Virus genome (UHGV): UHGV-0113213
Length of the DNA stretch: 52,407 nt
DNA from: a virus
Reading direction: 5' to 3' (one strand)
Shown: positions 1 through 52,407 of the stretch, piece after piece
Layout of the letters: the number at the start of each line of letters is the position of its first letter
Numbering within the stretch: position 1 is the stretch's first letter
The notes under the pieces: generated by a model
Seen by the model: the letters and a program-made list of their open reading frames with translations, nothing else
Databases searched by the model: none
What the model was told of the DNA's origin: nothing
Program-made: the position numbers and the translations under genes

Positions 1-546
1 TATCCAGCGAATCATTAAAGGGTATCCACACATCCGGCAGCGGCTGTAAAACATACGCGTAAGGCTGCGCCGTCTGATTGGCGTATTCGTGGGCTTCGTC
101 TCTGTATGTCTTAGCTGAATCGGCTGCGCTTGTCGCTGTTGTTGCAGCGTTGGTTGCAGTGGTAGCTGATTGTGATGCTAATTTTGAGGCTGAAATCACA
201 TCTTTGTTGTCGCTAAAAAATTCAACTGCGTCCGCTATTTCTGATTCTTTGCCCTGATAGTAACGCAGTGTTTCGGCTACATCCTGAGCAAGACCATCCA
301 CAGAGATCGAATCTGAAAGCAGGATACTAAATTTAGTTCCAGCCGGAATAGCAGGACTTGCCGCAGGTGTTACTGATAAACTTGTTGCGCTTTTTACCTC
401 TGTGATTGAGAAAATCTGCACCGGATTGCTAATGGCAATAAGGGTGCAACCAACCCTGATCAGAGATAATGCGGCATTGAATTCAGTCCCCGTTCCGGTA
501 ACTGTTTTTCCGCTAACGGCTATCGTGCCTGTTGTGTAAATCATCG
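1..546 (-). CDS. side tail fibre protein, N-terminal part (gene runs off window start)
   Basis: ATG at 546 with GGAG RBS. N-terminus MIYTTGTIAVSGKTVTGTGTEF followed by an Ala/Ser/Thr-rich collar typical of phage tail fibres. ORF is open to position 1. Confidence 0.55.
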
Positions 547-583
547 CAATGACTCCATTATGTTAATTAACCTGGTAATTTTA

Positions 584-627
584 CCATTTTGTGATCTGTG
601 TTACATTTCTGGCTTATACAAAATGTA
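584..627. promoter_or_regulatory. divergent promoter region: CRP-like palindrome (590-605) plus CCATTTTGT/TATACAAAATG motif copies
   Basis: TGTGATCTGTGTTACA fits TGTGA-N6-TCACA. About 45 bp is homologous to 12160-12191, upstream of the other lipoprotein moron. Confidence 0.45.
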
Positions 628-721
628 TTTATTGATTTATATCAATATCCGAAATGTTGTTTTGTCGGATATTTAAGCCACCGGATGAACCTGGCGAGCT
701 AACGAGAATGGGGATTCAAAA

Positions 722-970
722 ATGAAAAACATGCTCAAAGTGGTATTATTCGCTGCGGCTGTTGCTCTTACTGGTTGTGCTGTTGACAAAGATGCTGCAT
801 TGCACAACCTGCCAAATAGCGGAGTAATTCCTCAAGAAATTGTCTATGATGCTAATGGTCATCTTGTCTATGACACTGAAAAACTTCCATATACTGGTCA
901 ATGGTGTCATGAACTAGATCACAATATGCGCCGCATCGGTAGCCCGTCGAATTGTGTAGCTAACTACTAA
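722..970 (+). CDS. small lipoprotein (moron; possible Cor-like superinfection exclusion protein)
   Basis: Signal peptide plus lipobox LTGC. Inserted between two tail fibre genes, with its own promoter and terminator. Confidence 0.55.
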   Translation: MKNMLKVVLFAAAVALTGCAVDKDAALHNLPNSGVIPQEIVYDANGHLVYDTEKLPYTGQWCHELDHNMRRIGSPSNCVANY

Positions 971-974
971 AAGA

Positions 975-1003
975 AAACCCCGCGCAAAGCGGGGTTATTT
1001 TTA
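975..1003. terminator. bidirectional rho-independent terminator
   Basis: CCCCGCgcaaaGCGGGG hairpin flanked by A-run and T-run. Confidence 0.7.
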
Positions 1004-4000
1004 TGACCACGATCCAGAGCTTCTTGTGACAAGGACTAGGCCTGGTCTCCTTATTGCCGCTGATGATGTATTTGTGTAGTTTTCTGTAACAGTTACGGAA
1101 ACATGCTGAGATGTAATACCTGAAACACAATGAACGGCAACGTCTGACTTGTGGGGCGTTGATGCCGCCCTTTCTATGTCTATAGTCTTTGAATTTCCGT
1201 TAATGTTTATGGTTACGTTAATGCGTCCCGACTGGTTATATGTATAGTAAGCAAGGTTATAAGGTATCATTACATAAACCGTTTTCGATAAAGCAGATGA
1301 TGATGAATCCCAATAATTTTTGGTTACACTCCTGCTACCTGACCCTGATTGCGCAGGGAATGTTGCCTCTGGAATTACTGACATACTCGCAACGTCACCA
1401 ACAAAGGATGTAGCTTCTACAGTGCCTCTGAATTTACCGTCAGTCGCGTAAACAGTACCGTTAAACACACCAGAATTAGCGTATACCGTGCCGCGTACTG
1501 TAACGTTGTTAAATGTAGCCCAGCCATCTTTAACTATTGCCCAACCTTGATCGCTACCGTTCCAATTGTATGACGTTATGACATTGCCTATTTTTGCATT
1601 GTCGATTGAACCGTCTTTAATAAACGCTTCGCGCACATACATTGCGCCGTTAGTGACATAGAAAGGTGTCTGATATGTGCCGTTTGCGGCAGTCATTAAC
1701 ACGAATCGGTCAACAAGGAAAATGCACTGCGATTGAACATCAGTACCGCTGCCAGTGAGGCCAAGTGACATTCCTGTTGCGTATTTCATACCGTTGTTAT
1801 CAGTGGCAATCTTGATTGAATATGACGCATCAACGTTACCTTTAAAATCGGTTAACGCTTTCGATGTTGTCTCGATCGCTGTTGTGTTTCCGTTAACGGT
1901 CACTTTCAATTGATCAATTTTTGTCGATAATGCCTCATCTGCCGTTGACATGGCCTGCGACCATTCCGTGATGCTTGAGTTTACATCGTCGAAAGATGCC
2001 GATATTTGAACAAATTTTTCAGCACTTGATGCCTCGTGAGTTGCGAGCGCCGTTGATATATCTGTTATTTTTGCTGAAATGTTTTCATTAATATTGGCTT
2101 CAAGTGATGCTATAGCCTCCGCGCGGGCCTGTGTTTCGTCTGCTATTGCTGTGTCAATCCTTGCTATTTCCGCTTTTGTTTTTATCTGGCCTTTCCTGTA
2201 TTTTGCCTCAATAACGGTGCTCATCTTGCTTTGCGCTATTGAGTTGTTGATAAGTGCAATCGAGGCGTTTTGCAGACTTGCTTTCGCCTGTTCTATCTTG
2301 TCACTGTTTTTATCAACATCACTTTCAACAGAACCAAGCTCCGCACTGATGCCTGATATTGCCTGGGCGCGAGCGCTTGATTCGTCGGCGATAGCTTGAT
2401 CAAGGCGGCTAACACTGGCATTTGTGCTATTTTCAAGCGTTGTTAAATCAGCTTTAACATCTGTTATTGCGTCGCTTCTTGCCTGCGTTTCATCTGATAT
2501 TGCTTTATCGAGACGAGAAACGCTCGCGTCAGTTTTGTTTTCCAGGCTGCTGATACTGGCGTTAACGTTGCTTATAGCCTCCGTTCTAGCCTGCGTTTCG
2601 GTTGCGATTGCTTTGTCAACGCGGGCGATTTCCCCTTTGGTGCTGGAGTCCATTGCGTTCATTTCTGCTGTGATGGTTTCCAGTGATTCCGCTGTCGCTT
2701 TTTTCTCATCTGCGATAACGTTGTCGATACGGTCAATCTGTGCCTTTGTTTCGTTGCGACCTTTCTTATATTGAGCGGTAAGAGTAACCCGCGTGTTAGT
2801 TTGAGCAAGCGAGTTGTTGATCAGAGCAAGCGAAGCGTTTTGTAAACTTGCTTTTGTCTGTGCCAGTTCGTTATTAACGTTTTCGTTTGATACCTCTAAT
2901 GAGTCTATTCTTACCTCATGTTTGCCTATTCCATCGGCGTTTTCTTCGACTTTTTTATAAAGGTCTTCGGTGTCTTTTTTAAGTGTATCTGTATCAGCTT
3001 TAAGGCCATCTGTAGCTGTTTTAAGGTCGGCGGTTGCTGTTTTAAGGTCGGCGGTTGCGCTTTCTATAATATCAGTGCGATCACCAAGATCCTTAATATC
3101 ACTTACCAATTCCTTAAATTGCTCTGAGTTCATCACGTCTTTGGTGACATAGTCGCTGATTTCATCGAAGTTTTCAGTTGGCTTACCTGACGCCTCAACG
3201 AAGTCTGACACGCCAAAGGCATTGCGCGTGCGCACATAAACGTAATAAGTATGGCCCGTGTTCATTCCACCGAACGTCCACTGATACCCGCGCCCGGTAA
3301 ACTGCGCAGACGTGGTTATTTTTGCAGGATCTGTAATCTGGTTTTTCCCTGCATAGTAGAACTCATACGCTGTATCAGTTGTTAGCGTTGTTTTGCTTAT
3401 CGGGTACACTGTAGCCTGAAATACACCTGGAACCCAGTTAACGCCTATTGGCGAGGCTGGTGCACCAATAACAAGATCAACAATACTTTCAGCGCCCTTC
3501 ATGCCAGTATCATTTCTTCCGCGAACGCCTAACGAATACGCGCCAGCGTCGATGCCATAAAAATCATAACTGTATTTCGTTGTTTCGTAGCTTTTAACAA
3601 CCGCACCATCTGTGTTATATATGCGGATCTCAAAGGTCATGCGATGTGTTGTTGTCTGTGTCTCCCATGTTGCGCGGCATTGAACCGTTTCAGATCCAAT
3701 GTTTACCACCTTCAGATTTTCAATGCTCGGCACGCGGAAGTGATTAAGCGTGTCGTTGTTGATTTCAAATATAGCGCCTTCATCGACTACTGCTTGTTTG
3801 TTCGGGTCATGTTGCGCTGCTTCGATGGTGTACACGCTGTTGTTTTCAGTTTCTGCTACGCTGATGATTCGACATAAAACGGGTTTTGCAGATTCGGTTG
3901 ATACAGCAAAAACAGTACCGTTCCGAATCCATGCCGGGGCTGCTGCCAGTGTGATTTTGTTCCCGTTAACACCAGTGATCTGATGTTTTTTAAATTTGCC

Positions 4001-5578
4001 ATCGCCATCAAGTAAACTGATGGTGTCGCCTGCTGCAATGTATTCTGAATCGACTTTATCGACCGTTATCACTTTCCCATTGTTCGCCACGATACGACCG
4101 CCTAAACGCGCGCCTGCGCGGTTATTGTCGAGGATCTCGATTATATCCCCTGGCGTAAAGTGAATCGCATCACGGGCCATTTTAAACGTGAATTTTGACG
4201 GCTCGCGTTTTGCTGTTTCTATCAGCCATTTACCAGCGCGGTGCGCTTGCCCGCGTGAAGTGCACCCGAACGCCTCCAACGTGGTTTCGTTATAACCATC
4301 ACGGGCGATTAGCTCATCATCTGCCACATACTCTTTTGATTGCTCCCAGCCGTTTTCCGGGTCAGTCCATGATACAATCACGGCGTTGTAGCATTCTGCT
4401 CGGGCGATACTTGAACGAGTGAACGCACCATCAACGACGTTTGCGTTTGTGATGGTGGCGATCGGGTCTTGTGGCGCATCAATCATCACGGTAAGGCGTT
4501 GTCCGTCCCATAACGCGATGCCTCGGAACATCCCGGCGATATTGTCCAGTAAATCGCGGGCGCTCATTTGCTCTGTAATGTAAGCATTAAGCGTCATGCG
4601 AGGCTCAAGGCCACCGTAACCATCATCAACCAACTGGTCGCAGTATCGGGAGAGCGTATATAATGCGCCGTCGTCAACGTCAATATAGCCAGCATGGCGG
4701 GCAAGACCGAAACGCTCGTTTTTAACCAGGTAACGGAAGATCCACGCGGGGTTATTGGTGTACGCCTTCTTGAAGCCGCCAAGCCACAAACCGGAATAAG
4801 TGCGCGTTTCCGGGCTATAGTTATCAGGAACGTCAACAATCAGCCCGCGCAGGTGATAAGTGCGGGTAGGTGTATCAGTGTACTGATCATGATCAATAAC
4901 CGCGCCAGCTACAGCTGTGTGGGGATATGACAAATTATCGTCGATTATTTCGCTGTAACTACTCCATCTCGTATCATTCTGCAATAGATCGCTTGTGCTA
5001 TCGGCCGTTACACGGCGAACGCGAATATCAAACGGCTTTTCATCTGGTGCATTGATAATATGCGCTTCAAGATATTCTCCTCTGATCTTGCCGGGGCCTA
5101 TAGTGACATCTTTAACAAGCGTCCACGTAGAAGAAGATGAAGGCTTGACATCAATCATCATCATAACCGATGTGTTATGTTGATTGCTTTGCTCGTCAGA
5201 TTGTACAAGTGAATCGACGCCGATATTCAGGCGAACGCGCGTAACGTTAGGATCTGATACAGTCCTGATTATTGGGGTATCGTGTTTCACCTGAGCGTTA
5301 ACAATAACGGTTGATTCAATGGCGTTAAAACCGTTAATAGGTGATTGATCTAACGTGCCGTTACGCCACGCCACGCTAACACCAGGGACACTTGTATTGC
5401 CGTTCGCGTCTGTAACAGGTGTATCATTAAGCATCACGCTATTTAATGGCGCTTTTGTATTTACAGGTCCATAAATCGGACCTTCAGAAATAATATCAAG
5501 TACACGATAAAATTGTTTATGGTATAGATTATCGTTAATTAAAGTCGGTGTTTTTGCTTTACCGCCGCCGCTACTCAT
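1001..5578 (-). CDS. J: host specificity / tip attachment protein J-like, with ~400 aa coiled-coil insertion
   Basis: N-terminus and central regions align with lambda gpJ (MSSGGGKAKTP..., LNDTPV, GCTSRGQAHRAGKWLI). 1525 aa versus 1132 aa in lambda. Confidence 0.85.
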   Translation of the reverse strand: MSSGGGKAKTPTLINDNLYHKQFYRVLDIISEGPIYGPVNTKAPLNSVMLNDTPVTDANGNTSVPGVSVAWRNGTLDQSPINGFNAIESTVIVNAQVKHDTPIIRTVSDPNVTRVRLNIGVDSLVQSDEQSNQHNTSVMMMIDVKPSSSSTWTLVKDVTIGPGKIRGEYLEAHIINAPDEKPFDIRVRRVTADSTSDLLQNDTRWSSYSEIIDDNLSYPHTAVAGAVIDHDQYTDTPTRTYHLRGLIVDVPDNYSPETRTYSGLWLGGFKKAYTNNPAWIFRYLVKNERFGLARHAGYIDVDDGALYTLSRYCDQLVDDGYGGLEPRMTLNAYITEQMSARDLLDNIAGMFRGIALWDGQRLTVMIDAPQDPIATITNANVVDGAFTRSSIARAECYNAVIVSWTDPENGWEQSKEYVADDELIARDGYNETTLEAFGCTSRGQAHRAGKWLIETAKREPSKFTFKMARDAIHFTPGDIIEILDNNRAGARLGGRIVANNGKVITVDKVDSEYIAAGDTISLLDGDGKFKKHQITGVNGNKITLAAAPAWIRNGTVFAVSTESAKPVLCRIISVAETENNSVYTIEAAQHDPNKQAVVDEGAIFEINNDTLNHFRVPSIENLKVVNIGSETVQCRATWETQTTTHRMTFEIRIYNTDGAVVKSYETTKYSYDFYGIDAGAYSLGVRGRNDTGMKGAESIVDLVIGAPASPIGVNWVPGVFQATVYPISKTTLTTDTAYEFYYAGKNQITDPAKITTSAQFTGRGYQWTFGGMNTGHTYYVYVRTRNAFGVSDFVEASGKPTENFDEISDYVTKDVMNSEQFKELVSDIKDLGDRTDIIESATADLKTATADLKTATDGLKADTDTLKKDTEDLYKKVEENADGIGKHEVRIDSLEVSNENVNNELAQTKASLQNASLALINNSLAQTNTRVTLTAQYKKGRNETKAQIDRIDNVIADEKKATAESLETITAEMNAMDSSTKGEIARVDKAIATETQARTEAISNVNASISSLENKTDASVSRLDKAISDETQARSDAITDVKADLTTLENSTNASVSRLDQAIADESSARAQAISGISAELGSVESDVDKNSDKIEQAKASLQNASIALINNSIAQSKMSTVIEAKYRKGQIKTKAEIARIDTAIADETQARAEAIASLEANINENISAKITDISTALATHEASSAEKFVQISASFDDVNSSITEWSQAMSTADEALSTKIDQLKVTVNGNTTAIETTSKALTDFKGNVDASYSIKIATDNNGMKYATGMSLGLTGSGTDVQSQCIFLVDRFVLMTAANGTYQTPFYVTNGAMYVREAFIKDGSIDNAKIGNVITSYNWNGSDQGWAIVKDGWATFNNVTVRGTVYANSGVFNGTVYATDGKFRGTVEATSFVGDVASMSVIPEATFPAQSGSGSRSVTKNYWDSSSSALSKTVYVMIPYNLAYYTYNQSGRINVTININGNSKTIDIERAASTPHKSDVAVHCVSGITSQHVSVTVTENYTNTSSAAIRRPGLVLVTRSSGSWS
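2080..2760. repeat. ~108-bp imperfect tandem repeats inside J (coiled-coil heptad units D(K/Q)AIxxExxAR...ASVSRLD)
   Basis: Five to six protein-level repeats visible in the translation, with corresponding DNA periodicity. Confidence 0.6.
3015..3056. repeat. perfect 21-bp tandem duplication inside J
   Basis: gctgttttaaggtcggcggtt occurs twice; encodes ATADLKT twice. Confidence 0.85.
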
Positions 5579-5592
5579 GGTTAATTCTCCTG

Positions 5593-6123
5593 TTAACTTA
5601 CAACGTCTAAGGCGTCTTTATTGTTTGTTGTGTCTATGCCTAACGATCCGACGTTTGAACCTACTTTCATTTCTCCTAATAGGATTGGCACTGGTCTACC
5701 CTGTCCTACCCTGTTTTCTATGCTGGTGTAAGTGTTATTAGTTATGGTGTTATCCTGCGCGCTTTCTGATGATGTTTTTACCTTCATGTTGCGAGACATA
5801 AAAATAGAAAAAGCGACGCTGACAACTGATATACCAATCATAATCCAGCCAATCACACCAATACCTGCAATACCACCTTCAACTATTGGCGCAATAATTA
5901 CCGTAGTTCCATCTGGATATTTGCTATTAACAGCCGCTGGCGCGGTCTTTTCGTTGTAATCTTTCCCGGCAATTCGTAAGCGCAAAGGTGTATTTAAAAA
6001 CGCCTTTTTAAATTCCTGATTCTGCGCGGTCAATAAGCGAAGCCCTTGCGCTGGCGTTTCAACGTTTAAACACACTTTGCTGTAATATCTTCGAAGATTG
6101 CCCGTAAATCTAAATTTGAGCAT
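5593..6123 (-). CDS. I: tail assembly protein I-like
   Basis: Similarity to lambda gpI; hydrophobic G/A-rich core and C-terminus EMKVGSNV. Confidence 0.7.
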   Translation of the reverse strand: MLKFRFTGNLRRYYSKVCLNVETPAQGLRLLTAQNQEFKKAFLNTPLRLRIAGKDYNEKTAPAAVNSKYPDGTTVIIAPIVEGGIAGIGVIGWIMIGISVVSVAFSIFMSRNMKVKTSSESAQDNTITNNTYTSIENRVGQGRPVPILLGEMKVGSNVGSLGIDTTNNKDALDVVS

Positions 6124-6797
6124 TTATCAGATCTCCATATTGAATGCGTTTGTCGAACATAAGCAGGCCGCATTTGCTCGCGGCGGCTTAATAATCCGGC
6201 ATGGTCATGATGCAAAACCGTGTTATCACCCAGGTAAATCATTGCGTGACACGGGTCAGCGCCTTTGAATGGCTGGCGAATGATCACATCACCAGGCTGT
6301 ATGCTTTGCGCATCAACCTGATAAAACCCGTTCAATGGCAGGTTTTTTAAATACAGGTTTTCACCGCGAAGCCACCAGCCATCAAGGCGCTCGAAGTCAG
6401 GCAGATCTACACCGCAAAGGTGATATGCGTCGCGGAAAAGCGCGTAACAGTCTGTCGTTCCGTGTACGAATTTACGGCCTAGCAGGTGCGCAACCGGACG
6501 GAATTTCCTGATCTTGCCGCCGGAATATAAAAACCAGGGTAGCCCGGAAATAACCTGTTGCTGTCGATCCCGCGCTGACAATACAGGAATATCACCAACG
6601 TGGGAGTGGAAAACGGCGGTTATAACGCCCAATTCGTCCGCCTTGATGTAATCGTCCGGCGAAATCTTGAAGCTGTTGTAAGGCGTTTCAGACACGTTAG
6701 CGCACGGGTAAAAATACTCGTTATCTATTACAAGTCCGCAAACTTCCTCAAACGGATGCGCGGCGGCATAACGCGACATTTTGTCTTCCATCCCCAT
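6066..6797 (-). CDS. K: tail assembly protein K-like (NlpC/P60 + MPN)
   Basis: Aligns with lambda gpK (HSH..., DCY.LFRDAYH, QPGD). Start chosen at the ATG overlapping the L stop (TAATCATGG). Confidence 0.75.
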   Translation of the reverse strand: MGMEDKMSRYAAAHPFEEVCGLVIDNEYFYPCANVSETPYNSFKISPDDYIKADELGVITAVFHSHVGDIPVLSARDRQQQVISGLPWFLYSGGKIRKFRPVAHLLGRKFVHGTTDCYALFRDAYHLCGVDLPDFERLDGWWLRGENLYLKNLPLNGFYQVDAQSIQPGDVIIRQPFKGADPCHAMIYLGDNTVLHHDHAGLLSRREQMRPAYVRQTHSIWRSDKCSNLDLRAIFEDITAKCV

Positions 6798-6799
6798 GA

Positions 6800-7504
6800 T
6801 TAACCTACCTTGCTGGAACCAGGGAAACAGGAGATCGGCAGTGCTGCCGGACGCGGGAAACGCAAACGGCAACCGCTAAGGCGGTGGCTGCATTTGTCTA
6901 ACGTTGGGTCACTTGTTGGTGTATCTTTATCAGTTGCGACCGGGCCGCCAGAATACATGCACCCGTCGCCTCTGTATTGCCACTGACAAACGTCAGCAAG
7001 GATGGTGCGCCCTGGGATAACGGCTTTATCTGCATCAATTGGCGTTGACAATTCATATTGCACCTGATCCGCTGTTTCTTCGCTCATTGCTTCAACGACG
7101 TAAAAAGATACAGCCTCAATAGATGGATCTGCGTCTGGATTGCCGTTAGGGAAGTTAACGGCGTCCAGGTATTTAACCTCCACCTGGCGGCGCGTAACCT
7201 TCATGCCTCTTAGGTCGTTGAAATCGTTATTCATCCCCGTAATGAGTCCGCCGATGTTGGCTACAACCATTTGAGGGCGCGAATAAACGCCTTCGTTTTT
7301 CATTTCGAAGCCAGTAGCCTCGATCGGGTAGCTGTTGTAAGCCACACCCTTCCAGATAACCGGGCCGTAATAGCCATTCGCGCCGGAATGGAAGCGGATA
7401 ACCTCGCCACCCAGGGGCGTGAGGTCTAATTCAAACAAGTCAATTACCGCGCCGACTCCGGCATCGACGGAATCAATAATCATTTCTCTCGGAATATTGC
7501 GCAT
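6800..7504 (-). CDS. L: minor tail protein L-like
   Basis: Aligns with lambda gpL (LDAVNF.NGN, C.W.YRGD.C.YSG, DKCS..LSGC). Confidence 0.8.
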   Translation of the reverse strand: MRNIPREMIIDSVDAGVGAVIDLFELDLTPLGGEVIRFHSGANGYYGPVIWKGVAYNSYPIEATGFEMKNEGVYSRPQMVVANIGGLITGMNNDFNDLRGMKVTRRQVEVKYLDAVNFPNGNPDADPSIEAVSFYVVEAMSEETADQVQYELSTPIDADKAVIPGRTILADVCQWQYRGDGCMYSGGPVATDKDTPTSDPTLDKCSHRLSGCRLRFPRPAALPISCFPGSSKVG

Positions 7505-7522
7505 TTTCTCACCTTGTCATTC

Positions 7523-7558
7523 TGTGATCTGCGTCACGCTAAATCATACCAAAATGGA
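7523..7558. promoter_or_regulatory. CRP-like palindrome TGTGATCTGCGTCACG plus ATACCAAAATGGA motif
   Basis: The minus-strand reading gives TGgTATGAT, an extended -10 pointing into L. Confidence 0.4.
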
Positions 7559-7633
7559 TTGATCGCGGTTTTTACAATATGTATATTTTACTCAAACGGA
7601 AGCATAGTTAACAAAATGGCGCGGAGGTGCGTT

Positions 7634-7822
7634 ATGACTGAAAAGCTATGGAAGTTGACGGTATTCATGACAGACGGTAGGGAAAAGGTTATCGCCCTGT
7701 ATGACGACGAGGGTGAAGCATTGGTTGACGCGCTTTTACTTGCTGAGGATGACCGCCTTTTGGGATACCAGATCGAACCTGTCAAATATGAGGCTAACAA
7801 AAATGAAAAAATACAGTCTTGA
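7634..7822 (+). CDS. hypothetical small protein (moron gene A)
   Basis: GGAGG RBS. Paralogous to the N-terminal part of gene B (7803-8150). Confidence 0.5.
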   Translation: MTEKLWKLTVFMTDGREKVIALYDDEGEALVDALLLAEDDRLLGYQIEPVKYEANKNEKIQS

Positions 7823-8150
7823 TGTGTGGTTAAGTGGTAGCAAGGAGTGTTTCGGATTATTTGATAGCGAAGAAGTAGCCCTGGAAGAAGGCAGGATTCT
7901 TGAATGTAGTTTAGGCCATCCAGTGAAATATGCTGCTAATCCGGTACAGATAGTTGATGAGGTGGAAGATATGAACCCGAAAGATATTAATGGTAGCTTC
8001 ACTGCTTATTATGCAGATTCTATGGACCAGTCTTGCCCTGGTGAAATACACGCAAAAGGTTTCCCGGCTGACGATCCAGAAGCAAAACGCGAATACGAAA
8101 AAGCGGCGAAAGATTTCTGTATCGATAACCTTTCAGCATTCGATAAATAA
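7803..8150 (+). CDS. hypothetical protein (moron gene B)
   Basis: ATGA overlap with gene A; shares a ~50 aa domain with gene A. Confidence 0.5.
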   Translation: MKKYSLDVWLSGSKECFGLFDSEEVALEEGRILECSLGHPVKYAANPVQIVDEVEDMNPKDINGSFTAYYADSMDQSCPGEIHAKGFPADDPEAKREYEKAAKDFCIDNLSAFDK

Positions 8151-8159
8151 GGCGGCAAC

Positions 8160-8408
8160 ATGGGGCGGCGCAATCACGGTGATTATGTGTACACGTTGAA
8201 ACAGGCCGCCCGCCTCATCGGTTATCATGAACACGAATTTATTGATTTGCTGATTGAGCGCGGGATACTGTACCAGGTCTGTTTAACGCTGTACCCGAAA
8301 GCGAAATACCTACATGAAAAGTTATTCATCATCATGACGGATGAAAACCAGGTTAACCATTCATTCGTCACTGATAAGGGCGTTAATTATCTGCGTGATA
8401 ACTTATAG
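8160..8408 (+). CDS. hypothetical protein with possible HTH (moron gene C)
   Basis: YTLKQAARLIGYHEHEFIDLLIERGIL has a helix-turn-helix-like pattern. Confidence 0.4.
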   Translation: MGRRNHGDYVYTLKQAARLIGYHEHEFIDLLIERGILYQVCLTLYPKAKYLHEKLFIIMTDENQVNHSFVTDKGVNYLRDNL

Positions 8409-8534
8409 GTGACTGATTATAAAAATAAAAGTTTTGGCGCTAATAATAATGGGGTTGATAGTATTTGGCGTTCATGCTGTAGATCTGGACTGGAAAACGA
8501 TAGCAGAAAATATAGCATTAATGGAAATAGAATA

Positions 8535-8568
8535 AAAATAACCCCGCTTCGCGCGGGGTCGTGTTTAT
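8535..8568. terminator. bidirectional rho-independent terminator
   Basis: CCCCGCttcgcGCGGGG hairpin with flanking A/T runs. Confidence 0.7.
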
Positions 8569-8762
8569 ACGCCATCAACCAAAAATAAAACCTCCTTCCC
8601 TTCCCGGGATCTACACCCAACGTACCCATCACCAACGTCGTGAAGATACCATATATCGCCGTTGTCAGCTTTTACAGTAAGGTCGTTGATCTCATAGTCG
8701 TCAAACAATGTAAAAGCGTAAGTTTTGTCAACTACACAAGTCCCGTACATAACAACCCCCAT
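8565..8762 (-). CDS. hypothetical 65 aa protein
   Basis: TAATG coupling to M. Confidence 0.45.
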   Translation of the reverse strand: MGVVMYGTCVVDKTYAFTLFDDYEINDLTVKADNGDIWYLHDVGDGYVGCRSREGKEVLFLVDGV

Positions 8763-9115
8763 TAGCCAACAACTTGCTCAAACGTTGCGTTTAGCGTGTA
8801 CAAAGGCCCGTCTTTAGTCATACTCCATTGCCGACAGACAAAAAGCCTTTGCACGTTATCCATTGACGGCGACCAGTAAAAAGCCTCGACCGCGCCGCGC
8901 GCCCTCAAGAATGCTTCCGCCTGGATTGCTACGTTTCCACCATCACCACATCCGGCGCTACTGCCTTTAAACACCAGGGTGTAGCTATCAAGCAATGGAT
9001 TGATACCTTTTACCTGTCTTTGCTCATAACCATCGCCCAGCTTAACAACAGATACGTCTGGCTTCCTGGTCACGCTGTAGCTTCTTTGCGGCGTCCATCT
9101 GAACACTTCCGGCAT
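8762..9115 (-). CDS. M: minor tail protein M-like
   Basis: Aligns with lambda gpM (FRW.P....S....V.FGDGY.QR). Confidence 0.75.
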   Translation of the reverse strand: MPEVFRWTPQRSYSVTRKPDVSVVKLGDGYEQRQVKGINPLLDSYTLVFKGSSAGCGDGGNVAIQAEAFLRARGAVEAFYWSPSMDNVQRLFVCRQWSMTKDGPLYTLNATFEQVVG

Positions 9116-9129
9116 AAAACCCCCACAAG

Positions 9130-9172
9130 TTACATTTTGTATATATCTTTACGCGCTTCTACGCGAAAAATA
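9130..9172. promoter_or_regulatory. motif copy TTACATTTTGTATATA plus element TTTACGCGCTTCTACGCGAAAAATA
   Basis: The 25-bp element recurs with 2 mismatches at 21418-21442. Confidence 0.35.
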
Positions 9173-9200
9173 AGATCATTGTCACAATGATTATAGCTAG

Positions 9201-9213
9201 TTTACAAAATGGC
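9201..9213. promoter_or_regulatory. TTTACAAAATGGC motif copy
   Basis: Lies in the divergent region between M and the plus-strand moron. Confidence 0.35.
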
Positions 9214-9282
9214 TTCACATAGCACGCAACAAGATGTATATAGAAAGCAAGAAGAAAGTAGTACCAACGAAGGAGGCCCAAA

Positions 9283-9438
9283 ATGAAACGCTATGTAGTA
9301 GTAATGCTAAATAACGCATTCGAACAAGTGGAAATAGCAATCGTTAAGGGTTTCGACGACGCATTCAAATACGGTCAATTCATGATGAATGCGAAAGAAG
9401 ATGAATACCGGGACTTCTTCCTGAAGGCACTTAACTAA
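9283..9438 (+). CDS. hypothetical 51 aa protein (moron)
   Basis: Strong RBS GAAGGAGG; below the 60 aa ORF-track cutoff. Confidence 0.5.
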   Translation: MKRYVVVMLNNAFEQVEIAIVKGFDDAFKYGQFMMNAKEDEYRDFFLKALN

Positions 9439-9455
9439 GGATGATGGGGTGAGTT

Positions 9456-9710
9456 ATGAAACTGGTAGCGATTGACAGAAATCTGAAAGCACAGAAAAAC
9501 GCACAGGACCGGATCATCAAGAAAGGTAAGGAATTACTTAAAGCCTTTCTGAGAAAAGAAGTTTACCCCAAAAAGTTACGCGACGGTTACGGATACAAAA
9601 TGGATATCAATCTTGATTGGAGGCTGTTTAGCGAAGATTTGAAGGTTTGGTTAATTGTTGAGCACCGTGCCTATAACAAGTTATGTGGCGTGAAAGGCAC
9701 TCATAAGTGA
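9456..9710 (+). CDS. hypothetical basic 84 aa protein (moron; possible toxin-like partner)
   Basis: RBS present; K/R-rich; paired with the preceding gene. Confidence 0.45.
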   Translation: MKLVAIDRNLKAQKNAQDRIIKKGKELLKAFLRKEVYPKKLRDGYGYKMDINLDWRLFSEDLKVWLIVEHRAYNKLCGVKGTHK

Positions 9711-9764
9711 GTCGAGATATTCGAAAGGGGATATATCGCGCGGAATGGTCGTTTATAAATACGA

Positions 9765-9795
9765 AAAATAACCCCGGCATTGCACCGGGGTTTAG
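9765..9795. terminator. bidirectional rho-independent terminator
   Basis: CCCCGGcattgcaCCGGGG hairpin followed by a T-run. Confidence 0.7.
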
Positions 9796-9796
9796 T

Positions 9797-12139
9797 TTAT
9801 TTGCGGCGAGGTTGCAACATTCCGCCTGGTCTTTGAGATTCCCTTGTTATCATTTTCATGGCTACACGTTCCATTGTTAATTCAAGTCTGCGGCTGTCTT
9901 CGTCGCTGAATCCGTTCGTGGTCTGAATGCTGATACTGACAGGCATACTAATACCGCCACCGCCGCCAATATCACGGCCCGGAATAACTCTGCCGTTCTC
10001 GCCAGGGATCATATATTGATTGCCGTTAGATGTCTGGAATAGCTCCGGCCTGTTGTGTTCCCCTACGCGGTACATATTACCACCAATGACGCTACCACCA
10101 TTAAAGCGACCGCCGCCGAAAATTGACGTAGCCAGCGACATGATCGCAGTGAGCGCCGCCGAACCAGCCGCCGCCCAGCTACCGCCAGTTGACGCCGCAG
10201 TTGCCGCCGCTGCTGGGGCCGCCGCCGCAGCAATGCTTCCCTGAGCTGCTACCGCGCTTGCTGTTGTACTTGTTTGCGTGGCCTTGCTTTGTGTCTCCAT
10301 CATGATCTGATCTGCTATCCAGTTTGCAGCTATGTCTGAGAGTCTGTTACCGATATTGCCGAGTATATTGCTTCCTAAGTTAGCAAAAACATCACTCAAT
10401 GATTGAGTGCCGTTTAACAGGCCAACAAGCGCATTACTCATTCCGCCTTTAAGGCCATTAACACAATCACCGATAAGGCCGTTTGTGTCGCTTTGCGCCT
10501 GCCATTGTTCCCATTTCAGATCGCGGATCTGTTGCTCATAGGCTAACAATTCCTGTTTCTGTTGCGCTTCAGTAGCGCCCAGGTCTATAAGCATTTGCTT
10601 ACGGATGGCCCATTCATTTTGCGCCTGCTGGATGGGGTCAACTTCGCCTTTTAGCTGATCCATCGGGCTTACTATTTGTGACCATTTATCACGCAATTCA
10701 TCTACCGGAATTTGTGCTAATTCTTCTTTCAGTTCCTTGCCGATCCCTTTTTGCGCGGCGCGGTACTCAAGGAGCGTGATTTTACCCTGGGCAAATGCAG
10801 CATCAATGGCCTTGCCGTTCTCCAACGCTTTGCGCATGGCGGCGGCGTCTTTGTTGTACTGATCAGAAACGCTTATACCTTTGTCACCAAGCCGATCAGC
10901 TTCCGATTTCTTCTCTTTTTTCTGTTTTTTCGGCTTGTCTACTGGCTTGTCGAATCCGGTAATCGCTCCGTCATTGGCAGCATTCTGTTCATTTTTCCTT
11001 GCTTCTTCTGTAGCCTGGATTGCTGCGGTCAGATCATCCTGTAGTTGCATGACCTTGCCAACGGTCTTCCCGTATTTCTTCTCGTAGTTGCTGTTATATT
11101 CGTCGGTTTGCTCTCCTACTACCTCCTTCATCCATTTATAGCCATCCATTAGCGCCTTGATTGGCGTCACCATTGCGATGATCTTCTCTGCCACCTCTCC
11201 AGCCTTAACAGCCACATCATCAAACATGTCGATAAATTCGCTACCAGCCGTTTTGAGTGTGTCGAAGCAGGTTTTAGCGAATTTAGCGCCATCGCCAAGC
11301 CCTTTAACGCCTTTCGTGATCAAGTCGATAGCTGAAACAACGCCATCTGACACGCCAAAAAGATCATCCAACTGCTCAACAAGGCCCATAATTTCTACTT
11401 TAAGCTCATTGATAGCCATGCCGGATGTGCGCGGCAACTGAGCAAACTTATCGTTTGTTTCCTGCGTAGCCGCCTGTATTGCGTTAACCATCCTTTCAGC
11501 CGTGATCTTGCCGTCCAGCATTTCGGCGCGGAACTGGCCCATTGATAATCCCATATGGCGGGCCATTGTTTGTACGATGGTCGGCGTATTTTCAAGCAGG
11601 CTGTTAAATTCTTCGGCACGAAGAACACCGCCGTCGATAGACTGACGGAATTGACGCATTGAGTTAGACATCTGTTCCGCTGACGCGCCGCCTAATGCAC
11701 CCATTTTCTGAATAGTGCCAACCAGGTTAAGCAATTGCCCTTCCGTAGCGGAGGTGTTTTTTAGTGAGATAGCCAGGCCTTGCCATAATTCGCCAGTATC
11801 TTTCAGGCTCTGCCCCGTCTCCCTGGATATTGCTTTCAGGCCGTCGAAAACCCGTCCGGCGGACTCCGCATCGCCCGTAAGCATTTTGATTTTTACGCGA
11901 AGCATTTTTGCTTGCTCCGCCATATCCATAAATTGGCGCACAGCCTCCGCAGCAATTAGCAGATGGATAACCCTGGTCAGTGCCTTGATGGATGTTTTCA
12001 GGGTGTTTACCTGGCGGTCAGCCTGTTTTGCGCCGCGCTCTATACGATCAAAGGCCTGGTCTGCCTGTCGTTGTGCAACGAGAAGTTGACCAGTTTTCGC
12101 ATCAACTTCGTAATAAATTGTACCTACACTGGTAGCCAT
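9797..12139 (-). CDS. H: tail tape measure protein
   Basis: 780 aa, long alpha-helical region, Gly/Ala-rich C-terminus; sits between chaperone and M. Confidence 0.85.
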   Translation of the reverse strand: MATSVGTIYYEVDAKTGQLLVAQRQADQAFDRIERGAKQADRQVNTLKTSIKALTRVIHLLIAAEAVRQFMDMAEQAKMLRVKIKMLTGDAESAGRVFDGLKAISRETGQSLKDTGELWQGLAISLKNTSATEGQLLNLVGTIQKMGALGGASAEQMSNSMRQFRQSIDGGVLRAEEFNSLLENTPTIVQTMARHMGLSMGQFRAEMLDGKITAERMVNAIQAATQETNDKFAQLPRTSGMAINELKVEIMGLVEQLDDLFGVSDGVVSAIDLITKGVKGLGDGAKFAKTCFDTLKTAGSEFIDMFDDVAVKAGEVAEKIIAMVTPIKALMDGYKWMKEVVGEQTDEYNSNYEKKYGKTVGKVMQLQDDLTAAIQATEEARKNEQNAANDGAITGFDKPVDKPKKQKKEKKSEADRLGDKGISVSDQYNKDAAAMRKALENGKAIDAAFAQGKITLLEYRAAQKGIGKELKEELAQIPVDELRDKWSQIVSPMDQLKGEVDPIQQAQNEWAIRKQMLIDLGATEAQQKQELLAYEQQIRDLKWEQWQAQSDTNGLIGDCVNGLKGGMSNALVGLLNGTQSLSDVFANLGSNILGNIGNRLSDIAANWIADQIMMETQSKATQTSTTASAVAAQGSIAAAAAPAAAATAASTGGSWAAAGSAALTAIMSLATSIFGGGRFNGGSVIGGNMYRVGEHNRPELFQTSNGNQYMIPGENGRVIPGRDIGGGGGISMPVSISIQTTNGFSDEDSRRLELTMERVAMKMITRESQRPGGMLQPRRK

Positions 12140-12159
12140 GATTTAACCTCATGCAAAAA

Positions 12160-12219
12160 TGTGATCTGTGTATCTATTTTATACAAAATGGCTTTACTTC
12201 AACGACTCCATTTTGTATA
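12160..12219. promoter_or_regulatory. CRP-like half site plus 40-bp palindrome TATACAAAATGG-N16-CCATTTTGTATA
   Basis: Candidate promoter TTTACT-N17-TATAAG driving the lipoprotein gene at 12267. Confidence 0.45.
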
Positions 12220-12266
12220 AGGAAGCTAAAGGGAATGGTCAGTAAATCAAGTTAGCGTGGTGGGTT

Positions 12267-12926
12267 ATGAAACGGTTAGCAAAAGTGGCAATGATTGCGG
12301 CGGTATTGGGTCTGGTTGGTTGCAATGAGGATAATGAAAAAGCGCCTATAGTGACCAATCAAGAGCAACAAGCATTAGTAGAGAAAAATGCTAAATGGCT
12401 TGCAGAACAACAAGCAAAACAAGCCGCATACGATGCACAGTTAGAAAAAGAAAATGCTGGTAAACAGTGGCTTGTAGTTGAAAGAAAAGATGATATGCAG
12501 GACGCAAAAAACGTATTCCTTTTTGTGAAAGCAGAACAATTCAGCGGAAGTCTTGATGCTTTCCCGACACTGAAGGCACAGGATAAGAATAAACCGGTAT
12601 TAACAATCGCTTGCCAGGGTAATAAAACAAAAATGTTCGTAGCATGGTCACACCATGTAACTGACGCCGGGGACACTACTTATATTAACTACCGGATCGG
12701 CGTTCACAAAGCTGTAGCTACTGAGTGGTGGCGGTCAACTAATTATAAAGCTCTTGGATTATGGGACGGCAAAAAAGCCATCCCAATGATTAAAAAACTG
12801 GTTAACGAAAAACAATTCATCATTGAAGTAGTGCCGGAAGCTGGCGACATTGAGAAAGCAGTGTTTAACATTGATGGTCTTTATAACCACATCGACAAAG
12901 TGAAAAACGCTTGCAACTGGAATTAA
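12267..12926 (+). CDS. lipoprotein (moron)
   Basis: Signal peptide plus LVGC lipobox. Confidence 0.6.
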   Translation: MKRLAKVAMIAAVLGLVGCNEDNEKAPIVTNQEQQALVEKNAKWLAEQQAKQAAYDAQLEKENAGKQWLVVERKDDMQDAKNVFLFVKAEQFSGSLDAFPTLKAQDKNKPVLTIACQGNKTKMFVAWSHHVTDAGDTTYINYRIGVHKAVATEWWRSTNYKALGLWDGKKAIPMIKKLVNEKQFIIEVVPEAGDIEKAVFNIDGLYNHIDKVKNACNWN

Positions 12927-12936
12927 GGGGTAAATC

Positions 12937-13311
12937 ATGAAAAAAATAATCAAAGCGGTTCTCATTGGTGTTATGGCTTTAGCTCTTACAGGGTGCGCAA
13001 GATCAACTGATTTCGTTAAGTTAGCTGATAAAAATTTGCAAGTTGGAATGACTTGTGAGCAAGTGAATAAAATAATGGGGGAACCACAAAGAATCGAGCA
13101 TGACGGTAATTATAGTTATCACGTATGGTATTCAGTAACCAGCACGATAGGATTTACTTACATGGATGTTGAAGAATTATCCCCTTCAAGGGTTATCGCA
13201 AAGTTTGATAACTGCATCCTAAAAGAATGGAAAGATCGCAGTAAGGCAAAGTCTGTATACAATACAATCACACACAGTTCACCAGGTACAGCAATTAAAG
13301 ATTTCAATTAG
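12937..13311 (+). CDS. BamE/SmpA-OmlA-like lipoprotein (moron)
   Basis: LTGC lipobox; GMTCEQVNKIMGEPQ resembles the BamE motif. Confidence 0.5.
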   Translation: MKKIIKAVLIGVMALALTGCARSTDFVKLADKNLQVGMTCEQVNKIMGEPQRIEHDGNYSYHVWYSVTSTIGFTYMDVEELSPSRVIAKFDNCILKEWKDRSKAKSVYNTITHSSPGTAIKDFN

Positions 13312-14011
13312 CAAAACGCCCGGATCTACCGGGCTTTTCTTGCTCACGATTTTTCATTCTTTCTAGTGCCTTTTTAGCGGCCTCCATTTGCTCGTCATAA
13401 GCACGTTTATTTATGTGAATGTTTGGCTTGCTTTTCTCGTTTCTTTCGTCTGGCGGCGTTTTAGCGCGTACAGCGGCCCTATATCCGGTCATTGTCATAT
13501 TCCATGCTTCCGATTCTGACAAGCCCAGGTGAGCAACGGCAGAATAGACGAATTCAAGGACGTTAAAAGTCGGCTTATATTCCCCTTCCGGGATTTCCCC
13601 GGACTCTTCTTCCGGGCCATCACCAATAAGACCGTGGTACATGCAGTGCTGCGCAAGCGTGATGATATCCTCGATCGGCATTAATCCGGGCTTTAACTTT
13701 AACTTACCCGAAGGAGTAAACCAGCATTCGCCCAATAACGGGCCTATTTCGTCGTCTGAGCAACATTTCAGGATGTGCATTGATGTCTGAACTATTTCAC
13801 CATAACACCGCGCCAGAATGCGATTGCGTAGGTCTGGATCTGCTGGCAATCGTGATGGATATTTGCCGCCGTGGATAAGTGCGAAATATTCGACAAGCTC
13901 ACTATCGTTGCCGATTTTAGCCATCGCAGCAAAGCAAGGATTAAACTCATAGCGCTTACCGTTCACCACGGCAGCAAATTGTCCTGTACGAACATGGATC
14001 ATAGTATTCAC
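13304..14011 (-). CDS. tail assembly chaperone-like protein
   Basis: Lies between the major tail protein and the tape measure gene, the conserved G/GT position; no frameshift site identified. Confidence 0.45.
   Translation of the reverse strand: MNTMIHVRTGQFAAVVNGKRYEFNPCFAAMAKIGNDSELVEYFALIHGGKYPSRLPADPDLRNRILARCYGEIVQTSMHILKCCSDDEIGPLLGECWFTPSGKLKLKPGLMPIEDIITLAQHCMYHGLIGDGPEEESGEIPEGEYKPTFNVLEFVYSAVAHLGLSESEAWNMTMTGYRAAVRAKTPPDERNEKSKPNIHINKRAYDEQMEAAKKALERMKNREQEKPGRSGRFAN
13317..13342. terminator. rho-independent terminator
   Basis: CCCGGatctaCCGGG hairpin followed by CTTTTCTT. Confidence 0.6.
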
Positions 14012-14017
14012 CTTAAA

Positions 14018-14045
14018 AGAAAAGGGGCCAAATGGCCCCGATTGT
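14018..14045 (-). terminator. terminator/attenuator downstream of major tail gene
   Basis: GGGGCCatttGGCCCC hairpin followed by TTTTCTTTT on the minus strand. Confidence 0.6.
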
Positions 14046-14057
14046 TAATATTGGCTG

Positions 14058-14534
14058 TTATGCTGGCGGAACGTCGCCTACCGTTACCTTGCCAGCGCTT
14101 TCGCACTCAATAGACCAGGTGGAAACATCATCATGCGGATCTTCTTCTTTAAAGGAAGTGCAAAGGAATGGGCCTTCAGTTACGTCTACAGGAGAAACGA
14201 TCTTCAGCCATACATAAGGTTGTGATCCGGTGGTTTCACCTGGCGTAATTACGTGGCGTTTCAGCGCTTTCTGATTATGGATTTCTTCAGTGCGGGACAC
14301 ACCGTCGCCGGAGAAAGAAACGGATTTGTAAGTAACCATTGATTCTTTCGTGTAATCGGCTGATTTATCGGCGGTGGCGTCAGCGGTTTCCCATTCAACG
14401 GAAAGTGTTTTACCACGCATCATGCCTAACGCTTTGTACGCTTCAGCTTCCGGCTTCGCATTTGGACAAGCGATAGCGAAGAATACAGCAACGTCACGGC
14501 CTGTAAACGTGCCTTTTTCGCAAGTCTGAGACAT
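14058..14534 (-). CDS. major tail protein
   Basis: Position and size fit; a terminator follows. Confidence 0.55.
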   Translation of the reverse strand: MSQTCEKGTFTGRDVAVFFAIACPNAKPEAEAYKALGMMRGKTLSVEWETADATADKSADYTKESMVTYKSVSFSGDGVSRTEEIHNQKALKRHVITPGETTGSQPYVWLKIVSPVDVTEGPFLCTSFKEEDPHDDVSTWSIECESAGKVTVGDVPPA

Positions 14535-14547
14535 GTTTAGTTACCTC

Positions 14548-14934
14548 TTATCTGGATATTATGGTTTGAAAAGCTACGGTAAAAATAAAGCGCCCTTCTC
14601 TCGTCTGCATTGCGGGAATAGCGCCAACTGGCTTCATGTGTGTAATTTTATCAGTTTTATACTCGGTTATCATACTTTGACGTATTGCGTCGGCGAGGTC
14701 TTCCACTTCACTAATATTTGCATCGTTACGCGCTGAAATAACCAGGATGCGAAAATAGTCACGGGTTATCGCCTCTTCTCCCGCCGCGCCGCCGTTTTGC
14801 TGTATGACAATATATCTGCTGTTATTCGAATTGGATCGCTCATTCCAGAAACGGGCCTGCAAAATATAACCTTCGTCGTACCCGTGGGATTTAATCCAAT
14901 CCCTTATTTCGTCGTAAACCTCGCTGCGTTTCAT
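14548..14934 (-). CDS. tail terminator / tail completion protein
   Basis: Position. Confidence 0.4.
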   Translation of the reverse strand: MKRSEVYDEIRDWIKSHGYDEGYILQARFWNERSNSNNSRYIVIQQNGGAAGEEAITRDYFRILVISARNDANISEVEDLADAIRQSMITEYKTDKITHMKPVGAIPAMQTREGRFIFTVAFQTIISR

Positions 14935-15371
14935 GTCTTGTAACCTTCTATAATCGTTTTATAAATATCGTCTGCGTTATCTGGTTCCTCGAATGCTTTG
15001 CGCAAAAATTCAGGCTCCGCGTTCGGATCCCAGTAATTACCCTTACCAGTACCGCCGCCAAATTCGACGCCTTCTCTGGTTTTACCGAAATGTTCGCGCG
15101 GCTGGCCTTTTAATGTGCCCGGCATGTCATGCACCCATTCAGCGTAGCGGGCGGTATAACCCAGACGTAATTGCATACCCTCAGGAGTGTCACCTATATA
15201 CTGGAATTGACTGTTAATTAAAAAACCAGTATCGATCGGCGTCATATTTGCAGCAAATCCACCAGCAACAAGCCCCACTCGCCATAATACATCGTGCGTT
15301 TTTCTGTCTGTAATTTCCTTTAGCTCCTGCTTCAATCGCTCCCTGACGCGTTTAACGCCCTTAATAGGCAT
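14931..15371 (-). CDS. HK97 gp10-like head-tail joining protein
   Basis: N-terminus MPIKGVKRVRERLKQ is typical of the gp10 family. Confidence 0.5.
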   Translation of the reverse strand: MPIKGVKRVRERLKQELKEITDRKTHDVLWRVGLVAGGFAANMTPIDTGFLINSQFQYIGDTPEGMQLRLGYTARYAEWVHDMPGTLKGQPREHFGKTREGVEFGGGTGKGNYWDPNAEPEFLRKAFEEPDNADDIYKTIIEGYKT

Positions 15372-15373
15372 AA

Positions 15374-15763
15374 TTAACCCCCTGTTACGATCTTATAATC
15401 CGGCGTGTCGTTAAACATGCTCATGTCCCATTCAACGATTCCGGTTATAAAGTTGGCCCCAGCCGCCAGCGGGTCGGAAATAGCAGTAGTGTCACCAGTG
15501 GCAAGCATCCATCCTTTTTCAGGGAGCTGCACTGGCTGCATCTTGTGAAGCAGTTCGGTATATACGGTTATCGTGTTGCTAACCTCATTCCCGTTTGCGT
15601 CTGTTGCGGTTCCGTCAGTACGCTCCCATGCACAATCTACCAGGTATGGCGCACCGTATACGTCGGAGTTTGTCCAGTCGTCACGCGTTACGGGGTAAAT
15701 GGTGGCTAATGCCTTGTAACTGAATCTCGCGATCTTACTCATAGCCATAGCTCCATTTAACAA
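15374..15763 (-). CDS. head-tail adaptor protein
   Basis: Position. Confidence 0.35.
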   Translation of the reverse strand: MLNGAMAMSKIARFSYKALATIYPVTRDDWTNSDVYGAPYLVDCAWERTDGTATDANGNEVSNTITVYTELLHKMQPVQLPEKGWMLATGDTTAISDPLAAGANFITGIVEWDMSMFNDTPDYKIVTGG

Positions 15764-15920
15764 TTTTCGGATGGGTTTTCGCCACGCGCGGGCAAAGAAT
15801 TACCCATTCGCCAGCATCATTGAGGTAGGCGGCTACCTGTCGCCCGGTGTCTGTCTTCACCCATACGCGGGTAAACAGTTTCGGCAATAACGGATCCGGT
15901 AATGTCAGGTCGTTCCACAT
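15735..15920 (-). CDS. hypothetical 61 aa protein
   Basis: ORF in the structural operon. Confidence 0.3.
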   Translation of the reverse strand: MWNDLTLPDPLLPKLFTRVWVKTDTGRQVAAYLNDAGEWVILCPRVAKTHPKIVKWSYGYE

Positions 15921-15922
15921 TG

Positions 15923-16309
15923 TTACATCCTCCCACTTTTACCTATCCAAAGCCCTGCGTGCGCGGTGTTTTCTGGATCTGCTGGAATCAGTTCGGCTGT
16001 ACAGTGATGTTTATCAATGGAGTAAAGCAACGAATAGGCCGCCTTCCATCGTTTGTTGAAATCGACATAGCGGTATGACTGACTCGCACCGTTCGGCCCA
16101 GTCTGCGAGGAAACGTATTTATCAGCCTGGCTTAGTCCTAACAGGCCAATCAGATAAAGCTGAATCAATGTTGCAGTGGAGGCCGGATAGTTGGCATCAA
16201 GGCATTCATTAACGCTATTTGCCTGCTCCACCAGCAAAGATAAGATAATGTCTGGCAGGTCAATACCCTGGCTTTCAAGATATTCCCGCGCCTGTTCTGT
16301 AGTGACCAT
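15923..16309 (-). CDS. head-tail connector (gp6-like)
   Basis: Internal start MVTTEQAREYLESQG chosen. Confidence 0.45.
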   Translation of the reverse strand: MVTTEQAREYLESQGIDLPDIILSLLVEQANSVNECLDANYPASTATLIQLYLIGLLGLSQADKYVSSQTGPNGASQSYRYVDFNKRWKAAYSLLYSIDKHHCTAELIPADPENTAHAGLWIGKSGRM

Positions 16310-16326
16310 TTTGTTTGCTCCACATA

Positions 16327-16355
16327 CAAAAAAAATCCCCGGCATCGCGCCGGGG
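16327..16355 (-). terminator. strong terminator downstream of major capsid gene
   Basis: CCCCGGCgcgatGCCGGGG hairpin plus T8 on the minus strand. Confidence 0.75.
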
Positions 16356-16374
16356 AGTTACAGGAAATACGAAA

Positions 16375-17427
16375 TTATTTGTGACCGTAAACAACACCGG
16401 AACGGCCCAGCATGTCGCAGGTGATTTGTAAGCCTTCGGCAGACATGATTTTGAAGTTGTAGTTATCGGTAGGCATGGTGCGCGGCAGAGGCACTACGCC
16501 AGTAGTCATACCAACCAGCGGGGTAATGACGTTGCGGCGGCGTTGATAGGCAATGAACTCGTTGCCTTTCAGTGCATAGGTCTGACGGATTTCTTTAACC
16601 GGAATGAACGGTTTAACGATATTCAGAACACTGCCTACGACAGTCCCGTTTGCAATGTGCGGCGCTGCCAGGTTAGCCATAATTTCAGGTGACACCCACA
16701 TGAGATCATACTGGTCAACGCGGTTGTTGCGGGCCATAACACCGAATGCACCAGTGGTGAAGAATTTGATGAGAGCATCGAATCCGTCAGTGGTGAGATC
16801 TTCGGAGGTCATGACTAGTTGCTGGGTATTGCGGTGATTTTTAATACCCTGGCCAGGTTTACCGTTGACGTTGATTTTTGCGTTACCGTTAAGGTAATAA
16901 TCAACGCGGGCCTTGTTGAATTTTTGCAGTTTCAGGCGCTGGCTATCCAGTGCAAGGTCAATACCAACAGTTTTCAGACCTTCGGAATGACGCCAGCTGA
17001 CACCGTAACCCGCTGCGAACATCGGGATCGGGTCGCCATCGCTGCCATATTCAGTGTGATCGAAGCCATGCGGGGCTTGACCATCGATACTAACGACAAC
17101 TTCATCGTTAATATCACCGGATACGCTGTACATTTTCTCGGTTTTACCGATTGGCAATACGGTTTGCACAGCCATCAAATCGTTTACGATTTCAATACCA
17201 GTCTCTTCGGTGCTCATTTCGATAATCTGGTTATCGACAGCTTTCCAGAACTCCTGATCGAAGCCGCCAACGGCATTACATGCCAGGATGTCAGCGGTCA
17301 TGTTTGCCATATTTGCGGCAATAAGAGCGCCGTCCTGATCATTGAACATGTTGCGCTGCGCCCAAAGGTGATCCCACTGGGCACGAATGCGGCTGTTGGT
17401 AGCAAGGTTGTGTTTATTAAACAACAT
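16375..17427 (-). CDS. major capsid protein
   Basis: 350 aa; follows decoration and scaffold genes; a strong terminator follows. Confidence 0.7.
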   Translation of the reverse strand: MLFNKHNLATNSRIRAQWDHLWAQRNMFNDQDGALIAANMANMTADILACNAVGGFDQEFWKAVDNQIIEMSTEETGIEIVNDLMAVQTVLPIGKTEKMYSVSGDINDEVVVSIDGQAPHGFDHTEYGSDGDPIPMFAAGYGVSWRHSEGLKTVGIDLALDSQRLKLQKFNKARVDYYLNGNAKINVNGKPGQGIKNHRNTQQLVMTSEDLTTDGFDALIKFFTTGAFGVMARNNRVDQYDLMWVSPEIMANLAAPHIANGTVVGSVLNIVKPFIPVKEIRQTYALKGNEFIAYQRRRNVITPLVGMTTGVVPLPRTMPTDNYNFKIMSAEGLQITCDMLGRSGVVYGHK

Positions 17428-17446
17428 AGTTTTTCACCTCTTATTA

Positions 17447-17848
17447 TTATGCAACGCGGACACGTACAAAATCAGCCGCTTCAAGGGTTACAGTTTCCTG
17501 GCAGAAAGCGAAAACAGGTTCATCAGATGTAACCAATTTAAAGCCACCTTCACCAATGGTGATGGCAGCGTCTTTGGTGTAAGCACCTTCAGGAAGCAGA
17601 ATCGCAAATTCACGTCCTTCTTCTGCGTAGTCAGCAACCACGGAATGACCAACCGGGATCGCATCTTCAATGCCTAAACCTTCATGGTATGCCGGGTTAA
17701 CAACATAAATACGTCCTGTGGTATCAGTTGCGGCAGCGAATTTACCAGACGCCATTTTTACCGGAGTACCCGGCTTAAGTGCTGCGGCAGATACTGCTGT
17801 TTCAGTAACGGATTTGCCGTCAATATTTACACGACGAAAACGGGCCAT
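17447..17848 (-). CDS. head decoration protein-like
   Basis: Position between scaffold and capsid genes. Confidence 0.45.
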   Translation of the reverse strand: MARFRRVNIDGKSVTETAVSAAALKPGTPVKMASGKFAAATDTTGRIYVVNPAYHEGLGIEDAIPVGHSVVADYAEEGREFAILLPEGAYTKDAAITIGEGGFKLVTSDEPVFAFCQETVTLEAADFVRVRVA

Positions 17849-17858
17849 AATTCACCTC

Positions 17859-19145
17859 TTATGCGAAATAGTTGTTAATGTCAGGGGTGGCAGGTTTATT
17901 TCCACCAGCGGCTGAGTTTGCTGCCATTGGTGCTGCTTTACCCAGGGATTTAAACATTGCGTCTAACGCTTCACCACTTAATGCGTTAGCAACAATTTCG
18001 CCGTGTACTTTTGCTACTGCGGCGCGTTTTTCTGCTTCTTCTTTATTTGCGTTTGCTGCGATCTCTTCTTTAATCGCTTTCTGATTGGTCTGTAATTCTT
18101 CAACGCTTGCCTGTACTGGTTTTAATGCCTCTGCTACTGCATTAGCGATATTGGCGGATAAGCCTTCGTTAATTTCTTTTACCAGTTCGGCGCGTTCTTC
18201 TTTGGTCAAAGGCATGGGATCGTCCTCCGATTTATTGGCCTTAATTTTTTCATTCAGGGAGAAAAGATTAGAAAGGTGTTCAGCGAACTGCGTAAACCAG
18301 GATTTACTTTCCTCGTTGGTTGCAAGCTCGCCATTATTGAGAATAATTTTATCAGCCTGTTTTTCATATGCGCAAACTTGAGCACTTTCTGTATTAGTGG
18401 CGATCGTCACTTCTTTATCAGTGAAGTCCACCACATACACGTAATCGGCATCAGGAAATAATTCACGCGCCGCGTCGGTTAATTGTTTCTCAAGCGTACG
18501 GTAACTGTTTTCTTTCATTGCCACCGCCATTAACGGTTTCGCCTGGTCAGTATTAACCATCAACCCTACACCCTGTTCAGGTGATGCGGCTGGCGGCTCA
18601 TGCAGCAAAATAGCGTCATGGTCGATCGACATAATTTTTACTACATGGTCAGCGCCCTGGGCTTTCATCTCTTCAGTAGCTGGCATACGCTGACGATATA
18701 CAGCGACGGACGACCAGATAGGATCTTTGCTTTCTCCTTTCTCCAGTGCTTCCAGTCGGGTTAATAATTCACGCCCCTGTTCTGAATGGCTGGCTGTTTC
18801 AATATCCACCCATTTTTCCACATAAACACGATTGCCGCGTAATTCAACGTTTCTGTTCCACGCTCCACAAAACCCGGTGTTCAATCCTTCCGGGCTAAAT
18901 GCGGAAACAAATTTACCGTCAACGGTAGGATGACCCAGCGGGGCGAGTGTCCCCTCCAGTGACTGGTAATTAGCGATAATTTCAGCTTCCGGGTAATATT
19001 CACGATTCATAACGATATTGAATGGCAGCGTATATGATGGCACAACAATGTGCTCGCGTCCGTTATAAGTTTCCCGGCGTATGGTATTAGCGGTTAATTT
19101 GGTATTAACCTGAATCAGTTCTTTACTCACGGTTTTTACTCCCAA
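17859..19145 (-). CDS. scaffold / prohead protease-like protein
   Basis: C-terminal coiled coil. Confidence 0.4.
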   Translation of the reverse strand: MGVKTVSKELIQVNTKLTANTIRRETYNGREHIVVPSYTLPFNIVMNREYYPEAEIIANYQSLEGTLAPLGHPTVDGKFVSAFSPEGLNTGFCGAWNRNVELRGNRVYVEKWVDIETASHSEQGRELLTRLEALEKGESKDPIWSSVAVYRQRMPATEEMKAQGADHVVKIMSIDHDAILLHEPPAASPEQGVGLMVNTDQAKPLMAVAMKENSYRTLEKQLTDAARELFPDADYVYVVDFTDKEVTIATNTESAQVCAYEKQADKIILNNGELATNEESKSWFTQFAEHLSNLFSLNEKIKANKSEDDPMPLTKEERAELVKEINEGLSANIANAVAEALKPVQASVEELQTNQKAIKEEIAANANKEEAEKRAAVAKVHGEIVANALSGEALDAMFKSLGKAAPMAANSAAGGNKPATPDINNYFA

Positions 19146-20077
19146 TCTTCGCCATATTTAGCGTGCGCAACTTTATAGTTTTCTTGCGCCCGATCTAATA
19201 TTCGTTCGTTTAATATGTTACCGTCTTCGTCAACTAATACGGTAATCGTGCTACATTTGCAGTTAATTGAATTAGGGGATCTACTCCACCATTCGCGCTG
19301 CTCATCTATGGTGTATGTTTTACCGTGCCGCTGCGCGTGCGATAGCCTGGTAGTCGGTGATAATGCCGAAATGTGCATTTGCATAGTGCGCAGATTAAAT
19401 TCTTCTGTCGCCGCTTCTGCCTCATCCATACGCGCTGTGCGTAACGCTGTGCATATTTCAGTTCGAGCAATACGTTTACACCTGTATAGCGGTAATTGCG
19501 TCTCCTGATTCAATGTGCGCGCTATTTCCAGTGGGTTTAAACCACGGGCCATGCCTTCAGTTAATCGCCGGGCCATATCCTTTTTGATCTGTGCGGTCAG
19601 CCCGCGCATTTCCTCAAATACACGGGTACGGACCAGAGCAAGGCGTGTTCGGTAAGTTGTACTGGATAACACGGCAGATACATCGGGATAAACGCTTGAG
19701 TACGTGACAGACTGGTTAGCAAGGTTGGCGTATTCCTGTGCCGTGCCTCGCAGATACGCGACCTTCACGTATTCCTGCCAGAACCAAAAACTTTCCGGGT
19801 CGGTTAGCTCGAATATCTCATCAATCATGTCGCTGGCGTCCTCCAGCATGTCGTGCAATTCATCCATGTAAATCTGGAAGGTATATTTCTTATTAACAGC
19901 CAGGCTATATTGTATTTTGTCCAGTATGGCGATATATGGATCGGCTACTTTTTTCAGGCAGGATTTGAAACGCTTAATAGCGCCAGACCTCAACCTCCCT
20001 GTCATGGTCGGGTCTTCGGTGTTAGATGGCATTATCGCGGCTGGAGGTATTCGCCTGATTATTTTCTTCACCTTCAT
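19136..20077 (-). CDS. head morphogenesis protein (SPP1 gp7 / Mu F-like)
   Basis: Lies downstream of the portal gene. Confidence 0.5.
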   Translation of the reverse strand: MKVKKIIRRIPPAAIMPSNTEDPTMTGRLRSGAIKRFKSCLKKVADPYIAILDKIQYSLAVNKKYTFQIYMDELHDMLEDASDMIDEIFELTDPESFWFWQEYVKVAYLRGTAQEYANLANQSVTYSSVYPDVSAVLSSTTYRTRLALVRTRVFEEMRGLTAQIKKDMARRLTEGMARGLNPLEIARTLNQETQLPLYRCKRIARTEICTALRTARMDEAEAATEEFNLRTMQMHISALSPTTRLSHAQRHGKTYTIDEQREWWSRSPNSINCKCSTITVLVDEDGNILNERILDRAQENYKVAHAKYGEDWE

Positions 20078-21416
20078 TGTCGTTTTCCTCGTCGTCCAGT
20101 TCTACTTCCTGCGTTGGCCCTTCATACCCGGCAGCCTCGCGGATCTCGTCACCGTCGAATACTTGTTCACCTGTGGCGAGACATGCCTGATTGATTTGCG
20201 CCATTTTGTATGCCGCGTCGAGTAGCTCGGCTTTCGTCATGGCGTTAAGGTCGTCCCACAGTACCGACACGTCGACTGGCATACTGATAAGGCGGAGATC
20301 TGCCATCTTGCGGAATAGTTCCTCAAGCTCGCCTCCTATTTCCTCCCGGCGGGTCATACAGCGGTTATTGAAGTAGCGGAGGTCTTCGGTTGATGCACGC
20401 TCACCCTGCTGATTCCCAACCAGGATACGCGTTGGAATGTCGATACCAGCGGCGGCGGTTTGCAGGTTGACGTCATAGGTAGCTGATGGATCCGCCACGG
20501 CAGTAACCAGCGGGCTAACGGTAGCTCCCTGTAATGCCATCATCACATCATTCCCTTTGTTTATATCCTCTGCCGCTTCATTGAATTTTTCGCGCAGCTC
20601 TGTAACGTCGCAACCGTATGTCGCAGCCAGGGAACGGAAATCAATCTCTTTGTCGAATGAGATAGCTAGTTGACGCGCTGCGTTTTTCAGAAAGGATTCA
20701 CCGCTACCGCCTTCCACTTTCTCCAGCGATACAAAAGCGTTATAGGACGGCTCAAGGAAAGCGATGGCATCATCAGAATAATCACCGAAGATAAATATGC
20801 GATCTGGATGTATCTTTCTTGCTATGGTCTTACTGTTAATGCGCTCCTTGTATTCCCACCATGTCGGCAGGCCATAGCTTTCACTTTCCGGATCTTCTTC
20901 GAAGTCCTTCGGTGTAAGAGCACCAGCCCATACAGGGGTAAATTTGGCAATGCCTACACCTTTCGTCACTGGCTGATCCCACGGCTGGTTATCCCTGACG
21001 TGAATTAACAGGCCAGCATAACGACCAATGAGGCGGCGGCGATCGCATTCAGCTATGACGCGCCAGAAACGATTATCAAATCGTTTTTTGATTTCTCTTT
21101 CCCACGGCGTTTCCTTTTTTGCTTTCTCGTCTTCCGTACCTTCGATCAGCGTTGGCCTGGTGCGCCAGCACGTAGTGATGATCTTCTCAATAGCACCGTG
21201 AGCGATACCACCGCGACGATACAGTTTGTATAAATCGGCATAGGTGATTTCTTCTTTGAATCCGTATTCACTCCACGCAGCATCACGCTTTGCATCAATA
21301 CCCATTGAGAAAGGATGCGCGGCGGCATAGCGTGCAAAGGCCGCCTGACGTTGTGACAAGGCAGCATTAACCGCCAATTCTAAATTGGATGGCATAATGT
21401 TTACTCCTGAATGCAT
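20022..21416 (-). CDS. portal protein
   Basis: 464 aa; lies downstream of TerL. Confidence 0.55.
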   Translation of the reverse strand: MHSGVNIMPSNLELAVNAALSQRQAAFARYAAAHPFSMGIDAKRDAAWSEYGFKEEITYADLYKLYRRGGIAHGAIEKIITTCWRTRPTLIEGTEDEKAKKETPWEREIKKRFDNRFWRVIAECDRRRLIGRYAGLLIHVRDNQPWDQPVTKGVGIAKFTPVWAGALTPKDFEEDPESESYGLPTWWEYKERINSKTIARKIHPDRIFIFGDYSDDAIAFLEPSYNAFVSLEKVEGGSGESFLKNAARQLAISFDKEIDFRSLAATYGCDVTELREKFNEAAEDINKGNDVMMALQGATVSPLVTAVADPSATYDVNLQTAAAGIDIPTRILVGNQQGERASTEDLRYFNNRCMTRREEIGGELEELFRKMADLRLISMPVDVSVLWDDLNAMTKAELLDAAYKMAQINQACLATGEQVFDGDEIREAAGYEGPTQEVELDDEENDNEGEENNQANTSSRDNAI

Positions 21417-21417
21417 G

Positions 21418-21442
21418 TTTACGCGTTGCTACGCGAAAAATA
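21418..21442. promoter_or_regulatory. element TTTACGCGTTGCTACGCGAAAAATA (second copy)
   Basis: Immediately upstream of the portal start; matches 9148-9172. Confidence 0.35.
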
Positions 21443-21473
21443 GAAAAATTCGTGATGGATTGTGAGATGTTTT

Positions 21474-22988
21474 TTAAAATCCGCGCAGGCGCTTAGGTAA
21501 CATAAGGCCCATTGCCTGTGGCTGGCTTAATTCAGTGATACCCCACACCATAGCGTCGAGGCGGTCAGGTGATTTTTTAGCGGTAGCTGGCACGTATTCC
21601 ATCATTTGATTTTCCAGCGTGTACAGGCTGCCTGTGTGGGCCACCCTTCCTTGTGCATACAGTGCCGATATTGGCTCGGCGCGGGCGAATTTACCCTTGC
21701 TTGCGTGCACCTTAACAATGCGGCCTTTGAATCCGGCGTTACGTAGCGTGGCCTCTGCCATATCACCACCCTGGTTGGTTTCGATAACCATCGCGTCAGC
21801 TTCATGGATGTTGTAGGCGTTCATTGCTGCTTGCGCCCAGTCATTAGGTGACATGCGTCCTGAGTAGTCACCGTCTACTGAATACTGAGCATTCTTGCCA
21901 CCACCATAAGCGGAACAGGCTACAATCCCTGTTTCGTCTGACTCATCAGATGATGTTGTCGCCGGGTCGATGGCTATCACCGTGCGAATTTTCTCCTGCG
22001 TTATCTGCATCCTGTGCGCGGCGGTTATCATCGCTTCAGTCCACAATGCGCCCTCTTGATCGAACTTGCGCGGACACTGCATATATTGAGCTTCGAATGT
22101 TCGGCGATGTGATTTAAGAGTTGATTCATCTTTATCACTATGCTTATGCAACCATAGCCAGCCATCCGGCAGGTTGTGAGGAACAGGAATAGCAAATTTG
22201 TTTTCCGGGTACAGATCCCAATAGTCAAGACTGTTGTCGATCTTCACTGGCAGGCAAAGGTGATGCCATTTCTCACCACTACCGCCACGTAACAGGTAGC
22301 CGGATAAATCATCGTAGTGGATACGCTGCATGATGACGATCACTGGCGTTGTTTGCACAGCCAGGCGCGAAGAAAGCGTGTCGTTGTAATTGGTATTAAC
22401 CTGCTTTCGCACCACATCAGAATAAGCGTCAGCTGGTTTCAGGGGGTCATCAATAATCATTGCGCCGTTAAACCCAGGTTCCATGTACCCGGCGCGGAAC
22501 CCTGTCACCTGTCCAAGCGATGACGTCGCATACACGCCGCCACCCTGAGTGGTCCACCACAGGTTTTTCGCGTTCGAATCGTTGCGCATTTGCATAGGCC
22601 ACAATTCCTGATATTGCGGCATCGTGATTATGTTTCTTGTCTCTGAGGAATTAAGCAAGGCGAGTCCGTGTGAATACGATACATGCAGGAATCTGGTGCG
22701 GGGTTCTATTGCGAGGCAGCGGGCCATCATGTGAATTGTGGCAATCATTGTTTTGCCATAGCCCGGTGGGATGTTGATTATCAACCTGGTGATTTCACCA
22801 TTAATAACTCGTTGTAGCGTATCGGCAATTATTCTGTGATGACGCCCAACCAAAAAGTCCTTGCCAACCTGTTGCTTATAAAAGTAGGAACTAAAAAACA
22901 AAGGTGCTGATATGTCTTTGGGGGCACAACCTTTAACACACAACCCCCTTAGAACCTCTCTGTCAATCTTTGTCGTCGCAGTCTCCAT
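21474..22988 (-). CDS. terminase large subunit
   Basis: Walker A PPGYGKT, Walker B IIDDPLK, C-terminal nuclease region. Confidence 0.85.
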   Translation of the reverse strand: METATTKIDREVLRGLCVKGCAPKDISAPLFFSSYFYKQQVGKDFLVGRHHRIIADTLQRVINGEITRLIINIPPGYGKTMIATIHMMARCLAIEPRTRFLHVSYSHGLALLNSSETRNIITMPQYQELWPMQMRNDSNAKNLWWTTQGGGVYATSSLGQVTGFRAGYMEPGFNGAMIIDDPLKPADAYSDVVRKQVNTNYNDTLSSRLAVQTTPVIVIMQRIHYDDLSGYLLRGGSGEKWHHLCLPVKIDNSLDYWDLYPENKFAIPVPHNLPDGWLWLHKHSDKDESTLKSHRRTFEAQYMQCPRKFDQEGALWTEAMITAAHRMQITQEKIRTVIAIDPATTSSDESDETGIVACSAYGGGKNAQYSVDGDYSGRMSPNDWAQAAMNAYNIHEADAMVIETNQGGDMAEATLRNAGFKGRIVKVHASKGKFARAEPISALYAQGRVAHTGSLYTLENQMMEYVPATAKKSPDRLDAMVWGITELSQPQAMGLMLPKRLRGF

Positions 22989-23478
22989 GAGTATTGTACT
23001 CCTTATTCAGGTTATCGATTATCTCAAGGACAGTAGTCTGATTTACTTCTACCTGGACGGGCGCTTCTTCCCTGTTACCTACGATCTCCTGCGTGACGCG
23101 CTCACCATATTTACGCGGTTGCAGTTTTGCCAGTAACCATTTACGAGTTTCAATCATCAGTTGATGGCGGCGGCATTGGTCTTTATCGGTGTTCTCCGCT
23201 GCGTCTGCTATGTCGATAATCTCATCAGCCAATATCTCAAAACCGATCTCCTTCGCGCGCATGTACATGTCCGAGAACTCCGGCACGTCTCTGAACCATT
23301 TAAGGATTGTTGAACGCGCAGGCATATCAGGCATCTTCGAAATTTTGTTAATACTCTGACCGTCCGCCACCAGCTCACAGATTTCTAATGCCTTTTCTTC
23401 GGTATAACCATGCGGACGGCCCGTCTTTTTGGCTGCTGGCTTTTTATCGTCAGCATTTGCCTTTTTAGTGCGGGCCAT
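22963..23478 (-). CDS. terminase small subunit (Sf6 gp1-like)
   Basis: GRP.GYTEE.A.EIC..VADG.S.NK..K.P.MP..ST...W pattern matches Sf6-type TerS. Confidence 0.75.
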   Translation of the reverse strand: MARTKKANADDKKPAAKKTGRPHGYTEEKALEICELVADGQSINKISKMPDMPARSTILKWFRDVPEFSDMYMRAKEIGFEILADEIIDIADAAENTDKDQCRRHQLMIETRKWLLAKLQPRKYGERVTQEIVGNREEAPVQVEVNQTTVLEIIDNLNKEYNTHGDCDDKD

Positions 23479-23488
23479 AATTCACCTC

Positions 23489-23632
23489 TTAATCATCTTT
23501 ACCAAATCTTAATTTAAATTCATTCATCATCTTTTCTACTTCCTGTTCGGAAAGATAGATGGTTTCATTATTTTCTGCTGAATCAAGTGCCTTTCTTATT
23601 TCATCTGCTATTTTTAGTTCTTCATCGTTCAT
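23489..23632 (-). CDS. hypothetical acidic 47 aa protein
   Basis: RBS GAGGTGA; internal start MNDEEL. Confidence 0.4.
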   Translation of the reverse strand: MNDEELKIADEIRKALDSAENNETIYLSEQEVEKMMNEFKLRFGKDD

Positions 23633-23643
23633 ATCGTCACCTC

Positions 23644-23727
23644 TTAATATTTGTTGATGATATATACGCAAGCCACAAAACTTGCGCAATATGTTAATAC
23701 TTCCAACCAGTCGAATAGCTCTTTCAT
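23644..23727 (-). CDS. tiny TM peptide K (27 aa) MKELFDWLEVLTYCASFVACVYIINKY
   Basis: ATGA coupling with peptide J. Confidence 0.5.
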   Translation of the reverse strand: MKELFDWLEVLTYCASFVACVYIINKY

Positions 23728-23867
23728 TGTTGCCCCTTGAATATATGCTTCGCTTCTCTGTAAATTAGCGCACCAGTCATTACAATCGCGTATACGCATA
23801 ACATTAACGCGACGATAAGCACGCCAGAACAAAGCAAAAACATCAGTAGATCGATAAATTCAAACAT
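23724..23867 (-). CDS. tiny TM peptide J (47 aa) MFEFIDLLMFLLCSGVLIVALMLCVYAIVMTGALIYREAKHIFKGQQ
   Basis: RBS GGTGAGAAATATT. Confidence 0.55.
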   Translation of the reverse strand: MFEFIDLLMFLLCSGVLIVALMLCVYAIVMTGALIYREAKHIFKGQQ

Positions 23868-23875
23868 AATATTTC

Positions 23876-23944
23876 TCACCAGGAGAAAACAATAACAACC
23901 AACAGTGCGCTTATAGCTATAATTAAGAAATCACTATCAGACAT
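23876..23944 (-). CDS. tiny TM peptide I (22 aa) MSDSDFLIIAISALLVVIVFSW
   Basis: ATGTCTGA overlap with peptide H. Confidence 0.5.
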   Translation of the reverse strand: MSDSDFLIIAISALLVVIVFSW

Positions 23945-24011
23945 TGATAATTACCAAGATAATAAATAACGCAACTGTACACACGATCAACATAATATCA
24001 ATAGCGTTCAT
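23937..24011 (-). CDS. tiny TM peptide H (24 aa) MNAIDIMLIVCTVALFIILVIINV
   Basis: RBS GGTGAGCGA. Confidence 0.55.
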   Translation of the reverse strand: MNAIDIMLIVCTVALFIILVIINV

Positions 24012-24019
24012 TCGCTCAC

Positions 24020-24088
24020 CTACTGAGTCAGTGCTGTCATGGTAAGAACAATCGCGACAATCAGGAAAAAGAAATCAAGCCATTTCAT
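24020..24088 (-). CDS. tiny TM peptide G (22 aa) MKWLDFFFLIVAIVLTMTALTQ
   Basis: RBS GGAGTTAAA. Confidence 0.55.
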   Translation of the reverse strand: MKWLDFFFLIVAIVLTMTALTQ

Positions 24089-24103
24089 TTTAACTCCTGA
24101 GAT

Positions 24104-24175
24104 TCAGTTAACACTTAAAAGCACCGCAACGATGACAATCACTATAATCATGCAAAAGAAGTCTGCTTCTCTCAT
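24104..24175 (-). CDS. tiny TM peptide F (23 aa) MREADFFCMIIVIVIVAVLLSVN
   Basis: ATGA overlap with peptide E. Confidence 0.5.
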   Translation of the reverse strand: MREADFFCMIIVIVIVAVLLSVN

Positions 24176-24252
24176 CTTTTTAGCCCTCGATAAAAATCAA
24201 CAGCAATGACTACAACTACAGCCACCAGCAATAGCATTTCGTATGCGTTCAT
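24172..24252 (-). CDS. tiny TM peptide E (26 aa) MNAYEMLLLVAVVVVIAVDFYRGLKR
   Basis: ATGA overlap with peptide D. Confidence 0.5.
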   Translation of the reverse strand: MNAYEMLLLVAVVVVIAVDFYRGLKR

Positions 24253-24347
24253 TTGATGCTACCCATAACAAGGCCGATGATAATAATTATGGCGACAATG
24301 CCTAACATCATTCCGAACATAATCGCCATCAGTTCGAATATATCCAT
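24249..24347 (-). CDS. tiny TM peptide D (32 aa) MDIFELMAIMFGMMLGIVAIIIIIGLVMGSIK
   Basis: Follows peptide C closely. Confidence 0.5.
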   Translation of the reverse strand: MDIFELMAIMFGMMLGIVAIIIIIGLVMGSIK

Positions 24348-24350
24348 GCT

Positions 24351-24425
24351 TCAGCTTTCAATGAATATCATGATCGCCAGCCATACGGCGACGCATAAGG
24401 AAAGGATGATTAGCGGGTCAATCAT
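24351..24425 (-). CDS. tiny TM peptide C (24 aa) MIDPLIILSLCVAVWLAIMIFIES
   Basis: RBS GGGGTGAAAAT. Confidence 0.55.
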   Translation of the reverse strand: MIDPLIILSLCVAVWLAIMIFIES

Positions 24426-24429
24426 ATTT

Positions 24430-24534
24430 TCACCCCACCAAATACTTGATATATACGTTTATCAGCGCAACTATAATAGAACCAGCAAGAAACACAGAAA
24501 CGCCGATTAATACGGCAATGATGTAAGCGGCCAT
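24430..24534 (-). CDS. tiny TM peptide B (34 aa) MAAYIIAVLIGVSVFLAGSIIVALINVYIKYLVG
   Basis: TAATGA coupling; an alternative start lies 7 nt upstream. Confidence 0.5.
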   Translation of the reverse strand: MAAYIIAVLIGVSVFLAGSIIVALINVYIKYLVG

Positions 24535-24539
24535 AATCA

Positions 24540-24602
24540 TTACTTCCACAACAAAAACAATATTACAGCCGCCGCCATTCCGATAAATAAATAAGCGTCC
24601 AT
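24540..24602 (-). CDS. tiny TM peptide A (20 aa) MDAYLFIGMAAAVILFLLWK
   Basis: RBS GAGG; TGATTATG coupling to the upstream HExxH gene. Confidence 0.55.
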   Translation of the reverse strand: MDAYLFIGMAAAVILFLLWK

Positions 24603-24604
24603 AA

Positions 24605-25189
24605 TCAGCCTCGTTTAAAGCTCATTACACGCGGTACAAGCGCCTCTTTTGCTTTAGGCTTACGTTTGCCTTTCTTGGCTGGTTTTTTCTCTTCTTTCGG
24701 CTCCTCTGCCTGCTCTACTGCCTGTTCTGCTGCATCAGTCGCCTTTTCCGCCTGCTCCAATGCCTGCTCAACGACTTCAGCGGCCTGCATAGCTGCCAAC
24801 TGTGCTTCGTTAGATTCAGCCAGGATCGGGAAGAATGCATCAAAGATGCGGCCCACCATGTAAGCATATGTCTCGTTTGCCGGATGGCTTGGTTCTGTAG
24901 TCGCTACGACACCGACATCACTTAAAACGTGGAATGTAGTGTGAGCCGCTTCATGTACCAGCGTACCAAGCTCATTATCGAATACTGCGATCACGTAGAA
25001 GTTACCGCCTTTCTCGCCAGTGCAAGTAAGTGTTAAACCTCCTGCCAGTTCAAAATCAGGTTCGATTGGGATCCCTGCCTTTTCGCAAAATTCATAGAAC
25101 ATGTCACGAGTCGGGCAGAAGAAAACTGTTGTATGCTCGAAGAGCGGGACTTTGAATTGAGGCAACTTAATGCCTTTACCCTTAGCCAT
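24605..25189 (-). CDS. putative zinc metallopeptidase-like protein (HEAAHTTFH = HExxHxxxH), acidic linker, Lys-rich tail
   Basis: ImmA/IrrE-type HExxHxxxH signature. C-terminus KKPAKKGKRKPKAKE. Confidence 0.45.
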   Translation of the reverse strand: MAKGKGIKLPQFKVPLFEHTTVFFCPTRDMFYEFCEKAGIPIEPDFELAGGLTLTCTGEKGGNFYVIAVFDNELGTLVHEAAHTTFHVLSDVGVVATTEPSHPANETYAYMVGRIFDAFFPILAESNEAQLAAMQAAEVVEQALEQAEKATDAAEQAVEQAEEPKEEKKPAKKGKRKPKAKEALVPRVMSFKRG

Positions 25190-25526
25190 CAGAATATTCC
25201 TCTATCCTGAAAAATATAACCCCCGCAAAACTGGACACCGCAGGGAGTGAAAACAGATATAAAACACTGAAAACGGCGCTTAGTGAGTACCGTTTGCAGA
25301 ATTTTATAAAACTGGACCTGCTTAACATCTCTGATAAACAGATCCGGGCGCTCGTCCTACGCGTGGCAGGTGAGTAAATGGCGCTTTCTTCTACCCAGGT
25401 AGCGCCGTACCTGTTAATGAGGTTGTTTACCCGGTATTACGTGTTTTTGAATTTCCGCCGTCGCTCGCGGGAAGGATTGACCCGGTTATGGCTGGCTGGC
25501 AGAAACGGCGACACGTCCACGAGCTG

Positions 25527-26015
25527 TTATTCTTTACGCAAGCACTGCGTTTTGATGTAGTCCTGTAGGCCAGTGATCTGTGCGTCTTTTATTTTTAGTT
25601 GTTCTCTGAGGGATAGATAAGCCGATTTAGCGTCGGCAGTAGGTTCGCAGGTGGCTCCATCAATGCGGCTGGAGGTTCCGGTATTACTGTCTGTTCGCAT
25701 TGGCACGGCGTTGACGCGCAACCGGATAGTACCGTTATCAATGCCAGTGCGCAGATCGGCAATGTCAGATCTGATAGCTTTAATCTCATCGTGATACCTC
25801 TTATCAAGTTTTGACAGTTCGGCGTTTCGCTCCTTCATCTGCTGAATAGTGTTACTTGCTGTCTTCAGTGCGCCTTTCGTCACCGTGACTTCTTCCTGTA
25901 ACCTTGTCGCCTCACCCTGGTAATAACACGTTACGGCGGTTAGTCCGGCAATAATGCAAACAACAGCGGCGATAATTAACGCCTTCACCTTGTCCACGTT
26001 TCCCCCCATTCGCAA
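25527..26015 (-). CDS. Rz: i-spanin Rz
   Basis: N-terminal TM, coiled coil; follows the endolysin gene. Confidence 0.7.
25595..25789 (-). CDS. Rz1: o-spanin Rz1 (embedded in the Rz +1 frame)
   Basis: Lipobox LSGC; proline-rich. Confidence 0.65.
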   Translation of the reverse strand: MRLKLSDLTLPICALALITVLSGCASTPCQCEQTVIPEPPAALMEPPANLLPTLNRLIYPSENN

Positions 26016-26476
26016 ACGGCATATTCAACATCTCGGCGGTTTACCAGGCCTTGCCACTTCTTACCACCAGCGTATACCCAGCGTTTAAGCTGTGCGCACG
26101 CCTCTGATTTCTTACCGTCATTGAGTAGCTTTAATAAGGTTGATGTTTTGAAGTTGGTTGCGCCTACGTTATAGGCGAATGAATAAAGCGCAGCGCGGGT
26201 AAAATCTGATATTTCGACTTTGATATATGGGTTAATCGCTTTTGCGGTTTTGTGGAGATCTTTGTTTAACAAAGTATCGCATTCTGATTGCGTGTAAGTC
26301 TTACCAAGCATGATGTCTTTTCCGGTGTGACCATAGCAAACAGTCCATACACCGATAACATCACGATAAGGATCGTACTCCACGCCCTCTAATGGTTTAA
26401 CCATCACAGCCGCAATAGCGATCGCCCCACCAGCCGCCGCAGCAATAATTTTATTCTTCAGCGATTGGCTAATCAT
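25985..26476 (-). CDS. R: SAR endolysin (phage 21 R-like lysozyme)
   Basis: [21 protein letters not shown]...YSFAYNVGA is near-identical to R21. N-terminal SAR domain rich in G and A. Confidence 0.85.
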
Positions 26477-26477
26477 G

Positions 26478-26678
26478 TTACTTATTCCCCATTCGCGCGT
26501 CGTGTTCCTCTTGCGCTCGCTTGTTCTCCTGTGATTTGAAGTAATAGTTAACGGCAAATGTGCCTATGGTTGATAAGATACCCACAAAGACAGCAATATC
26601 ATTAATGGTTATCGCGCCGAAAAAAGCAGTTACGGCCCCGGTCACATACGCGCACGCCTCCCGTATTCTGTCGAACAT
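26478..26678 (-). CDS. S: holin (S21 pinholin-like, 2 TMD)
   Basis: 66 aa, two TMDs, charged C-terminus; ATGA overlap with the endolysin. Confidence 0.7.
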
Positions 26679-26691
26679 AGATTTTCCTCCA

Positions 26692-26720
26692 ACAAAGCAA
26701 AAACCCGGCTCGTGGCCGGG
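26692..26720 (-). terminator. tR-prime-like terminator upstream of holin
   Basis: CCCGGCCACGAGCCGGG hairpin followed by TTTTTGCTTTGTT on the minus strand. Confidence 0.6.
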
Positions 26721-26783
26721 TAATTACAATTTCGCATTGTTAGGAAATATTTTAATCTATTTGTTTTTTATGCGCGATTATGG

Positions 26784-26966
26784 CTACAAATCACTAACTT
26801 TCACCAAATCGCCATTATCAAGCCAGATTTTAATTGTTTCTCGCGTCGTCTTGATGATTGGCGCTACCCACTCACCATCGCTAACGCAAACGCGAATATC
26901 ACCACCCTCTATGCGATAAAACATCTTGTCGATTAGTGTTACGGCGTATATACCATCTTCAATCAT
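26784..26966 (-). CDS. hypothetical 60 aa protein
   Basis: ORF in a tightly packed minus-strand operon. Confidence 0.35.
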   Translation of the reverse strand: MIEDGIYAVTLIDKMFYRIEGGDIRVCVSDGEWVAPIIKTTRETIKIWLDNGDLVKVSDL

Positions 26967-27157
26967 TTCTTGCGCTCCTTAATAACCCTTTTGATCTGCG
27001 CGCGCGCGGCATCTACGAGAGCAATAAACACCGCTACAGGCCAGAAAGGAATCTCAAGACCACCACGATCGAGATCATTAGATTTGATAAAACAAGACAT
27101 CAGGATAGCGCCAGCAATATAAAGGAGAAACACAGCAATGATAAGACATTCAATCAT
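26963..27157 (-). CDS. small membrane protein (64 aa)
   Basis: TM helix. Confidence 0.4.
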   Translation of the reverse strand: MIECLIIAVFLLYIAGAILMSCFIKSNDLDRGGLEIPFWPVAVFIALVDAARAQIKRVIKERKK

Positions 27158-27292
27158 CCTCTTTCTCCCCGCCTAAATATTGATATATTTCTTCAGCATT
27201 TTCCCCGCGCTCAAAACAATAATGTTCAAACATGCGCCAATTTTCACTAAGAAACATAACAATAAAATTGTTAACGTATTCGTCATCCATAG
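27155..27292 (-). CDS. hypothetical acidic 45 aa protein
   Basis: ATGA coupling. Confidence 0.3.
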
Positions 27293-27604
27293 TTAATCAT
27301 CCTCTTCATCATCTTCTTGTTCAGCCAGGAAATCATCTACGGCACGGTAAGTAACTGGAGGGATATATTCGAAGTCATCCGTATCAAGATCGAGCGTCCG
27401 GCTGTCGCCGTCGTCGTCCAGCGTATTCATCCCTAATTCACCGAAAGGGCCGTACCCAATGTGGCCCAGGTATTCGCAACCAATCGTAAACCCAGGGTAT
27501 TCGCCTTTACACCGGATTTTGTAAGGTTTATTTGATGCGCTCAATTTCCGACCCTCCACTTTCTGCTTTAGTGATTTTGTATTCTGCCGCCAGTTCAGCG
27601 CCAA
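27293..27604 (-). CDS. hypothetical protein, acidic C-terminus (start uncertain; overlaps upstream ORF)
   Basis: ORF. Confidence 0.3.
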   Translation of the reverse strand: MALNWRQNTKSLKQKVEGRKLSASNKPYKIRCKGEYPGFTIGCEYLGHIGYGPFGELGMNTLDDDGDSRTLDLDTDDFEYIPPVTYRAVDDFLAEQEDDEEDD

Positions 27605-27851
27605 GCAATTCCACTTCCATATTAGCGATACCCTGGAACATCAGATAGGCAAAAACTAGGCTTTTAATTCTATCCGGGTCTTCAAGATGGTCTGCATTAA
27701 AAGGCGGTTCCGATACGTGGAAGCATTTAACATGCGCATCGTCTTCAGTGGCTACACAGAAACATGCGCCAGGTTGCCCGGCGAATTCCCCCAATCTTTC
27801 TTCGTTCGGTAAAGTACCACGGAAAACTTTAACGCTGATAAATTTAGTCAT
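27528..27851 (-). CDS. hypothetical protein
   Basis: ORF. Confidence 0.35.
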   Translation of the reverse strand: MTKFISVKVFRGTLPNEERLGEFAGQPGACFCVATEDDAHVKCFHVSEPPFNADHLEDPDRIKSLVFAYLMFQGIANMEVELLGAELAAEYKITKAESGGSEIERIK

Positions 27852-27854
27852 TGT

Positions 27855-28136
27855 TTATTCTCCTTCGTAAAGAGTTGCCACCAGTTCGGCATCTGTTAGC
27901 GTGTTATAATCTGTATAAAACCCGCAACGCATAAGTGAAGAAAGGCCAGCCACTTTGCACCACATAGGGGTCGATTCGCTCAAATATTCATTCTCCCTTT
28001 TTTCGCTGTATTCCAGTTCATAAAACCGACTATTGTTAACAACCTCAATTACACGGCTGTATGTGCCATCAAGCCTACTAACTCCGCGCCATAGTCTGAT
28101 CACAACCATAATTTCTACTCCGTTTGATGGGGCCAT
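27855..28136 (-). CDS. hypothetical protein
   Basis: ORF. Confidence 0.35.
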   Translation of the reverse strand: MAPSNGVEIMVVIRLWRGVSRLDGTYSRVIEVVNNSRFYELEYSEKRENEYLSESTPMWCKVAGLSSLMRCGFYTDYNTLTDAELVATLYEGE

Positions 28137-28148
28137 TCTGCCCCGTGT

Positions 28149-28289
28149 TTATTCTTCTTCTCCTCCTCTAAATCCTAAGCACTCCGCGTATTCGTCAATG
28201 CTTAATGCTTCTTCACCTGGTGCCAATACTTCAAAGTAGCGGGCGTATAGTTCGAAAACCCAGGCCGGATATTTAGCGTTAGCGTTCAT
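28149..28289 (-). CDS. hypothetical acidic 46 aa protein
   Basis: RBS AGGGGGAA. Confidence 0.35.
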   Translation of the reverse strand: MNANAKYPAWVFELYARYFEVLAPGEEALSIDEYAECLGFRGGEEE

Positions 28290-28298
28290 GGTTCCCCC

Positions 28299-28577
28299 TT
28301 ATGCCATGCGTGCAAATTCAAGTGATTTGCATTCGTAGTCTTCCTCTGCCTGTTCGATGACTGCCATCATCATTTCGTTTGCGTTGTTGAATGCGTTGCT
28401 TTGTGCGAACTTGTCGGCTCCACCTTCTTCTTCGAACTCCGCGTTGTTTGCTGCAATGTAGTGATATTCGATGTTGTTCAGGTAAGGGCTTGCAGCGTGT
28501 GCTGGGTCTTCTTTCTCCACCATCTCCCAAAATGCGTTTAAGCGAGATTCGACTTCTTTGTTAATCCAGCGTTTCAT
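28299..28577 (-). CDS. hypothetical protein
   Basis: Preceded by a promoter-like site. Confidence 0.4.
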   Translation of the reverse strand: MKRWINKEVESRLNAFWEMVEKEDPAHAASPYLNNIEYHYIAANNAEFEEEGGADKFAQSNAFNNANEMMMAVIEQAEEDYECKSLEFARMA

Positions 28578-28612
28578 TTTTCTACCCTCCGCATCGTTCT
28601 CTCTTCAGCTTC

Positions 28613-28674
28613 TTTATAACAAAATGGCACTGCCGAAACAATGCCATTTCGTAAACCTTGTGATACAGATCACA
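28613..28674 (-). promoter_or_regulatory. promoter TTGTTT-N17-TATAAA overlapping motif CCATTTTGTTATAAA; perfect CRP-like site TGTGATACAGATCACA at 28659-28674
   Basis: Read directly from the sequence. Confidence 0.5.
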
Positions 28675-28675
28675 T

Positions 28676-28903
28676 TTACGTTTCTTCCGTAAAAGTAACC
28701 TTCATCGCCCCATCCGAACTACGGACAACATAACGACCAATACCGCCTAGCGGCCCTGCATACCATAAGTGACCGTAAGTGTCAGTCACGACGATAAACG
28801 GAAATTTAGGAGACAATCCCATCGGTTTTTCAGCCGTGTACTGTGCTCCTTCCTCAAAACAACCTAATCCCGATTCGTTACACGTTAAAATCATTTTATG
28901 CAC
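28676..28903 (-). CDS. paralog family protein P4 (C..S..CF..G..Y... GxxW[YF])
   Basis: Shares a motif with the next three genes. Confidence 0.45.
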   Translation of the reverse strand: MHKMILTCNESGLGCFEEGAQYTAEKPMGLSPKFPFIVVTDTYGHLWYAGPLGGIGRYVVRSSDGAMKVTFTEET

Positions 28904-29135
28904 CTACATACGAAAACGCAGCAAAAGCACCACCACAAGCCCGCGCATAAACAAGCGCAGTTCCACATCCCATCTTATAAAATCGCCATAACTGGCCCTG
29001 GTCGTCAGTAATGGCGTGAATATATTCCTGATCCTTTGCGTCAAACAATGCCGCTCCGACTTCGTAGATCTTGCCATTCTTAAAAAACGCGCTGCATCGT
29101 GAGTATGTGCACTGGTATCTCTGATTCTGTCTCAT
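28896..29135 (-). CDS. paralog family protein P3
   Basis: See P4 (28676-28903). Confidence 0.45.
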   Translation of the reverse strand: MRQNQRYQCTYSRCSAFFKNGKIYEVGAALFDAKDQEYIHAITDDQGQLWRFYKMGCGTALVYARACGGAFAAFSYVGA

Positions 29136-29144
29136 AACACTACC

Positions 29145-29360
29145 TCACCACTTAACAAAACGCGCGATCGGTTCCGTACTGAACTGGCTGGCAACGTGTC
29201 CACGCGCGTAACAATCCCAATAGCGCCACGCGTCTCCGTGGTCGTCTTTAATGTATTGGGTGTTAAGTTCATCACCAGTCAGGTGAGCTACGGTATATAT
29301 TCCGCCAACCTCAAAGCATGATGATTTTGATTCAGTGCATCTAACATACATGATATTCAT
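29145..29360 (-). CDS. paralog family protein P2
   Basis: See P4 (28676-28903). Confidence 0.45.
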   Translation of the reverse strand: MNIMYVRCTESKSSCFEVGGIYTVAHLTGDELNTQYIKDDHGDAWRYWDCYARGHVASQFSTEPIARFVKW

Positions 29361-29581
29361 TCCTTATTTGCATTTATAAATAGCGCAACTGGCACACCAT
29401 TACCGCCAACGCCATCAACGAATCCGCTACCATTGAGATCGTTATAAAAAAACCACGGATCGCCATCTTCATCATAAATGTACTGAATATCGTTAGTTCT
29501 GCTTATTAGCGTTTCTATGTCGTAAATCTCATCAACCACAAAAAGATTAGGGAAACGAGACTTTATACATTTTACAAACAT
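29357..29581 (-). CDS. paralog family protein P1
   Basis: See P4 (28676-28903). Confidence 0.45.
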   Translation of the reverse strand: MFVKCIKSRFPNLFVVDEIYDIETLISRTNDIQYIYDEDGDPWFFYNDLNGSGFVDGVGGNGVPVALFINANKE

Positions 29582-29832
29582 CAGAAAACCCCTTTATAAT
29601 CGACCGTGTATTTTACCACCAATTTCCACTCGCTATAGTTTTCCATGTCGCGCGGCTGCCAGCCTTTCATGCCTACAGCACTACGCGCAGCGTGGCGGCG
29701 ATAATCGTCATTAAGATCGGCAATGCACCACGGTTGAAGGAAGAACATATAATTCGCTTCGTTAACCAGAATAGCCATCATCCGTCCAGTGGCCTTATCT
29801 TTCGCCCTGAAATAACTTACCTTGATTTTCAT
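29581..29832 (-). CDS. hypothetical protein
   Basis: ORF. Confidence 0.35.
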   Translation of the reverse strand: MKIKVSYFRAKDKATGRMMAILVNEANYMFFLQPWCIADLNDDYRRHAARSAVGMKGWQPRDMENYSEWKLVVKYTVDYKGVF

Positions 29833-30044
29833 TTTAATACCTCGTCGATCAGCATTTCTTCTTCCAGGTTAGCCGGACGTTTACGGAATATCCCGGCAAA
29901 AACCAGGTCATCAAGTAGGTCTTTGCGTTTAAATAGCCACTCTTTCATTATTACCCCGTCATCGCTGCGATATACGACGCCGTTTTTCAAAAAATAAAAA
30001 GTGCTGGTATTTGTTTGAAGGTATAAATCTTCGTAAACGTCCAT
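29829..30044 (-). CDS. hypothetical protein
   Basis: ORF. Confidence 0.35.
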   Translation of the reverse strand: MDVYEDLYLQTNTSTFYFLKNGVVYRSDDGVIMKEWLFKRKDLLDDLVFAGIFRKRPANLEEEMLIDEVLK

Positions 30045-30048
30045 GATA

Positions 30049-30276
30049 TTAACCCTCGACTACTTGCAAGCCGCGCCCCTTATCGCCTACGAAGTCGCCC
30101 AGGCTAAACGTATATGACCACGCCGGGTTAATGTAGTAATCATCAGCACCGTGAGCGATAAGGTCTTTACCCAAAATGACGCAGGTCACATCATCAGAAT
30201 GAACAACGTCTACCGTTTCCCCTACCACGCGTTTTAATGATGGGTAGCCGTGATCGTGCAAGAATTTAACTTTCAT
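30049..30276 (-). CDS. hypothetical protein
   Basis: ORF. Confidence 0.35.
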   Translation of the reverse strand: MKVKFLHDHGYPSLKRVVGETVDVVHSDDVTCVILGKDLIAHGADDYYINPAWSYTFSLGDFVGDKGRGLQVVEG

Positions 30277-30560
30277 ATTTCTTTCCCTTTATAAGTAACA
30301 GCATCAGCGATCAACAATACCGCCAGCAATTCACCGTCATGTAACGGGTCTGGAATAGCAAAAAATATGTCGCTGTTTTTGTCCGGCACTACTACGCGCA
30401 TATTTCCCTGTTTGTCTTCATGCACGAACCACGGCTTTTCGTGTGGCTCAAACATGCCGAAAAGTAATTTAAGATCTATTTCTTCACCCTTCGTGAATAA
30501 CGACACATCAGTTGTAGTGATAACTAACGCTTTCTGATCTGCTGTTTTCTTCGCTCTCAT
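30273..30560 (-). CDS. hypothetical protein
   Basis: ORF. Confidence 0.35.
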   Translation of the reverse strand: MRAKKTADQKALVITTTDVSLFTKGEEIDLKLLFGMFEPHEKPWFVHEDKQGNMRVVVPDKNSDIFFAIPDPLHDGELLAVLLIADAVTYKGKEI

Positions 30561-30835
30561 TCCTCTGTCTCCCAGCGGTCTATGCTGATTAAAAAGTCCC
30601 GGATAGCGTGTCGCTCGTCGCGCGTCGGTTTACGCTTCCGGTAAATTTTGAAATCGAACCATTCTTTTTCTTGTTCGAAGTCCAGATCGTAAGCAAGCGC
30701 CTCGATATATCCGCAGTCGTGATACTGGTAAGCCACGCCAGCACGAACAAAAAAGCGGGTTTTATCCCGCTTGTGTTCATAGATACACATATTTGCCCCA
30801 CTATGCAGTTGTGTAACTATCAACCAGCTTTTCAT
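30557..30835 (-). CDS. hypothetical protein
   Basis: ORF. Confidence 0.35.
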   Translation of the reverse strand: MKSWLIVTQLHSGANMCIYEHKRDKTRFFVRAGVAYQYHDCGYIEALAYDLDFEQEKEWFDFKIYRKRKPTRDERHAIRDFLISIDRWETEE

Positions 30836-31031
30836 CCTTCATTCTGGAAAGCTGCATGATATTCATCGTGTAGCCGTTGTCAGAGAAAAGCCACTCCGCA
30901 GCCTTGCGACGAAAAACAATATCATCATGGTTACGTGTCCATGTAGCTATCACAACGCGTTTCCCGTTAGTGGCGAACATAGATAACGCGTTATCAACTA
31001 CGTCGATAGCCTGCCAGATTTTTAGTTCCAT
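30801..31031 (-). CDS. hypothetical protein
   Basis: ORF. Confidence 0.3.
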   Translation of the reverse strand: MELKIWQAIDVVDNALSMFATNGKRVVIATWTRNHDDIVFRRKAAEWLFSDNGYTMNIMQLSRMKDEKLVDSYTTA

Positions 31032-31387
31032 GATTTATCTCCGTAGATTTTGAATAGTTCACACGCTTCCTGATTTTCAAGTATATTCATATGCAGGTCA
31101 CGCAGGCGGCGCATTGTGCGGAATCGCGGTCTGAACTCCTGGCTACGTTTAATGTATTTGCCGCCAATTGAATAAATATGCCCGTATGCGTACCATCTGT
31201 TGCCTACCCATATATCATATTCTTTTCCTTCGTAATTAAATTTTATAGTTAGCTCGCCTACTTCAACTATTAACCCTTTATCAATGATGTCATTAAGCAT
31301 TTCGTCCCATTCTTTGAGGAATGGTTGCTGATAAAAACCAAAAAGCGTATTTGCAGCATGGCAAAGATAATCAATGATTATTTGCAT
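31022..31387 (-). CDS. hypothetical protein
   Basis: ORF. Confidence 0.35.
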   Translation of the reverse strand: MQIIIDYLCHAANTLFGFYQQPFLKEWDEMLNDIIDKGLIVEVGELTIKFNYEGKEYDIWVGNRWYAYGHIYSIGGKYIKRSQEFRPRFRTMRRLRDLHMNILENQEACELFKIYGDKSWN

Positions 31388-31391
31388 ATTA

Positions 31392-31628
31392 TCACCACAT
31401 CATGTAATAAACGTTCTCGTCAGCTAATGCGTCCGCTACATCCTGCGTCATGTGCCTGACTTCAAGGAAAAAATCCTCATCATGCCATTCACTAACAAGC
31501 ATACGCGCCCATTTACGGCGGCGGCGCTTATTGTGTCGTAGATCATCAAAAGTCATTAATGCTTTGTCATATGCCCTTACAAGGCGTTTACGGTTACTTT
31601 TCATTGCTCGACCCACCTTAACATCCAA
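31392..31628 (-). CDS. hypothetical basic protein
   Basis: ORF. Confidence 0.35.
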   Translation of the reverse strand: MDVKVGRAMKSNRKRLVRAYDKALMTFDDLRHNKRRRRKWARMLVSEWHDEDFFLEVRHMTQDVADALADENVYYMMW

Positions 31629-31912
31629 TTCACATCACATTTAATTGCGAATACTCTCACCGGATCAGTGCCGAATAATGGATGTGTGATAGTTTTCACT
31701 TCGTACCCAAAATAAGGAAGGTTAATAATCCTGTGTTTTTCGTGGTTGGCAGGGTATCCCCATTTAATAATCAGGCGCTCATATTCCCGCCCTTCCAGAC
31801 GTTTACGCCAATAGTCATTATAAAGCCGGTATTCCTCCACCTTCTTTCCCGCCCGGATAGCGTGGAAATATTCCCCTTTCAGATTCAAATGCAGGTCTTT
31901 ACTTGCCATCGC
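31601..31912 (-). CDS. ASCH/DUF3850-like protein
   Basis: DLHLNLKGEYFHAIRAGKKVEEYRL resembles the ASCH N-terminal motif. Confidence 0.4.
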   Translation of the reverse strand, partial: AMASKDLHLNLKGEYFHAIRAGKKVEEYRLYNDYWRKRLEGREYERLIIKWGYPANHEKHRIINLPYFGYEVKTITHPLFGTDPVRVFAIKCDVNWMLRWVEQ

Positions 31913-32081
31913 TATGATCCTGTAAACAGTCGTTATAGCCTTCAATATATCCGGTTAATCCGGTATTACTCACTGACCATTCAGCCGAACGGCGTTTGAT
32001 GGCCTTGTCCATCGTCATTTCATCGCCTGGTCCGCCTGGCTCAATGTATTTTCTTAAATCCCTTACTATCCACGCCATCAA
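31899..32081 (-). CDS. hypothetical protein
   Basis: ORF. Confidence 0.3.
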   Translation of the reverse strand: MMAWIVRDLRKYIEPGGPGDEMTMDKAIKRRSAEWSVSNTGLTGYIEGYNDCLQDHSDGK

Positions 32082-32156
32082 TGATGCGTATCACTGCACA
32101 CACGCGCCGTTAATGTCAGGTCATTGACCAGCTTTGCAAATAGATGTTCTTTTAAT

Positions 32157-32504
32157 TTAGGCTTCATTGTCGTCACCTTCGAAATACTGCTCAATCGCAC
32201 GTTTGACGTTCATTTCTCGCTGATAATTGTTACCGCTATAGATTGCGGCTGCCGATACGTGATCGATAATTTGCTGTAATAAATAAGGATGAATTTTTAT
32301 TTTTTCATCAAGGACAATGCGAGATGGCTTAGGTGCTGTAGCAATATCATCAACGATTTCTATCTCACCACCTCCGCCGCAGCGAGGACAAACGAATTTA
32401 TCACCTTGATACAGCATGATGCCGCAACCTTTTTCGGTTTTTACGACCATGCCATCGTCGTCGCAGTTTTCGCAATACAGCCACCGAATATTAATTATTT
32501 TCAT
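32157..32504 (-). CDS. zinc-ribbon protein (CxxC...CxxC)
   Basis: CENC...CPRC. Confidence 0.35.
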   Translation of the reverse strand: MKIINIRWLYCENCDDDGMVVKTEKGCGIMLYQGDKFVCPRCGGGGEIEIVDDIATAPKPSRIVLDEKIKIHPYLLQQIIDHVSAAAIYSGNNYQREMNVKRAIEQYFEGDDNEA

Positions 32505-32694
32505 TGTCGTTACTCCGTCCGTAAATATGGACAGGCTCAACTGGTACTGCTGGCAATTCGCCATCATTTAACTCGCTCGCCATGCCTAATATTAAACGCG
32601 CTTCAGCACCAGTGACTTTCTTGCACCATGCGTCGCCTGTTTTATCTTCAAATAAGATAACGGCAAACTGATCGTTTATTTCCAGCTTATCCAT
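32491..32694 (-). CDS. hypothetical protein
   Basis: TAATG coupling to Q. Confidence 0.35.
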   Translation of the reverse strand: MDKLEINDQFAVILFEDKTGDAWCKKVTGAEARLILGMASELNDGELPAVPVEPVHIYGRSNDNENN

Positions 32695-33422
32695 TATTCA
32701 CCCCGTGTCACTCGTTTGATTTCGCTTTCCGCGCGAGATTCTTCTTTGAATAGCTCCGCTATGGCGTCTTCATAGAAAACCCTGTATTTCTTCCACCATG
32801 TTGATCTGCTTACCGGGAAAACAAGCTGGTTAACAGCCTGCCGGACGAGATCTACAGGGAAACGCGAGTACCCGCGCCCGCCGCAGTGCTGGCACGTTTT
32901 GAATACTGGCATTTCCGCCGCTTCGCTGGCTGCTTTATCCGGTACTTCGCCACGCCCCTTGCACCTCTGGCAATGGTTTTTAACGTAGCCTTTGCCGTTG
33001 CACCGCGAGCAAACTGTCGATGTGTATTCACAATATGGATTCGGTAAAAGCCCGTTACCTCCGCACTTAGGGCAAACCTTTTCGGTAGCCGCACTTTGGC
33101 AGTAATCCCGAAACGCGAAAACGGCAACAAGAATAATAAGATCATTGCGTTGTTCTTCATTTAATTCCATCACGTATTCGTAATCTTTCGCCATAACCCT
33201 TAAACGCTCTGTAAGCAAAATTACGGCCCTGTGTTTTTCAGCTTGCGATAGCTCCATTTTCCCTAAAAAAGCACTATAGCCAAGCTCTACGCGCGATTGC
33301 GCCATACCAGCGGCGGTAAGCGCATCCGTCGTATTAAGTGCATCCGGGGATGTTCCCCGGCTTTCGTCTGATAATCGCGGTGATTTGGGAAAGTGGAATT
33401 TCAGAATGGATTCTAAATTCAT
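32694..33422 (-). CDS. Q: late antiterminator Q (lambda Q family)
   Basis: MNLESILKFHFPKSPRLSDESRGTSPDAL...AAGMAQS matches the lambda Q N-terminus; Cys4 zinc site. Confidence 0.85.
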   Translation of the reverse strand: MNLESILKFHFPKSPRLSDESRGTSPDALNTTDALTAAGMAQSRVELGYSAFLGKMELSQAEKHRAVILLTERLRVMAKDYEYVMELNEEQRNDLIILVAVFAFRDYCQSAATEKVCPKCGGNGLLPNPYCEYTSTVCSRCNGKGYVKNHCQRCKGRGEVPDKAASEAAEMPVFKTCQHCGGRGYSRFPVDLVRQAVNQLVFPVSRSTWWKKYRVFYEDAIAELFKEESRAESEIKRVTRGE

Positions 33423-33604
33423 TATTTACCCCCATAGCGAGCAATAAGGCGTTTGCGATCAGAAATGGTTTGCACCAGTTTTCTTTCAAGCTCTTTCAGC
33501 GCAAGTAATTCCTGCATGTGAAAAGCCTGGATTCGTCTGACTGTCGCTAAATCATGCTCGTCACGTTGAACATCTATTTGCAGATCTTTAATTTCGTTTT
33601 TCAT
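33422..33604 (-). CDS. hypothetical 60 aa coiled-coil protein
   Basis: ORF. Confidence 0.35.
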   Translation of the reverse strand: MKNEIKDLQIDVQRDEHDLATVRRIQAFHMQELLALKELERKLVQTISDRKRLIARYGGK

Positions 33605-34008
33605 TGCTCACCCCACATATTAGTCGCATATTCGTTAATATCCGGTAGCAGGTCGCCGCGTTCGCATACCTTAATAAACAATCGCCCGCCTTTTACCTTC
33701 CGGCAGCGGACAATTTTTATTGAGTCGATTTGCCCATCATCATTCCAGAATCCGGCACAAGTAAGGCTGTCAAAAAGGCATTTTGGGATATTATCAAGAT
33801 CTCTGACCCGGTTATCCGGCGGCGCGGCATAAATGGCGATTGCCAGTCGGCAAGATAGGTTAATGTCTAAATTTAATAATTCGATGATGTCTTTTACTTG
33901 TTCCCGGTATTCCTTCCCCACTTCGCTGATATAGTGAAAACCTCGTGAATGTCGGTAATATCGGTTATTAGATGGCGGGTAAGGTAGGCTAAATGTATAC
34001 TCGTTCAT
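33601..34008 (-). CDS. rusA: Holliday junction resolvase RusA
   Basis: LPYPPSNNRYYRH...DLDN..K...D.L...GFW.DD matches RusA. Confidence 0.85.
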   Translation of the reverse strand: MNEYTFSLPYPPSNNRYYRHSRGFHYISEVGKEYREQVKDIIELLNLDINLSCRLAIAIYAAPPDNRVRDLDNIPKCLFDSLTCAGFWNDDGQIDSIKIVRCRKVKGGRLFIKVCERGDLLPDINEYATNMWGEQ

Positions 34009-34610
34009 GCTGCCTTTCTCCTTAAGGCGTCCAATTTTGCCTGATAGATGTTTATTAGCTCCTTACATTCTGCGATCGTCCATTTATGCGTATCATTGTT
34101 GTTCTCCAGCGCTTCCACCCTGGCGAGGCCAATTTTTCGAATCAGTGCTGGGCGATAGGCTTGTATGTTTCCGTCTAATGTCTGATTGCAGTGCCTACAT
34201 TGTTTATGGACGTTATCTTCATTGAAGCGAAGGTGTCCGGCGGCGGCGACCGTCCTGTAATGCCCCGCATCGTATCCGCATTGCTCACCGTAGTAAGTCC
34301 CGCAGGATATGCACGGCAACCGCGCGTCACGTTCGCGGATATAGGCATTAAATACCGCTTGTGCCTGCTTTAACCAATAGCTACGCGGATTTAACTGCTT
34401 CCGCTTCCGGTTGCGTTCTTCCCGCTGGCTATCACGGCGTTTCTTCCGTTCCATAGCCTTCATAGCCTTCTCACGGTCGCGGCATAACTGGTCAAATTTC
34501 AGTTCTTCCAGGCATTCGTCGCTGCACCACGTTTGATTGTGATATTTAGGCTCAAAAAAAACGCCGCAGCATTTGCAACGGCGTCTTATTGGTTTCTTAG
34601 GGTTTTGCAT
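34005..34610 (-). CDS. ninG: NinG / Rap recombination endonuclease
   Basis: RRRCKCCG, PRSYWLKQAQ, LPCISCG, DAGHYRT, RFNE.N.HKQC are conserved with lambda NinG. Confidence 0.85.
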   Translation of the reverse strand: MQNPKKPIRRRCKCCGVFFEPKYHNQTWCSDECLEELKFDQLCRDREKAMKAMERKKRRDSQREERNRKRKQLNPRSYWLKQAQAVFNAYIRERDARLPCISCGTYYGEQCGYDAGHYRTVAAAGHLRFNEDNVHKQCRHCNQTLDGNIQAYRPALIRKIGLARVEALENNNDTHKWTIAECKELINIYQAKLDALRRKAA

Positions 34611-34624
34611 AAAAACCACCCCAA

Positions 34625-34801
34625 TTATTTTTGATTCTCTGTTTCGTTCAGCCTTTCGGCGTGTCCGGCCCTTAGCGAGTGATCTACACATTCGTTGTAC
34701 TCGTTACATTCTCCTTTTTTCGTGCTGCATACATTGCACATTGCACGCATGACGCTTTCTCGTTCATAGTCGTCATGCCATTGGTAATCATCAAAAGACA
34801 T
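34625..34801 (-). CDS. hypothetical Cys-rich 58 aa protein
   Basis: RBS AAAGGAGAGAGC; lies directly downstream of the nut-like site. Confidence 0.45.
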   Translation of the reverse strand: MSFDDYQWHDDYERESVMRAMCNVCSTKKGECNEYNECVDHSLRAGHAERLNETENQK

Positions 34802-34830
34802 AATGCTCTCTCCTTTTCAGGTGATTTCTA

Positions 34831-34863
34831 CGCATTTCAGCGCTGCCGGATTTTTAAAGAGCA
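34831..34863 (-). promoter_or_regulatory. nut-like site: boxA TGCTCTTTAAAAATCCGG plus boxB-like hairpin CGCTGAAATGCG
   Basis: The boxA matches the nutR candidate (43322-43339) base for base over 18 nt. Confidence 0.55.
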
Positions 34864-34879
34864 TTTTGTTTGCTTGAAG

Positions 34880-34959
34880 TATACAAAATGGATACCCCCA
34901 AACAAGGCAAAAAGCGCCATTATGTGATCCGCATCACGCAATGATGCCATTTTGTAAAC
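34880..34959. promoter_or_regulatory. promoter region: TATACAAAATGGA ... CRP-like TGTGATCCGCATCAC ... CCATTTTGTAAAC
   Basis: Inverted motif pair flanks the palindrome. The minus-strand reading gives -10 TATACT. Confidence 0.45.
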
Positions 34960-34960
34960 T

Positions 34961-35725
34961 TTAGTCCGGTAAAATGCGGTTAAGCGTAGTACGAGTGATG
35001 GCCCGGTCGTTAGCCAGGAATACAGCACGGGCAAAGCCGCGCGGCGTTAGTGAGCGGATCATCTTAGTGCGTTTCGACTCTCCTCCTAACTTCGCGTGCT
35101 GTTTGCTGTCTTCCCATTCATCCGGCATAGGTACAGGCCGGAATAGCGGCTGCTTAAATCCATTCCCGCACCAGATACAAGTTTTCTTCGTGTATGCGTC
35201 GCGGGCAGCTATGTATTCAGGGAAAGCAGGGTGTTTGTCGTCTTCAGGCAGGTAGCCACCGTAAGCGCACGGGTTGAAGATAAAATCAGGTTTGCGCCAT
35301 AACGTTGACAGCGCACCTACCGGATTTTCCACCATCCACGGGACGTGGTACATATCAGCAAGCGTTTCTACCAGTTTTGCGTTGTATACCGCCTTCTGCT
35401 GGAAGTAAGGTTCTTTTTTCCGCTTATCAGCAAACCAGCGAGCGCCGGACACCGCAAGATCGTCGCACGGAGGAAAGCCCAGGATAATGTCAGGATCTGG
35501 ATAAACAGACAATTCAGGGGAGAACATTACCAGGAAATGGCTGTCAATCCATACGTTGATATACTCAATGTTCGGATGAATGATTTTGACGCCTTCATAA
35601 TCGCCGTGATTAGCGCCATCATAGTTGAAGCAATAGCATTTATAACCAGCGTCGGCCCAATCTTTAACGGCGTATCCGCTGCCGTCGTACAGCGACCACA
35701 CCACCCAATTTCTAAGCCCACTCAT
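34961..35725 (-). CDS. C5-cytosine DNA methyltransferase-like protein (short, no obvious TRD)
   Basis: GFPPC (motif IV PC), ENPVGA (motif VI ENV-like), LYDGSGY (motif I-like). Confidence 0.4.
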   Translation of the reverse strand: MSGLRNWVVWSLYDGSGYAVKDWADAGYKCYCFNYDGANHGDYEGVKIIHPNIEYINVWIDSHFLVMFSPELSVYPDPDIILGFPPCDDLAVSGARWFADKRKKEPYFQQKAVYNAKLVETLADMYHVPWMVENPVGALSTLWRKPDFIFNPCAYGGYLPEDDKHPAFPEYIAARDAYTKKTCIWCGNGFKQPLFRPVPMPDEWEDSKQHAKLGGESKRTKMIRSLTPRGFARAVFLANDRAITRTTLNRILPD

Positions 35726-36225
35726 TTCCTACCCTCGAACGTAAAGTAGCGGCGCATGATGATAGTGATCACCGTTACCGCCGCCATTTTTGAGATGAAT
35801 TGCATAGCTGATATTTCCGGCATGAATGCCATAAACGATAGCGTTGGGAAAATTAACGCATCGCCAATGGCGGACGCTATATTTGCAGGCCAGCGTTTAG
35901 AATCGAAATCACCAGGTAAAACCCGGTAAACGCCGCCAGAAATAAGCGCACCGGAAACAACCGCGACGAATGACGCGATCGCCACCATTCCGGCGTCGTA
36001 ATTTATCAGCACCGTGATTGCGCCAGCGGCGGCGCATGTTGTAGCCGACCATTTAAGGCCGCCGTCATATAACAGAAAATCACGAATCATCATATTGACA
36101 CACACGGCGGCTACCGTGGTGATCGGAATTACCCACGGGCCACAGTGGTTAACAATAAGATTGATGATAACGAAAACGGCGACATAAACGCAGGCTAATA
36201 ACCTGTCAATTGCCACCATCTTCAT
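35722..36225 (-). CDS. YhhQ/DUF165 (queuosine-precursor transporter family)-like membrane protein
   Basis: SKRWPANIASAIGDALIFPTLSFMAF aligns with YhhQ SRRWWLAPTASTLFGNVSDTLAFFFIAF; polytopic. Confidence 0.5.
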   Translation of the reverse strand: MKMVAIDRLLACVYVAVFVIINLIVNHCGPWVIPITTVAAVCVNMMIRDFLLYDGGLKWSATTCAAAGAITVLINYDAGMVAIASFVAVVSGALISGGVYRVLPGDFDSKRWPANIASAIGDALIFPTLSFMAFMPEISAMQFISKMAAVTVITIIMRRYFTFEGRK

Positions 36226-36400
36226 TTAGCTCTTCCTCCCGATACGCTAATATCTGTTCGGCCTTAAGCGCGTTATAAGCAATAAGGTCTATAAGAGTGT
36301 CGAGCGGATCAGTTCCATTAGCGAGAATAGCCCCTAAACGCGCTTCCTTGAGGCAAATCATTAGATCCCATACATCAAGTGGGGTTAAATTCGCATTCAT
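36206..36400 (-). CDS. hypothetical protein
   Basis: ORF. Confidence 0.35.
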   Translation of the reverse strand: MNANLTPLDVWDLMICLKEARLGAILANGTDPLDTLIDLIAYNALKAEQILAYREEELNEDGGN

Positions 36401-36517
36401 CTTAGCGTTGAAAATAGCCGCTATTTTTGGCGCTGATTTTTCTTCTTTTCGATCGTATCCGTTTTGCTCCCTCTTGCCTCGATAGTTTCAGCCGCAAGTC
36501 TCAGCAATTCAGCCGCT

Positions 36518-37057
36518 TTATTCATTTTCTGCACCTCTTGCATATAGCTCTTTACGTGTTATCTGCGTGAAAATACATTCATGTCTGCATCGTGGATGCC
36601 AGATCAGGAACAAGCTCCCCTTATTGTTCCCGCTTACTGGTTTCCCTGTTGCAGCATTGATAAACGCCAGCCGCCCGCGCGTGATTAATCGGCATTCGTT
36701 TGCCGTCTCCACGCCGTTCATAAACCAGCTAACAGAAATGTCAGCGGGCAATAACATTACGCATCCGATATGATTTCGGCTGTGTTCAAGCGCCGCTTTA
36801 TCAACGAATGGCCCCGGATTAGAATATGGCGGATTCATCCAGACATACTCACCAGGCATCGCCACCGCTCCCCACGGATAATGGAGCGTGTCCATTTCTT
36901 CGGTTATATATCGCGGTATTAATGCGTTTGCCTTGTTTGCCGCCACATCCGCGACGAACTCGAATTCTCGATCCATTCCTCTAAAAACGGGTTTTGGCGT
37001 TTGCCATAAGTCCTTTATTTCTTTCGGCGTATGGCTGCCGCCGTAATCATTTTTCAT
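36518..37057 (-). CDS. phage N6-adenine DNA methyltransferase (Dam_N6A-like)
   Basis: NPPYS motif IV; size matches phage Dam-like methyltransferases. Confidence 0.7.
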   Translation of the reverse strand: MKNDYGGSHTPKEIKDLWQTPKPVFRGMDREFEFVADVAANKANALIPRYITEEMDTLHYPWGAVAMPGEYVWMNPPYSNPGPFVDKAALEHSRNHIGCVMLLPADISVSWFMNGVETANECRLITRGRLAFINAATGKPVSGNNKGSLFLIWHPRCRHECIFTQITRKELYARGAENE

Positions 37058-37066
37058 TACGCCCCC

Positions 37067-37555
37067 TTAGAAATAATCCTGATCTGTTCCCCAGCGGTTA
37101 TTCAGATACCCCACCAACCACACAAAACGCTCAATACTGATTAGCGGGGCGACCTTGCGATAATGCTTATCTAATATCAGCCGCGTGGCTTTATCGCTGT
37201 AGCCGTTCTTCTCTACCTCCGCTTTGCAGGCCGAAAGCGCGGCGCGGGCGGCAGTCTTTACGGCGTTAAATTGCGGCTCTGACATATTGAATAAGGCCAT
37301 AGGATCACCATGTGTCAGTCCAATCCGGCGCGGCAGTCCAGCAAAAACCAATGAATGCGCTAACAGCCAATAAAGCGCGGGCTGCAAAAAGAATATTCCC
37401 AATGTCGTTAAATTCAGGAAGCGACCACGTAATAAACATAGCCCCAGCATAATAACACCGATAACAGTCATGGCCGCCAGGAAAACAAAAAGCGTAGCCA
37501 AAAGCCACGCCCCCAACCAGTTAAAAAAGCTCTTAAGCATTTTAAACGTCCTCAA
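37067..37555 (-). CDS. membrane protein (3-4 TM)
   Basis: Hydrophobic N-terminal half. Confidence 0.4.
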   Translation of the reverse strand: MRTFKMLKSFFNWLGAWLLATLFVFLAAMTVIGVIMLGLCLLRGRFLNLTTLGIFFLQPALYWLLAHSLVFAGLPRRIGLTHGDPMALFNMSEPQFNAVKTAARAALSACKAEVEKNGYSDKATRLILDKHYRKVAPLISIERFVWLVGYLNNRWGTDQDYF

Positions 37556-37745
37556 TTACCCCGCCTTTCACACGCTCTTTAATATCCCATACGTGAGGCT
37601 TGCATATTTCCTGATAATAGTGATCCGGCCTGCTGCCGAAATACCATTTGCCATCCATATAAAAATAAACGCCAGAATAATTTCCTGGCGCTGCCTTTGT
37701 TGCTGCTTCTGGAATTTTCCATTCCATGTAATGTTTAAATTTCAT
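37542..37745 (-). CDS. hypothetical protein
   Basis: ORF. Confidence 0.3.
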   Translation of the reverse strand: MKFKHYMEWKIPEAATKAAPGNYSGVYFYMDGKWYFGSRPDHYYQEICKPHVWDIKERVKGGVIEDV

Positions 37746-37929
37746 GAGTTTTTAAATAACCCCTTCTGAATGCTTTGATGTAAAGTCCTAGCCTTCTTAT
37801 ATGCTGAACGCCATCAATGATGCGCACTAAATAAATTGCACCGTTTGTGTCAGATACAAAATGACAGCCAAAACCAATACCAACCAACTTCAGGTTGTCA
37901 GGTATTCTATAATCAGTTTTCTGTTCCAT
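37735..37929 (-). CDS. hypothetical protein
   Basis: ORF. Confidence 0.3.
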   Translation of the reverse strand: MEQKTDYRIPDNLKLVGIGFGCHFVSDTNGAIYLVRIIDGVQHIRRLGLYIKAFRRGYLKTHEI

Positions 37930-38027
37930 GCCTCACCTCATATGGTATTCAATAAACCACCTGATAAACAGACATAAGGCAATAAAACCCCAGCAACAGC
38001 ACATATAAAACAATGTGTCGTCCATAA

Positions 38028-38246
38028 TTAAGCCTCAATAACACCGTAATCGAACGTGCCTAAATACCGTTCGATACTTACAACCTCAATACCATCAATG
38101 CACCGTTTCCACACAGACACCTGGCTTTCATTTTCTCTGAAGTGCATATTAGAAAGCACTTCATCGGCTGGGTAGCCTTTCCCGGCGACGTAGGCATCGT
38201 GACCTACGCCACCTTCTACGCAATAAAGCATCAATTCGCGTTCCAT
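38028..38246 (-). CDS. hypothetical protein
   Basis: Internal start MERELM has an RBS. Confidence 0.35.
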   Translation of the reverse strand: MERELMLYCVEGGVGHDAYVAGKGYPADEVLSNMHFRENESQVSVWKRCIDGIEVVSIERYLGTFDYGVIEA

Positions 38247-38282
38247 CTTGTTTCCTCCGTGCCGTAAACCTCTTAATTTCAG

Positions 38283-38340
38283 TTTACAAAACGGATATGC
38301 GATCGCAATACAAAATGTATATTTATGTGATCGCAATCAC
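38283..38340. promoter_or_regulatory. motif copies TTTACAAAACGG / ATACAAAATGTA plus CRP-like TGTGATCGCAATCAC
   Basis: Read directly from the sequence. Confidence 0.4.
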
Positions 38341-38344
38341 GCTG

Positions 38345-38995
38345 TTAATGCAGTACACGTTTTTCCTGTTCATGAATAGGCTGTGCACTTTTCATTGCTT
38401 CGTTAAGCGTAGCTATAGCCGCCTGTACGCCGAATTCATTAGCGCGCATATCATCGCCAACAAATTTTCCGTAAAGCACCGGAATAAACGCCTTAACGTT
38501 CACTTCTTCGTGTCCTTCCTCAATAAATTTCTGCAACATCTTAACCTCAAAGACCTTTTTCATCAGGCCGCGCATAGAATGCAGTGAAACACTGCCAAGC
38601 AGATCCTTGTTCAACGGGAAAATAACAGCACTTCCGAACGCGAGCGGATCAACATCTTCCGGCACTGGTGCGCGTCCGAATTCCTCCTCCATGCGTCTTA
38701 CGAAAGTGAGGCAGAACACATAACGCGCTACCGATGTTTTTTCTTCCATGCTTAAAGACACGTAATCGCGGATTGATGCATTCATCATAATATCGACAAT
38801 CTGTAGCGCCAGATTTAAGTCACTGTCATACACTCCTGCTTCCATATCTTTTAAAACTTCGTGATAATCCTTAGTTACCACTTCGTGAAAGCTCGCGTCC
38901 TCTGTGTAGCGAGTAATTAACATGCCTTCGCTGCCGAGTGAATAAGCCGTTTTGATATTGTTCATAATATTTACCCTTATAGTGGATGATGCCAT
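38345..38995 (-). CDS. hypothetical protein
   Basis: ORF. Confidence 0.4.
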   Translation of the reverse strand: MASSTIRVNIMNNIKTAYSLGSEGMLITRYTEDASFHEVVTKDYHEVLKDMEAGVYDSDLNLALQIVDIMMNASIRDYVSLSMEEKTSVARYVFCLTFVRRMEEEFGRAPVPEDVDPLAFGSAVIFPLNKDLLGSVSLHSMRGLMKKVFEVKMLQKFIEEGHEEVNVKAFIPVLYGKFVGDDMRANEFGVQAAIATLNEAMKSAQPIHEQEKRVLH

Positions 38996-39309
38996 TTCAT
39001 TTCAGTTTCTGAATTAAACGGGTTTCCTTCGCTTGAAAGGAATAAATCACGCTCCCGTTTCAGTTCTTCCGGGCTTATTTCTATTTCATCAATCTGACCG
39101 AACGATCCAGGCATCATCCGTTTTAAATCGGATAGCGGACGCATAAGGCCGCAGCCACGTAACAGCATGTCTATAGCGAATTGTCTACGCCCTGCTGCAT
39201 CATTAAAGCGACGCGCCCACGGGACACACACAATCCGGCGTTCGAACTCAATAAATAGTGATAGCTTGTTAGTCTGACTATCATAGGCCTTATGTAATTT
39301 AATTTTCAT
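38977..39309 (-). CDS. hypothetical protein
   Basis: ORF. Confidence 0.35.
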   Translation of the reverse strand: MKIKLHKAYDSQTNKLSLFIEFERRIVCVPWARRFNDAAGRRQFAIDMLLRGCGLMRPLSDLKRMMPGSFGQIDEIEISPEELKRERDLFLSSEGNPFNSETEMKWHHPL

Positions 39310-39490
39310 TTAACACCTCAACATATTGTTCAAGATGCCATCTCCCCACCTCATCATCTTCCTCATCAAATAATATTACTTGACCACCAGGCAAAAAAGA
39401 AAAGGCAGCTATAATAAACTCATAGCCATACCAAGTGCGGATCTTCTCACCGCCTTTCAGGTGTTTTACTTTCACTAATTTTATAGCCAT
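39299..39490 (-). CDS. hypothetical protein
   Basis: ORF. Confidence 0.3.
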   Translation of the reverse strand: MAIKLVKVKHLKGGEKIRTWYGYEFIIAAFSFLPGGQVILFDEEDDEVGRWHLEQYVEVLNEN

Positions 39491-39753
39491 ACGCCGTACA
39501 TCCCATTCAGCCCGGCAAACAATTTCCGCCAGTGGTCTTCAACATAATCCCGGAACGGCTTAACGCGAACATTGCGGGCCTTCAGTTCAATCTTGTCAAA
39601 GAAACGAGGCTCAATAATCGTTCCATCCAGATATTTAACCAGGATCGGGCGCTCAAGATCGTTATATGTCTTGTTCAGCACAACCAGACCAGGGTCGCTA
39701 CGATATTCTGGCAAAACAACAAGATCGCCATCTTTTGCATTCCAAGTAACCAT
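39481..39753 (-). CDS. hypothetical protein
   Basis: ORF. Confidence 0.35.
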   Translation of the reverse strand: MVTWNAKDGDLVVLPEYRSDPGLVVLNKTYNDLERPILVKYLDGTIIEPRFFDKIELKARNVRVKPFRDYVEDHWRKLFAGLNGMYGVWL

Positions 39754-39872
39754 CACATCGCCCCTTTACAAATAAAGCTAATCACCGCAGCAAGTGCGCC
39801 GCAAAACACAATCGTAAACAGGAAACAAATAACGCAAAAAGCGACCCTTACAATATTCTTGCAAACCTTCAT
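39753..39872 (-). CDS. 39 aa hydrophobic peptide MKVCKNIVRVAFCVICFLFTIVFCGALAAVISFICKGAM
   Basis: RBS GGGGTGAG; fills an otherwise ORF-free gap. Confidence 0.45.
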   Translation of the reverse strand: MKVCKNIVRVAFCVICFLFTIVFCGALAAVISFICKGAM

Positions 39873-39875
39873 AAC

Positions 39876-39995
39876 TCACCCCAACAATGCAACAATTAAT
39901 TCAGCAATAAAAACGGCGACATAAAAAGAAGCTGTGATATAAATCACCCCAATAACGAAGGCGGCGGCTAATGCCGCAATTTTTACCATGCTCAT
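39876..39995 (-). CDS. 39 aa hydrophobic peptide MSMVKIAALAAAFVIGVIYITASFYVAVFIAELIVALLG
   Basis: RBS GGAGGCTGATAA. Confidence 0.45.
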   Translation of the reverse strand: MSMVKIAALAAAFVIGVIYITASFYVAVFIAELIVALLG

Positions 39996-40231
39996 TTATC
40001 AGCCTCCGCAATGAACTTATCAAGCCATTTGTTATTGGCCAGGCGTTCGGCATCTTCGCCAAATGTTTTACGTTCGCTTAATTCCTTGCGCGTTGGTATA
40101 GGCCATTTATCGTGCCACCCGGCAGACGTTTCGAACTCATACAGGCCGCCGTTAAAAGTGACATAGTCATCAGATGAGTCAGGCAGCTCTTTATCAACAT
40201 CTTTTTCTTCGATCATGATTTGATACCTCAT
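39992..40231 (-). CDS. hypothetical protein
   Basis: ORF. Confidence 0.35.
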   Translation of the reverse strand: MRYQIMIEEKDVDKELPDSSDDYVTFNGGLYEFETSAGWHDKWPIPTRKELSERKTFGEDAERLANNKWLDKFIAEADK

Positions 40232-40509
40232 TAATCGTTAATAACCTGGCCCATACGCCCGCGATATTTGCGCATACGTGGATCGACATATTCAGGCCAG
40301 TGCATATCCGGTTTTCTTTGCAGCGGATAAAAACTTGCCTGCCAGTTGTCGAACCATATTTGTTTTGCGTACAGGTCACTAAATCTTTTCGCCATCCGTT
40401 CCGCTGCCGTGCCGCATAAAAAAAGCCCGCGATCGATTTGATCACGGGCTTCTTTTAATACTTGCTCTTTTGTTCGTGGCGGTGGTGGCGGTTTTAGATA
40501 ATCAACCAT
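40231..40509 (-). CDS. hypothetical protein
   Basis: ORF. Confidence 0.35.
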   Translation of the reverse strand: MVDYLKPPPPPRTKEQVLKEARDQIDRGLFLCGTAAERMAKRFSDLYAKQIWFDNWQASFYPLQRKPDMHWPEYVDPRMRKYRGRMGQVIND

Positions 40510-40524
40510 CGCTAACCTATTGGA

Positions 40525-40929
40525 TCAAAACGGGATATCGTCATCAAAGTCCATCGGCGGATTATTCCCGTTATTATTCTGCTGCTGCGGAGGCGCTTTC
40601 TGCTGCTGGCCTTGTTGGTTAACGTTCATGAATTCAAATTCGTTAACCGCCACTTCTACCGCCGTTCCCTTCGTGCCGTCGTTCCGGTCATATTGCCGAA
40701 CATCCAGGCGACCGCTTACCACTATTTTTCCACCCTTGCGGATATGTGGCGCTAATTTTTCCGCACGCTCACCAAATACCAGGCAAGTGACCCACATTGT
40801 CCGCTTATTATCGCCGTAGCCATTCGTTACAGCTAACGGAAAACTACCAATCGCTTTCCCGTTTTGTGTGTAGCGAACCTCCATATCATTACCGATATTC
40901 CCGCCCAGCGTGATTGAATTTAAACTCAT
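40525..40929 (-). CDS. ssb: single-stranded DNA-binding protein
   Basis: OB-fold pattern; Gln/Pro-rich linker; acidic tail DFDDDIPF. Confidence 0.85.
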   Translation of the reverse strand: MSLNSITLGGNIGNDMEVRYTQNGKAIGSFPLAVTNGYGDNKRTMWVTCLVFGERAEKLAPHIRKGGKIVVSGRLDVRQYDRNDGTKGTAVEVAVNEFEFMNVNQQGQQQKAPPQQQNNNGNNPPMDFDDDIPF

Positions 40930-41573
40930 TAACCCATCTCCCCGTTAAGCTCTGCTACCCGGATGTCATAAACATCTTTTGCCTTGATTCGATGTTCCGA
41001 TCCTTCCGGTAGTAATTTCCAGCATTTGCCAAATATTTCACGCAGCTTGTTAGCGTCCTGCGCTTTCGCTGCTGCATCACAGAAACGTGCTAATACTTCA
41101 TCAGGATTTGGCGGCGCTTTCTGCTGCTGTGGTTGTTGTTTTGGTGGGTTTTTCTGCTGGCGAGGCTGCTGGCCTGTCTGCTTAGCGTATGCGTCAGTAT
41201 CAGGATCTCGCGCATCATCAATGCAGAATAAACCGTTCAAAGCGTATTTTCGCGCGTAACTTGATGTCGCACCTGTTAGCTGGCTTGCGTCCATTCCCTT
41301 CTTGCTTTCTTCTTCCCTGGCGTAAGCCGTTACCGCTATTTCGTCTTCACCGTCGCTTAGCGTCGCCGTAGCTTTCACATAATAGCGATTGCCGATCAGG
41401 ACAATTTCATCGCTTACAGTCAGCGTAATACTTTGAAGCAGTGGTTTAACCGCCTCTAAAATATCCTCCGCCGACCTGTAATTATATCCACCAAAATTAT
41501 TACGCTGATTTTTCGGCGCGTTCAGCGTTTGCTGAATCGTCCATAGCTTTTTATGTAACTCTGTTTTCACCAT
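40929..41573 (-). CDS. Erf-family single-strand annealing protein
   Basis: GGYNYRSAEDI...YARKYALNGLF. Confidence 0.6.
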   Translation of the reverse strand: MVKTELHKKLWTIQQTLNAPKNQRNNFGGYNYRSAEDILEAVKPLLQSITLTVSDEIVLIGNRYYVKATATLSDGEDEIAVTAYAREEESKKGMDASQLTGATSSYARKYALNGLFCIDDARDPDTDAYAKQTGQQPRQQKNPPKQQPQQQKAPPNPDEVLARFCDAAAKAQDANKLREIFGKCWKLLPEGSEHRIKAKDVYDIRVAELNGEMG

Positions 41574-41689
41574 TTAATCTCCCGTGCTGTTAACACTATG
41601 TATAAGGCTTTATTCGCGGCGCTCCACATTTCGGCATCGTGAAGCATTTCCGCTACTGCCAGTTTGAATTGAAGCGCCTGAATAACCAT
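41570..41689 (-). CDS. hypothetical 39 aa protein
   Basis: RBS GGAG; coupled to erf. Confidence 0.35.
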
Positions 41690-41719
41690 AATGTCATCTC
41701 CGGATGTTTACATTTTGTA

Positions 41720-42010
41720 TTAATGGTAGCGGACTTTATCCAGGGGTTTTTCCCCTAAATGGCGTGGTTGCGTTGCGTGGTAGTAGCTGCCGCTTTCATT
41801 TTCCGTATACCATTTTACTGATCCTTTGCGACGTTCTTTAATGCTATTTGGTTTGCATCTTTCCTCGTTTGCAAATCGAATAGCTTTATCCACATTGTCT
41901 GTTTTATTGATTGCAGGTGATGATTTTCTTTCGTTTTCTCTTTTTATCCTTCTGCGTTCCCTGGCATTCATTTTGCTATCACATTTACCATATATAATTG
42001 TAACGCTCAT
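41720..42010 (-). CDS. N: N-like antitermination protein
   Basis: Arginine-rich motif NARERRRIKRENERK; first gene downstream of the pL candidate and a nutL-like boxA. Confidence 0.55.
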   Translation of the reverse strand: MSVTIIYGKCDSKMNARERRRIKRENERKSSPAINKTDNVDKAIRFANEERCKPNSIKERRKGSVKWYTENESGSYYHATQPRHLGEKPLDKVRYH

Positions 42011-42299
42011 AATCTGATCTCCGTATATCCTTGATGATACTTAATAAAAAATCATCTTCGTTAATTGCCGCACTTCCAGCGGCTGACCAGATTGTTAATG
42101 AGCGGCTTAACATCTTTCAACTAATCCCGCAATCATCGCCGTTCCCGGCGTGACCTTGCTCACTCCAAGCAAGCTGACTCGTCGCCTTGCGTGCGGTTTC
42201 GTGGGGGATGTAACGCTTTAAACACCCCATGCGCCTTGTTATCAGTGCCGCTTTCGGTCCCCCATCGGGGAGTTACTCCACGGTTGACAAGGTGTTAAG

Positions 42300-42317
42300 C
42301 CTGATTTTTAAAGTGCC
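42300..42317 (-). promoter_or_regulatory. nutL-like boxA GGCACTTTAAAAATCAGG
   Basis: 15/18 match to the other two boxA copies. No clear boxB; a TCCCCGATGGGGGA hairpin lies ~35 nt downstream. Confidence 0.35.
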
Positions 42318-42349
42318 AGGAAGTTGCTTTTGTTACCTGCGCCCTTCCT

Positions 42350-42387
42350 TTGACTCGCAATATACGCCCCGTAAAACATCGAGTCAA
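42350..42387 (-). promoter_or_regulatory. pL candidate TTGACT-N17-TATATT inside an inverted repeat TTGACTCG-N22-CGAGTCAA
   Basis: Near-consensus sigma70 promoter on the minus strand. Motif copy TCCATTTTGTATAC lies just upstream. Confidence 0.5.
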
Positions 42388-42477
42388 TCCATTTTGTATA
42401 CTTTTTTAAAATATTTTATATGCCATTGATATTTAAATAATAAATAACGTTTTCTGTTTACGTTTTGGTGTTTTCCA

Positions 42478-42504
42478 GGCAAAGAAAAGCCGCCATTCGG
42501 CGGC
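42478..42504 (-). terminator. terminator after cI
   Basis: GCCGCCGAATGGCGGC followed by TTTTCTTT on the minus strand. Confidence 0.65.
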
Positions 42505-42510
42505 TAATGT

Positions 42511-43158
42511 TTATGGCAGGTTTACGATCTTCGCATCAACCACCACGCCTATAATTTTTGATTCTGGATTCATAGGGATTGGCGGATACAGCGGATTGAG
42601 CGAACGTAAAAGCCTTTGACCTCCATCAATAATCAACTGTTTAAACGTCGGTATCTGCCCTTCCTCAAGCTGGGCTATAACCAGTTTGCCGTCAATAGCT
42701 GGCGCGTGCGGGTCCACAAGTATCATCGTCCCCGCCGGGATGCTCAACCCCTGCGGCGCGTTCATTGATTCACCTTTGGCAACCAGCCAGTAACTGTCAT
42801 CTGAACAAATAACGCTAGTCGTAACGTGTCGTAATGCTGAACGCCTTGCGTCATCCATATTGTTTACTGTGTCCTTCCAGTCAATAACCGGGTAACTACC
42901 TAAATCACGCGGCGGCACGGCCTGAAGTGTATTAGAAACAGAATCATCAATGACCATGCCATCATGTGTAACAGTAAACTGCCGACGACCAAGCTCGCGC
43001 ATAATCCGCGCAATATCTTCAAGATTTGGCTCTCGGCGACCGTTCAGCCAGTGTGACAGGCCGCCTTTAGTTATCCCCATACGATCCGCGAGTGAATCCT
43101 GGCTCATGCCCTGCGCCCGCATGAGCTGCTTTGCTAAGTCATACCATTTTGTTTTCAT
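42511..43158 (-). CDS. cI: CI-like repressor (HTH_XRE + S24 LexA-like peptidase)
   Basis: N-terminal HTH (QDSLADRMGITKGGLSHWLNG); C-terminal SMN...G and K dyad consistent with the S24 family. Confidence 0.8.
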   Translation of the reverse strand: MKTKWYDLAKQLMRAQGMSQDSLADRMGITKGGLSHWLNGRREPNLEDIARIMRELGRRQFTVTHDGMVIDDSVSNTLQAVPPRDLGSYPVIDWKDTVNNMDDARRSALRHVTTSVICSDDSYWLVAKGESMNAPQGLSIPAGTMILVDPHAPAIDGKLVIAQLEEGQIPTFKQLIIDGGQRLLRSLNPLYPPIPMNPESKIIGVVVDAKIVNLP

Positions 43159-43189
43159 GTCGCTACCCTATAACCTCAAAAAGTTTGAT

Positions 43190-43282
43190 GCAAGTCACAA
43201 AACGTGTATTTTAAGCCTTGATCTTAAAATTCCATTTTGTAAACTTGCAGACAAGGTAAGGCCATACTTGCAAAGACGCAAG
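43190..43282. promoter_or_regulatory. OR-like region: pR candidate TTGATC-N16-TAAACT with operator-like palindromes CTTGCAGACAAG and CTTGCAAAGACGCAAG; motif copy TCCATTTTGTAAAC
   Basis: The CTTGC/GCAAG half-site recurs four times between cI and the first rightward gene. Confidence 0.4.
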
Positions 43283-43321
43283 GAAAAAGATAACGGAAGG
43301 CACAAAAAGGCACTTACCTTA

Positions 43322-43355
43322 TGCTCTTTAAAAATCCGGTGTCGCTGCGAAGCGA
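43322..43355 (+). promoter_or_regulatory. nutR candidate: boxA TGCTCTTTAAAAATCCGG plus boxB hairpin TCGCTGCGAAGCGA
   Basis: Consensus boxA (CGCTCTTTA-like), with a stem-loop 3 nt downstream. Confidence 0.55.
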
Positions 43356-43463
43356 AAAACAAATATCACGCAACGGCGGGATCTGTTGAGCGGTCAGTCA
43401 CTGCTATCTAATGCTAATGGGATGCCCGCCCGCGCGTTCACTCTAACCATAGGAGAAAATGCG

Positions 43464-43730
43464 ATGAGTATAAACATGATTAGTAAAGCATGGAACGTAA
43501 AACTTAATAGCCCGATTCAAAAACTTGTCTTAATGGCTCTGGCTGAAAAGGCAGATAACAAAGGACGGGTACATGATGCATCACGCAAAGAAGTAGCCGC
43601 AATGTGTGAACTTCCTGTTCATACGGTACATGATGCCTTCGCCGCGTTAATGGATAAAGGATTTGTTTGTCGTCTTGATGCATTCAGTGATGTCTATGTA
43701 GTGATGTTGCCGGGGGGGGATGATCTATGA
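43464..43730 (+). CDS. winged-HTH protein resembling the N-terminal DNA-binding domain of replication protein O
   Basis: KLVLMALAEKADNKGRVHDASRKEVAAMCELPVHTVHDAF resembles lambda O residues ~50-100. RBS AGGAGAAAATGCG. Confidence 0.45.
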   Translation: MSINMISKAWNVKLNSPIQKLVLMALAEKADNKGRVHDASRKEVAAMCELPVHTVHDAFAALMDKGFVCRLDAFSDVYVVMLPGGDDL

Positions 43731-44773
43731 AGTGGTTTAAGCATGACAGCGATGCGAACCGCGATGAAAAACTTCAAAACGTTTTGTTAGATTATGGCCT
43801 GGAAGGGTACGGGCTTTATTGGTATTGCCTCGAACTAATAACTTATGACGTAGATCAGCACAATCTGAATTTTGACCTACGACATGACGCGAGAATCATT
43901 GCGCGAAACGTCGGATCGACTGAAAAACGTATAGAAGAAATGATGAAATACTTCATCGAAATTGGTTTGTTTGAATGTTCTCAAGGCCACATAACTTGTT
44001 TAAAGTTATTGAAAAGGCTTGATCAATCAATGACTTCTAAAAGCGCGTACAGGGCCGCCATAAACACAGCTAAGGAGCAATTAAAATTAGAAAAGTTAAT
44101 CAATCCAACACAAAAAGGTCATGATAGGGTCATGACCGGGTCAGGAAAGGGTCATGAATTAGAAGTAGAAGAAGAAAGAGAAAAAGATATATACACTTCG
44201 TGTATTGTCGAAAATGAACAAAAAATGTTCAATCGGGATGGCGTAAACGAAGCGGCATTGCGTTGTCTTTCCTTCTACAACGACAAGGCAGGATGCAAAT
44301 GTCGTGATGCGAAGCCATTCATAGAACTACTGACAGAAACAAAAACACGTAAAGCATATACTGAGGAAGAAATCACATTAGTAATCGAGTGGGCTTTAAC
44401 GCAATGGCGTAGCCGTGGTGGAACACCTAAGCCTATCAACATTTGCCGGGTAACTAAATTTGATGGGTATCTGGCTGATGCTGAACAATGGCGCAAACTG
44501 TCAGCCACTGCAAACGCTGCCGATGTGGTGGAAGCATTTAACAGCACGTTTGACGGTCTGTTACCACATGCCGAACTGGATCGGGATCTTGAACGTAAGA
44601 TCTATGCGTTCACTGACTACCTGAAAGACAAAAGCATCACTGGCTTTATTGCTTACTTTGAGGCGTTCAAAAACACGGCTTCAGATTTTTACTTCGGCAA
44701 TGGCTTTACTGCGACACTGGATTTTCTACTTAAACCAAAAACGCTACGTGATACACGATGTGGCGCTCTTTGA
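43727..44773 (+). CDS. replisome organiser / replication initiation protein (Phage_rep_org_N-like)
   Basis: MKWFKHDSDANRDEKL N-terminus; iterons embedded in the linker region. Confidence 0.55.
   Translation: MKWFKHDSDANRDEKLQNVLLDYGLEGYGLYWYCLELITYDVDQHNLNFDLRHDARIIARNVGSTEKRIEEMMKYFIEIGLFECSQGHITCLKLLKRLDQSMTSKSAYRAAINTAKEQLKLEKLINPTQKGHDRVMTGSGKGHELEVEEEREKDIYTSCIVENEQKMFNRDGVNEAALRCLSFYNDKAGCKCRDAKPFIELLTETKTRKAYTEEEITLVIEWALTQWRSRGGTPKPINICRVTKFDGYLADAEQWRKLSATANAADVVEAFNSTFDGLLPHAELDRDLERKIYAFTDYLKDKSITGFIAYFEAFKNTASDFYFGNGFTATLDFLLKPKTLRDTRCGAL
44117..44200. promoter_or_regulatory. candidate replication origin: four GGTCATGA iterons at 11-bp spacing, then an AT/purine-rich tract
   Basis: Iterons at 44117, 44128, 44139 (degenerate) and 44150; followed by agaagtagaagaagaaagagaaaaagatatata. 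Confidence 0.5.
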
Positions 44774-44905
44774 CCAATCACGATCCGCAAAAATCCAAAA
44801 TTACCCACAAACAACCTCACCAGCTAGCTAAATCGCATGTGGTGCTACACTTGCTTACCTTTTTGCGATTAGCTCGTTATAGAGCGTTACAGAGAGGATT
44901 TTAAA

Positions 44906-45007
44906 ATGGACGGTAAACACGTTTTCGCCCTGGCTTTTGCCATCGCTGCGGCAATCGCTGTTAACGTCGCCTTGTTCGGCGGATTGTATCTGCTAGTTAA
45001 TCCATAA
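44906..45007 (+). CDS. 33 aa hydrophobic peptide MDGKHVFALAFAIAAAIAVNVALFGGLYLLVNP
   Basis: RBS AGAGGA; fills an intergenic gap. Confidence 0.35.
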   Translation: MDGKHVFALAFAIAAAIAVNVALFGGLYLLVNP

Positions 45008-45147
45008 CTACCCTTCTACCTTAAAAATCGAAAATTAGCCACATGATTGCGCTTCTGGCGCAAAAAAGACACTGCAACCTTACAAGTGGGTTACGCGGTG
45101 GGTTTTTGCGTTGTAGCGCGTCTGAGGCGTTTTAAGGAGTTGGATCG

Positions 45148-46071
45148 ATGCGCAAGTTAACACATGATGAACAGGTTGCGGCTATCGCTAAGGTTAATCA
45201 TGATGTCGAAGTGCTTGGGGAAATTGTCAATAACAGGACAAAAGTATCCTGCCGCTGCAAGGTTTGCAGTCACGAATGGTCGGCTAGACCTTACAATCTT
45301 AAAAGCGGTTACGGCTGCCCGAAATGCGCCGGAAAGATGAAATTATCACACGAAGAACAGGTTGCCGCTATCGAGAAGGTTAATTCTGATGTCGAAGTGA
45401 TTGGCGAAATAATAAACGGCGATACAAAAGCATTATGCCGCTGCAAAGTTTGTAATCACGAATGGTCGGCTAAACCTAACAACCTAAAAAACGGGCGCGG
45501 CTGCCCGAAATGTAAAGGTTTAAAAATCGCACAAAGACGAACATTATCACACGAAGAACATTTATCCGCTATCACTAAGGTAAATCATGATATTGAAGTA
45601 TTGGGAGAAATAATAAACGATAGGACAAAAGTATTATGTCGATGCAAGGTTTGTGATCATAAGTGGTCGCCTAGACCTTATGCTATTAAAAGCGGGCAAG
45701 GCTGCCCGAAATGTGCGAAACACGGTTTTTTGTCACACAATTTCGGCAAACTTTACATCATGGTTGATGATCCTGAAGTGCCTACACAAATGAAAATCGG
45801 CGTAAGCGTTAATGAGAACAAGCGAAGAAATCGGGTATTAAAAAGCGCACATAAATCAGGCGTTAGAATCCCTGATTTATGTGTCGTGAAAACGTTAGAA
45901 GGTCCAACCGAAAATATCCATGAATTAGAAAGCACGATGCATAAATATTTCAGCAATTATAAAATTAACTTTCCTGTAAAATTTGATGGCAGTAATGAGT
46001 TTTTCTATTACAGGCCGGAAGTATTCGACATGGTAGAAGAAGCATATAAAGAGATTGTTTGCTGTCAATGA
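45148..46071 (+). CDS. protein with 3 tandem zinc-ribbon repeats plus C-terminal GIY-YIG/T5orf172-like domain
   Basis: Three copies of CRCKVCxHEWS..P...K.G.GCPKC; C-terminus GKLYIMVDD...MKIGVS. Confidence 0.5.
   Translation: MRKLTHDEQVAAIAKVNHDVEVLGEIVNNRTKVSCRCKVCSHEWSARPYNLKSGYGCPKCAGKMKLSHEEQVAAIEKVNSDVEVIGEIINGDTKALCRCKVCNHEWSAKPNNLKNGRGCPKCKGLKIAQRRTLSHEEHLSAITKVNHDIEVLGEIINDRTKVLCRCKVCDHKWSPRPYAIKSGQGCPKCAKHGFLSHNFGKLYIMVDDPEVPTQMKIGVSVNENKRRNRVLKSAHKSGVRIPDLCVVKTLEGPTENIHELESTMHKYFSNYKINFPVKFDGSNEFFYYRPEVFDMVEEAYKEIVCCQ
45157..45729. repeat. three ~190-200 bp tandem repeats (zinc-ribbon units)
   Basis: Protein-level triplication mirrored in the DNA. Confidence 0.6.
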
Positions 46072-46104
46072 ATATACAAAATGTAAACATGAGGAAATAA
46101 CAAC

Positions 46105-47223
46105 ATGTCACAAAGAAAGATAAGCGATGAGCAATTGATCGCTGAATATAACAACGGTTTAACGTACAAGCAGATCGCTGAAAAATATGGCATGTCAAAA
46201 CGCAACGTCGAGCGCCTGGGCGCAAAGCTGGCGAAACGCGGTTTAATATCCACGCGTCGCGCGCCGGGTTTTGGCGTCAATGGCGAGTCATTGCTAGTTG
46301 ATAAGGATGGCAATGTGATTATGCGCTGGATTAAAACAGCCCGTGATCGCGATGAAATGGAAAGGCTAATGCAAGCGGCTTGCGATGCTTTCACGGAAGA
46401 CATGCCACGCGCTGAGGCTGTGCCAGTGCCGGAAATTGATTTCCAAAAAAGCCTGGCTCTTTATCCGGTATTCGATCTGCATATCGGTGCGCTTGCGCAT
46501 AAAGCTGAATGCGGTGAGAGCTACGACACCGGGATCGCCGAACGTGTGTTAAATGACTTCTTCGACTACGCGGTGGGCGCTGCGCCAATGTCTGAAAAGG
46601 CTGTTTTGTTGTTAGGAGGTGATATTCTTCACACTGACGGCCTGTTACCAGTGACGCCATCAAGCAATCACGTCCTGGATTGCGATTCACGCTACGCAAA
46701 ACTGGTTTACGTGGCGATCCGGTCGGTCCGGCGTGCGGTCGGGAAGATGTTACTAAATCATAAGTATGTCGAGATCCAGACATTATCCGGTAATCACGAC
46801 CAATCAGGGATGATCTGGCTACGTGCGGCGCTGGCGGCTTTTTACGAAGATGAACCGCGCGTAACTGTTGATGTGTCCCCTGCTATCGTTCACCACACAC
46901 AGTACGGCAAAACATTCCTTGCTTACCACCACGGACACACCATCAAAAAACCAGAAAATTTGTTGTCTGCCTGCGTCTCTGACTGGCGGGAGGATTTCGG
47001 CAAGTCGTCGGCGGTTTACGCTCATTGCGGACACTGGCATCACCAACGGCTGATTGAATCATCGTTAGGCGTTGTTGAGTATCACGGCACGTTAGCTGGC
47101 AAAGACGCTTATTCAACAAATGGCGGCTGGCGGTCGCGTCGGCTGGCTGCGGTAATAATTTACAGTCCTGATCATGGGGAAATCGGGCGCTTTGTTTATT
47201 ACCCTGAATATTCCATTTTGTAA
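46105..47223 (+). CDS. HTH plus calcineurin-like metallophosphoesterase fusion protein
   Basis: N-terminal HTH (LTYKQIAEKYGMSKRNVERL). Phosphoesterase motifs DLHIG, GGDILH, GNHD, HHGH, GHWHH. Confidence 0.5.
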   Translation: MSQRKISDEQLIAEYNNGLTYKQIAEKYGMSKRNVERLGAKLAKRGLISTRRAPGFGVNGESLLVDKDGNVIMRWIKTARDRDEMERLMQAACDAFTEDMPRAEAVPVPEIDFQKSLALYPVFDLHIGALAHKAECGESYDTGIAERVLNDFFDYAVGAAPMSEKAVLLLGGDILHTDGLLPVTPSSNHVLDCDSRYAKLVYVAIRSVRRAVGKMLLNHKYVEIQTLSGNHDQSGMIWLRAALAAFYEDEPRVTVDVSPAIVHHTQYGKTFLAYHHGHTIKKPENLLSACVSDWREDFGKSSAVYAHCGHWHHQRLIESSLGVVEYHGTLAGKDAYSTNGGWRSRRLAAVIIYSPDHGEIGRFVYYPEYSIL

Positions 47224-47241
47224 ACCGGAGGCGATACCATA

Positions 47242-48663
47242 ATGATAACCGAACAAGTAAACTCATTGCGGCAAGAAAGAGAATCTGCGGTTATCGGTGG
47301 CCTGCTGTTAGGTGGGCTTACTCCTAACGCGCAAGACGTTCTCGCTACTCTAGATCCTGAAGTATTCACTATTCCGCTATATAAGCGGGCTTTTGAAATT
47401 ATCCGTGCGCAAGCCAGAAACAGAAATCTCATCGACGCGTTACTGGTTGGTGATGAGATTGGTAATGAAAACTTTGTGCCGCTAATGCAAACGGCGCGAT
47501 CGTGCCCTTCTGCTGCCAACCTGAAGGGGTACGCACAGTTACTACGTGAAGAGCACCAACGTCGGCAGATGTTGGAACTCATCGACGATATGCGCTACAA
47601 ACTGGAAACTGGGACACTTGAGGTCGTCAAAGAGACGATGAAAGATTTTGATTCCCGGTATTCAAAATTAAAGGTAACAAAAGATCAGATTATCCCGGTG
47701 CTGTTGCGAGATGCTGTCCAGGAATACACGGAAGTGCTAAGTAAACGCATGGAGTGTGGCGTGAACTCTGACAACATCAAAACAGGGATTGACCCACTCG
47801 ACGAAATGTTAGGCGGCATTAACGCTACTGATATGGTGCTTATCGCCGGACGCCCAGGGTCTGGTAAATCGGCGTTGGCGTTGGCAATTGCCCGCGCGGC
47901 GGCTGAACGCCAATACCCTGGCGGAGAAGGTCAGCGGGTAGGCGTTTTGCTGTTCACGCTTGAAATGTCGCTCGATCAGATGACTGAACGCGCTATCGCT
48001 GGCGCAGGGAACTTGTCAACGGATTGCCTACGTAATCCGGTAAAACTGGATGACGAAGGGTGGGCGCACGTTGCCCAGGGGATGAGCGCACTTGCCGATC
48101 TCGACGTGTGGATTGTTGACGCATCACAGTTAACGGTCGAGGAAATACGCGCCACCACGGAACGGATGAAACAGGACCATCCTAACCTGGGAATGGTAAT
48201 GATTGACTACATCGGGTTAATGAAGCTGGCTAAGGCCGAACGTCATGATCTCGCCGTAGGGCAATTGTCGTGGTCATTGAAAATGATGGCGAAAGAGTTG
48301 CGCGTGCCAGTGGCGGCGCTGGCGCAATTATCCCGCCGCGTTGAAGAACGACCGAACAAGCGCCCTAACAATTCTGATCTGCGTGATTCCGGCAATCTGG
48401 AACAAGACGCAGACAGGATCATCATGGTCTACCGCGACGGCTACTACAACGAACAATCAGTTGCACGCGAGTACATGGAGATCATCGTTTCAAAAAACCG
48501 TCACGGGAAAACGGGTACTGTTTACCAGCGGTTTGATGATAACGGCAACATTTTACCATGCGACCAGGCCCGCGCGGCGTCCGCGTGTATCCAGTCAATG
48601 CAACAACGTCAGGCGACAAGCCGATTCTCCCAGCGAAATAACCAGACAAACTCATCTTTTTAA
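47242..48663 (+). CDS. replicative DNA helicase (DnaB family)
   Basis: Walker A GRPGSGKSALAL, LFTLEMS, DLRDSG..EQDAD. Confidence 0.85.
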   Translation: MITEQVNSLRQERESAVIGGLLLGGLTPNAQDVLATLDPEVFTIPLYKRAFEIIRAQARNRNLIDALLVGDEIGNENFVPLMQTARSCPSAANLKGYAQLLREEHQRRQMLELIDDMRYKLETGTLEVVKETMKDFDSRYSKLKVTKDQIIPVLLRDAVQEYTEVLSKRMECGVNSDNIKTGIDPLDEMLGGINATDMVLIAGRPGSGKSALALAIARAAAERQYPGGEGQRVGVLLFTLEMSLDQMTERAIAGAGNLSTDCLRNPVKLDDEGWAHVAQGMSALADLDVWIVDASQLTVEEIRATTERMKQDHPNLGMVMIDYIGLMKLAKAERHDLAVGQLSWSLKMMAKELRVPVAALAQLSRRVEERPNKRPNNSDLRDSGNLEQDADRIIMVYRDGYYNEQSVAREYMEIIVSKNRHGKTGTVYQRFDDNGNILPCDQARAASACIQSMQQRQATSRFSQRNNQTNSSF

Positions 48664-48739
48664 TTAACTTGAGAAACGGCTTACCGGAAAGTTTACCGCT
48701 TTCTGGTGGCTGTTTTCGCGCTTAAATCGAGGCTAAAAA

Positions 48740-49297
48740 ATGAGCGTTGAACTTGAAACAAAAATTATCAATATCCTTGAACTTGATGGCATCGACACAA
48801 TGCACCAGCTACGCCAGAAAACAGGATTATCAGCGGAATATGACGAAGCTGGATGTTTGCCTGAGACAATTAAACACCTGATAGACGCTGGTATTGTTGA
48901 GCGTGTGTATACATATTTTGGACCGCGCCGCCGCTTGCTGGGGTATCGAATTAAATATTTGTATGCTCAACGGCGCGATCGTGTGGCGGCGTTATTTAGT
49001 GACTACAGCGTTAAAAAGCGTATGCGTGACATTAGCGCGGAAACTGGTATTCCGTGGAATTACCTGTCGCGCACGCTGCGTTTAATGGTACTTGATGAAA
49101 CGCTTTGCATAGACACCAATAAACACGGCCTTAACTTTTACTCACTGTTTAAACCTGGGCGCTTTGGTCACGCTAATGATCTCGCGTTTAATTTTGACAG
49201 CCGCCTGAATGAATACCGGAAAAATAACGGCCTGTTACCGGATAAACCAGTATTTGAGATCGAAAAACTTAACGGTGAAACGGGGTTAGAATTATGA
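48740..49297 (+). CDS. hypothetical protein
   Basis: ORF. Confidence 0.4.
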   Translation: MSVELETKIINILELDGIDTMHQLRQKTGLSAEYDEAGCLPETIKHLIDAGIVERVYTYFGPRRRLLGYRIKYLYAQRRDRVAALFSDYSVKKRMRDISAETGIPWNYLSRTLRLMVLDETLCIDTNKHGLNFYSLFKPGRFGHANDLAFNFDSRLNEYRKNNGLLPDKPVFEIEKLNGETGLEL

Positions 49298-49500
49298 GAC
49301 GGGTAATCTTTTATTCAGTTGAAACGTTTATCGACGATACGCGCGTTTATTATCCGTGGGAAGTATACGACGCAAAGGTGTATACACCGCCACTGATGCG
49401 GAAATATAAACACGTAAAATTTAACCGGGTTTTTGTGCCAATGCACGATGCATTGCGGGCGCTGCGTGGGGAATTGCGAAACACAATGCGGATTGTGTAA
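49294..49500 (+). CDS. hypothetical protein
   Basis: ORF. Confidence 0.35.
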   Translation: MRRVIFYSVETFIDDTRVYYPWEVYDAKVYTPPLMRKYKHVKFNRVFVPMHDALRALRGELRNTMRIV

Positions 49501-49508
49501 GGGGAGTT

Positions 49509-49706
49509 ATGGACAAGGAACTGGATTTAACTGTTGAAGACCTGAGCACGATTGCGGAATACATGCGCGGCGATGATCCTGATCGCCCTGTTGTCGTTGA
49601 TATGAAAAAACTTAAAAACGATTTTATGGCTAGTTCAAGGCTCATTTCTTTATGGGCGATCATGTATGCGCGTGCACCGCGTGAAAATAGTAACGGTGTA
49701 TCATGA
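49509..49706 (+). CDS. hypothetical protein
   Basis: ORF. Confidence 0.35.
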   Translation: MDKELDLTVEDLSTIAEYMRGDDPDRPVVVDMKKLKNDFMASSRLISLWAIMYARAPRENSNGVS

Positions 49707-50134
49707 AACAAATTAGATTTGAAATAGTTAATGACGCTGTGAAAGAAAATGCTATCAGGCAGATAAGGGAAATACAGCCTGATAGCAAAAGCCCGCTGAT
49801 AATTACCATCCAGGAGAAAACCCGCTCGCTAAGCCAAAATGCGTTGCTTTGGGCGCTGTTGACCGACATTAGCGATCAGGTTAATTGGTACGGTAAGAAG
49901 CTGTCGCCGGAAGACTGGAAAGCGGTATTCACTGCCGGACTTAAGAAATATGGCGTAGTCCCTAACCTGGATAAATCAGGCTTCGTTGTATTGGGAACGT
50001 CTACAAGTCGAATGAGTAAATCAGAATTCAGCGAACTAATCGAATTGATTTACTCGTTCGGTGCGGAGCATGATGTTCAATGGTCGGGTGATACGAAATT
50101 AAATGAGGAATTCATAAAACGCTGGGGGCAATAA
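49703..50134 (+). CDS. ninB: NinB recombination protein
   Basis: QNALLWALLTDIS...WYGKKL..EDWK matches lambda NinB. Confidence 0.85.
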   Translation: MKQIRFEIVNDAVKENAIRQIREIQPDSKSPLIITIQEKTRSLSQNALLWALLTDISDQVNWYGKKLSPEDWKAVFTAGLKKYGVVPNLDKSGFVVLGTSTSRMSKSEFSELIELIYSFGAEHDVQWSGDTKLNEEFIKRWGQ

Positions 50135-50310
50135 TGGCGCGTTATTATATGGCTAAACCTACCGGAATTTTGTATAAGATTGATGGCGAATACGTTTTTT
50201 ATTTTCACAACCAGGCGCGAGAGTGGCGATTGTGTCACGCGCACTTTCAGCACGAAATAGAAAACCACCCTGAATATTTTATTAAGGTTGACAATGTAAC
50301 GGTGGCGTAA
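50134..50310 (+). CDS. hypothetical 58 aa protein
   Basis: TAATG coupling. Confidence 0.35.
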   Translation: MARYYMAKPTGILYKIDGEYVFYFHNQAREWRLCHAHFQHEIENHPEYFIKVDNVTVA

Positions 50311-50325
50311 CTGAGGATAGGCAAA

Positions 50326-50973
50326 ATGAATAAACTTAAAGCAATTGGCGTAATTCGCCATCGTGTAGACCCGGACTACCCTTCTTTTGAGGTTGCCACA
50401 TACCGCAACGAATACCAATATGGATCATCTTTCCTTGTGGGTGTTCGCGCTGATACTGGCGGCACTTATTCAGTTATGGCGGCTTCATGTGTTTTTGAAG
50501 AATATAAAAATATAGATGATGACGGCATGAATAAAGAAAGTGAAATCATTGATGAATTAATCGAAGATGAGCGGCATGATTGCGATAAACCGGAAGTTAC
50601 AGAATGGAAGGCAGGAGAAAAGCCGCCGTGCGGAGTGTGGCTTGATTGCATTGGATCAAGAAGCGATATAGTGATTGATGTCGTTAAGTTTTTCTACCTG
50701 GGCGATAAGTGGTCTATTGCTCACAGTAAATTAGATACAGGTATTGAAACACCAATTGCATGGAAACAATACTCGTACCGCATTCACATTGACCCGAAAG
50801 AAAAAGCACTGGCGGAAATTGCGTTTGCGCTGGCTACTAAGGTGATTGGTGAAGATGCGGCAAAAGAAATTAATTTTAACCGCGACAACGAATTTTCATG
50901 CGATTATCGCAACATGGCGCAAGCTATTATCGACGGATGTATCGGACACGTTGAATACACGGGAGGTAAATAA
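50326..50973 (+). CDS. hypothetical protein
   Basis: ORF. Confidence 0.4.
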   Translation: MNKLKAIGVIRHRVDPDYPSFEVATYRNEYQYGSSFLVGVRADTGGTYSVMAASCVFEEYKNIDDDGMNKESEIIDELIEDERHDCDKPEVTEWKAGEKPPCGVWLDCIGSRSDIVIDVVKFFYLGDKWSIAHSKLDTGIETPIAWKQYSYRIHIDPKEKALAEIAFALATKVIGEDAAKEINFNRDNEFSCDYRNMAQAIIDGCIGHVEYTGGK

Positions 50974-51203
50974 TGGATAAAACAGGGACAATCCTTCTTA
51001 GTCGCCCTGCCATCTGCCGGATGCTTGGTGGAATTAGCAGGGGAACATTTTATTTATGGCGTAAAAAATGGGAACGGAACGGAACTCCGTTCCCCGACCC
51101 GGTTGATGTACTTGGTAACGGTCGTGGCGTTATGTACCGCTATCAGGACGTAATGCAGTTCTTTGATCAGATTGGTTTAACGTCAGCCAAAGATAATACA
51201 TAA
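50973..51203 (+). CDS. AlpA-family excisionase / transcriptional regulator
   Basis: LLSRPAICRMLGGISRGTFYLWRKK is typical AlpA; lies adjacent to int. Confidence 0.65.
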   Translation: MDKTGTILLSRPAICRMLGGISRGTFYLWRKKWERNGTPFPDPVDVLGNGRGVMYRYQDVMQFFDQIGLTSAKDNT

Positions 51204-52357
51204 TCAGCAAACTTATTTAGCGCCTCCTTTTGTTCGTCAAGATAATCGTATTTATCGTACACCGCCAGTATTCCCCTTAATGAATGGCCTAAGATCTTTT
51301 CCGCAATATGTACCGGAACACCTATAGCTGAAAGGTGTGTCCGGCACGTCCTGCGGAGGTCGTGACAGGACCATGATTTACCGCCCATCCTTTTACGCAC
51401 GAAGATTGCGGCTACTTTTATCACCGATGCGTTTACTGGCCTGTTACCGCCGTTAATCACTGGCGGGAACACGTAATCATACTCATGGGAGGATAACACC
51501 TCCCTGAGCATTTTTATCGACAAATCTGATAATCCCCGCCTGATTTCACTTCTTGTCTTCGCCACCGCTGCCGGGACGGTCCACACCCCGTTATCCAGGT
51601 CGAGGTGCTCCCTTCTCATTTTCTGCAACTCCCCCACCCTGCACCCGGTGAGCAATAATAGCTTTAATGCTATCTTGTTCTGACGGTAGATCTGCGAATC
51701 ATCCACCGTTCGCCAGAAATGGCCTATTTCATCGCATGATAAATAACGCTCGCCAACCGCATAATTTTCGCCAACGTCAATAACCCTGATATTGTTTATC
51801 GCTGTACTGGTCATTAGCCCGCGCCTGATAGCGCTGTTCACAACAATCTTCATTCGCTTAAGTATCAGTCCCGCCGTAACCGCGTGGCCCGCCGCAGTGA
51901 TCTCGCCGAATATGTCCATCCATTGTTTCGTACTGACATCATCGGCAATATACTCACCGAATTTATCGACAACATGGCGCTTAAGCGCGCTCCTGACGTC
52001 ATTATATGCAACCAGCTTAATAACGTTCGGCAGGGATAAATAGTCACTCACAATGGCGCTTATTGTTAATTTGCCACGCTCAATACTTATCGCTTGCTTT
52101 ACTGAAACGGTTGGATTCTTCCCCTTCGCTAATAGTTCTTTGTATTCTGCCACCGCGTGGCGTGCATCTTTCAACGTCATGCTGCCGTAATCGCCGATCT
52201 TCATCCTTACAGGCTTACCGTTGAACCTGTACCGGAACTGGAAAATAATTTTCCCTTTCGGGCTTATCCTGGCAGACAAGCCATCGCGATCTGCTATCTC
52301 GTTCGGGCCGTCATATGGCTTGTTTGCTATTGCGCGTAATTTCGTATCCGTCAGCAT
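51167..52357 (-). CDS. int: tyrosine integrase (P4-type)
   Basis: C-terminal catalytic region HDLRRT...LGH..........Y; N-terminal arm-binding domain MLTDTKLRA. Confidence 0.85.
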   Translation of the reverse strand: MLTDTKLRAIANKPYDGPNEIADRDGLSARISPKGKIIFQFRYRFNGKPVRMKIGDYGSMTLKDARHAVAEYKELLAKGKNPTVSVKQAISIERGKLTISAIVSDYLSLPNVIKLVAYNDVRSALKRHVVDKFGEYIADDVSTKQWMDIFGEITAAGHAVTAGLILKRMKIVVNSAIRRGLMTSTAINNIRVIDVGENYAVGERYLSCDEIGHFWRTVDDSQIYRQNKIALKLLLLTGCRVGELQKMRREHLDLDNGVWTVPAAVAKTRSEIRRGLSDLSIKMLREVLSSHEYDYVFPPVINGGNRPVNASVIKVAAIFVRKRMGGKSWSCHDLRRTCRTHLSAIGVPVHIAEKILGHSLRGILAVYDKYDYLDEQKEALNKFADYVLSLADVKPI

Positions 52358-52407
52358 TCTGATACCTCTTTTTGGTCACGATTTGGTACACAGTTTTATC
52401 TGAACGG

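Follow-up and report, generated by a model that had tools for sequence, protein, structure and literature searches.

A dispersed intergenic motif in a temperate coliphage of the mEpimmI group is probably the operator of its CI-type repressor

Introduction

To our knowledge, the CI-type repressors of the textbooks act at OL and OR only. Immunity repressors of other kinds have sites throughout the genome. P1 C1 has 22 dispersed operators with a 17-bp consensus that control separate operons (PMC8546580). In the Cluster A mycobacteriophages L5 and TipsytheTRex, a 13-mer recurs more than 20 times over the genome, in promoters and in the short gaps between genes; these operators and "stoperators" have been proposed to act on initiation as well as elongation and so keep the prophage silent, and their orientation strictly follows the direction of transcription (PMC9283540). 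In one collection of Nus-dependent temperate coliphages from human faeces, about half belonged to the mEpimmI group, and a single protein, Rep021, was shown to give immunity; the operators were not defined in this, the only genomic paper on the group (PMC11893012).

We analyzed a DNA stretch of 52,407 nucleotides, here called the window, that represents a temperate coliphage belonging to the mEp021/"mEpimmI" group. It carries a motif, CCATTTTGTA(A/T)AC, at about 25 sites genome-wide, often on top of promoters. The original prediction, made from the letters alone, offered two readings of this motif, a dispersed promoter family that re-initiates transcription or the operator of an unidentified regulator. 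We propose, and consider it likely, that this motif serves as operator for the lambda-CI-type repressor that the phage itself encodes, a member of the Rep021 family with HTH_3 and S24 domains.

Results

The motif is enriched in intergenic DNA

The core CATTTTGTA occurs exactly 16 times in the window, against 1.1 (1.11) expected, and 12 of these cores fall in intergenic DNA, which makes up 9% of the window. Enrichment was corrected for AT content by dinucleotide shuffling, with intergenic and coding DNA handled separately: the 12 intergenic cores compare with 0.12 expected in composition-matched shuffles (about 100-fold), and 4 cores in coding DNA with 0.5 expected, so the intergenic excess does not disappear once AT content is accounted for. 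The motif is real and enriched between genes, as had been claimed. Longer forms behave similarly, with 8 exact copies of CCATTTTGTAWA (expectation 0.01), 36 at up to two mismatches (14.7 expected), and 19 matches to a 14-bp PWM at 14 bits or more (0.58 in shuffles). Among 17 orthologous sites in relatives, motif positions 1–13 are all conserved above the flanks.

A recognizable copy was found, within a few bases, at all 19 of the coordinates first listed. Degenerate among them are the copies at 584, 7546, 28616–28627 (given as 28620–28629), 38307–38318 (given as 38308–38319) and 41710–41721 (given as 41706–41726). That list did not include 34917–34930, 7517–7530, the OR2-like copy at 43192–43205 or the dyad at 42362–42374 over the pL −10. 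The statement that every copy is intergenic or at a gene junction holds for most; exceptions are three exact cores within ORFs (9594–9602, 20202–20210, 37855–37863) and further PWM matches at 2835, 16306 and 42855. What had been described as a 40-bp palindrome at 12180–12219 is in fact a 16-bp spacer, itself not palindromic, flanked by perfect inverted arms of 12 bp each, a geometry seen again at 28616/28644.

Putative operators in the immunity region

The repressor gene lies between the two early promoters, and its product has lambda CI as top PDB match (E 1.4e-20). The features of this region are as follows.

42359–42387, minus strand: pL, TTGACT, 17 bp, TATATT (from sequence), followed by nut boxA at 42300–42316
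42362–42374: putative OL1, dyad ATAC-GCCCC-GTAA over the pL −10 and spacer; axis 42368
42389–42402, plus strand: putative OL2, CCATTTTGTATACT, adjoining the pL −35 and inverted relative to pL (from sequence); axis 42393
42511–43158, minus strand: rep, CI-like immunity repressor (HTH_3 plus Peptidase_S24; Pfam, PDB), proposed binder of the motif
43165–43193, minus strand: candidate pRM, TTGCAT (43193–43188), 17 bp, TAGGGT (43170–43165), from reading the sequence and from sister-clade alignment
43192–43205, minus strand: OR2-like degenerate copy, ACGTTTTGTGACTT, kept in relatives; axis 43201
43219–43245: pR, TTGATC (43219–43224), 16 bp, TAAACT (43240–43245), then a nut site at 43322–43358
43232–43245, plus strand: putative OR1, CCATTTTGTAAACT, over the pR spacer and −10 (from sequence); dyad axis 43236

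Besides nut boxA, the motif is the sole sequence common to the pL and pR regions, and its copies overlap or adjoin the elements of both promoters. At pL, the hexamers are conserved among relatives, OL2 is unchanged across 30 or more of them, and OL1, whose axis is 25 bp from that of OL2, retains its arms (GTAA, GTGA or GTAT) around a variable center. At OR, two sites are recognizable in the window, not three. The OR2-like copy is 35 bp from OR1, adjoins the −35 of the candidate pRM, and corresponds by homology to TATACATTTTGTGTCT, which is the canonical middle operator in related immunity regions. The candidate pRM would yield a leaderless rep mRNA. No Cro homologue was found in the window phage, and no Cro gene follows pR.

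Site architecture and spacing

The candidate Rep operator is about 17 bp long and consists of a consensus half (GTAWAC), an A/T-rich center (ATTTT) and a deviant half (nnCC); the operators of lambda likewise combine a consensus half with a non-consensus half. Predicted Rep021 operator sequences include CCATTTTGTAWAC and ATACATTTTGTAT. In phages with Rep homologues the family consensus, ATAC-N5-GTAT, is a clear dyad. Within the window, perfect ATAC-ATTTT-GTAT dyads are present at axes 622 and 38314, and most other copies have a poor left arm because CC stands where the family dyad has AC or TAC, leaving 3–6 of 8 arm bases matched. Dyad symmetry judged from the window only is weak, with 55% complementarity at the best axis. 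The 8-base dyad pattern by itself is not enriched in the window (24 found, 24.3 expected); the signal also depends on the A/T center.

Sites in the window recur as pairs with axes 25 bp apart (42368/42393, 12187/12212, 28623/28648, 7553/7578) or 32–35 bp apart (43201/43236, 34887/34921, 7521/7553, 588/622). These spacings match those of canonical OL/OR arrays in phages with Rep homologues.

The sites track the recognition helix of the repressor

The motif is lineage-specific: 120 cores were counted in 497 kb of mEpimmI tail loci, whereas 774 kb from other enterobacterial phages that have a homologous tail gene contained none. A sister clade, whose proteins are 50–72% identical to those of the window and whose DNA is mostly unalignable, retains it at about 16 intergenic copies per 20 kb, three of them in the 124-bp rep-cro gap. 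Rep residues 27–45 of this clade, the helix-turn-helix, are identical to those of the window Rep, versus about 49% identity in the C-terminal domain.

Six unrelated lambdoid or myovirus backbones encode Rep homologues that are 40–51% identical, with a similar recognition helix, and have (T)ATAC-N5-GTAT dyads around rep; 24 of the 26 best matches lie in the immunity region. Four of these loci have three dyads in the cro-rep gap, spaced 33 and 26 bp apart, and the others have one or two; OL holds two or three, spaced 30–45 and 25 bp. A P22-C2-type control with a different recognition helix has no such dyads and has P22-type repeats instead. The sites thus track the recognition helix through the sister clade and the six backbones, a co-occurrence that does not separate Rep from a Cro-type partner using the same sites. 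Based on rep-linked arrays in the Rep-homologue backbones and their absence from the P22-C2-type control, the window motif is likely to be a CI-type operator. Of the two original readings, the operator of a regulator appears the better supported, given that the motif is the one element shared by pL and pR and co-occurs with the repressor helix-turn-helix across backbones. These comparisons also support naming the regulator as a CI-like repressor of the Rep021 family.

Copies outside the immunity region

At least 20 operator-like copies, from 555 to 50178, lie beyond the immunity region. They are given here as predicted operators, together with the palindromes that accompany some of them.

555–568, plus strand: weak copy CCATTATGTTAATT
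584–597, plus strand: variant CCATTTTGTGATCT, axis 588, running into a palindrome at 590–605
613–626, minus strand: ATAC-ATTTT-GTAT, a perfect dyad (axis 622) that faces the start of the tail-fibre gene (546)
7517–7530, plus strand: variant TCATTCTGTGATCT, axis 7521, overlapping the next palindrome
7523–7538: palindrome TGTGATCTGCGTCACG, upstream of the 7582 promoter
7544–7557, minus strand: degenerate copy CCATTTTGGTATGA, axis 7553, 25 bp from axis 7578
7572–7584: dyad TTAC-AATAT-GTAT, axis 7578, over a promoter (TTGATC at 7559–7564, 17 bp, TATATT at 7582–7587)
7606–7619, minus strand: CCATTTTGTTAACT, beside the ribosome-binding site of cargo gene 7634
9132–9145, plus strand: TTAC-ATTTT-GTAT, facing cargo gene 9283; conserved
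9199–9212, minus strand: CCATTTTGTAAACT, facing tail gene M (start 9115), with TATAAT 7 nt downstream
12178–12191, minus strand: copy facing the tape-measure gene start (12139), one arm of an inverted pair
12208–12221, plus strand: copy over the −10 of the promoter (TTTACT, 17 bp, TATAAG) of opposite-strand cargo genes 12267–13311; axis 25 bp from that of its partner at 12178–12191
28614–28627, minus strand: copy over the −10 of the promoter (TTGTTT, 16 bp) of gene 28299–28577
28644–28657, plus strand: CCATTTCGTAAACC, inverted partner of the preceding copy; axes 28623/28648, 25 bp apart
28659–28674: perfect TGTGA-N6-TCACA (CRP-box-like); the 28616 promoter has its −10 about 47.5 bp downstream
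34878–34891, minus strand: copy over the −10 of a secondary early promoter (TTGTTT, 16 bp, TATACT), followed by nutR2 at about 34829–34863, a position that agrees with PMC11893012
34917–34930, plus strand: variant CCATTATGTGATCC, axis 34921, overlapping the left half of the next palindrome
34923–34938: palindrome TGTGATCCGCATCACG; the 34880 promoter has its −10 about 47.5 bp downstream
34947–34960, plus strand: copy adjoining the stop codon of the cytosine-methyltransferase gene and facing incoming transcription
38281–38294, minus strand: CCGTTTTGTAAACT, over the −10 of the promoter (TTGCGA, 16 bp, TAAACT) of gene 38028–38237
38305–38318, minus strand: ATAC-ATTTT-GTAT, a perfect dyad (axis 38314) that lies upstream of the preceding copy by 24 bp
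38326–38341: palindrome TGTGATCGCAATCACG; the 38283 promoter has its −10 about 47.5 bp downstream
41710–41723, plus strand: TTAC-ATTTT-GTAT, in the 28-bp gap after the N-like gp17 gene; conserved
46071–46084, minus strand: TTAC-ATTTT-GTAT, between two rightward replication-region genes, directly upstream of an antisense TTGACA, 16 bp, TATGCT
47213–47226, plus strand: CCATTTTGTAAACC, overlapping the stop of gene 46105–47223, 14 nt before the helicase ATG
50165–50178, plus strand: weak copy GAATTTTGTATAAG; some relatives have an exact core here

Comparison with relatives bears on several of these. The T-to-A change at position 6 of CCATTATGTGATCC is also tolerated in the pR copies of relatives. 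At 12208 the promoter region is retained as a socket with different cargo, at 7606–7619 homology ends at the CC edge of the motif, and at 47213 the copy is retained where the upstream gene differs. The junction copies at 47213, 46071 and 41710 count against the operator reading, which does not account for their roles.

The palindromes resemble CRP boxes. TGTGA-N6-TCACA at up to one mismatch is found at 9 sites versus 1.4 expected, and at five promoters the palindrome center is 47.5–48.5 bp upstream of the −10, with unrelated intervening sequence. Four of seven palindromes overlap operator variants of the GTGA type. At 34923–34938 the arms are conserved in relatives and the center is variable; the sister clade has one such palindrome only. 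The close consensus match likens these sites to class I CRP promoters of the lac P1 type, in which the center is at −61.5, whereas the predicted center here is −59.5 to −60.5.

Discussion

Alternative readings of the motif

The motif could instead be the conserved spacer and −10 core of a sigma70 promoter family that restarts transcription after cargo islands and module boundaries and has no dedicated binder. Six copies do share one architecture, with an upstream palindrome, TTGnnn and the motif over spacer and −10 all in register; about half of the copies end in TAWACT, which retains the critical T−12, A−11 and T−7, and four copies face late genes directly after opposite-strand cargo islands. 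The originally described TTGnnn about 17 bp upstream is present, at 16–17 bp from the −10-like end, for about six copies (43232, 34880, 38283, 28616, 12208 and 7574) and not for the remaining 15 or so. Other observations fit this explanation poorly. Of the 11 orientation-informative copies, those in co-directional intergenic regions, six are co-oriented with the downstream gene and five are anti-oriented. The supposed spacer half, CCATTTTG, is conserved at 0.94–1.00 across orthologous sites, no less than the −10-like half. At pL the copy is inverted and upstream of the −35; at 47213, where it stands 14 nt before the start codon, any transcript it could start would begin after the ribosome-binding site, with no space left for another; and at 7608 relatives keep CCATTTTGT but have TTGACC in place of the −10-like part. 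Related sequences in other phages are moreover restricted to classical operator arrays around rep. The promoter-family reading is right in part, in that six copies share a promoter architecture; as the explanation of the motif it is unlikely.

Equally improbable, in our assessment, is a binder other than the immunity repressor, such as a host protein or a Cro-like or architectural phage protein, acting as activator or insulator. An inverted copy at −50 to −37, a typical activator position, is found at pL and three other promoters, more than 40 small phage proteins are without annotation, and CI operators are normally also used by Cro-type proteins. Nevertheless, the unrelated loci that bear sites share only the Rep homologue and, mostly, a small HTH_3 Cro-like gene, and the window phage keeps its sites though it lacks the latter; absence of the motif from the 774 kb of other enterobacterial phage DNA makes a general host factor unlikely. 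A third possibility, that the motif is a recombination boundary sequence for swapping cargo and modules and only secondarily regulatory, draws on the observation that upstream of L, the tape-measure gene and the helicase gene homology ends at or within a few bases of the motif edges, with different genes on the far side. Yet 13–17 bp is short for homologous exchange, the motif is also at pL and pR, where no mosaic joint was seen, and the rep-linked arrays of other phages are left unexplained. Joints beside conserved regulatory elements are expected in any case, because only recombinants retaining those elements survive. We consider this possibility very improbable.

A model for Rep action

With the motif read as the Rep operator, we propose that Rep dimers at OL1/OL2 and OR1/OR2, probably binding cooperatively, would shut pL and pR. 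Rep at OR2, beside the likely pRM −35, might activate pRM, as in lambda. Some 20 further copies, mostly in pairs or triplets at spacings of about 25 and 32–35 bp, would place Rep on the −10 of secondary early promoters (one with nutR2 downstream), at the four cargo ("moron") islands that the tail operon carries on the opposite strand, within their divergent control regions, and, in a few cases, at gene junctions in the replication and early-left operons. We infer that these dispersed copies would silence every secondary promoter prophage-wide and possibly road-block read-through.

It is also possible that a CI-type repressor here became a genome-wide silencer, with operator sets at OL/OR spacing copied to every secondary promoter, including four cargo sockets of the tail operon; we offer this tentatively, as slightly more apt to be wrong than right. 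If it is true, about a dozen transcription units would take their state from a single protein, which might in addition stop read-through at gene junctions and, from −43, activate some cargo promoters in the lysogen. Several promoters would also read cAMP-CRP through the overlapping palindromes, which, if confirmed, would link gut-phage lytic promoters to host carbon status. The regulatory logic would be P1- or L5-like, evolved independently on a lambdoid chassis.

For the mEpimmI group, the outcome is a predicted operator sequence, positions for pL, pR and a likely pRM, and an expectation of where virulent mutations should map. Classical lambdoid relatives in Citrobacter, Enterobacter, Serratia and Tatumella hold the sites at rep, whereas the mEpimmI and sister clades have dispersed them, a distribution that could show the passage from a local switch to a global regulon. 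The coincidence of mosaic breakpoints with the edges of the predicted operators suggests that regulated "sockets" organize the exchange of cargo genes.

Comparison with known systems

The closest likeness is to the CI/Cro operators of lambda, 434 and P22. The window repressor is a true lambda CI homologue; the wider family arranges its dyads of about 17 bp in the manner of OL1–3/OR1–3, as a set of three in the rep-cro gap and a further two or three at pL; and the window sites cover the −10 of pR and pL, with one adjoining the likely pRM −35. Lambda-type operators stay in the immunity region, however, whereas the window phage has about 20 extra copies over its early, replication and tail regions, two recognizable OR sites rather than three, and no Cro gene after pR. 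With P1 C1 it shares many operators genome-wide, but C1 has no relationship to CI/LexA-type proteins and uses an asymmetric operator, whereas the window repressor contains an S24 domain and its predicted site is a dyad, though a degenerate one. The L5 stoperators are similar in that about 25 window copies occupy promoters and short intergenic gaps genome-wide; they differ in orientation, which is unbiased in the window (6 versus 5), and in their repressor, a monomer with two DNA-binding domains on an asymmetric site, whereas the window Rep is homologous to the dimeric lambda CI and its predicted site is a degenerate dyad.

Genome context and the immunity repressor

The 52.4-kb window represents a temperate siphovirus belonging to the mEp021/"mEpimmI" group of E. 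coli phages; most of it is 84-90% identical to mEp010, mEp021 and MagusPhagus. A replication operon runs rightward, and a very long series of genes runs leftward, comprising the N-like gp17, recombination genes, methylases, a Q-like gene, and lysis, head and tail genes, the last interrupted by four short cargo islands on the opposite strand. The repressor gene is

42511-43158, minus strand: rep, CI-like, with HTH_3 and Peptidase_S24 domains; closest solved structure, lambda CI

The only genomic paper on the group shows that the repressor Rep021 by itself confers immunity and maps three nut sites; it leaves operators and promoters undefined and does not mention the motif (PMC11893012). Among 5,426 complete E. 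coli genomes, 35 carry the immunity region (42300-43470; query coverage of 80% or more, identity 80-99.9%), in each case as a single chromosomal copy. The first pR gene (43464-43730, plus strand) is not a Cro: its 88-residue product matches only the N-terminal origin-binding domain of O-like replication initiators, and a PDB search with it gave no meaningful match. No Cro homologue follows pR or occurs elsewhere in the window, and Pfam and PHROGs scans of the cargo genes and ten small early genes returned nothing useful as a second DNA-binding protein.

Motif enrichment and conservation

The intergenic excess by which the original prediction was to be judged persists once AT content is corrected for. 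When intergenic and coding DNA were shuffled separately, using a gene list curated by hand, the 4.7 kb of intergenic DNA (41% G+C) held 12 copies of the core CATTTTGTA against 0.12 expected and the coding DNA 4 against 0.5, so that AT-richness does not account for the enrichment. Over the whole window the core occurs 16 times (1.1 expected) and CCATTTTGTAWA in 8 exact copies (0.01 expected). Every position listed in that prediction holds a copy, some of them degenerate; its claim that all are intergenic or at gene junctions was too broad, with a few lying within ORFs, and its 40-bp palindrome resolves into a pair of perfect 12-bp arms with 16 bp of non-palindromic spacer between them. A full-text literature search with the motif strings matched only unrelated primers.

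Tail-region loci of mEpimmI-type contigs (497 kb) hold 120 copies of the core, whereas loci of other phages whose tail protein M is 67-71% identical (774 kb) hold 0; in IMG/VR the inverted pair is confined to mEpimmI contigs, apart from two unrelated single matches. Alignment of 17 orthologous sites in up to 35 distinct relatives gives identities of 0.94-1.00 at motif positions 1-13 and approximately 0.8-0.9 in the flanks, and the would-be promoter-spacer half, CCATTTTG, is conserved no less than the -10-like half. Because these relatives are close, conservation within the group is only moderately informative, and the sister clade and unrelated backbones weigh most.

Promoter family or protein-binding site

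Six copies share a promoter architecture in which a TGTGA-N6-TCACA-like palindrome lies upstream, a TTGnnn hexamer lies 16-17 bp upstream and the motif covers the spacer and -10:

43232: pR
34880: promoter, followed by nutR2
38283 and 28616: promoters
12208 and 7574/7582: two cargo promoters

To this extent the proposal of a dispersed promoter family is partly right, but the remaining copies depart from it. In intergenic regions between co-directional genes, orientation relative to the downstream gene fits in 6 copies and fails in 5. The pL copy at 42389 is inverted and adjoins, on its upstream side, the -35 of TTGACT-17-TATATT, a promoter both strong and conserved; the copy at 47213 lies 14 nt ahead of the ATG of the helicase gene, whose ribosome-binding site would precede any start of transcription; and at 7608 the -10-like part shifts to TTGACC in relatives while CCATTTTGT is retained. 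Besides the nut boxA, the motif is the sole sequence of at least 9 bases common to the pL and pR control regions, the pattern to be expected if the single immunity repressor uses it as operator. The other reading offered at the outset, the operator of a phage regulator, is favored by this sharing, by the sister clade and by the rep-linked arrays of unrelated backbones, all sequence comparisons that point to Rep.

Among other explanations, none of the consensus sites of IHF, Fis, DnaA, LexA, TyrR, OmpR, PhoP, CpxR, AraC or MarA fits the motif, and its absence from the other-phage DNA also argues against a host-factor site. A Q-binding element with a pause site is ruled out by the copies at pR and upstream of promoters, and a miniature inverted-repeat element by the occurrence of both end-out and end-in pairs (34880/34947 versus 9132/9201). 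An RNA element is ruled out as well, with no Rfam match in the window and copies in both orientations relative to transcription.

The upstream palindromes merit separate consideration. At up to one mismatch, TGTGA-N6-TCACA occurs 9 times in the window versus 1.4 expected; such palindromes lie at

590-605, 7523-7538, 12160-12175, 28659-28674, 34923-34938, 38326-38341 and 43184-43199

At five motif-bearing promoters their centers fall 47.5-48.5 bp upstream of the -10, the intervening sequences being unrelated, and in relatives the arms are conserved and the centers variable. They resemble class I CRP sites in consensus and geometry, a reading that we hold with moderate confidence. The predicted center is 1-2 bp short of -61.5, and a CRP reading of all of them is weakened by the overlap of 4 of the 7 with GTGA-type operator variants and by the presence of only one such palindrome in the sister clade.

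The motif travels with the repressor

A search with Rep identified a sister clade (P0008, 55% identical) of approximately 52-kb contigs with the gene order of the window, whose proteins are 50-72% identical and whose DNA is mostly unalignable. This clade keeps the motif: of 18 relaxed-core copies in 20 kb, approximately 16 are intergenic, and these include three between rep and cro, in a gap of 124 bp, and another two after rep. Residues 27-45 of Rep (MGITKGGLSHWLNGRREPN, the helix-turn-helix) are identical between the two clades; the C-terminal domain is approximately 49% identical. The sister clade also carries a separate Cro-like HTH_3 gene (75 aa; locus L151, 9649-9876) at the position of the first pR gene.

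Homologues that are 40-51% identical to Rep and resemble it in the recognition helix are found in backbones of quite another kind:

Lambdoid prophages of Citrobacter/Enterobacter type, which encode a DEAD helicase and a primase
A myovirus-like contig
Tatumella and Serratia lambdoid prophages, which encode CII, O, DnaB and N

Related sites here have the form (T)ATAC-N5-GTAT (TATACATTTTGTAT, TATACATATCGTAT and TATACGGATTGTAT are examples) and are restricted to the immunity region, where 24 of the 26 best matches lie. Four loci have three sites in the cro-rep gap, with axes (dyad centers) 33 and 26 bp apart, and others have one or two; the leftward promoter has two or three, at spacings of 30-45 and 25 bp. 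In a P22-C2-type control, whose recognition helix differs, there are P22-type repeats and no (T)ATAC-N5-GTAT site, and homologues at 38% identity (L047-L049) show neither the motif nor an alternative repeat. These arrays have the classical lambdoid OR/OL layout and travel with the Rep family, although a Cro-type partner using the same sites cannot be formally told apart from Rep by such comparison.

Anatomy and spacing of the sites

We read the motif as nnCC-ATTTT-GTAW-AC, with a consensus right half-site, an A/T center and a left half-site that departs from ATAC. In the window alone, a dyad-symmetry scan gives no more than a weak axis, at motif position 5; in the light of the dyad in the wider Rep family, this is the family axis. 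The ACATTTTGTAT copies at axes 622 and 38314 are perfect dyads. Further elements of the immunity region are

42362-42374: second predicted pL operator, ATAC-GCCCC-GTAA over the -10 and spacer, 25 bp from the 42389 copy
43192-43205, minus strand: degenerate copy between pR and rep (OR2), in which ACGTTTTGTGACTT matches the canonical middle operator TATACATTTTGTGTCT
43165-43193, minus strand: candidate pRM, TTGCAT-17-TAGGGT, aligning with TTGAAT-17-TAGGAT of the sister clade

In relatives the second pL site retains its arms (GTAA, GTGA or GTAT) around a variable center. OR2 is 35 bp from OR1, the pR copy, and adjoins the candidate pRM. In lambda, the pRM transcript begins at the cI ATG and is leaderless; a transcript from the candidate pRM would plausibly begin at the rep ATG in the same manner. 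Axes of the dispersed pairs, three of them corrected by hand, are 25 bp (12187/12212, 28623/28648, 7553/7578), 24 bp (38290/38314) or 32-34 bp (7521/7553, 34887/34921, 588/622) apart.

Several other sequences lie near these sites. The motif-like CCATTTTGTTTTCA over the first rep codons (43144-43157) may reflect coding constraint rather than a site, since the N-terminus (MKTKW/MKW) is conserved throughout the Rep family. Between the rep terminator and OL2, the pL copy at 42389, CCAAAACGTAAAC (42457-42469, minus strand) is invariant in relatives and resembles the motif in its outer bases, with an inverted center. A perfect 8-bp inverted repeat, TTGACTCG (42350-42357) and CGAGTCAA (42380-42387), surrounds the pL spacer, its left arm missing from some relatives. 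Just 3' of the pR -10 are two small conserved palindromes, CTTGCAGACAAG (43244-43255) and CTTGCAAAGACGCAAG (43267-43282), without counterpart at pL. The perfect 17-bp palindrome ATCATTGTCACAATGAT (9175-9191), between copies 9132 and 9201, is not conserved, relatives reading GTGACGAAGATC, GTGATGAATTTC and others. Directly downstream of operator copy 46071-46084, a strong promoter-like TTGACA-16-TATGCT (46041-46068, minus strand), antisense within the 3' end of gene 45148-46071, could drive an oop-like transcript.

Mosaic breakpoints

Homology between relatives ends at motif edges, or a few bases from them, in the regions upstream of the L, tape-measure and helicase genes:

7606-7633, 12208-12235 and 47190-47226: breakpoints, in relatives L054, L058, L071, L072, L077-L079, L002 and L027

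Past these points the cargo or upstream genes differ among the relatives, so that the control regions bearing operators behave as conserved sockets for exchangeable cargo.

Proposed mechanism and known systems

The enrichment, conservation and distribution of the motif, and its co-occurrence with the repressor, are documented in this analysis. We propose that the motif sites are occupied by Rep dimers, with probable cooperativity between paired sites. Dimers bound at pL and pR would block RNA polymerase, and Rep at OR2 may stimulate pRM. The extra copies would bring every secondary promoter under Rep control, namely the nutR2 promoter towards Q, those at 38283 and 28616, and the divergent control regions of the four tail-operon cargo islands. 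Copies at gene junctions (41710, 46071 and 47213) may serve as road-blocks, or may govern antisense or minor promoters.

Four features place the motif with CI-type operators, namely that it co-occurs with the repressor, forms arrays of their layout, overlaps promoters and shares the dyad of the family, but unlike them it is not confined to the immunity region. Dispersed networks are known from P1, where C1 has 22 asymmetric 17-bp operators (PMC8546580), and from L5-type mycobacteriophages, where a monomeric repressor uses more than 20 asymmetric 13-mers in an orientation-dependent manner (PMC9283540). The window motif would likewise work as a dispersed operator network; it is not a member of either class, because its protein is CI-like, its dyad degenerate and its orientation unbiased.

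Follow-up and report, generated by a model that had tools for sequence, protein, structure and literature searches.

Several known systems resemble the one described here. At the class I promoter lac P1, a single TGTGA-N6-TCACA site with 9 of 10 core bases is centred about 60 bp upstream and its core lies 17 nt from a weak -35, and weak -35 hexamers are typical of activator-dependent promoters. The ansB promoter is co-activated by tandem CRP and FNR in a class III arrangement, with CRP at about -91.5. Lambdoid morons such as lambda bor and lom possess their own promoter, gene and terminator. The stoperators of cluster A mycobacteriophages are asymmetric, number 20-30 copies, lie within transcribed regions and share one orientation. 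In phage T1, cAMP-CRP represses the pir promoter in vitro and inhibits those of dam and recE as well (PMC6737242). Lysogens of the mEp021 family are reported to be non-UV-inducible, and the CI-like repressor of the family is without the usual cleavage site (PMC11893012).

The window, i.e., the whole stretch of 52,407 nucleotides analysed here, is an E. coli prophage of the temperate mEpimmI (mEp021-like) group. Its promoters share with lac P1 the single site, the 17 nt to a weak -35 and the centre about 60 bp upstream, and the quality of six of the sites is equal or better (9-10 of 10 core bases). They differ from lac P1 in a family-specific CCATTTTG directly upstream of the -10, and their activation is predicted from sequence; moreover, the -35/-10 spacers are 16-17 nt instead of 18, and therefore the inferred site centres fall at -59.5 to -60.5. 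One cassette is of the ansB type, with an FNR box at an inferred -41.5 and a CRP-like site 41 bp upstream on the same helix face; in contrast to ansB, this CRP-like site is at -82.5 instead of -91.5, the -10 hexamer GATATT and the start are putative, and the target is a prophage lipoprotein gene. Phage T1 is comparable as an E. coli phage with several promoters under host CRP, which links its behaviour to sugar uptake (PMC6737242). However, the effect in T1 is repression, demonstrated by experiment and relayed by the regulator Pir, whereas the geometry here mostly predicts activation in a phage of an unrelated family, in which the role of CRP is a prediction. The tail region holds four opposite-strand cassettes that are similar to lambdoid morons, having their own promoter, a strong two-way terminator and envelope- or exclusion-type proteins, but three of the four also carry a CRP-type site (one with an FNR box in addition), which would provide an explicit host input. 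The stoperators are similar as many copies of a short protein-binding motif near transcription units, and are a model for regulation by a phage protein and for the family motif CCATTTTGTA; the palindromes here are instead symmetric, seven in number and fixed about 60 bp upstream of promoters.

CRP-like sites in the window

An earlier note on this DNA had listed six palindromes of the CRP type, and each of them was found where it had been placed (Table 1). The list had overlooked a seventh intergenic site at 43184. Of the sites at 590 and 12160, which it had called half-conserved, 12160 has the left half only and 590 has 9 of 10 core bases. With up to two mismatches, TGTGAT-N4-ATCACA occurs nine times in the window against 2.58 expected, and none of 100 shuffles reached nine. 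The weight-matrix scoring proposed in that note was done with an approximate, symmetrised matrix, built from 17 classical sites. The highest-scoring matches in the window are the six near-consensus intergenic sites; they score 13.7-17.4, whereas the training sites span 7.6-16.7, so that they rank high within that span or exceed it. Five matches score at least 14. In 200 first-order Markov simulations with the composition of the window, the expectation was 0.34 and no simulation gave as many as five. All seven sites, 12160 included, are located in gene gaps. Six of them have 9-10 of the 10 bases of the TGTGA-N6-TCACA core and score like known sites, while 12160 has 7 of 10. Three further pattern matches are in coding DNA (31685, 39933 and 46618), the first two not conserved and the third covered by one relative only, and they appear to be chance occurrences. 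In a control of 36 distant phages sharing a tail gene (566 kb), the density was 0.04 matches per 10 kb as against 1.2-1.3 in the mEp021-like family.

Table 1. Coordinates of CRP-like sites, predicted promoters and associated features in the window. Site centres are approximate and are counted from starts inferred from -10-like hexamers.
Feature	Position	Strand	Sequence	Remarks
CRP-like site	590-605		TGTGATCTGTGTTACA	9/10 core bases; score 17.3; centre -82.5 from inferred + strand start at 680
FNR-type box, perfect	632..645		TTGATTTATATCAA	arms kept, central bases vary in relatives
Moron 1	722..970	+		82-aa lipoprotein (phrog_12984); two-way terminator 976-996 after it
CRP-like site	7523-7538		TGTGATCTGCGTCACG	score 16.8; centre -63.5 of promoter 7559-7587
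Promoter-like	7559..7587	+	TTGATC-17-TATATT	would drive moron 2
Moron 2	7634-8408	+		two unknown proteins and KilAC fragment; terminator 8541-8559 (strong, two-way)
Weak CRP-like site	12160-12175		TGTGATCTGTGTATCT	left half only, 7/10 core bases; score 9.6; centre -60.5 of promoter 12193-12221
Predicted promoter	12193..12221	+	TTTACT-17-TATAAG	CCATTTTG directly upstream of -10; for moron 4
Moron 4	12267-12926, 12937-13311	+		VasI/TagO-like, BamE-like; terminator 13318-13334 (strong, two-way)
CRP-like site, perfect core	28659-28674		TGTGATACAGATCACA	score 14.5; centre -60.5 of promoter 28641..28613
Predicted promoter	28641..28613	-	TTGTTT-17-TATAAA	before gene 28577..28299
CRP-like site	34923-34938		TGTGATCCGCATCACG; minus strand CGTGATGCGGATCACA	score 17.4; centre -59.5 of promoter 34905..34878
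Terminator-like hairpin	34948..34909	-		16-bp imperfect stem and five U; CRP-like core at tip
Predicted promoter	34905..34878	-	TTGTTT-16-TATACT	nutR2 boxA immediately after
nutR2 boxA	34863..34848	-	TGCTCTTTAAAAATCC	then ninF/ninG, rusA, Q-like genes
CRP-like site	38326-38341		TGTGATCGCAATCACG; minus strand CGTGATTGCGATCACA	score 13.7; centre -59.5 of promoter 38308..38281
Predicted promoter	38308..38281	-	TTGCGA-16-TAAACT	before gene 38246..38028 (phrog_28996) and downstream genes
Seventh CRP-like site	43184-43199		TTTGATGCAAGTCACA	FNR-like left half and CRP right half; score 16.8; centre -60.5 of early promoter
Early promoter	43218..43245	+	TTGATC-16-TAAACT	'PL' side in mEp021 nomenclature

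Conservation of the sites

The sites were compared among 24-46 phages per site that are 85-95% identical overall, a close kinship that limits the power of conservation tests. The TGTGA and TCACA arms are nearly invariant, and no positions of the region vary more than the central bases. Over six sites, the mean entropy per column is lowest in the core (0.22), higher in the flanks (0.32) and highest in the spacer (0.64), and it falls as the information content of the CRP matrix rises (Spearman -0.44, p 0.04). Fixed arms around a free centre are the pattern of a dimeric DNA-binding protein, and judging from these columns the pattern follows the contacts of CRP. For example, core and spacer entropies are 0.03 and 0.72 for 7523 (43 relatives) and 0.10 and 0.88 for 34923 (46 relatives), and position 6 of the latter varies between T and C while TGTGA never does, which fits the 5-bp CRP core. 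The 590 site is kept in 33-34 relatives. The 28659 site is present in 25, nine of which retain the promoter-distal half alone, and the weak 12160 site has better versions in relatives, e.g. TGTGATCTAGATCTCT.

Promoter architecture and genetic context

The promoters specific to this family are of the sigma-70 type, with a weak -35 (TTGTTT, TTGCGA, TTTACT) and CCATTTTG directly upstream of a TAnnnT -10. The weakness of these -35 hexamers kept a simple sigma-70 scan of the window from calling the motif promoters, and 7559-7587 was the only one that it picked up independently. According to the earlier note, the sites lay tens of bp from a motif or promoter copy. In the window and 128 further loci this held and took precise values. 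The gap from site to CCATTTTG+TAnnnT was 38-41 nt in 120 cases (39-40 nt in 118 of them) or 15-16 nt in 54, and no other gap occurred. Five sites of the window lie 39-40 nt upstream of the -10 and 17-18 nt from the weak -35, as in lac P1, and mEp021 itself has the identical site-promoter spacing. Relative to the canonical -61.5, the centres at -59.5 to -60.5 are 1-2 bp closer and that of 7523 is 2 bp further, all of these values being counted from starts placed by -10-like hexamers alone. From module to module, the stretch that separates site and promoter has no more than 23-50% identity; hence, the spacing has been kept without sequence homology. Two modules have in common an inverted 36-bp pair (12182-12217 and 28618-28653). 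The family motif CCATTTTGTA is present in 26 copies with at most one mismatch, against 5.8 expected, and in both orientations.

In the tail region, the three sites lie between promoters of opposite direction. The 590 site covers about +2 to +17 of a predicted minus-strand promoter before the tail-fibre gene, 7523 about -2 to +14 of one before tail gene L, and 12160 about -4 to +12 of one before the tape-measure gene. The conserved FNR box, for a second host regulator of CRP's family, stands beside the 590 site, 22 nt upstream of the -10-like GATATT (668-673), which would put its centre at the class II distance from the lipoprotein-moron promoter; its distance from the 590 site is 41 bp in 11 of 13 relatives. 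A lipoprotein of the moron 1 type was shown to bring about superinfection exclusion in the mEp021 family (PMC11893012).

On the minus strand, the gene behind the 28659 site is phrog_7287 (function unknown), part of an accessory cassette that separates the Q gene from the lysis genes. Two of the promoters gain credence from their position, one being predicted directly before the nutR2 boxA and another being the early promoter upstream of nutL. Downstream of the latter are operator-like palindromes, the nutL boxA (43322-43337) and the replication genes. The associated 43184 site extends over DNA immediately before the repressor gene and overlaps an operator-like half-site, ACTTGCA, which has three copies in the immunity region and looks like the operator. 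The many operons envisaged in the earlier note thus come down to four cassettes, three of them morons and one accessory, and three promoters, of which two are internal and one is early.

Probable binding by host CRP and alternative explanations

The palindromes are probably sites for the host cAMP-CRP complex. This was one of two options in the earlier note, and it is favoured by the matrix scores, the conservation, the spacing, the FNR box and the lack of a Crp/Fnr-type protein in the annotation of the closest prophage. The other option was a phage-encoded dimeric regulator with a CRP-like operator. The palindromes would then be its scattered operators or activator sites, and their likeness to the CRP consensus would be convergent. 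Candidates would be the CI-like repressor, a small MarR-like helix-turn-helix protein beside it and a 185-aa MarR/Lrp-like protein (48740-49297), and the phage has genes for several uncharacterised proteins of the winged-helix or helix-turn-helix type. The CRP-like sites always accompany the phage-specific motif CCATTTTGTA and therefore a phage-specific factor could be involved; more distant phages with tail genes in common lack both types of motif; the 43184 site, in the immunity region, overlaps ACTTGCA; and conserved arms with a free centre suit any dimeric helix-turn-helix protein. However, by the matrix scores and the established affinity of CRP, host CRP is expected to bind such near-consensus sites too. 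CI/Cro operators cluster over promoters, whereas all the sites but 43184 are found singly beyond the immunity region, some 60 bp upstream of promoters. The 17-nt gap to the -35 is the lac geometry, and conservation covers the 5-bp TGTGA while leaving position 6 free. The FNR box by one site suggests that these promoters already use host factors, and among the proteins that PGAP annotated in the closest prophage none is of the Crp/Fnr type. Such a regulator is hence an unlikely owner of the sites.

The palindromes might also work as hairpins in RNA or single-stranded DNA, i.e., as terminators, processing or stability elements, or 5' stem-loops of minus-strand transcripts. The site at 34923 forms the tip of an imperfect stem followed by UUUUU (-20.7 kcal/mol, z -2.4), orthologous to the predicted terminator t4/TERM_4 of mEp021 (MH706966), and its four variable pairs all stay paired in 34 unique relatives; this terminator-like hairpin alone could explain the conservation of 34923. 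Moreover, 590, 7523 and 12160 are at the 5' ends of predicted minus-strand transcripts. Nevertheless, the stable G+C stem with a U-run of an intrinsic terminator was found at 34923 only, the other six being 6-bp A/U-rich stems without U-runs whose surroundings fold no better than shuffled sequence (z -0.5 to -1.5), and the best fold often leaves the palindrome unused. Half-sites persist without pairing (TGCGGGGTAGATCACT at 28659, TGTGATCGGAATTACT at 38326, and also at 12160 and 590), the core arms show no compensatory double changes, and hairpins leave unexplained both the fixed 39-40 nt to the -10 and the match to one protein consensus, which makes them very unlikely as a general account. That the sites are functionless, either chance matches or passengers of a copied promoter cassette conserved through close kinship, is very improbable. 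Relatives with 85-95% identity do have many invariant intergenic columns, the shared CCATTTTG and the 36-bp inverted pair suggest some common origin, and the three matches in coding DNA are apparently chance. Yet the enrichment far exceeds that of shuffles, the centre of each site holds the most variable columns while the arms are fixed, the spacing is exact in site-promoter DNA that is near-random between modules, and the distant-phage control is almost without matches.

Predicted regulation

The analysis shows the match to the CRP consensus, the excess of such sites, the way they are conserved and their constant spacing; with host CRP as the binding protein, we infer its occupancy, the transcription starts and the direction and size of any regulatory effect from the DNA. 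At five promoters, namely 12193-12221(+), 28641-28613(-), 34905-34878(-), 38308-38281(-) and 43218-43245(+), contact of bound CRP with the alpha C-terminal domain would bring in RNA polymerase, as in class I activation. At 7559-7587(+) the CRP site is predicted to act from 2-3 bp further upstream than in this set, and the lipoprotein moron would have a tandem class III arrangement, with CRP at -82.5 behind the FNR box at -41.5. Glucose scarcity would then raise the expression of the three opposite-strand moron cassettes (the exclusion-type lipoprotein, the VasI-like and BamE-like proteins and the unknowns) and of the accessory cassette, and likewise the transcript with nutR2, ninG, rusA and the Q-like antiterminator and the early transcript toward the replication genes. 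As the tail-region sites overlap predicted minus-strand start points, one CRP dimer may activate one direction and block the other.

It seems improbable that cAMP-CRP is in addition a direct input to the lysis-lysogeny switch, beyond the accessory genes. In such a case, the dimer at 43184-43199, centred at about -60.5, would activate early transcription of the replication genes, and would also occlude the DNA just before the repressor gene and be in competition with the operator-like element there, while a second dimer at 34923-34938 would drive the nutR2-equipped transcript with the Q antiterminator gene. If true, carbon limitation would move the prophage toward lytic development, or bias the infection decision, without the SOS response.

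Regulation of the CRP type is of a known kind, and the mEp021 family is a place where it was previously undescribed. Parts of this phage are probably tied to the nutritional state of the host.

Phage identity and genome organization

The window (52.4 kb) is a prophage of the mEpimmI group, the mEp021-like, Nus-dependent, non-lambdoid temperate siphoviruses of E. coli. Its identity to phages MagusPhagus, mEp010, 013, 021, 044, 515, and 554 is 84-88%, and it also matches 35 of 5,426 complete E. coli genomes, with strain M1/5 nearest (94.6%). In a human-faeces collection, mEpimmI phages are reportedly as frequent as lambdoid phages, and lysogens of the family are not UV-inducible (PMC11893012). 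The same paper gives no mapped promoters, transcription starts, repressor operators, or host inputs for the family, and mentions neither CRP nor the promoter motif considered here.

Nearly all transcription of the window is on the minus strand. Inside the tail region lie four short plus-strand cassettes of accessory genes (morons), each closed by a strong two-way terminator. Transcription of the late tail operon must pass these terminators and therefore needs antitermination or re-initiation. The stem AACCCCG...CGGGGTT is common to three of the four terminators.

Table. Promoter layout at five CRP-like sites (named by start position) and coordinates of genes, terminators, and predicted target transcripts
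Feature	Position	Strand	Details
Site 12160	12160	+	gap to -35 17 nt; -35 TTTACT; spacer 17; -10 TATAAG
Site 28659	28659	-	gap to -35 17 nt; -35 TTGTTT; spacer 17; -10 TATAAA
Site 34923	34923	-	gap to -35 17 nt; -35 TTGTTT; spacer 16; -10 TATACT
Site 38326	38326	-	gap to -35 17 nt; -35 TTGCGA; spacer 16; -10 TAAACT
Site 43184	43184	+	gap to -35 18 nt; -35 TTGATC; spacer 16; -10 TAAACT
CI/LexA-like repressor gene	42511-43158		first in right-to-left order
N-like gene, ERF, SSB, then many small genes and methyltransferases			right-to-left after the repressor gene
Q-like gene	32694-33422		right-to-left after ninG and rusA; followed by further small genes, lysis, head, and tail genes
Replication genes	from ~43386		rightward
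Two-way terminator hairpins of the four morons	976-996, 8541-8559, 9770-9792, 13318-13334		one per cassette, within the late tail operon
Lipoprotein moron, 82 aa	722-970	+	kind shown to mediate superinfection exclusion in the mEpimmI family; predicted target
Cassette of two unknown proteins and a KilAC fragment, predicted target	7634-8408	+
VasI/TagO-like and BamE-like proteins, predicted targets	12267-13311	+
Small accessory cassette	from 28577	-	predicted target
Group of small early genes	from 38246	-	predicted target
nutR2-ninG-rusA-Q transcript		-	predicted target
Early transcript toward replication genes	from 43218	+	predicted target

CRP-like sites and their predicted promoters

The earlier note had listed six CRP-type palindromes beside a promoter motif. 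All six sequences were found where it placed them, 12160 as a half-site only (score 9.6), and an intergenic seventh at 43184-43199 (TTTGATGCAAGTCACA) had been missed. Nine matches to TGTGAT-N4-ATCACA with up to two mismatches are present in the window against 2.6 expected, and no shuffle out of 100 had as many. The scoring with a CRP weight matrix that the note had proposed was carried out with an approximate, symmetrised matrix derived from 17 classical E. coli sites. A score of at least 14 is reached by five sites of the window; the expectation from 200 first-order Markov simulations of its composition is 0.34, and no simulation reached five. The six top scores belong to 34923 (17.4), 590 (17.3), 7523 (16.8), 43184 (16.8), 28659 (14.5), and 38326 (13.7), the training sites of this approximate matrix themselves scoring 7.6-16.7, and all six sites are intergenic. 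The pattern matches at 31685, 39933, and 46618 all lie in coding DNA and were taken as chance; the first two vary among relatives as coding sequence does, and the third is covered by one relative only.

The promoter motif consists of CCATTTTG followed directly by a TAnnnT hexamer (TAAACT, TATACT, TATAAG, TATAAA, or TATATT), and looks like the spacer end and -10 of a promoter family. The canonical extended -10 is a TGn element; this identity was rejected for the motif, as its TG directly adjoins the hexamer, out of register. One copy forms the early promoter TTGATC-16-TAAACT (43218-43245, +) upstream of nutL, and another (34905..34878, -) has the nutR2 boxA TGCTCTTTAAAAATCC within ~15 nt downstream. 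Because copies precede both nutL and the nutR2 boxA, the motifs are supported as real promoters. A simple sigma-70 scan of the window found 7559-7587 and the minus-strand early promoter 42387-42359 only; the remaining motif promoters were not called since their -35 hexamers are too weak.

With at most one mismatch the motif (reverse TACAAAATGG) has 26 copies against 5.8 expected, in both orientations. About 17 are intergenic, for example 617(-), 9132(+), 9203(-), 12182(-), 12208(+), 28618(-), 34882(-), 34947(+), 38285(-), 42389(+), 43232(+), 46075(-), and 47213(+), and some copies of CCATTTTGTA are antisense to genes. The TACAAAATGG orientation is often directly upstream of a -35 hexamer. Two 36-bp inverted pairs (TACAAAATGG-N16-CCATTTTGTA), at 12182-12217 and 28618-28653 and in opposite genomic orientation, each adjoin a CRP-like palindrome; such pairs could represent two promoters overlapping back to back, or else bind a larger protein complex.

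Oriented toward their predicted promoters, five palindromes have one layout (Table), with inferred centres at -59.5 to -60.5 when the transcription start is assumed to be the seventh base after the -10 hexamer. The 7523 site stands 20 nt from the scan-called promoter TTGATC-17-TATATT (7559-7587), with an inferred centre at about -63.5. Predicted starts for the seven sites fall near 680, 7594, 12228, 28606, 34871, 38274, and 43252. Only two ranges of gap between palindrome and -10 were found in the window together with 128 fetched loci: 38-41 nt (120 cases, 118 at 39-40) and 15-16 nt (54 cases). mEp021, which has equivalents of at least 34923, 38326, and 43184, shows the same spacing at all three sites read there. 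The DNA between palindrome and promoter shares 23-50% identity between modules, therefore the spacing is kept without sequence homology. In lac P1 the CRP core lies 17 nt from the -35 and is centred at -61.5. Four of the five phage sites have this 17-nt gap, and 43184 has 18 nt. By analogy, the layouts resemble class I, in one case class III, CRP-dependent promoters, the regulation itself being predicted.

Conservation among relatives

Loci were fetched from IMG/VR around the Q-like gene (46) and tail gene L (44), and the orthologous regions were then extracted. At each site the palindrome arms are fixed among related loci while the central bases vary freely. For example, relatives carry TGTGATCTGCGTCACG, TGTGATCGCCATCACG, TGTGATCTCAATCACG, or TGTGATATGCGTCACG at 7523, and TGTGATCCACATCACG, TGTGACATTCATCACA, or TGTGACGCTAATCACA at 34923. 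Averaged over six sites, column entropy is 0.22 in TGTGA/TCACA, 0.64 in the six central positions, and 0.32 in the surrounding intergenic DNA. Hence, the palindrome centre is the least constrained DNA of its neighbourhood and is flanked by the most constrained. Column entropy is also lower where the CRP matrix carries more information (Spearman -0.44, p 0.04). TGTGA is invariant at 34923, with variation at the sixth base, a pattern that fits the five-base half-site of CRP.

In 36 more distant phages (tail gene L ~71% identity, 566 kb), strong matrix matches number 0.04 per 10 kb versus 1.2-1.3 in the mEpimmI family, and CCATTTTGTA is absent versus 1.3-1.5 per 10 kb in the family. These phages, found through tail gene L (loci L092-L127), are without the CRP-like sites, the CCATTTTGTA motif, or their morons; therefore the CRP-like sites and CCATTTTGTA travel with the mEpimmI regulatory backbone and not with the tail module. 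As for the CRP core outliving the phage motif, they are usable solely as a negative control. A genome-contig scan with the Q-like protein found no more distant relatives.

Alternative explanations

Fixed arms around a free centre are what one expects when a dimeric protein binds DNA without reading the centre. That the palindromes have no function at all is very unlikely. The binding protein could instead be a regulator encoded by the phage, which is unlikely: it would have to share its sites with CRP, which is expected to bind sequences so near consensus, and the PGAP annotation of the closest prophage holds no Crp/Fnr-type protein.

The palindromes could also act in RNA. On the transcribed strand, the 34923 palindrome is the tip of a 16-bp imperfect hairpin with UUUUU directly after it (34948..34909, -; -20.7 kcal/mol, z -2.4), the orthologue of which is the predicted terminator TERM_4 (t4) in the mEp021 annotation. 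All four variable pairs of this hairpin are still paired among 34 unique relatives, and conservation of the site alone is no proof of protein binding. The site probably has a role at the RNA level too. The other six palindromes form short A/U-rich stems without U-runs that fold no better than shuffles, and half-sites survive where pairing is lost, as with TGCGGGGTAGATCACT at 28659 in 9 of 25 relatives. A general hairpin role, very unlikely overall, was thus rejected for six of the seven sites and kept for 34923 as a second role. The 34923 hairpin shortly precedes a promoter-like element and nutR2, and its G-U pairs work in the minus-strand RNA only.

The probable reading is binding by host CRP: sequence, score, and conservation pattern point toward it, and the position of the sites is plausible but unproven.

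Immunity region

The 43184 site, the left half of which is FNR-like, overlaps one of three copies of ACTTGCA in the immunity region, an element resembling the true operator half-site. Operator-like ACTTGCA palindromes (ACTTGCAGACAAGG and CTTGCAAAGACGCAAG; 43243-43256, 43267-43282) lie downstream of the early plus-strand promoter, and ACTTGCA also occurs at 43189-43195 (-). A 27-nt imperfect inverted repeat (43189-43215 / 43223-43249) makes the repressor-promoter region roughly symmetric, and together these elements are candidate repressor/Cro operators. Another candidate operator is an 8-bp inverted repeat, TTGACTCG ... CGAGTCAA (42350-42387), that surrounds the minus-strand early promoter TTGACT-17-TATATT (42387..42359); no CRP-type site was found upstream of this promoter. 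The identical 16-nt boxA-like TGCTCTTTAAAAATCC occurs at 34848-34863 (-) and 43322-43337 (+), matching nutR2 and nutL of the mEp021 paper, and both copies are downstream of a motif-type promoter.

FNR box and tail-region morons

Upstream of the lipoprotein moron, positions 632-645 match the FNR consensus perfectly (TTGATTTATATCAA), and relatives retain the arms of this box and vary in its centre. Centre to centre, the box and the 590 site are 41 bp apart in 11 of 13 relatives; the remaining two have 40 bp. A -10-like GATATT 22 nt downstream of the box would put its centre at -41.5, and that of the CRP-like site at -82.5, from the inferred start. The ansB promoter is an example of co-activation by FNR and CRP, and the predicted pair has a similar layout. 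A box for a second host global regulator, at what would be a textbook distance, strengthens the case for host factors.

At 590, 7523, and 12160, a minus-strand motif copy puts its -10 4-7 nt from the palindrome, which would span roughly -4 to +17 of a promoter directed toward the tail-fibre, L, or tape-measure gene. In the tail region, one bound dimer might activate the moron and at the same time block the opposing promoter.

The intergenic region of the fourth cassette (~9171) has a weak CRP-like site in the window and the better TGTGATGAAGATCTCA in 11 relatives. The same place in the window holds a perfect 17-bp palindrome, ATCATTGTCACAATGAT (9175-9191), between two facing motif copies. The product of this cassette (9456-9710, +) is annotated as ParE family toxin-like in the closest prophage; apart from a 51-aa ORF at 9283-9438, no obvious antitoxin is annotated beside it.

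Biological implications

A precedent is coliphage T1, in which host CRP has been shown to act on several promoters, by repression (PMC6737242). Regulation of this kind is therefore already known, and what would be new is its occurrence in a common gut phage family without a described regulatory map. CRP might even feed directly into the lysis-lysogeny switch of this non-UV-inducible family, by way of the early-promoter site and the one preceding the Q-bearing transcript, although we consider this doubtful. If the sites do act as CRP sites, they would offer a concrete handle on the inducer of a phage family that ignores UV, and the genome would hold a natural series of seven graded CRP sites in a small space. 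Should a phage protein use the sites instead, it would be a phage regulator occupying the sequence niche of host CRP. If the sites work as predicted for CRP, the exclusion lipoproteins and other envelope-type accessory genes would follow the carbon and oxygen status of the gut via CRP and FNR, and the early promoter and the Q-bearing transcripts may be tied to it too.

Follow-up and report, generated by a model that had tools for sequence, protein, structure and literature searches.

Genes A, B and C, which lie between the tail genes L and M of a temperate coliphage, form a real and self-contained accessory cassette that is an ordinary kind of phage moron. The window considered here, meaning the whole stretch of DNA analysed (52,407 nucleotides; virus genome UHGV-0113213), is an mEp021-like E. 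coli prophage of the mEpimmI group. Phages of this group are reported to occur in human faecal E. coli as frequently as lambdoid phages do (PMC11893012). Far from being sporadic, the cassette is fixed across the whole group, all three genes being intact and at the same position in every locus examined (49-50 loci). Even so, the operon has been annotated just as 'hypothetical' or 'putative antirepressor'.

Layout and conservation of the cassette

The gene order in the tail region is H-[cassette]-M-gp70-[A-B-C]-L-K-I-J. In lambda, M and L are adjacent; here the A-B-C cassette parts them, with its coding strand (plus) opposite to that of the late tail operon. From its predicted promoter, P_A, the cassette runs through A, B, C and a decayed fourth gene, D, to a bidirectional terminator (Table 1). 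It is a low-GC island (GC is 0.41-0.46 over positions 7600-8500, whereas L has 0.49-0.53 and M has 0.52), and the GC skew switches sign at it. Given the opposite strand, the separation of M from L, the lower GC content, the conserved, predicted sigma-70 promoter and the bidirectional terminator, the original prediction of a moron between L and M is borne out wherever it can be checked in silico. The three plus-strand open reading frames that it listed are present, and RefSeq and GenBank give identical annotations of A, B and C in near-identical prophages and in mEp021. It mentioned neither gene D nor the late-strand gene between the cassette and M. A search of positions 7300-9900 against Rfam returned no RNA family.

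Table 1. Positions in the window of the cassette genes, their control elements and a neighbouring gene
Feature	Position	Strand	Description
CRP-consensus-like palindrome TGTGATCTGCGTCACG	7523-7538		centre ~63.5 bp upstream of predicted start
TACCAAAATGG motif	7547-7557	+	abuts -35; UP-element-like or protein site
Promoter P_A (predicted)	7559-7587	+	-35 TTGATC 7559-7564, 17-bp spacer, -10 TATATT 7582-7587; predicted start ~7594
Palindrome TACAATAT-GT-ATATT(T/G)TA	7573-7590		over -10; candidate operator
Gene A	7634-7822	+	acidic protein, 62 aa; phrog_29559 (function-unknown PHROG)
Gene B	7803-8150	+	115 aa; phrog_38567 (function-unknown PHROG)
Gene C	8160-8408	+	82 aa; stand-alone KilAC/ANT domain (PF03374), MerR/excisionase-like winged-HTH fold
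Gene D remnant	8419-8535	+	small hydrophobic membrane peptide (MKIEVLALIIMGLIVFGVHA...)
Bidirectional intrinsic terminator	8540-8560		GC-rich hairpin 8541-8559, T/A tracts on both sides
Late-strand gene	8565-8762	-	between cassette and M

Morons of lambdoid siphophages, as conceived by Hendrix and Juhala, include HK97 gp15 in the tail-gene region as well as lom and bor of lambda. Like them, the present cassette is an extra unit between conserved late genes. It has a terminator and a predicted promoter of its own, its base composition deviates from that of its surroundings, and it is presumed to be expressed in the prophage. It differs in that it holds three to five genes rather than one, is fixed in a whole group of phages and converges with the late operon; furthermore, it encodes orphan acidic proteins and a KilAC protein instead of a membrane or exclusion protein, and a CRP input is predicted for it.

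A bidirectional terminator had been placed at 8535-8568, and the hairpin found there holds up on both strands, with an MFE of -16.3 kcal/mol for the plus strand and of -17.7 kcal/mol for the minus strand, at z values of about -2.4 to -2.8. Of the two strands, the late (minus) one has the better U-tract, and the equivalent element of mEp021 is annotated as terminators on both strands. The interval that holds the cassette measures 1199-1894 nt (n = 50 loci); some relatives have extra genes inserted, in slots that flank C on either side. Gene D is carried by about 30 of the 50 loci, 25 of these with an ATG. In the present clade its start ATG is ATA, and an ORF from TTG at 8434 is left.

Over 32-39 distinct alleles, pN/pS is 0.31 in A, 0.34 in B and 0.13 in C, which indicates that all three genes are coding and evolve under purifying selection. 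Evolution is 4-6 times faster in A and in the N-domain of B than in C or in the tail genes; C and the C-domain of B are conserved to the same degree as tail proteins. It is scarcely credible, then, that the cassette is decaying or functionless passenger DNA in which ORFs persist by chance. The lack of an ATG for D in this clade and the unconserved read-through tail on A would suit passenger DNA, but this reading is already contradicted by the conservation data, namely intact A, B and C in 50 of 50 loci, pN/pS of 0.13-0.34 and an almost invariant promoter.

Products of genes A, B and C

The ORF of gene A is 62 aa long in this genome, as first described, but only residues 1-51 make up its conserved core. 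The remaining 11-aa tail is clade-specific, and the 62-aa form carries 2 additional nt (TA) where the 51-aa form has its stop codon. In most relatives A has 51 aa and its stop lies 10-12 nt ahead of the ATG of B. A and B had also been described as overlapping by ATGA, which is not the case here: the stop codon of A is at 7820-7822, and the overlap is therefore 20 nt. B begins with a variable, A-like N-domain (residues 1-50; beta-beta-alpha-beta), which a variable linker joins to the C-domain (residues 73-115; SMDQxCPGEIHAKGFPADDP...EYEKAAKDFC); the latter is conserved and acidic. A Shine-Dalgarno sequence and an invariant ATG lie in the interior of the gene (7960-7973).

The domain of ~50 aa that A and B were thought to share was found by several methods. 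BLASTP gave 18/52 identities (E=7e-5), and hhalign aligned A 6-51 to B 4-49 with E=5e-4, at a probability of just 31%. The A core scored 11.1 bits against an HMM of the B N-domain, a score that 0 of 2000 shuffles reached, and 17 of 17 A-family members scored 5-11.7 bits with this HMM, against at most 0.8 for unrelated small ORFs. In the reverse direction the shuffle test was weak (61 of 2000 shuffles reached the score), and a B profile searched against 1.84 billion proteins did not recover A. We therefore regard A and the B N-domain as likely paralogues, with moderate support that stops short of proof. Two further relationships were tried and rejected. Co-variation of A and the B N-domain gave no sign of interaction, as their alleles recombine freely (r=0.31), and the 51-aa first gene of the neighbouring ParE-like cassette found no sequence support as a third paralogue (BLASTP E=7.9; HMM at most 0.6 bits).

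Neither A nor B matched a known family in Pfam, NCBIfam, PADLOC, PHROGs, PDB sequences or the 1.84-billion-protein profile search. The searches returned just PHROGs of unknown function and proteins from one narrow family of E. coli phages, the one to which A and B themselves belong, with no informative homologues or folds for either protein. A stand-alone homologue of the B C-domain (P0087) occurs within a run of small ORFs on an unrelated phage contig, where no nearby gene has a Pfam annotation such as KilAC.

In C, an HTH-like segment had been pointed out, and both sequence and structure comparisons agree with it. C matches the Pfam KilAC profile (PF03374) with E=1.1e-6 and 29.4 bits, above the threshold of 25.3; its residues 10-82 correspond to profile positions 23-105 of 108, and its AF2 model (pLDDT 86) superposes on solved MerR/excisionase wHTH domains. 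The RefSeq product name is KilAC-domain accordingly. The KilAC domain is all that C has, as no KilA-N, Bro-N, AntA/B or Rha domain precedes it, and C is therefore a KilAC-domain protein and not a classical antirepressor. Its best matches outside the group are the C-termini of two-domain Rha/Ant proteins, at 32-38% identity. PF03374 is also shared with other two-domain proteins, such as P1 KilA and Ant1/2, Listeria AriS, phi11 Gp07 and the Rha/Ant proteins of Vibrio and Cronobacter phages; these, however, carry one of the N-terminal domains just listed and belong to early or immunity regions, whereas C is a bare C-terminal domain.

The functional evidence on KilAC domains comes from distant proteins, not from C itself. 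For example, CreP, a stand-alone KilAC protein, is bacteriostatic and filaments cells (bioRxiv 10.1101/2024.01.05.574328), the KilAC domain of AriS inhibits the SOS response (PMC9043618), and the KilAC domain of phi11 Gp07 is reported to inhibit growth in E. coli (PMC5944126). A literature search combining KilAC with anti-defense found no report. C resembles CreP, which is from Acinetobacter baylyi, in its similar size (82 vs 103 aa) and in consisting of one KilAC domain with no DNA-binding domain at the N-terminus, and C has apparent counterparts of the CreP motifs 'AKxLxL' (AARLIG) and 'TxKG' (TDKG). In contrast, CreP belongs to a CRISPR-Cas locus, where a CRISPR-like RNA represses it, and C is encoded downstream of two acidic proteins in an operon of a phage tail region.

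The toxicity of CreP is one of several points that would suit a toxin-antitoxin-like or abortive-infection system, in which C would be a CreP-like bacteriostatic toxin neutralised by the conserved C-domain of B, the hypervariable A-like domains would sense phage or stress and set C free, and A would serve as a free decoy or co-sensor. The gene order, with antitoxin-like small acidic genes first and the effector last, is in keeping with this, as are the constant and variable domains of B, the ParE-like toxin pair in the adjoining cassette and the palindrome, a candidate operator of a type usual in autoregulated TA operons. Nevertheless, we consider such a system unlikely, if well worth weighing. 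A, B and C matched no toxin, antitoxin or defence family in PADLOC, NCBIfam or Pfam, and the likeness of C to CreP is one of domain content, size and motifs. Antitoxins normally co-evolve with their toxin, whereas A and the B N-domain vary independently of the near-invariant C; the C-domain of B, moreover, also stands alone in another phage, in the neighbourhood without KilAC-annotated genes described above.

The predicted promoter and its candidate CRP site

Promoter-like motifs had been reported at 7546-7621, and TTGATC-17-TATATT, the core of P_A, falls inside that range. A consensus scan found 6 promoters where 5.3 were expected, i.e., not above chance. The support for P_A comes from the near-invariance of its hexamers and spacing among 36 distinct relatives and not from the simple scan. 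Its layout is common to eight other predicted promoters, and with the early promoter of the phage's N operon it shares, besides the layout, CAAAATGGATTGA, TATATT and a similar sequence after the -10. Given this likeness to the N-operon promoter, P_A may be an early promoter under repressor control and not one that is expressed in the prophage.

Just outside the range first reported, and absent from that description, lies the candidate CRP site TGTGATCTGCGTCACG, which agrees with TGTGA-N6-TCACA at 9 of 10 core positions. Among the 36 distinct relatives its half-sites are almost invariant and its 6-bp spacer is variable. The window has 4 matches to TGTGA-N6-TCAC[AG], where 0.15 would be expected. 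CRP-like sites are centred 59.5-63.5 bp upstream of five predicted starts, that of P_A included, with those at the sister promoters at -59.5 to -60.5; the site near 590 has a class-II-like position, about -41, and three CRP-like sites are kept in mEp021. Class I CRP-dependent promoters, for which lac P1 is the paradigm, have canonical centres at -61.5, -71.5, -82.5 and -92.5. P_A resembles them in having TGTGA-N6-TCAC(G/A) about 60 bp upstream of the start and an A-rich tract between this site and the -35, but relative to the predicted start its centre is at -63.5 (-62.5 in relatives with a 1-nt deletion) and not at the canonical -61.5. It may also be a phage-encoded regulator with CRP specificity that acts at this predicted CRP-like site.

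The TACCAAAATGG motif has a second copy at 7609-7619, in the 5' UTR, the two copies of TA(A/C)CAAAATGG forming a direct repeat with a spacing of 62. There are 26 copies of TACAAAATGG in the window, against 5.8 expected, and in six aligned promoters it lies directly 5' of the -35; a role as a -10 element or as a repressor operator was considered for it.

A promoter with a CRP-like site and without a LexA box (none was seen in P_A by eye) would also suit an antirepressor switch, in which C would bind the CI-like repressor and tie induction to cAMP-CRP, that is, to starvation, instead of SOS, with A and B as modulators. The mEp021 orthologue of C is a 'putative antirepressor' in GenBank, the KilAC domain occurs in P1 Ant and KilA-type proteins, and mEpimmI lysogens are reported not to be UV-inducible, their repressor being without the Ala-Gly site of RecA cleavage (PMC11893012). 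Against such a switch, C does not have the N-terminal domain of two-domain antirepressors, an antirepressor under constitutive CRP activation would destabilise lysogeny, and nothing connects C with the repressor. We give the switch little credence.

The palindrome over the -10 is an invariant block of the alignment, and about half of the relatives have it as a perfect 8-2-8; it has a single copy in the window and is by itself not statistically remarkable. P_A contains no palindromes of the kind found at the PR-like promoter. Typical acr-aca operons are located among structural genes; they have a conserved HTH gene downstream of small acidic genes that vary, and their promoter is overlapped by an inverted repeat, all of which is seen here. 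As an anti-defence operon of this type, the cassette would encode inhibitors of host defence systems made as infection begins (A, B and the extra genes) and an Aca-like autoregulator, C, shutting off the strong promoter via the -10 palindrome; the insertion slots on either side of C, its high conservation as a wHTH gene and the similarity of P_A to the early N-operon promoter are consistent with this. Yet A-B-C is universal in the group and not patchy, and it carries a CRP-type site; this CRP wiring, together with the convergent, terminator-insulated place among lysogeny-type morons, fits prophage expression better. In addition, fold matches were within noise, and the family libraries searched, none of them dedicated to Aca or Acr proteins, gave no hit to an established anti-defence or Aca family. 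An acr-aca-type operon is on the whole improbable, although not negligibly so.

Proposed role and sister cassettes

The explanation that we prefer, tentatively and with slightly less than even confidence, is that the cassette is an autonomous accessory operon expressed in the prophage, tuned by cAMP-CRP and acting as a host-modulation or conflict module. Host sigma-70 RNA polymerase would initiate at ~7594, and cAMP-CRP bound at 7523-7538 would stimulate P_A in class-I fashion, the A-rich TACCAAAATGG providing a docking site for alpha-CTD. From such a sigma-70 start and the proposed stimulation by cAMP-CRP, the operon would be active under carbon limitation in the prophage, and perhaps at an early stage of infection too; antisense read-through by Q-antiterminated late transcription would silence it.

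C would be the conserved active component of the module, a small winged-HTH KilAC protein that exerts feedback through the -10 palindrome, targets a conserved host protein, or does both. Other KilAC domains have host targets, through which division or growth is blocked or SOS is damped, and C might do likewise. A and B would be acidic single-domain binders in host-phage or phage-phage conflict. B would couple variable recognition, by its A-like domain, to a constant domain whose partner may be C or some conserved target; that B touches C is pure conjecture. The products of the sister cassettes belong to classes typical of prophage-expressed morons and count in favour of this explanation. We think it rather improbable that the operon is a new prophage-encoded growth-arrest or abortive-infection system in which a conserved stand-alone KilAC effector, C, would be held or steered by B through its constant domain fused to a hypervariable and freely recombining recognition domain, with A, a free paralogue of the latter, as co-sensor or decoy, and wired by cAMP-CRP together with the other cassettes.

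If the preferred explanation is true, a function would be at hand for the stand-alone KilAC proteins of enterobacterial prophages, two orphan and fast-evolving protein families would join the candidates for phage-host conflict, and a temperate phage would be seen to wire several accessory cassettes to the catabolite-repression regulator of its host.

The A-B-C cassette is one of four plus-strand cassettes in the tail region, and its sisters use the same promoter motifs as P_A. Two of the sisters encode a ParE-like toxin pair and a VasI-like/lipoprotein pair, respectively. The other encodes a lipobox lipoprotein (722-970), of a kind shown to exclude superinfecting phages in the mEpimmI group.

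Genomic setting of the cassette

Prophages in seven complete E. coli chromosome records, strain M1/5 among them, match the 1.4 kb round the A-B-C cassette at 99.6-99.9% identity. Identity to the cultured phages mEp021, mEp010/013/044/515/554, and MagusPhagus is 83-88%; these belong to 'mEpimmI', a group of temperate coliphages that are Nus-dependent and non-lambdoid (PMC11893012). The minus-strand tail genes follow the lambda order. The three plus-strand ORFs of the original prediction, A (7634-7822, 62 aa), B (7803-8150, 115 aa), and C (8160-8408, 82 aa), were recovered as described, and they occur in the same order between L and M in 49/49 related loci, of which 44 are IMG/VR contigs and 5 come from annotated records. 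A conserved 65-aa ORF abuts the M stop, so the cassette is not directly adjacent to M. The ATGA overlap proposed for A and B is wrong: the B ATG (7803) and the A stop (7820-7822) are in different reading frames, and the overlap is thus 20 nt.

The bidirectional terminator lies where it had been placed, as a hairpin at 8541-8559 whose folding energy is -16 to -18 kcal/mol for both strands. By its anatomy the cassette is a moron in the Hendrix sense. At both the A-B-C and ParE-like cassette terminators (8540-8560 and 9770-9792), the U-tract is stronger on the late (minus) strand, so late transcription that lacks Q-antitermination should terminate ahead of the cassettes rather than cross them in antisense.

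Four plus-strand units, A-B-C among them, are convergent with the late operon, and a bidirectional terminator closes at least three. The three units in which GC content was measured (A-B-C, ParE-like, and VasI-like) are low-GC, at 0.37-0.46 versus 0.49-0.53 in the tail genes. A lipoprotein of the type encoded at 722-970 has been shown to mediate superinfection exclusion in the mEpimmI group, and the 51-aa ORF and the ParE-like protein are probably a toxin-antitoxin pair. Because the sister cassettes share promoter motifs and their products fall in classes that prophages typically express, the comparison tilts towards expression of A-B-C from the prophage as well.

Coordinates of the cassette, its neighbors, and repeated regulatory motifs
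Feature	Position	Strand	Remarks
Lipoprotein cassette	590-995	plus	downstream of J; 82-aa lipobox lipoprotein 722-970 (...LTGC...)
CRP-like site TGTGATCTGTGTTACA	590-605		centre ~41 bp upstream of predicted start, class-II-like
Inverted repeat, 8 bp	644-671		lipoprotein cassette
Terminator common to lipoprotein cassette and J	about 968-995		
L	6800-7504	minus	K, I, J come next
Late-strand gene, 65 aa	8565-8762	minus	conserved; phrog_3249; orthologue of mEp021_70; abuts M stop
M	8762-9115	minus	
ParE-like cassette	9203-9792	plus	between M and tape-measure gene
Predicted promoter, ParE-like cassette	9203-9242		TACAAAATGGC-TTCACA-17-TATATA
51-aa ORF	9283-9438	plus	phrog_29810
ParE-like toxin, 84 aa	9456-9710	plus	PF24732, E=2e-11
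Bidirectional terminator, ParE-like cassette	9770-9792		
Tape measure H	9797-12139	minus	
Third low-GC island	12160-13311	plus	upstream of tape-measure gene
Symmetric divergent promoter region	12182-12217		TACAAAATGG-N16-CCATTTTGTA; ahead of VasI-like/lipoprotein-like pair
VasI-like protein	12267-12926	plus	PF11319, E=1e-15
Lipoprotein/BamE-like protein, 124 aa	12937-13311	plus	
CRP-consensus palindromes TGTGATC-N4-xTCACx	7523, 12160, 28659, 34923, 38326 (and 590)		upstream of predicted promoters
TACAAAATGG copies, examples	7547, 7609, 9203, 12182/12208, 28618/28644, 34882/34947, 38285, 42389, 43232		

Relatives carry additional genes in two slots. The slot between B and C (L001, L004, L025, L036, L042, L043, and L048) holds a 75-80-aa gene or, in L048, HNH-endonuclease-like ORFs or fragments. 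The slot after C holds 67-aa and 58-aa genes (L004, L018-L024, and L029-L033) and D, a hydrophobic peptide of 38-49 aa (MKIEVLALIAMGLIVFGVHA...) with two C-terminal variants. D is found in about 30 of 50 loci (e.g., L001, L003, and L012-L035), with an ATG in 25 of them. In the clade of the window its start codon is ATA (8419-8421), and 8419-8535 is therefore probably a remnant of D.

Evolution and relationships of A, B, and C

Calculated pairwise from 28-39 distinct alleles of each gene, pN/pS is 0.07 for L, 0.12 for M, 0.13 for C, and 0.31 for A; within B it is 0.43 for residues 1-50, 0.46 for residues 51-72, and 0.14 for residues 73-115. These values indicate that A, B, and C are all coding, and the notion that the cassette is junk DNA, which we consider barely credible, is contradicted by the conservation data. 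At non-synonymous sites, A and the N-terminal half of B evolve 4-6 times as fast as the tail proteins, C, or the B C-terminal domain. A falls into four or more classes and the B N-domain into five or more, and since nearly every combination is seen (distance correlation 0.31), the two are shuffled independently by recombination.

In 21/46 relatives, A is a 51-aa protein that ends in '...EPVK', with its stop 10-12 nt ahead of B. The 62-aa form of the window's clade has two extra nucleotides (TA) at the TGA ending the shorter form and gains an unconserved tail. The A homologues WP_086611599.1 and WP_085654716.1 (loci L003 and L004) carry the RefSeq name 'transporter', which looks like an annotation artefact; A (51-62 aa, acidic, soluble) lacks hydrophobic segments and matches no family.

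The proposal that A and B are a paralogous pair was tested in several comparisons. A matches B(1-50) in BLASTP with 35% identity over 52 columns (E=7e-5), and A 6-51 matches B 4-49 profile to profile (E=5e-4, probability 31%). With an HMM built from 31 B N-domains, the core of A reaches 11.1 bits, a score attained by 0/2000 shuffles, and all 17 A-family members score 5-11.7 bits versus at most 0.8 for unrelated small ORFs. The reverse shuffle test is weak (61/2000), and when 1.84 billion representative proteins were searched with a B-family profile, only 16 matched, none of them from the A family. Paralogy of A and the B N-domain, as judged from these alignments, is thus likely but not proven.

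In the AlphaFold model, the N-domain of B folds confidently as beta-beta-alpha-beta (pLDDT about 90), and the C-terminal half is poorly defined. That half is conserved and is found elsewhere as a stand-alone 56-aa protein (P0087 and P0088). Inside B, all alleles have an invariant ATG (7971-7973, Met57) preceded by a conserved Shine-Dalgarno-like (A/G)AGGTGGAAGA (whole element 7960-7973). B is probably an in-frame gene fusion, from which a 59-aa internal product may still be made.

By Pfam criteria, C is a KilAC-domain protein. Its nearest sequences outside the group are the C-termini of two-domain Rha/Ant proteins (32-38% identity). Isolated KilAC domains are known from CreP, which causes bacteriostasis and filamentation with weak FtsZ co-IP (bioRxiv 10.1101/2024.01.05.574328), from AriS, which inhibits the SOS response (PMC9043618), and from phi11 Gp07, which is reported to inhibit the growth of E. 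coli (PMC5944126). None of the three is close to C. That C is a KilAC toxin with antitoxin or sensor partners seems unlikely to us, and in PADLOC, NCBIfam, and Pfam searches A-B-C falls in no known TA or defence family.

The predicted promoter P_A and CRP-type sites

TTGATC-17-TATATT (7559-7587), the predicted promoter P_A, lies where promoter motifs had been proposed, but a scan finds no more promoters than in shuffled sequence (6 versus 5.3), so support for P_A is drawn from conservation. No other non-coding part of the locus is as well conserved as the 129-bp L-A spacer. Among its 36 distinct sequences, the following are invariant or nearly so: TGTGAT...TCAC (7523-7538), with a freely varying 6-bp centre; TACCAAAATGG, immediately next to the -35; both hexamers, -35 and -10, with spacing fixed at 17 bp; the block TTTTTACAATATGTATATT(T/G)TACTCAAA; and TAACAAAATGG, the second copy, in the 5' UTR. 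Within the block, the palindrome TACAATAT-GT-ATATT(G/T)TA, unique in the window, lies over the -10. The conservation at 7523-7538 is of the kind to be expected where CRP binds (consensus TGTGA-N6-TCACA).

CRP-type patterns number four in the window versus 0.15 expected, with two degenerate copies at 590-605 and 12160-12175. When nine predicted promoters of this phage were aligned on the -10, five had such a palindrome centred 59.5-63.5 bp upstream of the predicted start; the 590-605 copy lies ~41 bp upstream, in front of the lipoprotein gene. The predicted distances of ~60 and ~41 bp come close to those at which CRP binds in class I and class II promoters, respectively. Together with the enrichment and the conservation of three sites in mEp021, these fixed distances suggest that several phage operons are controlled by host cAMP-CRP, or by a phage factor of the same specificity. 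CRP is not mentioned in the mEpimmI paper (PMC11893012). A CRP-linked antirepressor switch is a distinctly improbable reading of the cassette; C is not a classical two-domain antirepressor.

The 10-mer TACAAAATGG is strongly over-represented in the window (26 copies at no more than 1 mismatch versus 5.8 expected). Six predicted promoters have it immediately 5' of the -35, six have its reverse complement immediately 5' of the -10, and two inverted pairs have exactly 16 bp spacing. No other element is common to the early promoter regions on the two sides of the CI-like repressor gene. The 10-mer could be a UP element, promoter core, or operator.

The promoter of the N-like antiterminator operon (42359-42399) reads TACAAAATGGA-TTGACT-17-TATATT-gcgagTCAAAGGAAG. 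P_A (7547-7601) has the same layout, TACCAAAATGGA-TTGATC-17-TATATT-ttacTCAAAcGGAAG, with similar sequence after the -10, and by these motifs the two resemble duplicates of a single module. The N-operon promoter lies between the arms of an 8-bp inverted repeat, TTGACTCG...CGAGTCAA. P_A has no palindromes of the kind seen at the PR-like promoter. It is important to note that the N-operon promoter must be repressed in the lysogen, and with P_A built alike, prophage-on and early-only expression both fit. An early anti-defence operon of the acr-aca type would be of the latter kind, and we give it a small chance.

Proposed role

What we infer about activity starts from the observed anatomy, conservation, domain identities, and motif statistics. 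The cassette would be an autonomous sigma-70 operon, boosted by cAMP-CRP and expressed when late antisense transcription is absent; the terminator would insulate it and also halt non-antiterminated late-strand transcription. C may be the conserved effector, the autoregulator, or both. A and B would be rapidly diversifying binders in host-phage or phage-phage conflict, with B joining a variable recognition domain to a constant one. We hold this combined reading tentatively, at somewhat less than an even chance. The cassette would be of greater interest if the sensor/effector or CRP-wiring readings are true.

New here are the likely kinship of A with the B N-domain, the probable fusion in B, the evolutionary-rate contrast among the cassette genes, the decayed fourth gene D, and the CRP-type promoter module common to accessory cassettes. 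A, B, and C are already annotated in GenBank/RefSeq, as hypothetical or 'antirepressor', and the KilAC-like gene is among the listed near-core genes of the mEpimmI group (PMC11893012).

What the first reader, a model, noticed from the sequence alone, without database searches (positions are those of the whole stretch)
12267..13311. Two lipoprotein morons (one BamE-like) between chaperone and tape measure, with a promoter homologous to the fibre-region lipoprotein
Both proteins have lipoboxes. The second contains a BamE/SmpA-OmlA-like GMT..QV...G.P segment. The promoter region (12160-12191) shares about 45 bp, including TGTGATCTGTGT and TTATACAAAATG, with the region upstream of the 722-970 lipoprotein. 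The three lipoprotein genes are therefore likely co-regulated lysogenic-conversion or exclusion genes.
Basis: partly seen in the sequence, partly recalled or inferred. Interest (0 to 1): 0.5.

Follow-up and report, generated by a model that had tools for sequence, protein, structure and literature searches.

The report
Two-lipoprotein accessory cassette in prophage tail
Two real, exported lipoprotein genes sit backwards inside the tail genes of a temperate E. coli phage, in a fixed slot that swaps cargo between related phages; their function is untested, and the shared "promoter" is a phage-wide element rather than one specific to lipoproteins.

Summary
12267-12926 and 12937-13311 are two conserved, co-oriented genes under purifying selection, and both have canonical lipoboxes. 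They lie on the opposite strand between the DUF6246 gene and the tape-measure gene of an mEpimmI-family (mEp021-like) temperate coliphage. Gene 2 has a BamE/OsmE/BLIP fold but fails the BamE family threshold. The interval is a fixed cargo socket. An almost invariant promoter-like module and a terminator embedded in the end of the DUF6246 gene flank at least eight cargo combinations in related phages, mostly envelope proteins. The two shared 12-mers are real. However, they belong to a repeated module (a CRP-like TGTGA palindrome plus ACAAAATGG) that also precedes non-lipoprotein cargo and the phage's own early-operon promoters. Co-regulation specific to lipoproteins is therefore not supported. 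The fibre-region lipoprotein is a close homologue of Lpp010, an experimentally shown exclusion protein. The most likely role of the cassette is envelope protection or superinfection exclusion, which is inferred and not shown. It is an ordinary moron with an interesting cargo.

The parts
12160..12175 (+). CRP-like half palindrome TGTGATCTGTGTATCT. The left half-site TGTGA is perfect and the right half is degenerate. Its centre lies about -60.5 from the inferred transcription start.
   Evidence: TGTGAT is invariant in 12 socket variants, while the central 6 bp vary.
12179..12191 (+). Left copy of the repeated motif, TTATACAAAATGG, directly upstream of the -35.
   Evidence: It is invariant in relatives except for one A>T change in L036.
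12193..12198 (+). -35-like hexamer TTTACT (TTCACT or TTTGCT in relatives).
   Evidence: Inferred by homology with the other modules. The consensus scan did not call it.
12208..12220 (+). Inverted copy of the motif, CCATTTTGTATAA, spanning the end of the spacer and the -10.
12216..12221 (+). -10-like hexamer TATAAG (TATAAA in relatives), 17 bp after the -35. It has no T at the last position. The inferred start is near 12228.
   Evidence: The consensus scan did not call it.
12267..12926 (+). Gene 1: a 219-aa lipoprotein of the VasI/TagO family. It has a lipobox LVGC with Cys19, a long helix at residues 31-63, and an IalB-like beta-sandwich with a conserved Cys116-Cys216 pair.
12937..13311 (+). 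Gene 2: a 124-aa lipoprotein with a lipobox LTGC (Cys20), a BamE/OsmE/BLIP-type alpha-alpha-beta fold and conserved Cys40 and Cys93. The family is confined to these prophages.
13318..13343 (+). Intrinsic terminator GCCCGGATCTACCGGGC followed by TTTTCTT. It is strong on the + strand and weak on the - strand. It lies inside the last codons of the DUF6246 gene.
   Evidence: The same arrangement is annotated in mEp013 and mEp021.
13304..14011 (-). Upstream late gene, DUF6246, at the position of a tail assembly chaperone. Its stop codon overlaps the end of gene 2 convergently.
9797..12139 (-). Tape-measure gene. Its start codon lies 21 bp from the palindrome.
   Evidence: The homologue is annotated as tape measure in mEp021, and Pfam TMP_3 hits the homologues.
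584..626 (+). Paralogous upstream block, CCATTTTGTGATCTGTGTTACA...TTATACAAAATGT, between the tail-fibre gene start (544, -) and the Lpp gene.
722..970 (+). Fibre-region lipoprotein, a type-C Lpp exclusion protein homologue (91.5% identical to mEp010 gp116).
   Evidence: Experimental evidence is in PMC11893012.

Best explanation
Shown. The interval is an opposite-strand accessory ('moron') operon. It occupies a fixed cargo socket between the DUF6246 gene and the tape-measure gene of an mEpimmI-family temperate coliphage. The socket itself is resident and conserved. On the left is a promoter-like module: a TGTGA half palindrome, TACAAAATGG, -35 TTTACT, 17 bp ending in CCATTTTG, and -10 TATAAG. 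On the right is an intrinsic terminator buried in the end of the DUF6246 gene. The cargo between them is exchanged among related phages. In this window the cargo is two genes for Sec/Lsp-type lipoproteins. One is a lipoprotein version of the VasI/TagO family: a beta-sandwich on a helical tether. The other is a small BamE/OsmE/BLIP-fold protein.

Inferred. Both proteins are acylated and, having no Asp at +2, are sorted to the outer membrane facing the periplasm. They act independently of each other, because they assort independently among phages. They most likely make the envelope of the phage-carrying cell refractory to incoming injection machinery, that is, superinfection exclusion or a related protective function. 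The neighbouring Lpp and most other cargo of this socket, which are also envelope proteins, probably do the same. Transcription probably starts near 12228 from a weak sigma-70 promoter helped by an activator bound at about -60. Host CRP is the best candidate for that activator.
For: Genes are real and exported:
- ORFs and lipoboxes are present.
- The lipobox and Cys pairs are invariant in homologues.
- dN/dS is 0.07-0.26.
- Both proteins match PHROG families.

Moron anatomy:
- The genes lie on the opposite strand, and GC is 0.38-0.43 against 0.45-0.52 in the flanks, with skew reversal.
- A terminator follows them.
- In a more distant relative, the DUF6246 and tape-measure genes abut with nothing between them (L035).

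Socket with swapped cargo:
- The promoter block is nearly identical in 12 variants and occurs once per contig in 32 IMG/VR contigs.
- The cargo behind it is TagO+p2, TagO+106-aa protein, TagO alone, a 138-aa secreted protein with or without p2, a 59-aa TM protein+p2, a 100-aa 2-TM protein, 116/119-aa secreted proteins, and a 245-aa lipoprotein.
- Most of this cargo is targeted to the envelope.

Protein 1:
- Pfam VasI scores 58.3 bits against a cut-off of 26.5.
- The family motifs are conserved.

Protein 2:
- hhalign gives 96.9% probability to a BamE-domain lipoprotein.

Precedents:
- The Lpp lipoproteins of this same phage group exclude phages (PMC11893012).
- A protein with a VasI-like fold, SDIC4B, alone gives 10-200-fold phage protection (bioRxiv 10.1101/2024.01.28.577318).

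Promoter:
- Five modules share the same geometry: palindrome, 17-18 nt, -35, a 16-17 nt spacer ending in CC(A/G)TTTTG, and -10.
- The orthologous palindromes in mEp021 keep their half-sites and change only the central spacer.
Against: - No homology to any characterised exclusion or defence protein. PADLOC gives nothing, PHROG families are 'unknown function', and there is no PDB sequence match.
- The function of VasI/TagO is listed as unknown even in T6SS (PMC13584744).
- The -10 lacks the conserved final T, the palindrome has one good half-site only (7/10), and the consensus scan calls no promoter here.
- The CCATTTTGTA motif is shared with the early promoters at 43232 and 42389. If it is the repressor operator, the cassette is silent in the lysogen.
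- Structural models are only medium confidence (pLDDT 72 and 70, shallow alignments).
- No expression or phenotype data exist for these two genes.
Confidence: 0.5

Rival explanations
1. Same cassette, different timing. The promoter is under the phage repressor, with the CCATTTTGTA motif as operator, so the lipoproteins are made early after infection or induction rather than in the lysogen. They would act like T5 Llp, blocking receptors or entry routes during the lytic cycle to prevent superinfection and loss of progeny on debris.
For: The (C/A)CATTTTGTA motif overlaps the spacer and -10 of the early promoter at 43232. It abuts the -35 of the strong promoter at 42389(-), and it is the only long element common to both early promoter regions (TCCATTTTGTAWACTT). 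There are 23 copies genome-wide, and ACAAAATGG occurs 15 times against 0.8 expected. Conservation of a spacer sequence is more typical of an operator than of a promoter core.
Against: In mEp021, which has the same immunity, the copy at the 43232-type promoter carries substitutions (ACAGAATGG). The motif is asymmetric, with variable orientation and spacing, unlike operators of CI-type dimers. The degenerate copy inside the 42389 spacer is not conserved. The opposite-strand promoter-terminator arrangement is the classical layout of prophage-expressed morons (own knowledge).
Confidence: 0.2
2. The two lipoproteins protect the lysogen against contact-dependent antibacterial attack rather than phages. 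They would act as orphan periplasmic immunity or shielding against type VI secretion effectors or other envelope-targeting toxins.
Against: VasI/TagO is not known to be an immunity protein. The match to TIGR03360 is far below the equivalog cut-off, 47 against 124 bits. There is no adjacent effector. The BamE/BLIP fold is generic. The socket's other cargo has no link to T6SS.
Confidence: 0.13
3. One reading: a lipoprotein-specific shared promoter co-regulates three lysogenic-conversion lipoprotein genes (722-970, 12267-12926, 12937-13311).
For: The exact 12-mers are shared in the same order. All three products are lipoproteins. One is a homologue of a proven exclusion protein.
Against: The same elements precede non-lipoprotein cargo at 7523 and 9180 and internal or early promoters at 28674, 34938, 38341 and 43184. 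The spacing between the two blocks differs by half a helical turn. No core promoter follows the block upstream of 722. In relatives the same socket drives non-lipoprotein cargo.
Confidence: 0.1
4. Host-fitness or virulence conversion unrelated to exclusion. An example would be envelope remodelling, adhesion or invasion, or stress tolerance, as with Bor/Lom of lambda, IalB of Bartonella, or OsmE/BamE-like envelope stress proteins.
Against: The similarity is at fold level only, with 9% identity to IalB. The cassette is rare, in 14-15 of 5426 complete genomes, and is always in this phage family. There are no virulence-associated neighbours.
Confidence: 0.07

Closest known systems
Morons of lambdoid phages (HK97/HK022 definition; lambda bor and lom; HK97 gp15) - own knowledge
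   Same: Extra genes are inserted between two late genes that are adjacent in a relative (L035). They have their own promoter-like element and terminator, a deviating base composition and envelope-located products.
   Different: Here the promoter and terminator are resident parts of the slot and only the coding cargo is exchanged. The promoter is a paralogue of the phage's own early-operon promoters. Expression in the lysogen is not shown.
Lpp exclusion lipoproteins of mEpimmI phages (Lpp021, Lpp010; PMC11893012), Cor of phi80/N15 and Llp of T5 (PMC9586334)
   Same: These are small outer-membrane lipoproteins encoded on the opposite strand within the tail or host-range module of a siphovirus. 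The window's own 722-970 gene is a type-C Lpp.
   Different: Proteins 1 and 2 have no sequence similarity to Lpp, Cor or Llp. They sit next to the tape-measure gene, not the receptor-binding genes. No exclusion assay has been done, and the paper does not discuss this slot.
Ltp of Streptococcus phage TP-J34 (Bebeacua et al. 2013, cited in PMC3952083)
   Same: A prophage lipoprotein that blocks DNA injection by targeting the tape-measure protein. This is a plausible analogy for a lipoprotein gene placed beside a tape-measure gene.
   Different: It comes from a Gram-positive host, has an unrelated fold and is encoded in the lysogeny module. The analogy is by function only and was not tested here.
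VasI/TagO, accessory protein of type VI secretion clusters (PF11319, TIGR03360)
   Same: The domain matches the Pfam model end to end (residues 55-218, 58.3 bits). The Cys pair and the ALGLW..G..AIP, TP and F.I.GL motifs are shared.
   Different: It is not in a T6SS cluster. It is far below the NCBIfam equivalog cut-off. The canonical signal peptide plus C...RLxCYD motif is replaced by a lipobox and a 30-residue helix. It forms a separate small clade (230 bits or more, against 128 bits or less for the next full-length or near-full-length relatives).
SDIC4B, a defence protein with a VasI-like fold from Serratia/Enterobacteria islands (bioRxiv 10.1101/2024.01.28.577318)
   Same: A VasI-related protein outside T6SS clusters that alone reduces phage plating.
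   Different: SDIC4B shows fold similarity only, is chromosomal and is associated with BrxR.
BamE / OsmE / BLIP (SmpA_OmlA-type fold)
   Same: A lipoprotein with the VGMT..QV....G.P helix-turn and an alpha-alpha-beta fold.
   Different: It is below the Pfam and NCBIfam cut-offs. It has an extra C-terminal segment and a Cys pair, and the family is restricted to these prophages. Nothing suggests it joins the BAM complex.

Membership tests
Bacterial lipoproteins (Lgt/LspA substrates) | A basic N-terminus, a hydrophobic core and a lipobox [LVI][ASTVI][GAS]C, with the Cys within about the first 15-35 residues. | tested here: met
   Protein 1: MKRLAK-VAMIAAVLGLV-GC19. Protein 2: MKKIIK-AVLIGVMALAL-TGC20. 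The lipobox G and C are invariant in homologues.
Bacterial lipoproteins (Lgt/LspA substrates) | Actual acylation and globomycin-sensitive cleavage, and outer-membrane sorting (no Asp at +2). | not testable with these tools
   The +2 residues are Asn and Ala. Outer-membrane sorting is inferred from the +2 rule (own knowledge).
VasI/TagO (Pfam PF11319) | Score above the Pfam gathering threshold over the whole domain. | tested here: met
   58.3 bits against 26.5; residues 55-218 match profile positions 25-184 of 184. Precomputed PF11319 is on all homologues.
VasI/TagO (NCBIfam TIGR03360 equivalog) | Score above the equivalog cut-off, meaning the same function as T6SS VasI. | tested here: not met
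   47.3 bits against 124.2, although PGAP labels the gene TagO in E. coli genomes.
VasI/TagO as a T6SS accessory gene | Encoded within a type VI secretion gene cluster. | tested here: not met
   Always found in the tail module of mEpimmI-type prophages or phages.
BamE / SmpA_OmlA (Pfam PF04355) | Score above the gathering threshold. | tested here: not met
   18.9 bits against 23.2, residues 33-51 only. OsmE NF008423 scores 17.8 against 65.
BamE / SmpA_OmlA (Pfam PF04355) | Two helices packed on a small antiparallel sheet (BamE/OsmE/BLIP-repeat fold). | tested here: met
Moron (accessory transcription unit in a late operon) | Inserted between genes that are adjacent in related phages. | tested here: met
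   The DUF6246 and tape-measure genes abut in L035. Cargo differs among close relatives.
Moron (accessory transcription unit in a late operon) | Own promoter and terminator. | tested here: inconclusive
   The terminator is clear. The promoter is inferred from conservation and paralogy, but the consensus scan does not call it and there is no transcript data.
Moron (accessory transcription unit in a late operon) | Expressed from the repressed prophage. | not testable with these tools
   No transcript data. The motif shared with early promoters leaves this open.
Superinfection-exclusion lipoproteins (Lpp/Cor/Llp type) | Homology to a characterised exclusion lipoprotein. | tested here: not met
   Proteins 1 and 2 show none. 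By contrast, 722-970 is 91.5% identical to Lpp010.
Superinfection-exclusion lipoproteins (Lpp/Cor/Llp type) | Exclusion phenotype when expressed. | not testable with these tools
   This is an experimental test.
CRP class I activated promoter | A TGTGA-N6-TCACA site centred near -61.5. | tested here: inconclusive
   At 12160 the core match is 7/10 with one perfect half-site, and the centre is about -60.5 from an inferred start. Paralogous modules score 9-10/10 at the same distance. Such sites occur 9 times against 1.4 expected. CRP binding was not tested, and a phage regulator is not excluded.

The most novel reading that the evidence does not exclude
The phage-borne, lipid-anchored VasI/TagO clade may show what this orphan T6SS accessory family does: act as a periplasmic barrier or decoy against incoming tube or needle machines (phage tail tube and tape measure, or a T6SS spike). 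It would be carried in a plug-in socket whose promoter, like the phage's early-operon promoters, is read by host CRP at a class I position. Both accessory-gene expression and the phage's early transcription would then be tied to the host's catabolite state.
Probability: 0.1. Interest if true: 0.65.

Novelty: new member of a known kind. Interest (0 to 1): 0.35.

Why it matters
As it stands, this is a well-formed prophage moron, a known kind of element. Three points make it useful.

1. It gives a simple single-gene test system for VasI/TagO, a family with about 1,900 sequence clusters and no known function. A related fold was recently reported to block phages.
2. It shows that in this abundant gut coliphage family the accessory slots are sockets. 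Each has a resident promoter and terminator, the cargo is exchangeable, and most of the cargo is envelope proteins. This is a convenient catalogue of candidate exclusion or protection genes.
3. The socket promoter is a paralogue of the phage's own early-operon promoters and carries CRP-like palindromes at a fixed distance. This is a testable lead on how this phage group wires host physiology into its transcription.

Tried and rejected
- Searches of PDB by sequence gave nothing for either protein or for the protein 2 profile.
- PADLOC defence models gave no hit.
- Rfam over 11900-13500 gave only chance-level hits.
- The 13-bp inverted repeat at 12179-12220 forms a hairpin in the late (- strand) mRNA. 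The region is no more stable than shuffles (z -1.05), and a relative breaks the inner pair without compensation. An RNA element was therefore rejected in favour of DNA sites.
- A scan of GTDB genomes for relatives of protein 1 found none with tight patterns.
- A fold search of protein 1 against viral models returned only uncharacterised proteins with low TM-scores.
- I tried to identify the Rep operator by repeats and by comparison with mEp021. The result was inconclusive.
- Considered and rejected by eye:
  - Sigma-E, sigma-32 and sigma-28 promoter types (no match to the key positions).
  - Spanin function (a lysis cassette lies elsewhere at about 26 kb, and the size and composition are wrong).
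  - Virion or tail-assembly role (the products carry export signals).
  - Obligate two-protein complex (the genes assort independently).
- The automatic pairwise alignment of the two upstream regions mis-registers the TGTGATCTGTGT block. The comparison was made from the sequences themselves.
Full report
**Observation**

12267-12926 encodes 219 aa and 12937-13311 encodes 124 aa, both on the + strand. Each begins with a basic stretch, an 11-residue hydrophobic core and a lipobox: MKRLAK-VAMIAAVLGLV-GC19 and MKKIIK-AVLIGVMALAL-TGC20. In alignments of their homologues the lipobox Gly and Cys are invariant, as is a second pair of cysteines in each mature part (C116/C216 and C40/C93). Pairwise dN/dS against homologues of 53-94% identity is 0.07-0.26, so these are maintained genes and not chance ORFs. 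They are 10 nt apart, each behind a G-rich ribosome-binding site. A single intrinsic terminator follows at 13318-13334, so they form one transcription unit.

The shared DNA is also real. TGTGATCTGTGT is exact at 590 and 12160. With up to one mismatch there are four sites against 0.18 expected. TTATACAAAATG is exact at 614, 12179 and, inverted, 12209. With up to one mismatch there are ten sites against 0.61 expected. The two blocks are 12 nt apart upstream of 722 and 7 nt apart upstream of 12267.

**The phage**

The window is a temperate coliphage of the mEp021 group, called mEpimmI. The flanks of the cassette match mEp010, mEp013, mEp021, mEp044, mEp554 and MagusPhagus. This group was described in 2025 (PMC11893012). 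It has a CI-like repressor, an N-like antiterminator Gp17 with three nut sites, and 'Lpp' exclusion lipoproteins in the structural cluster.

On the - strand the tail tube gene (14058-14534), a DUF6246 gene (13304-14011) and the tape-measure gene (9797-12139) follow one another. The cassette is inserted, in the opposite orientation, between the last two. DUF6246 is a 'chaperone' by position only.

**A socket, not just an insertion**

Across relatives, the 80 bp from the tape-measure start codon to the beginning of the cargo is almost invariant: TGTGAT......CTATTTTATACAAAATGGCTTTACTTCAACGACTCCATTTTGTATAA(A/G)GA(A/G)GCTAAAGG. At the other end, a terminator lies inside the last codons of the DUF6246 gene. 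In the window the stop codons of gene 2 and DUF6246 overlap convergently.

A pattern drawn from the promoter block occurs exactly once in each of 32 IMG/VR contigs of about 50 kb. The cargo behind it differs:
- TagO-like + protein 2 (7 contigs)
- TagO-like + a 106-aa cytoplasmic protein (5, plus one contig that ends after the TagO gene)
- a 61%-identical TagO-like gene alone
- a 138-aa protein with a cleavable signal peptide (6), or that protein + protein 2
- a 59-aa membrane protein + protein 2 (mEp013)
- a 129-aa protein + a 64%-identical protein 2
- a 100-aa two-helix membrane protein (5)
- 116- and 119-aa secreted proteins
- a 245-aa lipoprotein whose signal peptide resembles that of protein 2

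In a more distant relative the DUF6246 and tape-measure genes abut directly, and a 53%-identical TagO-like gene sits one slot further on (L035). The cassette has lower GC (0.38-0.43 against 0.45-0.52) and reversed skews.

This fits the classical moron definition, with one refinement. The promoter and terminator belong to the slot, only the coding cargo is swapped, and most of the cargo is directed to the envelope. Genes 1 and 2 assort independently, so they are not an obligate pair. In complete E. coli genomes the cassette is rare (14-15 of 5426) and always lies beside DUF6246. [quoted passage not shown]

**Protein 1**

Pfam VasI (PF11319) matches residues 55-218 end to end at 58.3 bits, against a cut-off of 26.5. 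The NCBIfam equivalog TIGR03360 scores only 47.3 bits against 124.2. An exhaustive HMMER search finds 1,869 clusters at E<=0.001. The phage clade (230 bits or more) is sharply separated from the rest. Apart from two fragmentary sequences of about 100 residues (168 and 128 bits), the nearest relatives score about 120 bits or less.

A 2026 review lists the function of TagO/VasI as unknown (PMC13584744). A preprint reports that a protein with a VasI-like fold, SDIC4B, found outside T6SS clusters, alone gives 10-200-fold protection against phages.

**Protein 2**

The family is tiny. Only E. coli and Shigella prophage proteins are found, down to 64% identity. The next hit in 5.8 billion sequences is a Sphingobium 'BamE domain-containing' lipoprotein at E=3e-3. 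hhalign aligns that protein to residues 8-72 with 96.9% probability.

**The 'promoter'**

The shared 12-mers are two pieces of a repeated module. A scan for CC(A/G)TTT(T/C)G next to a -10-like hexamer, with a -35 and an upstream palindrome, returns five modules of identical geometry:

| Position (strand) | Palindrome | Gap (nt) | -35 | Spacer (nt) | -10 |
|---|---|---|---|---|---|
| 12160 (+) | TGTGATCTGTGTATCT | 17 | TTTACT | 17 | TATAAG |
| 28674 (-) | TGTGATCTGTATCACA | 17 | TTGTTT | 17 | TATAAA |
| 34938 (-) | CGTGATGCGGATCACA | 17 | TTGTTT | 16 | TATACT |
| 38341 (-) | CGTGATTGCGATCACA | 17 | TTGCGA | 16 | TAAACT |
| 43184 (+) | TTTGATGCAAGTCACA | 18 | TTGATC | 16 | TAAACT |

The last module is followed by a nut-like boxA/boxB and is an early promoter. 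The 34938 module lies just upstream of a second boxA (34851-34862, - strand).

By eye, two further opposite-strand cargo slots in the tail operon start the same way:
- 7523: TGTGATCTGCGTCACG, 20 nt, TTGATC-17-TATATT
- 9180: TGTGACAATGATTATA, 18 nt containing TACAAAATGG, TTCACA-17-TATATA

These two slots encode small cytoplasmic proteins, not lipoproteins.

TGTGA-N6-TCACA with at most one mismatch occurs 9 times against 1.4 expected. ACAAAATGG occurs 15 times against 0.8 expected. In mEp021 the orthologous palindromes keep both half-sites and differ only in the central spacer, which is the signature of a protein-binding dyad. Its centre falls about 60.5 bp upstream of the inferred starts, the class I position of CRP, and the sequence fits the CRP consensus. 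CRP is therefore my best guess, but a phage regulator is not excluded.

Several caveats apply to the module at 12160:
- It has only one good half-site.
- Its -10 lacks the final T.
- The consensus scan does not call it.
- Upstream of 722 the palindrome and motif are conserved in relatives, but no core promoter follows.

The 12160 and 28674 modules are especially close. They share about 85 bp, including the inverted TACAAAATGG 26 bp upstream and TATAA(A/G)GAAGCT(A/G)AAG downstream.

The shared sequence therefore reflects a phage-wide promoter or regulatory design, not a lipoprotein regulon.

The meaning of the (C/A)CATTTTGTA motif (23 copies) is unresolved. It could be a promoter core or the repressor/Cro operator. 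It is the only long element common to both early promoter regions, yet one copy is mutated in mEp021, which has the same immunity. If it is the operator, the cassette is an early gene rather than a lysogenic-conversion gene.

**Mechanism**

Shown: the anatomy of the socket, the export signals, the family and fold assignments, and the independent assortment of cargo.

Inferred:
- Both products are acylated. With Asn and Ala at +2 they go to the outer membrane (the +2 rule, own knowledge).
- They act in the periplasm or outer membrane of the phage-carrying cell.

The most likely role is protection of that cell's envelope against incoming injection machinery. The reasons are:
- The socket's cargo is overwhelmingly envelope proteins.
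- The neighbouring opposite-strand lipoprotein 722-970 is 91.5% identical to Lpp010, which excludes mEp010, mEp044, mEp554 and lambda.
- Lipoproteins that block receptors (T5 Llp, PMC9586334) or target the tape measure (TP-J34 Ltp, cited in PMC3952083) are established.
- A VasI-like fold has been linked to phage defence.

I put about 0.5 on the whole statement. The anatomy is near certain, and the exclusion or protection function is about 0.4. The rivals are the same function with early rather than prophage expression, protection against T6SS or other envelope toxins, and a host-fitness or virulence role.

**Novelty**

This is a new member of a known kind, a moron. It has a noteworthy cargo, the lipoprotein clade of VasI/TagO, and a tidy socket architecture. 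It is not surprising to a phage biologist, but it offers a simple way to test what VasI/TagO proteins do.

**What led nowhere**

- No PDB sequence hits.
- No PADLOC hits.
- No Rfam family.
- No significant RNA structure.
- The viral fold search returned only uncharacterised proteins.
- The operator question stayed open.

Noticed in passing
window 28613-28674 (-), 34878-34938 (-), 38281-38341 (-), 43184-43245 (+), with 12160-12221 (+): Five promoter-like modules share identical geometry: a CRP-like palindrome, 17-18 nt, -35, a 16-17 nt spacer ending in CC(A/G)TTTTG, and -10. The palindrome centre lies about -60.5 from the inferred start. In mEp021 the orthologous palindromes keep their half-sites and vary only in the central spacer.
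   Followed up: partly
window ~560-970, ~7514-8600, ~9130-9790, 12140-13311: There are four opposite-strand cargo slots inside the - strand tail operon. Each opens with a TGTGA-type palindrome plus ACAAAATGG next to the start codon of the downstream late gene. Only the first and last slots encode lipoproteins. The middle two encode small cytoplasmic proteins of unknown function.
   Followed up: partly
window 722-970 (+): The fibre-region lipoprotein is 91.5% identical to mEp010 gp116 (Lpp010, type C), which was shown experimentally to exclude mEp010, mEp044, mEp554 and lambda. More distant homologues occur in CAjan-like (Seuratvirus) phages.
   Followed up: yes
window 43323-43355 (+) and 34851-34862 (-): Nut-like elements are present: boxA GCTCTTTAAAAA followed by a short hairpin (TCGCT-GCGA-AGCGA at 43342-43355). 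Each lies just downstream of one of the palindrome-bearing promoters. They probably correspond to nutL and nutR2 of the mEpimmI paper. A further hairpin, CTTGC-AAAGAC-GCAAG, lies at 43267-43282.
   Followed up: no
window 9175-9191: A perfect 17-bp palindrome, ATCATTGTGACAATGAT, overlaps the CRP-like site of the third cargo slot, about 60 bp upstream of the minor tail gene start (9115, - strand).
   Followed up: no
window 9130-9144 (-), 41708-41722 (-), 46072-46086 (+): A variant of the motif, (A/T)ATACAAAATGTAA(A/C), lies 15-20 nt upstream of the ribosome-binding sites of three genes (8762-9115, 40929-41573, 46105-47223). Its role is unknown.
   Followed up: no
window 13304-13343: The cassette's terminator hairpin is encoded within the last codons of the DUF6246 gene (…PGRSGRFAN*). 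The stop codons of gene 2 (13309-13311) and DUF6246 (13304-13306) overlap convergently. The T-run is good only on the + strand, so late transcription should read through.
   Followed up: partly
window 42338-42402 (-): A strong consensus-like promoter, TTGACT-17-TATATT, points towards the N-like Arg-rich gene 41720-42010. GTATACAAAATGGA abuts its -35. The promoter and the motif are conserved in mEp021, although the spacer between the -35 and -10 differs there.
   Followed up: partly
L002 3232-3290 and L003 3240-3330 (mEp021, MagusPhagus), same socket: In phages carrying the 138-aa secreted cargo, a short ORF (MKN(V)YYRPNEHEHYADFIEEMLKALKNK) lies between the socket promoter and the cargo gene. 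It could be a leader peptide or a separate small gene.
   Followed up: no
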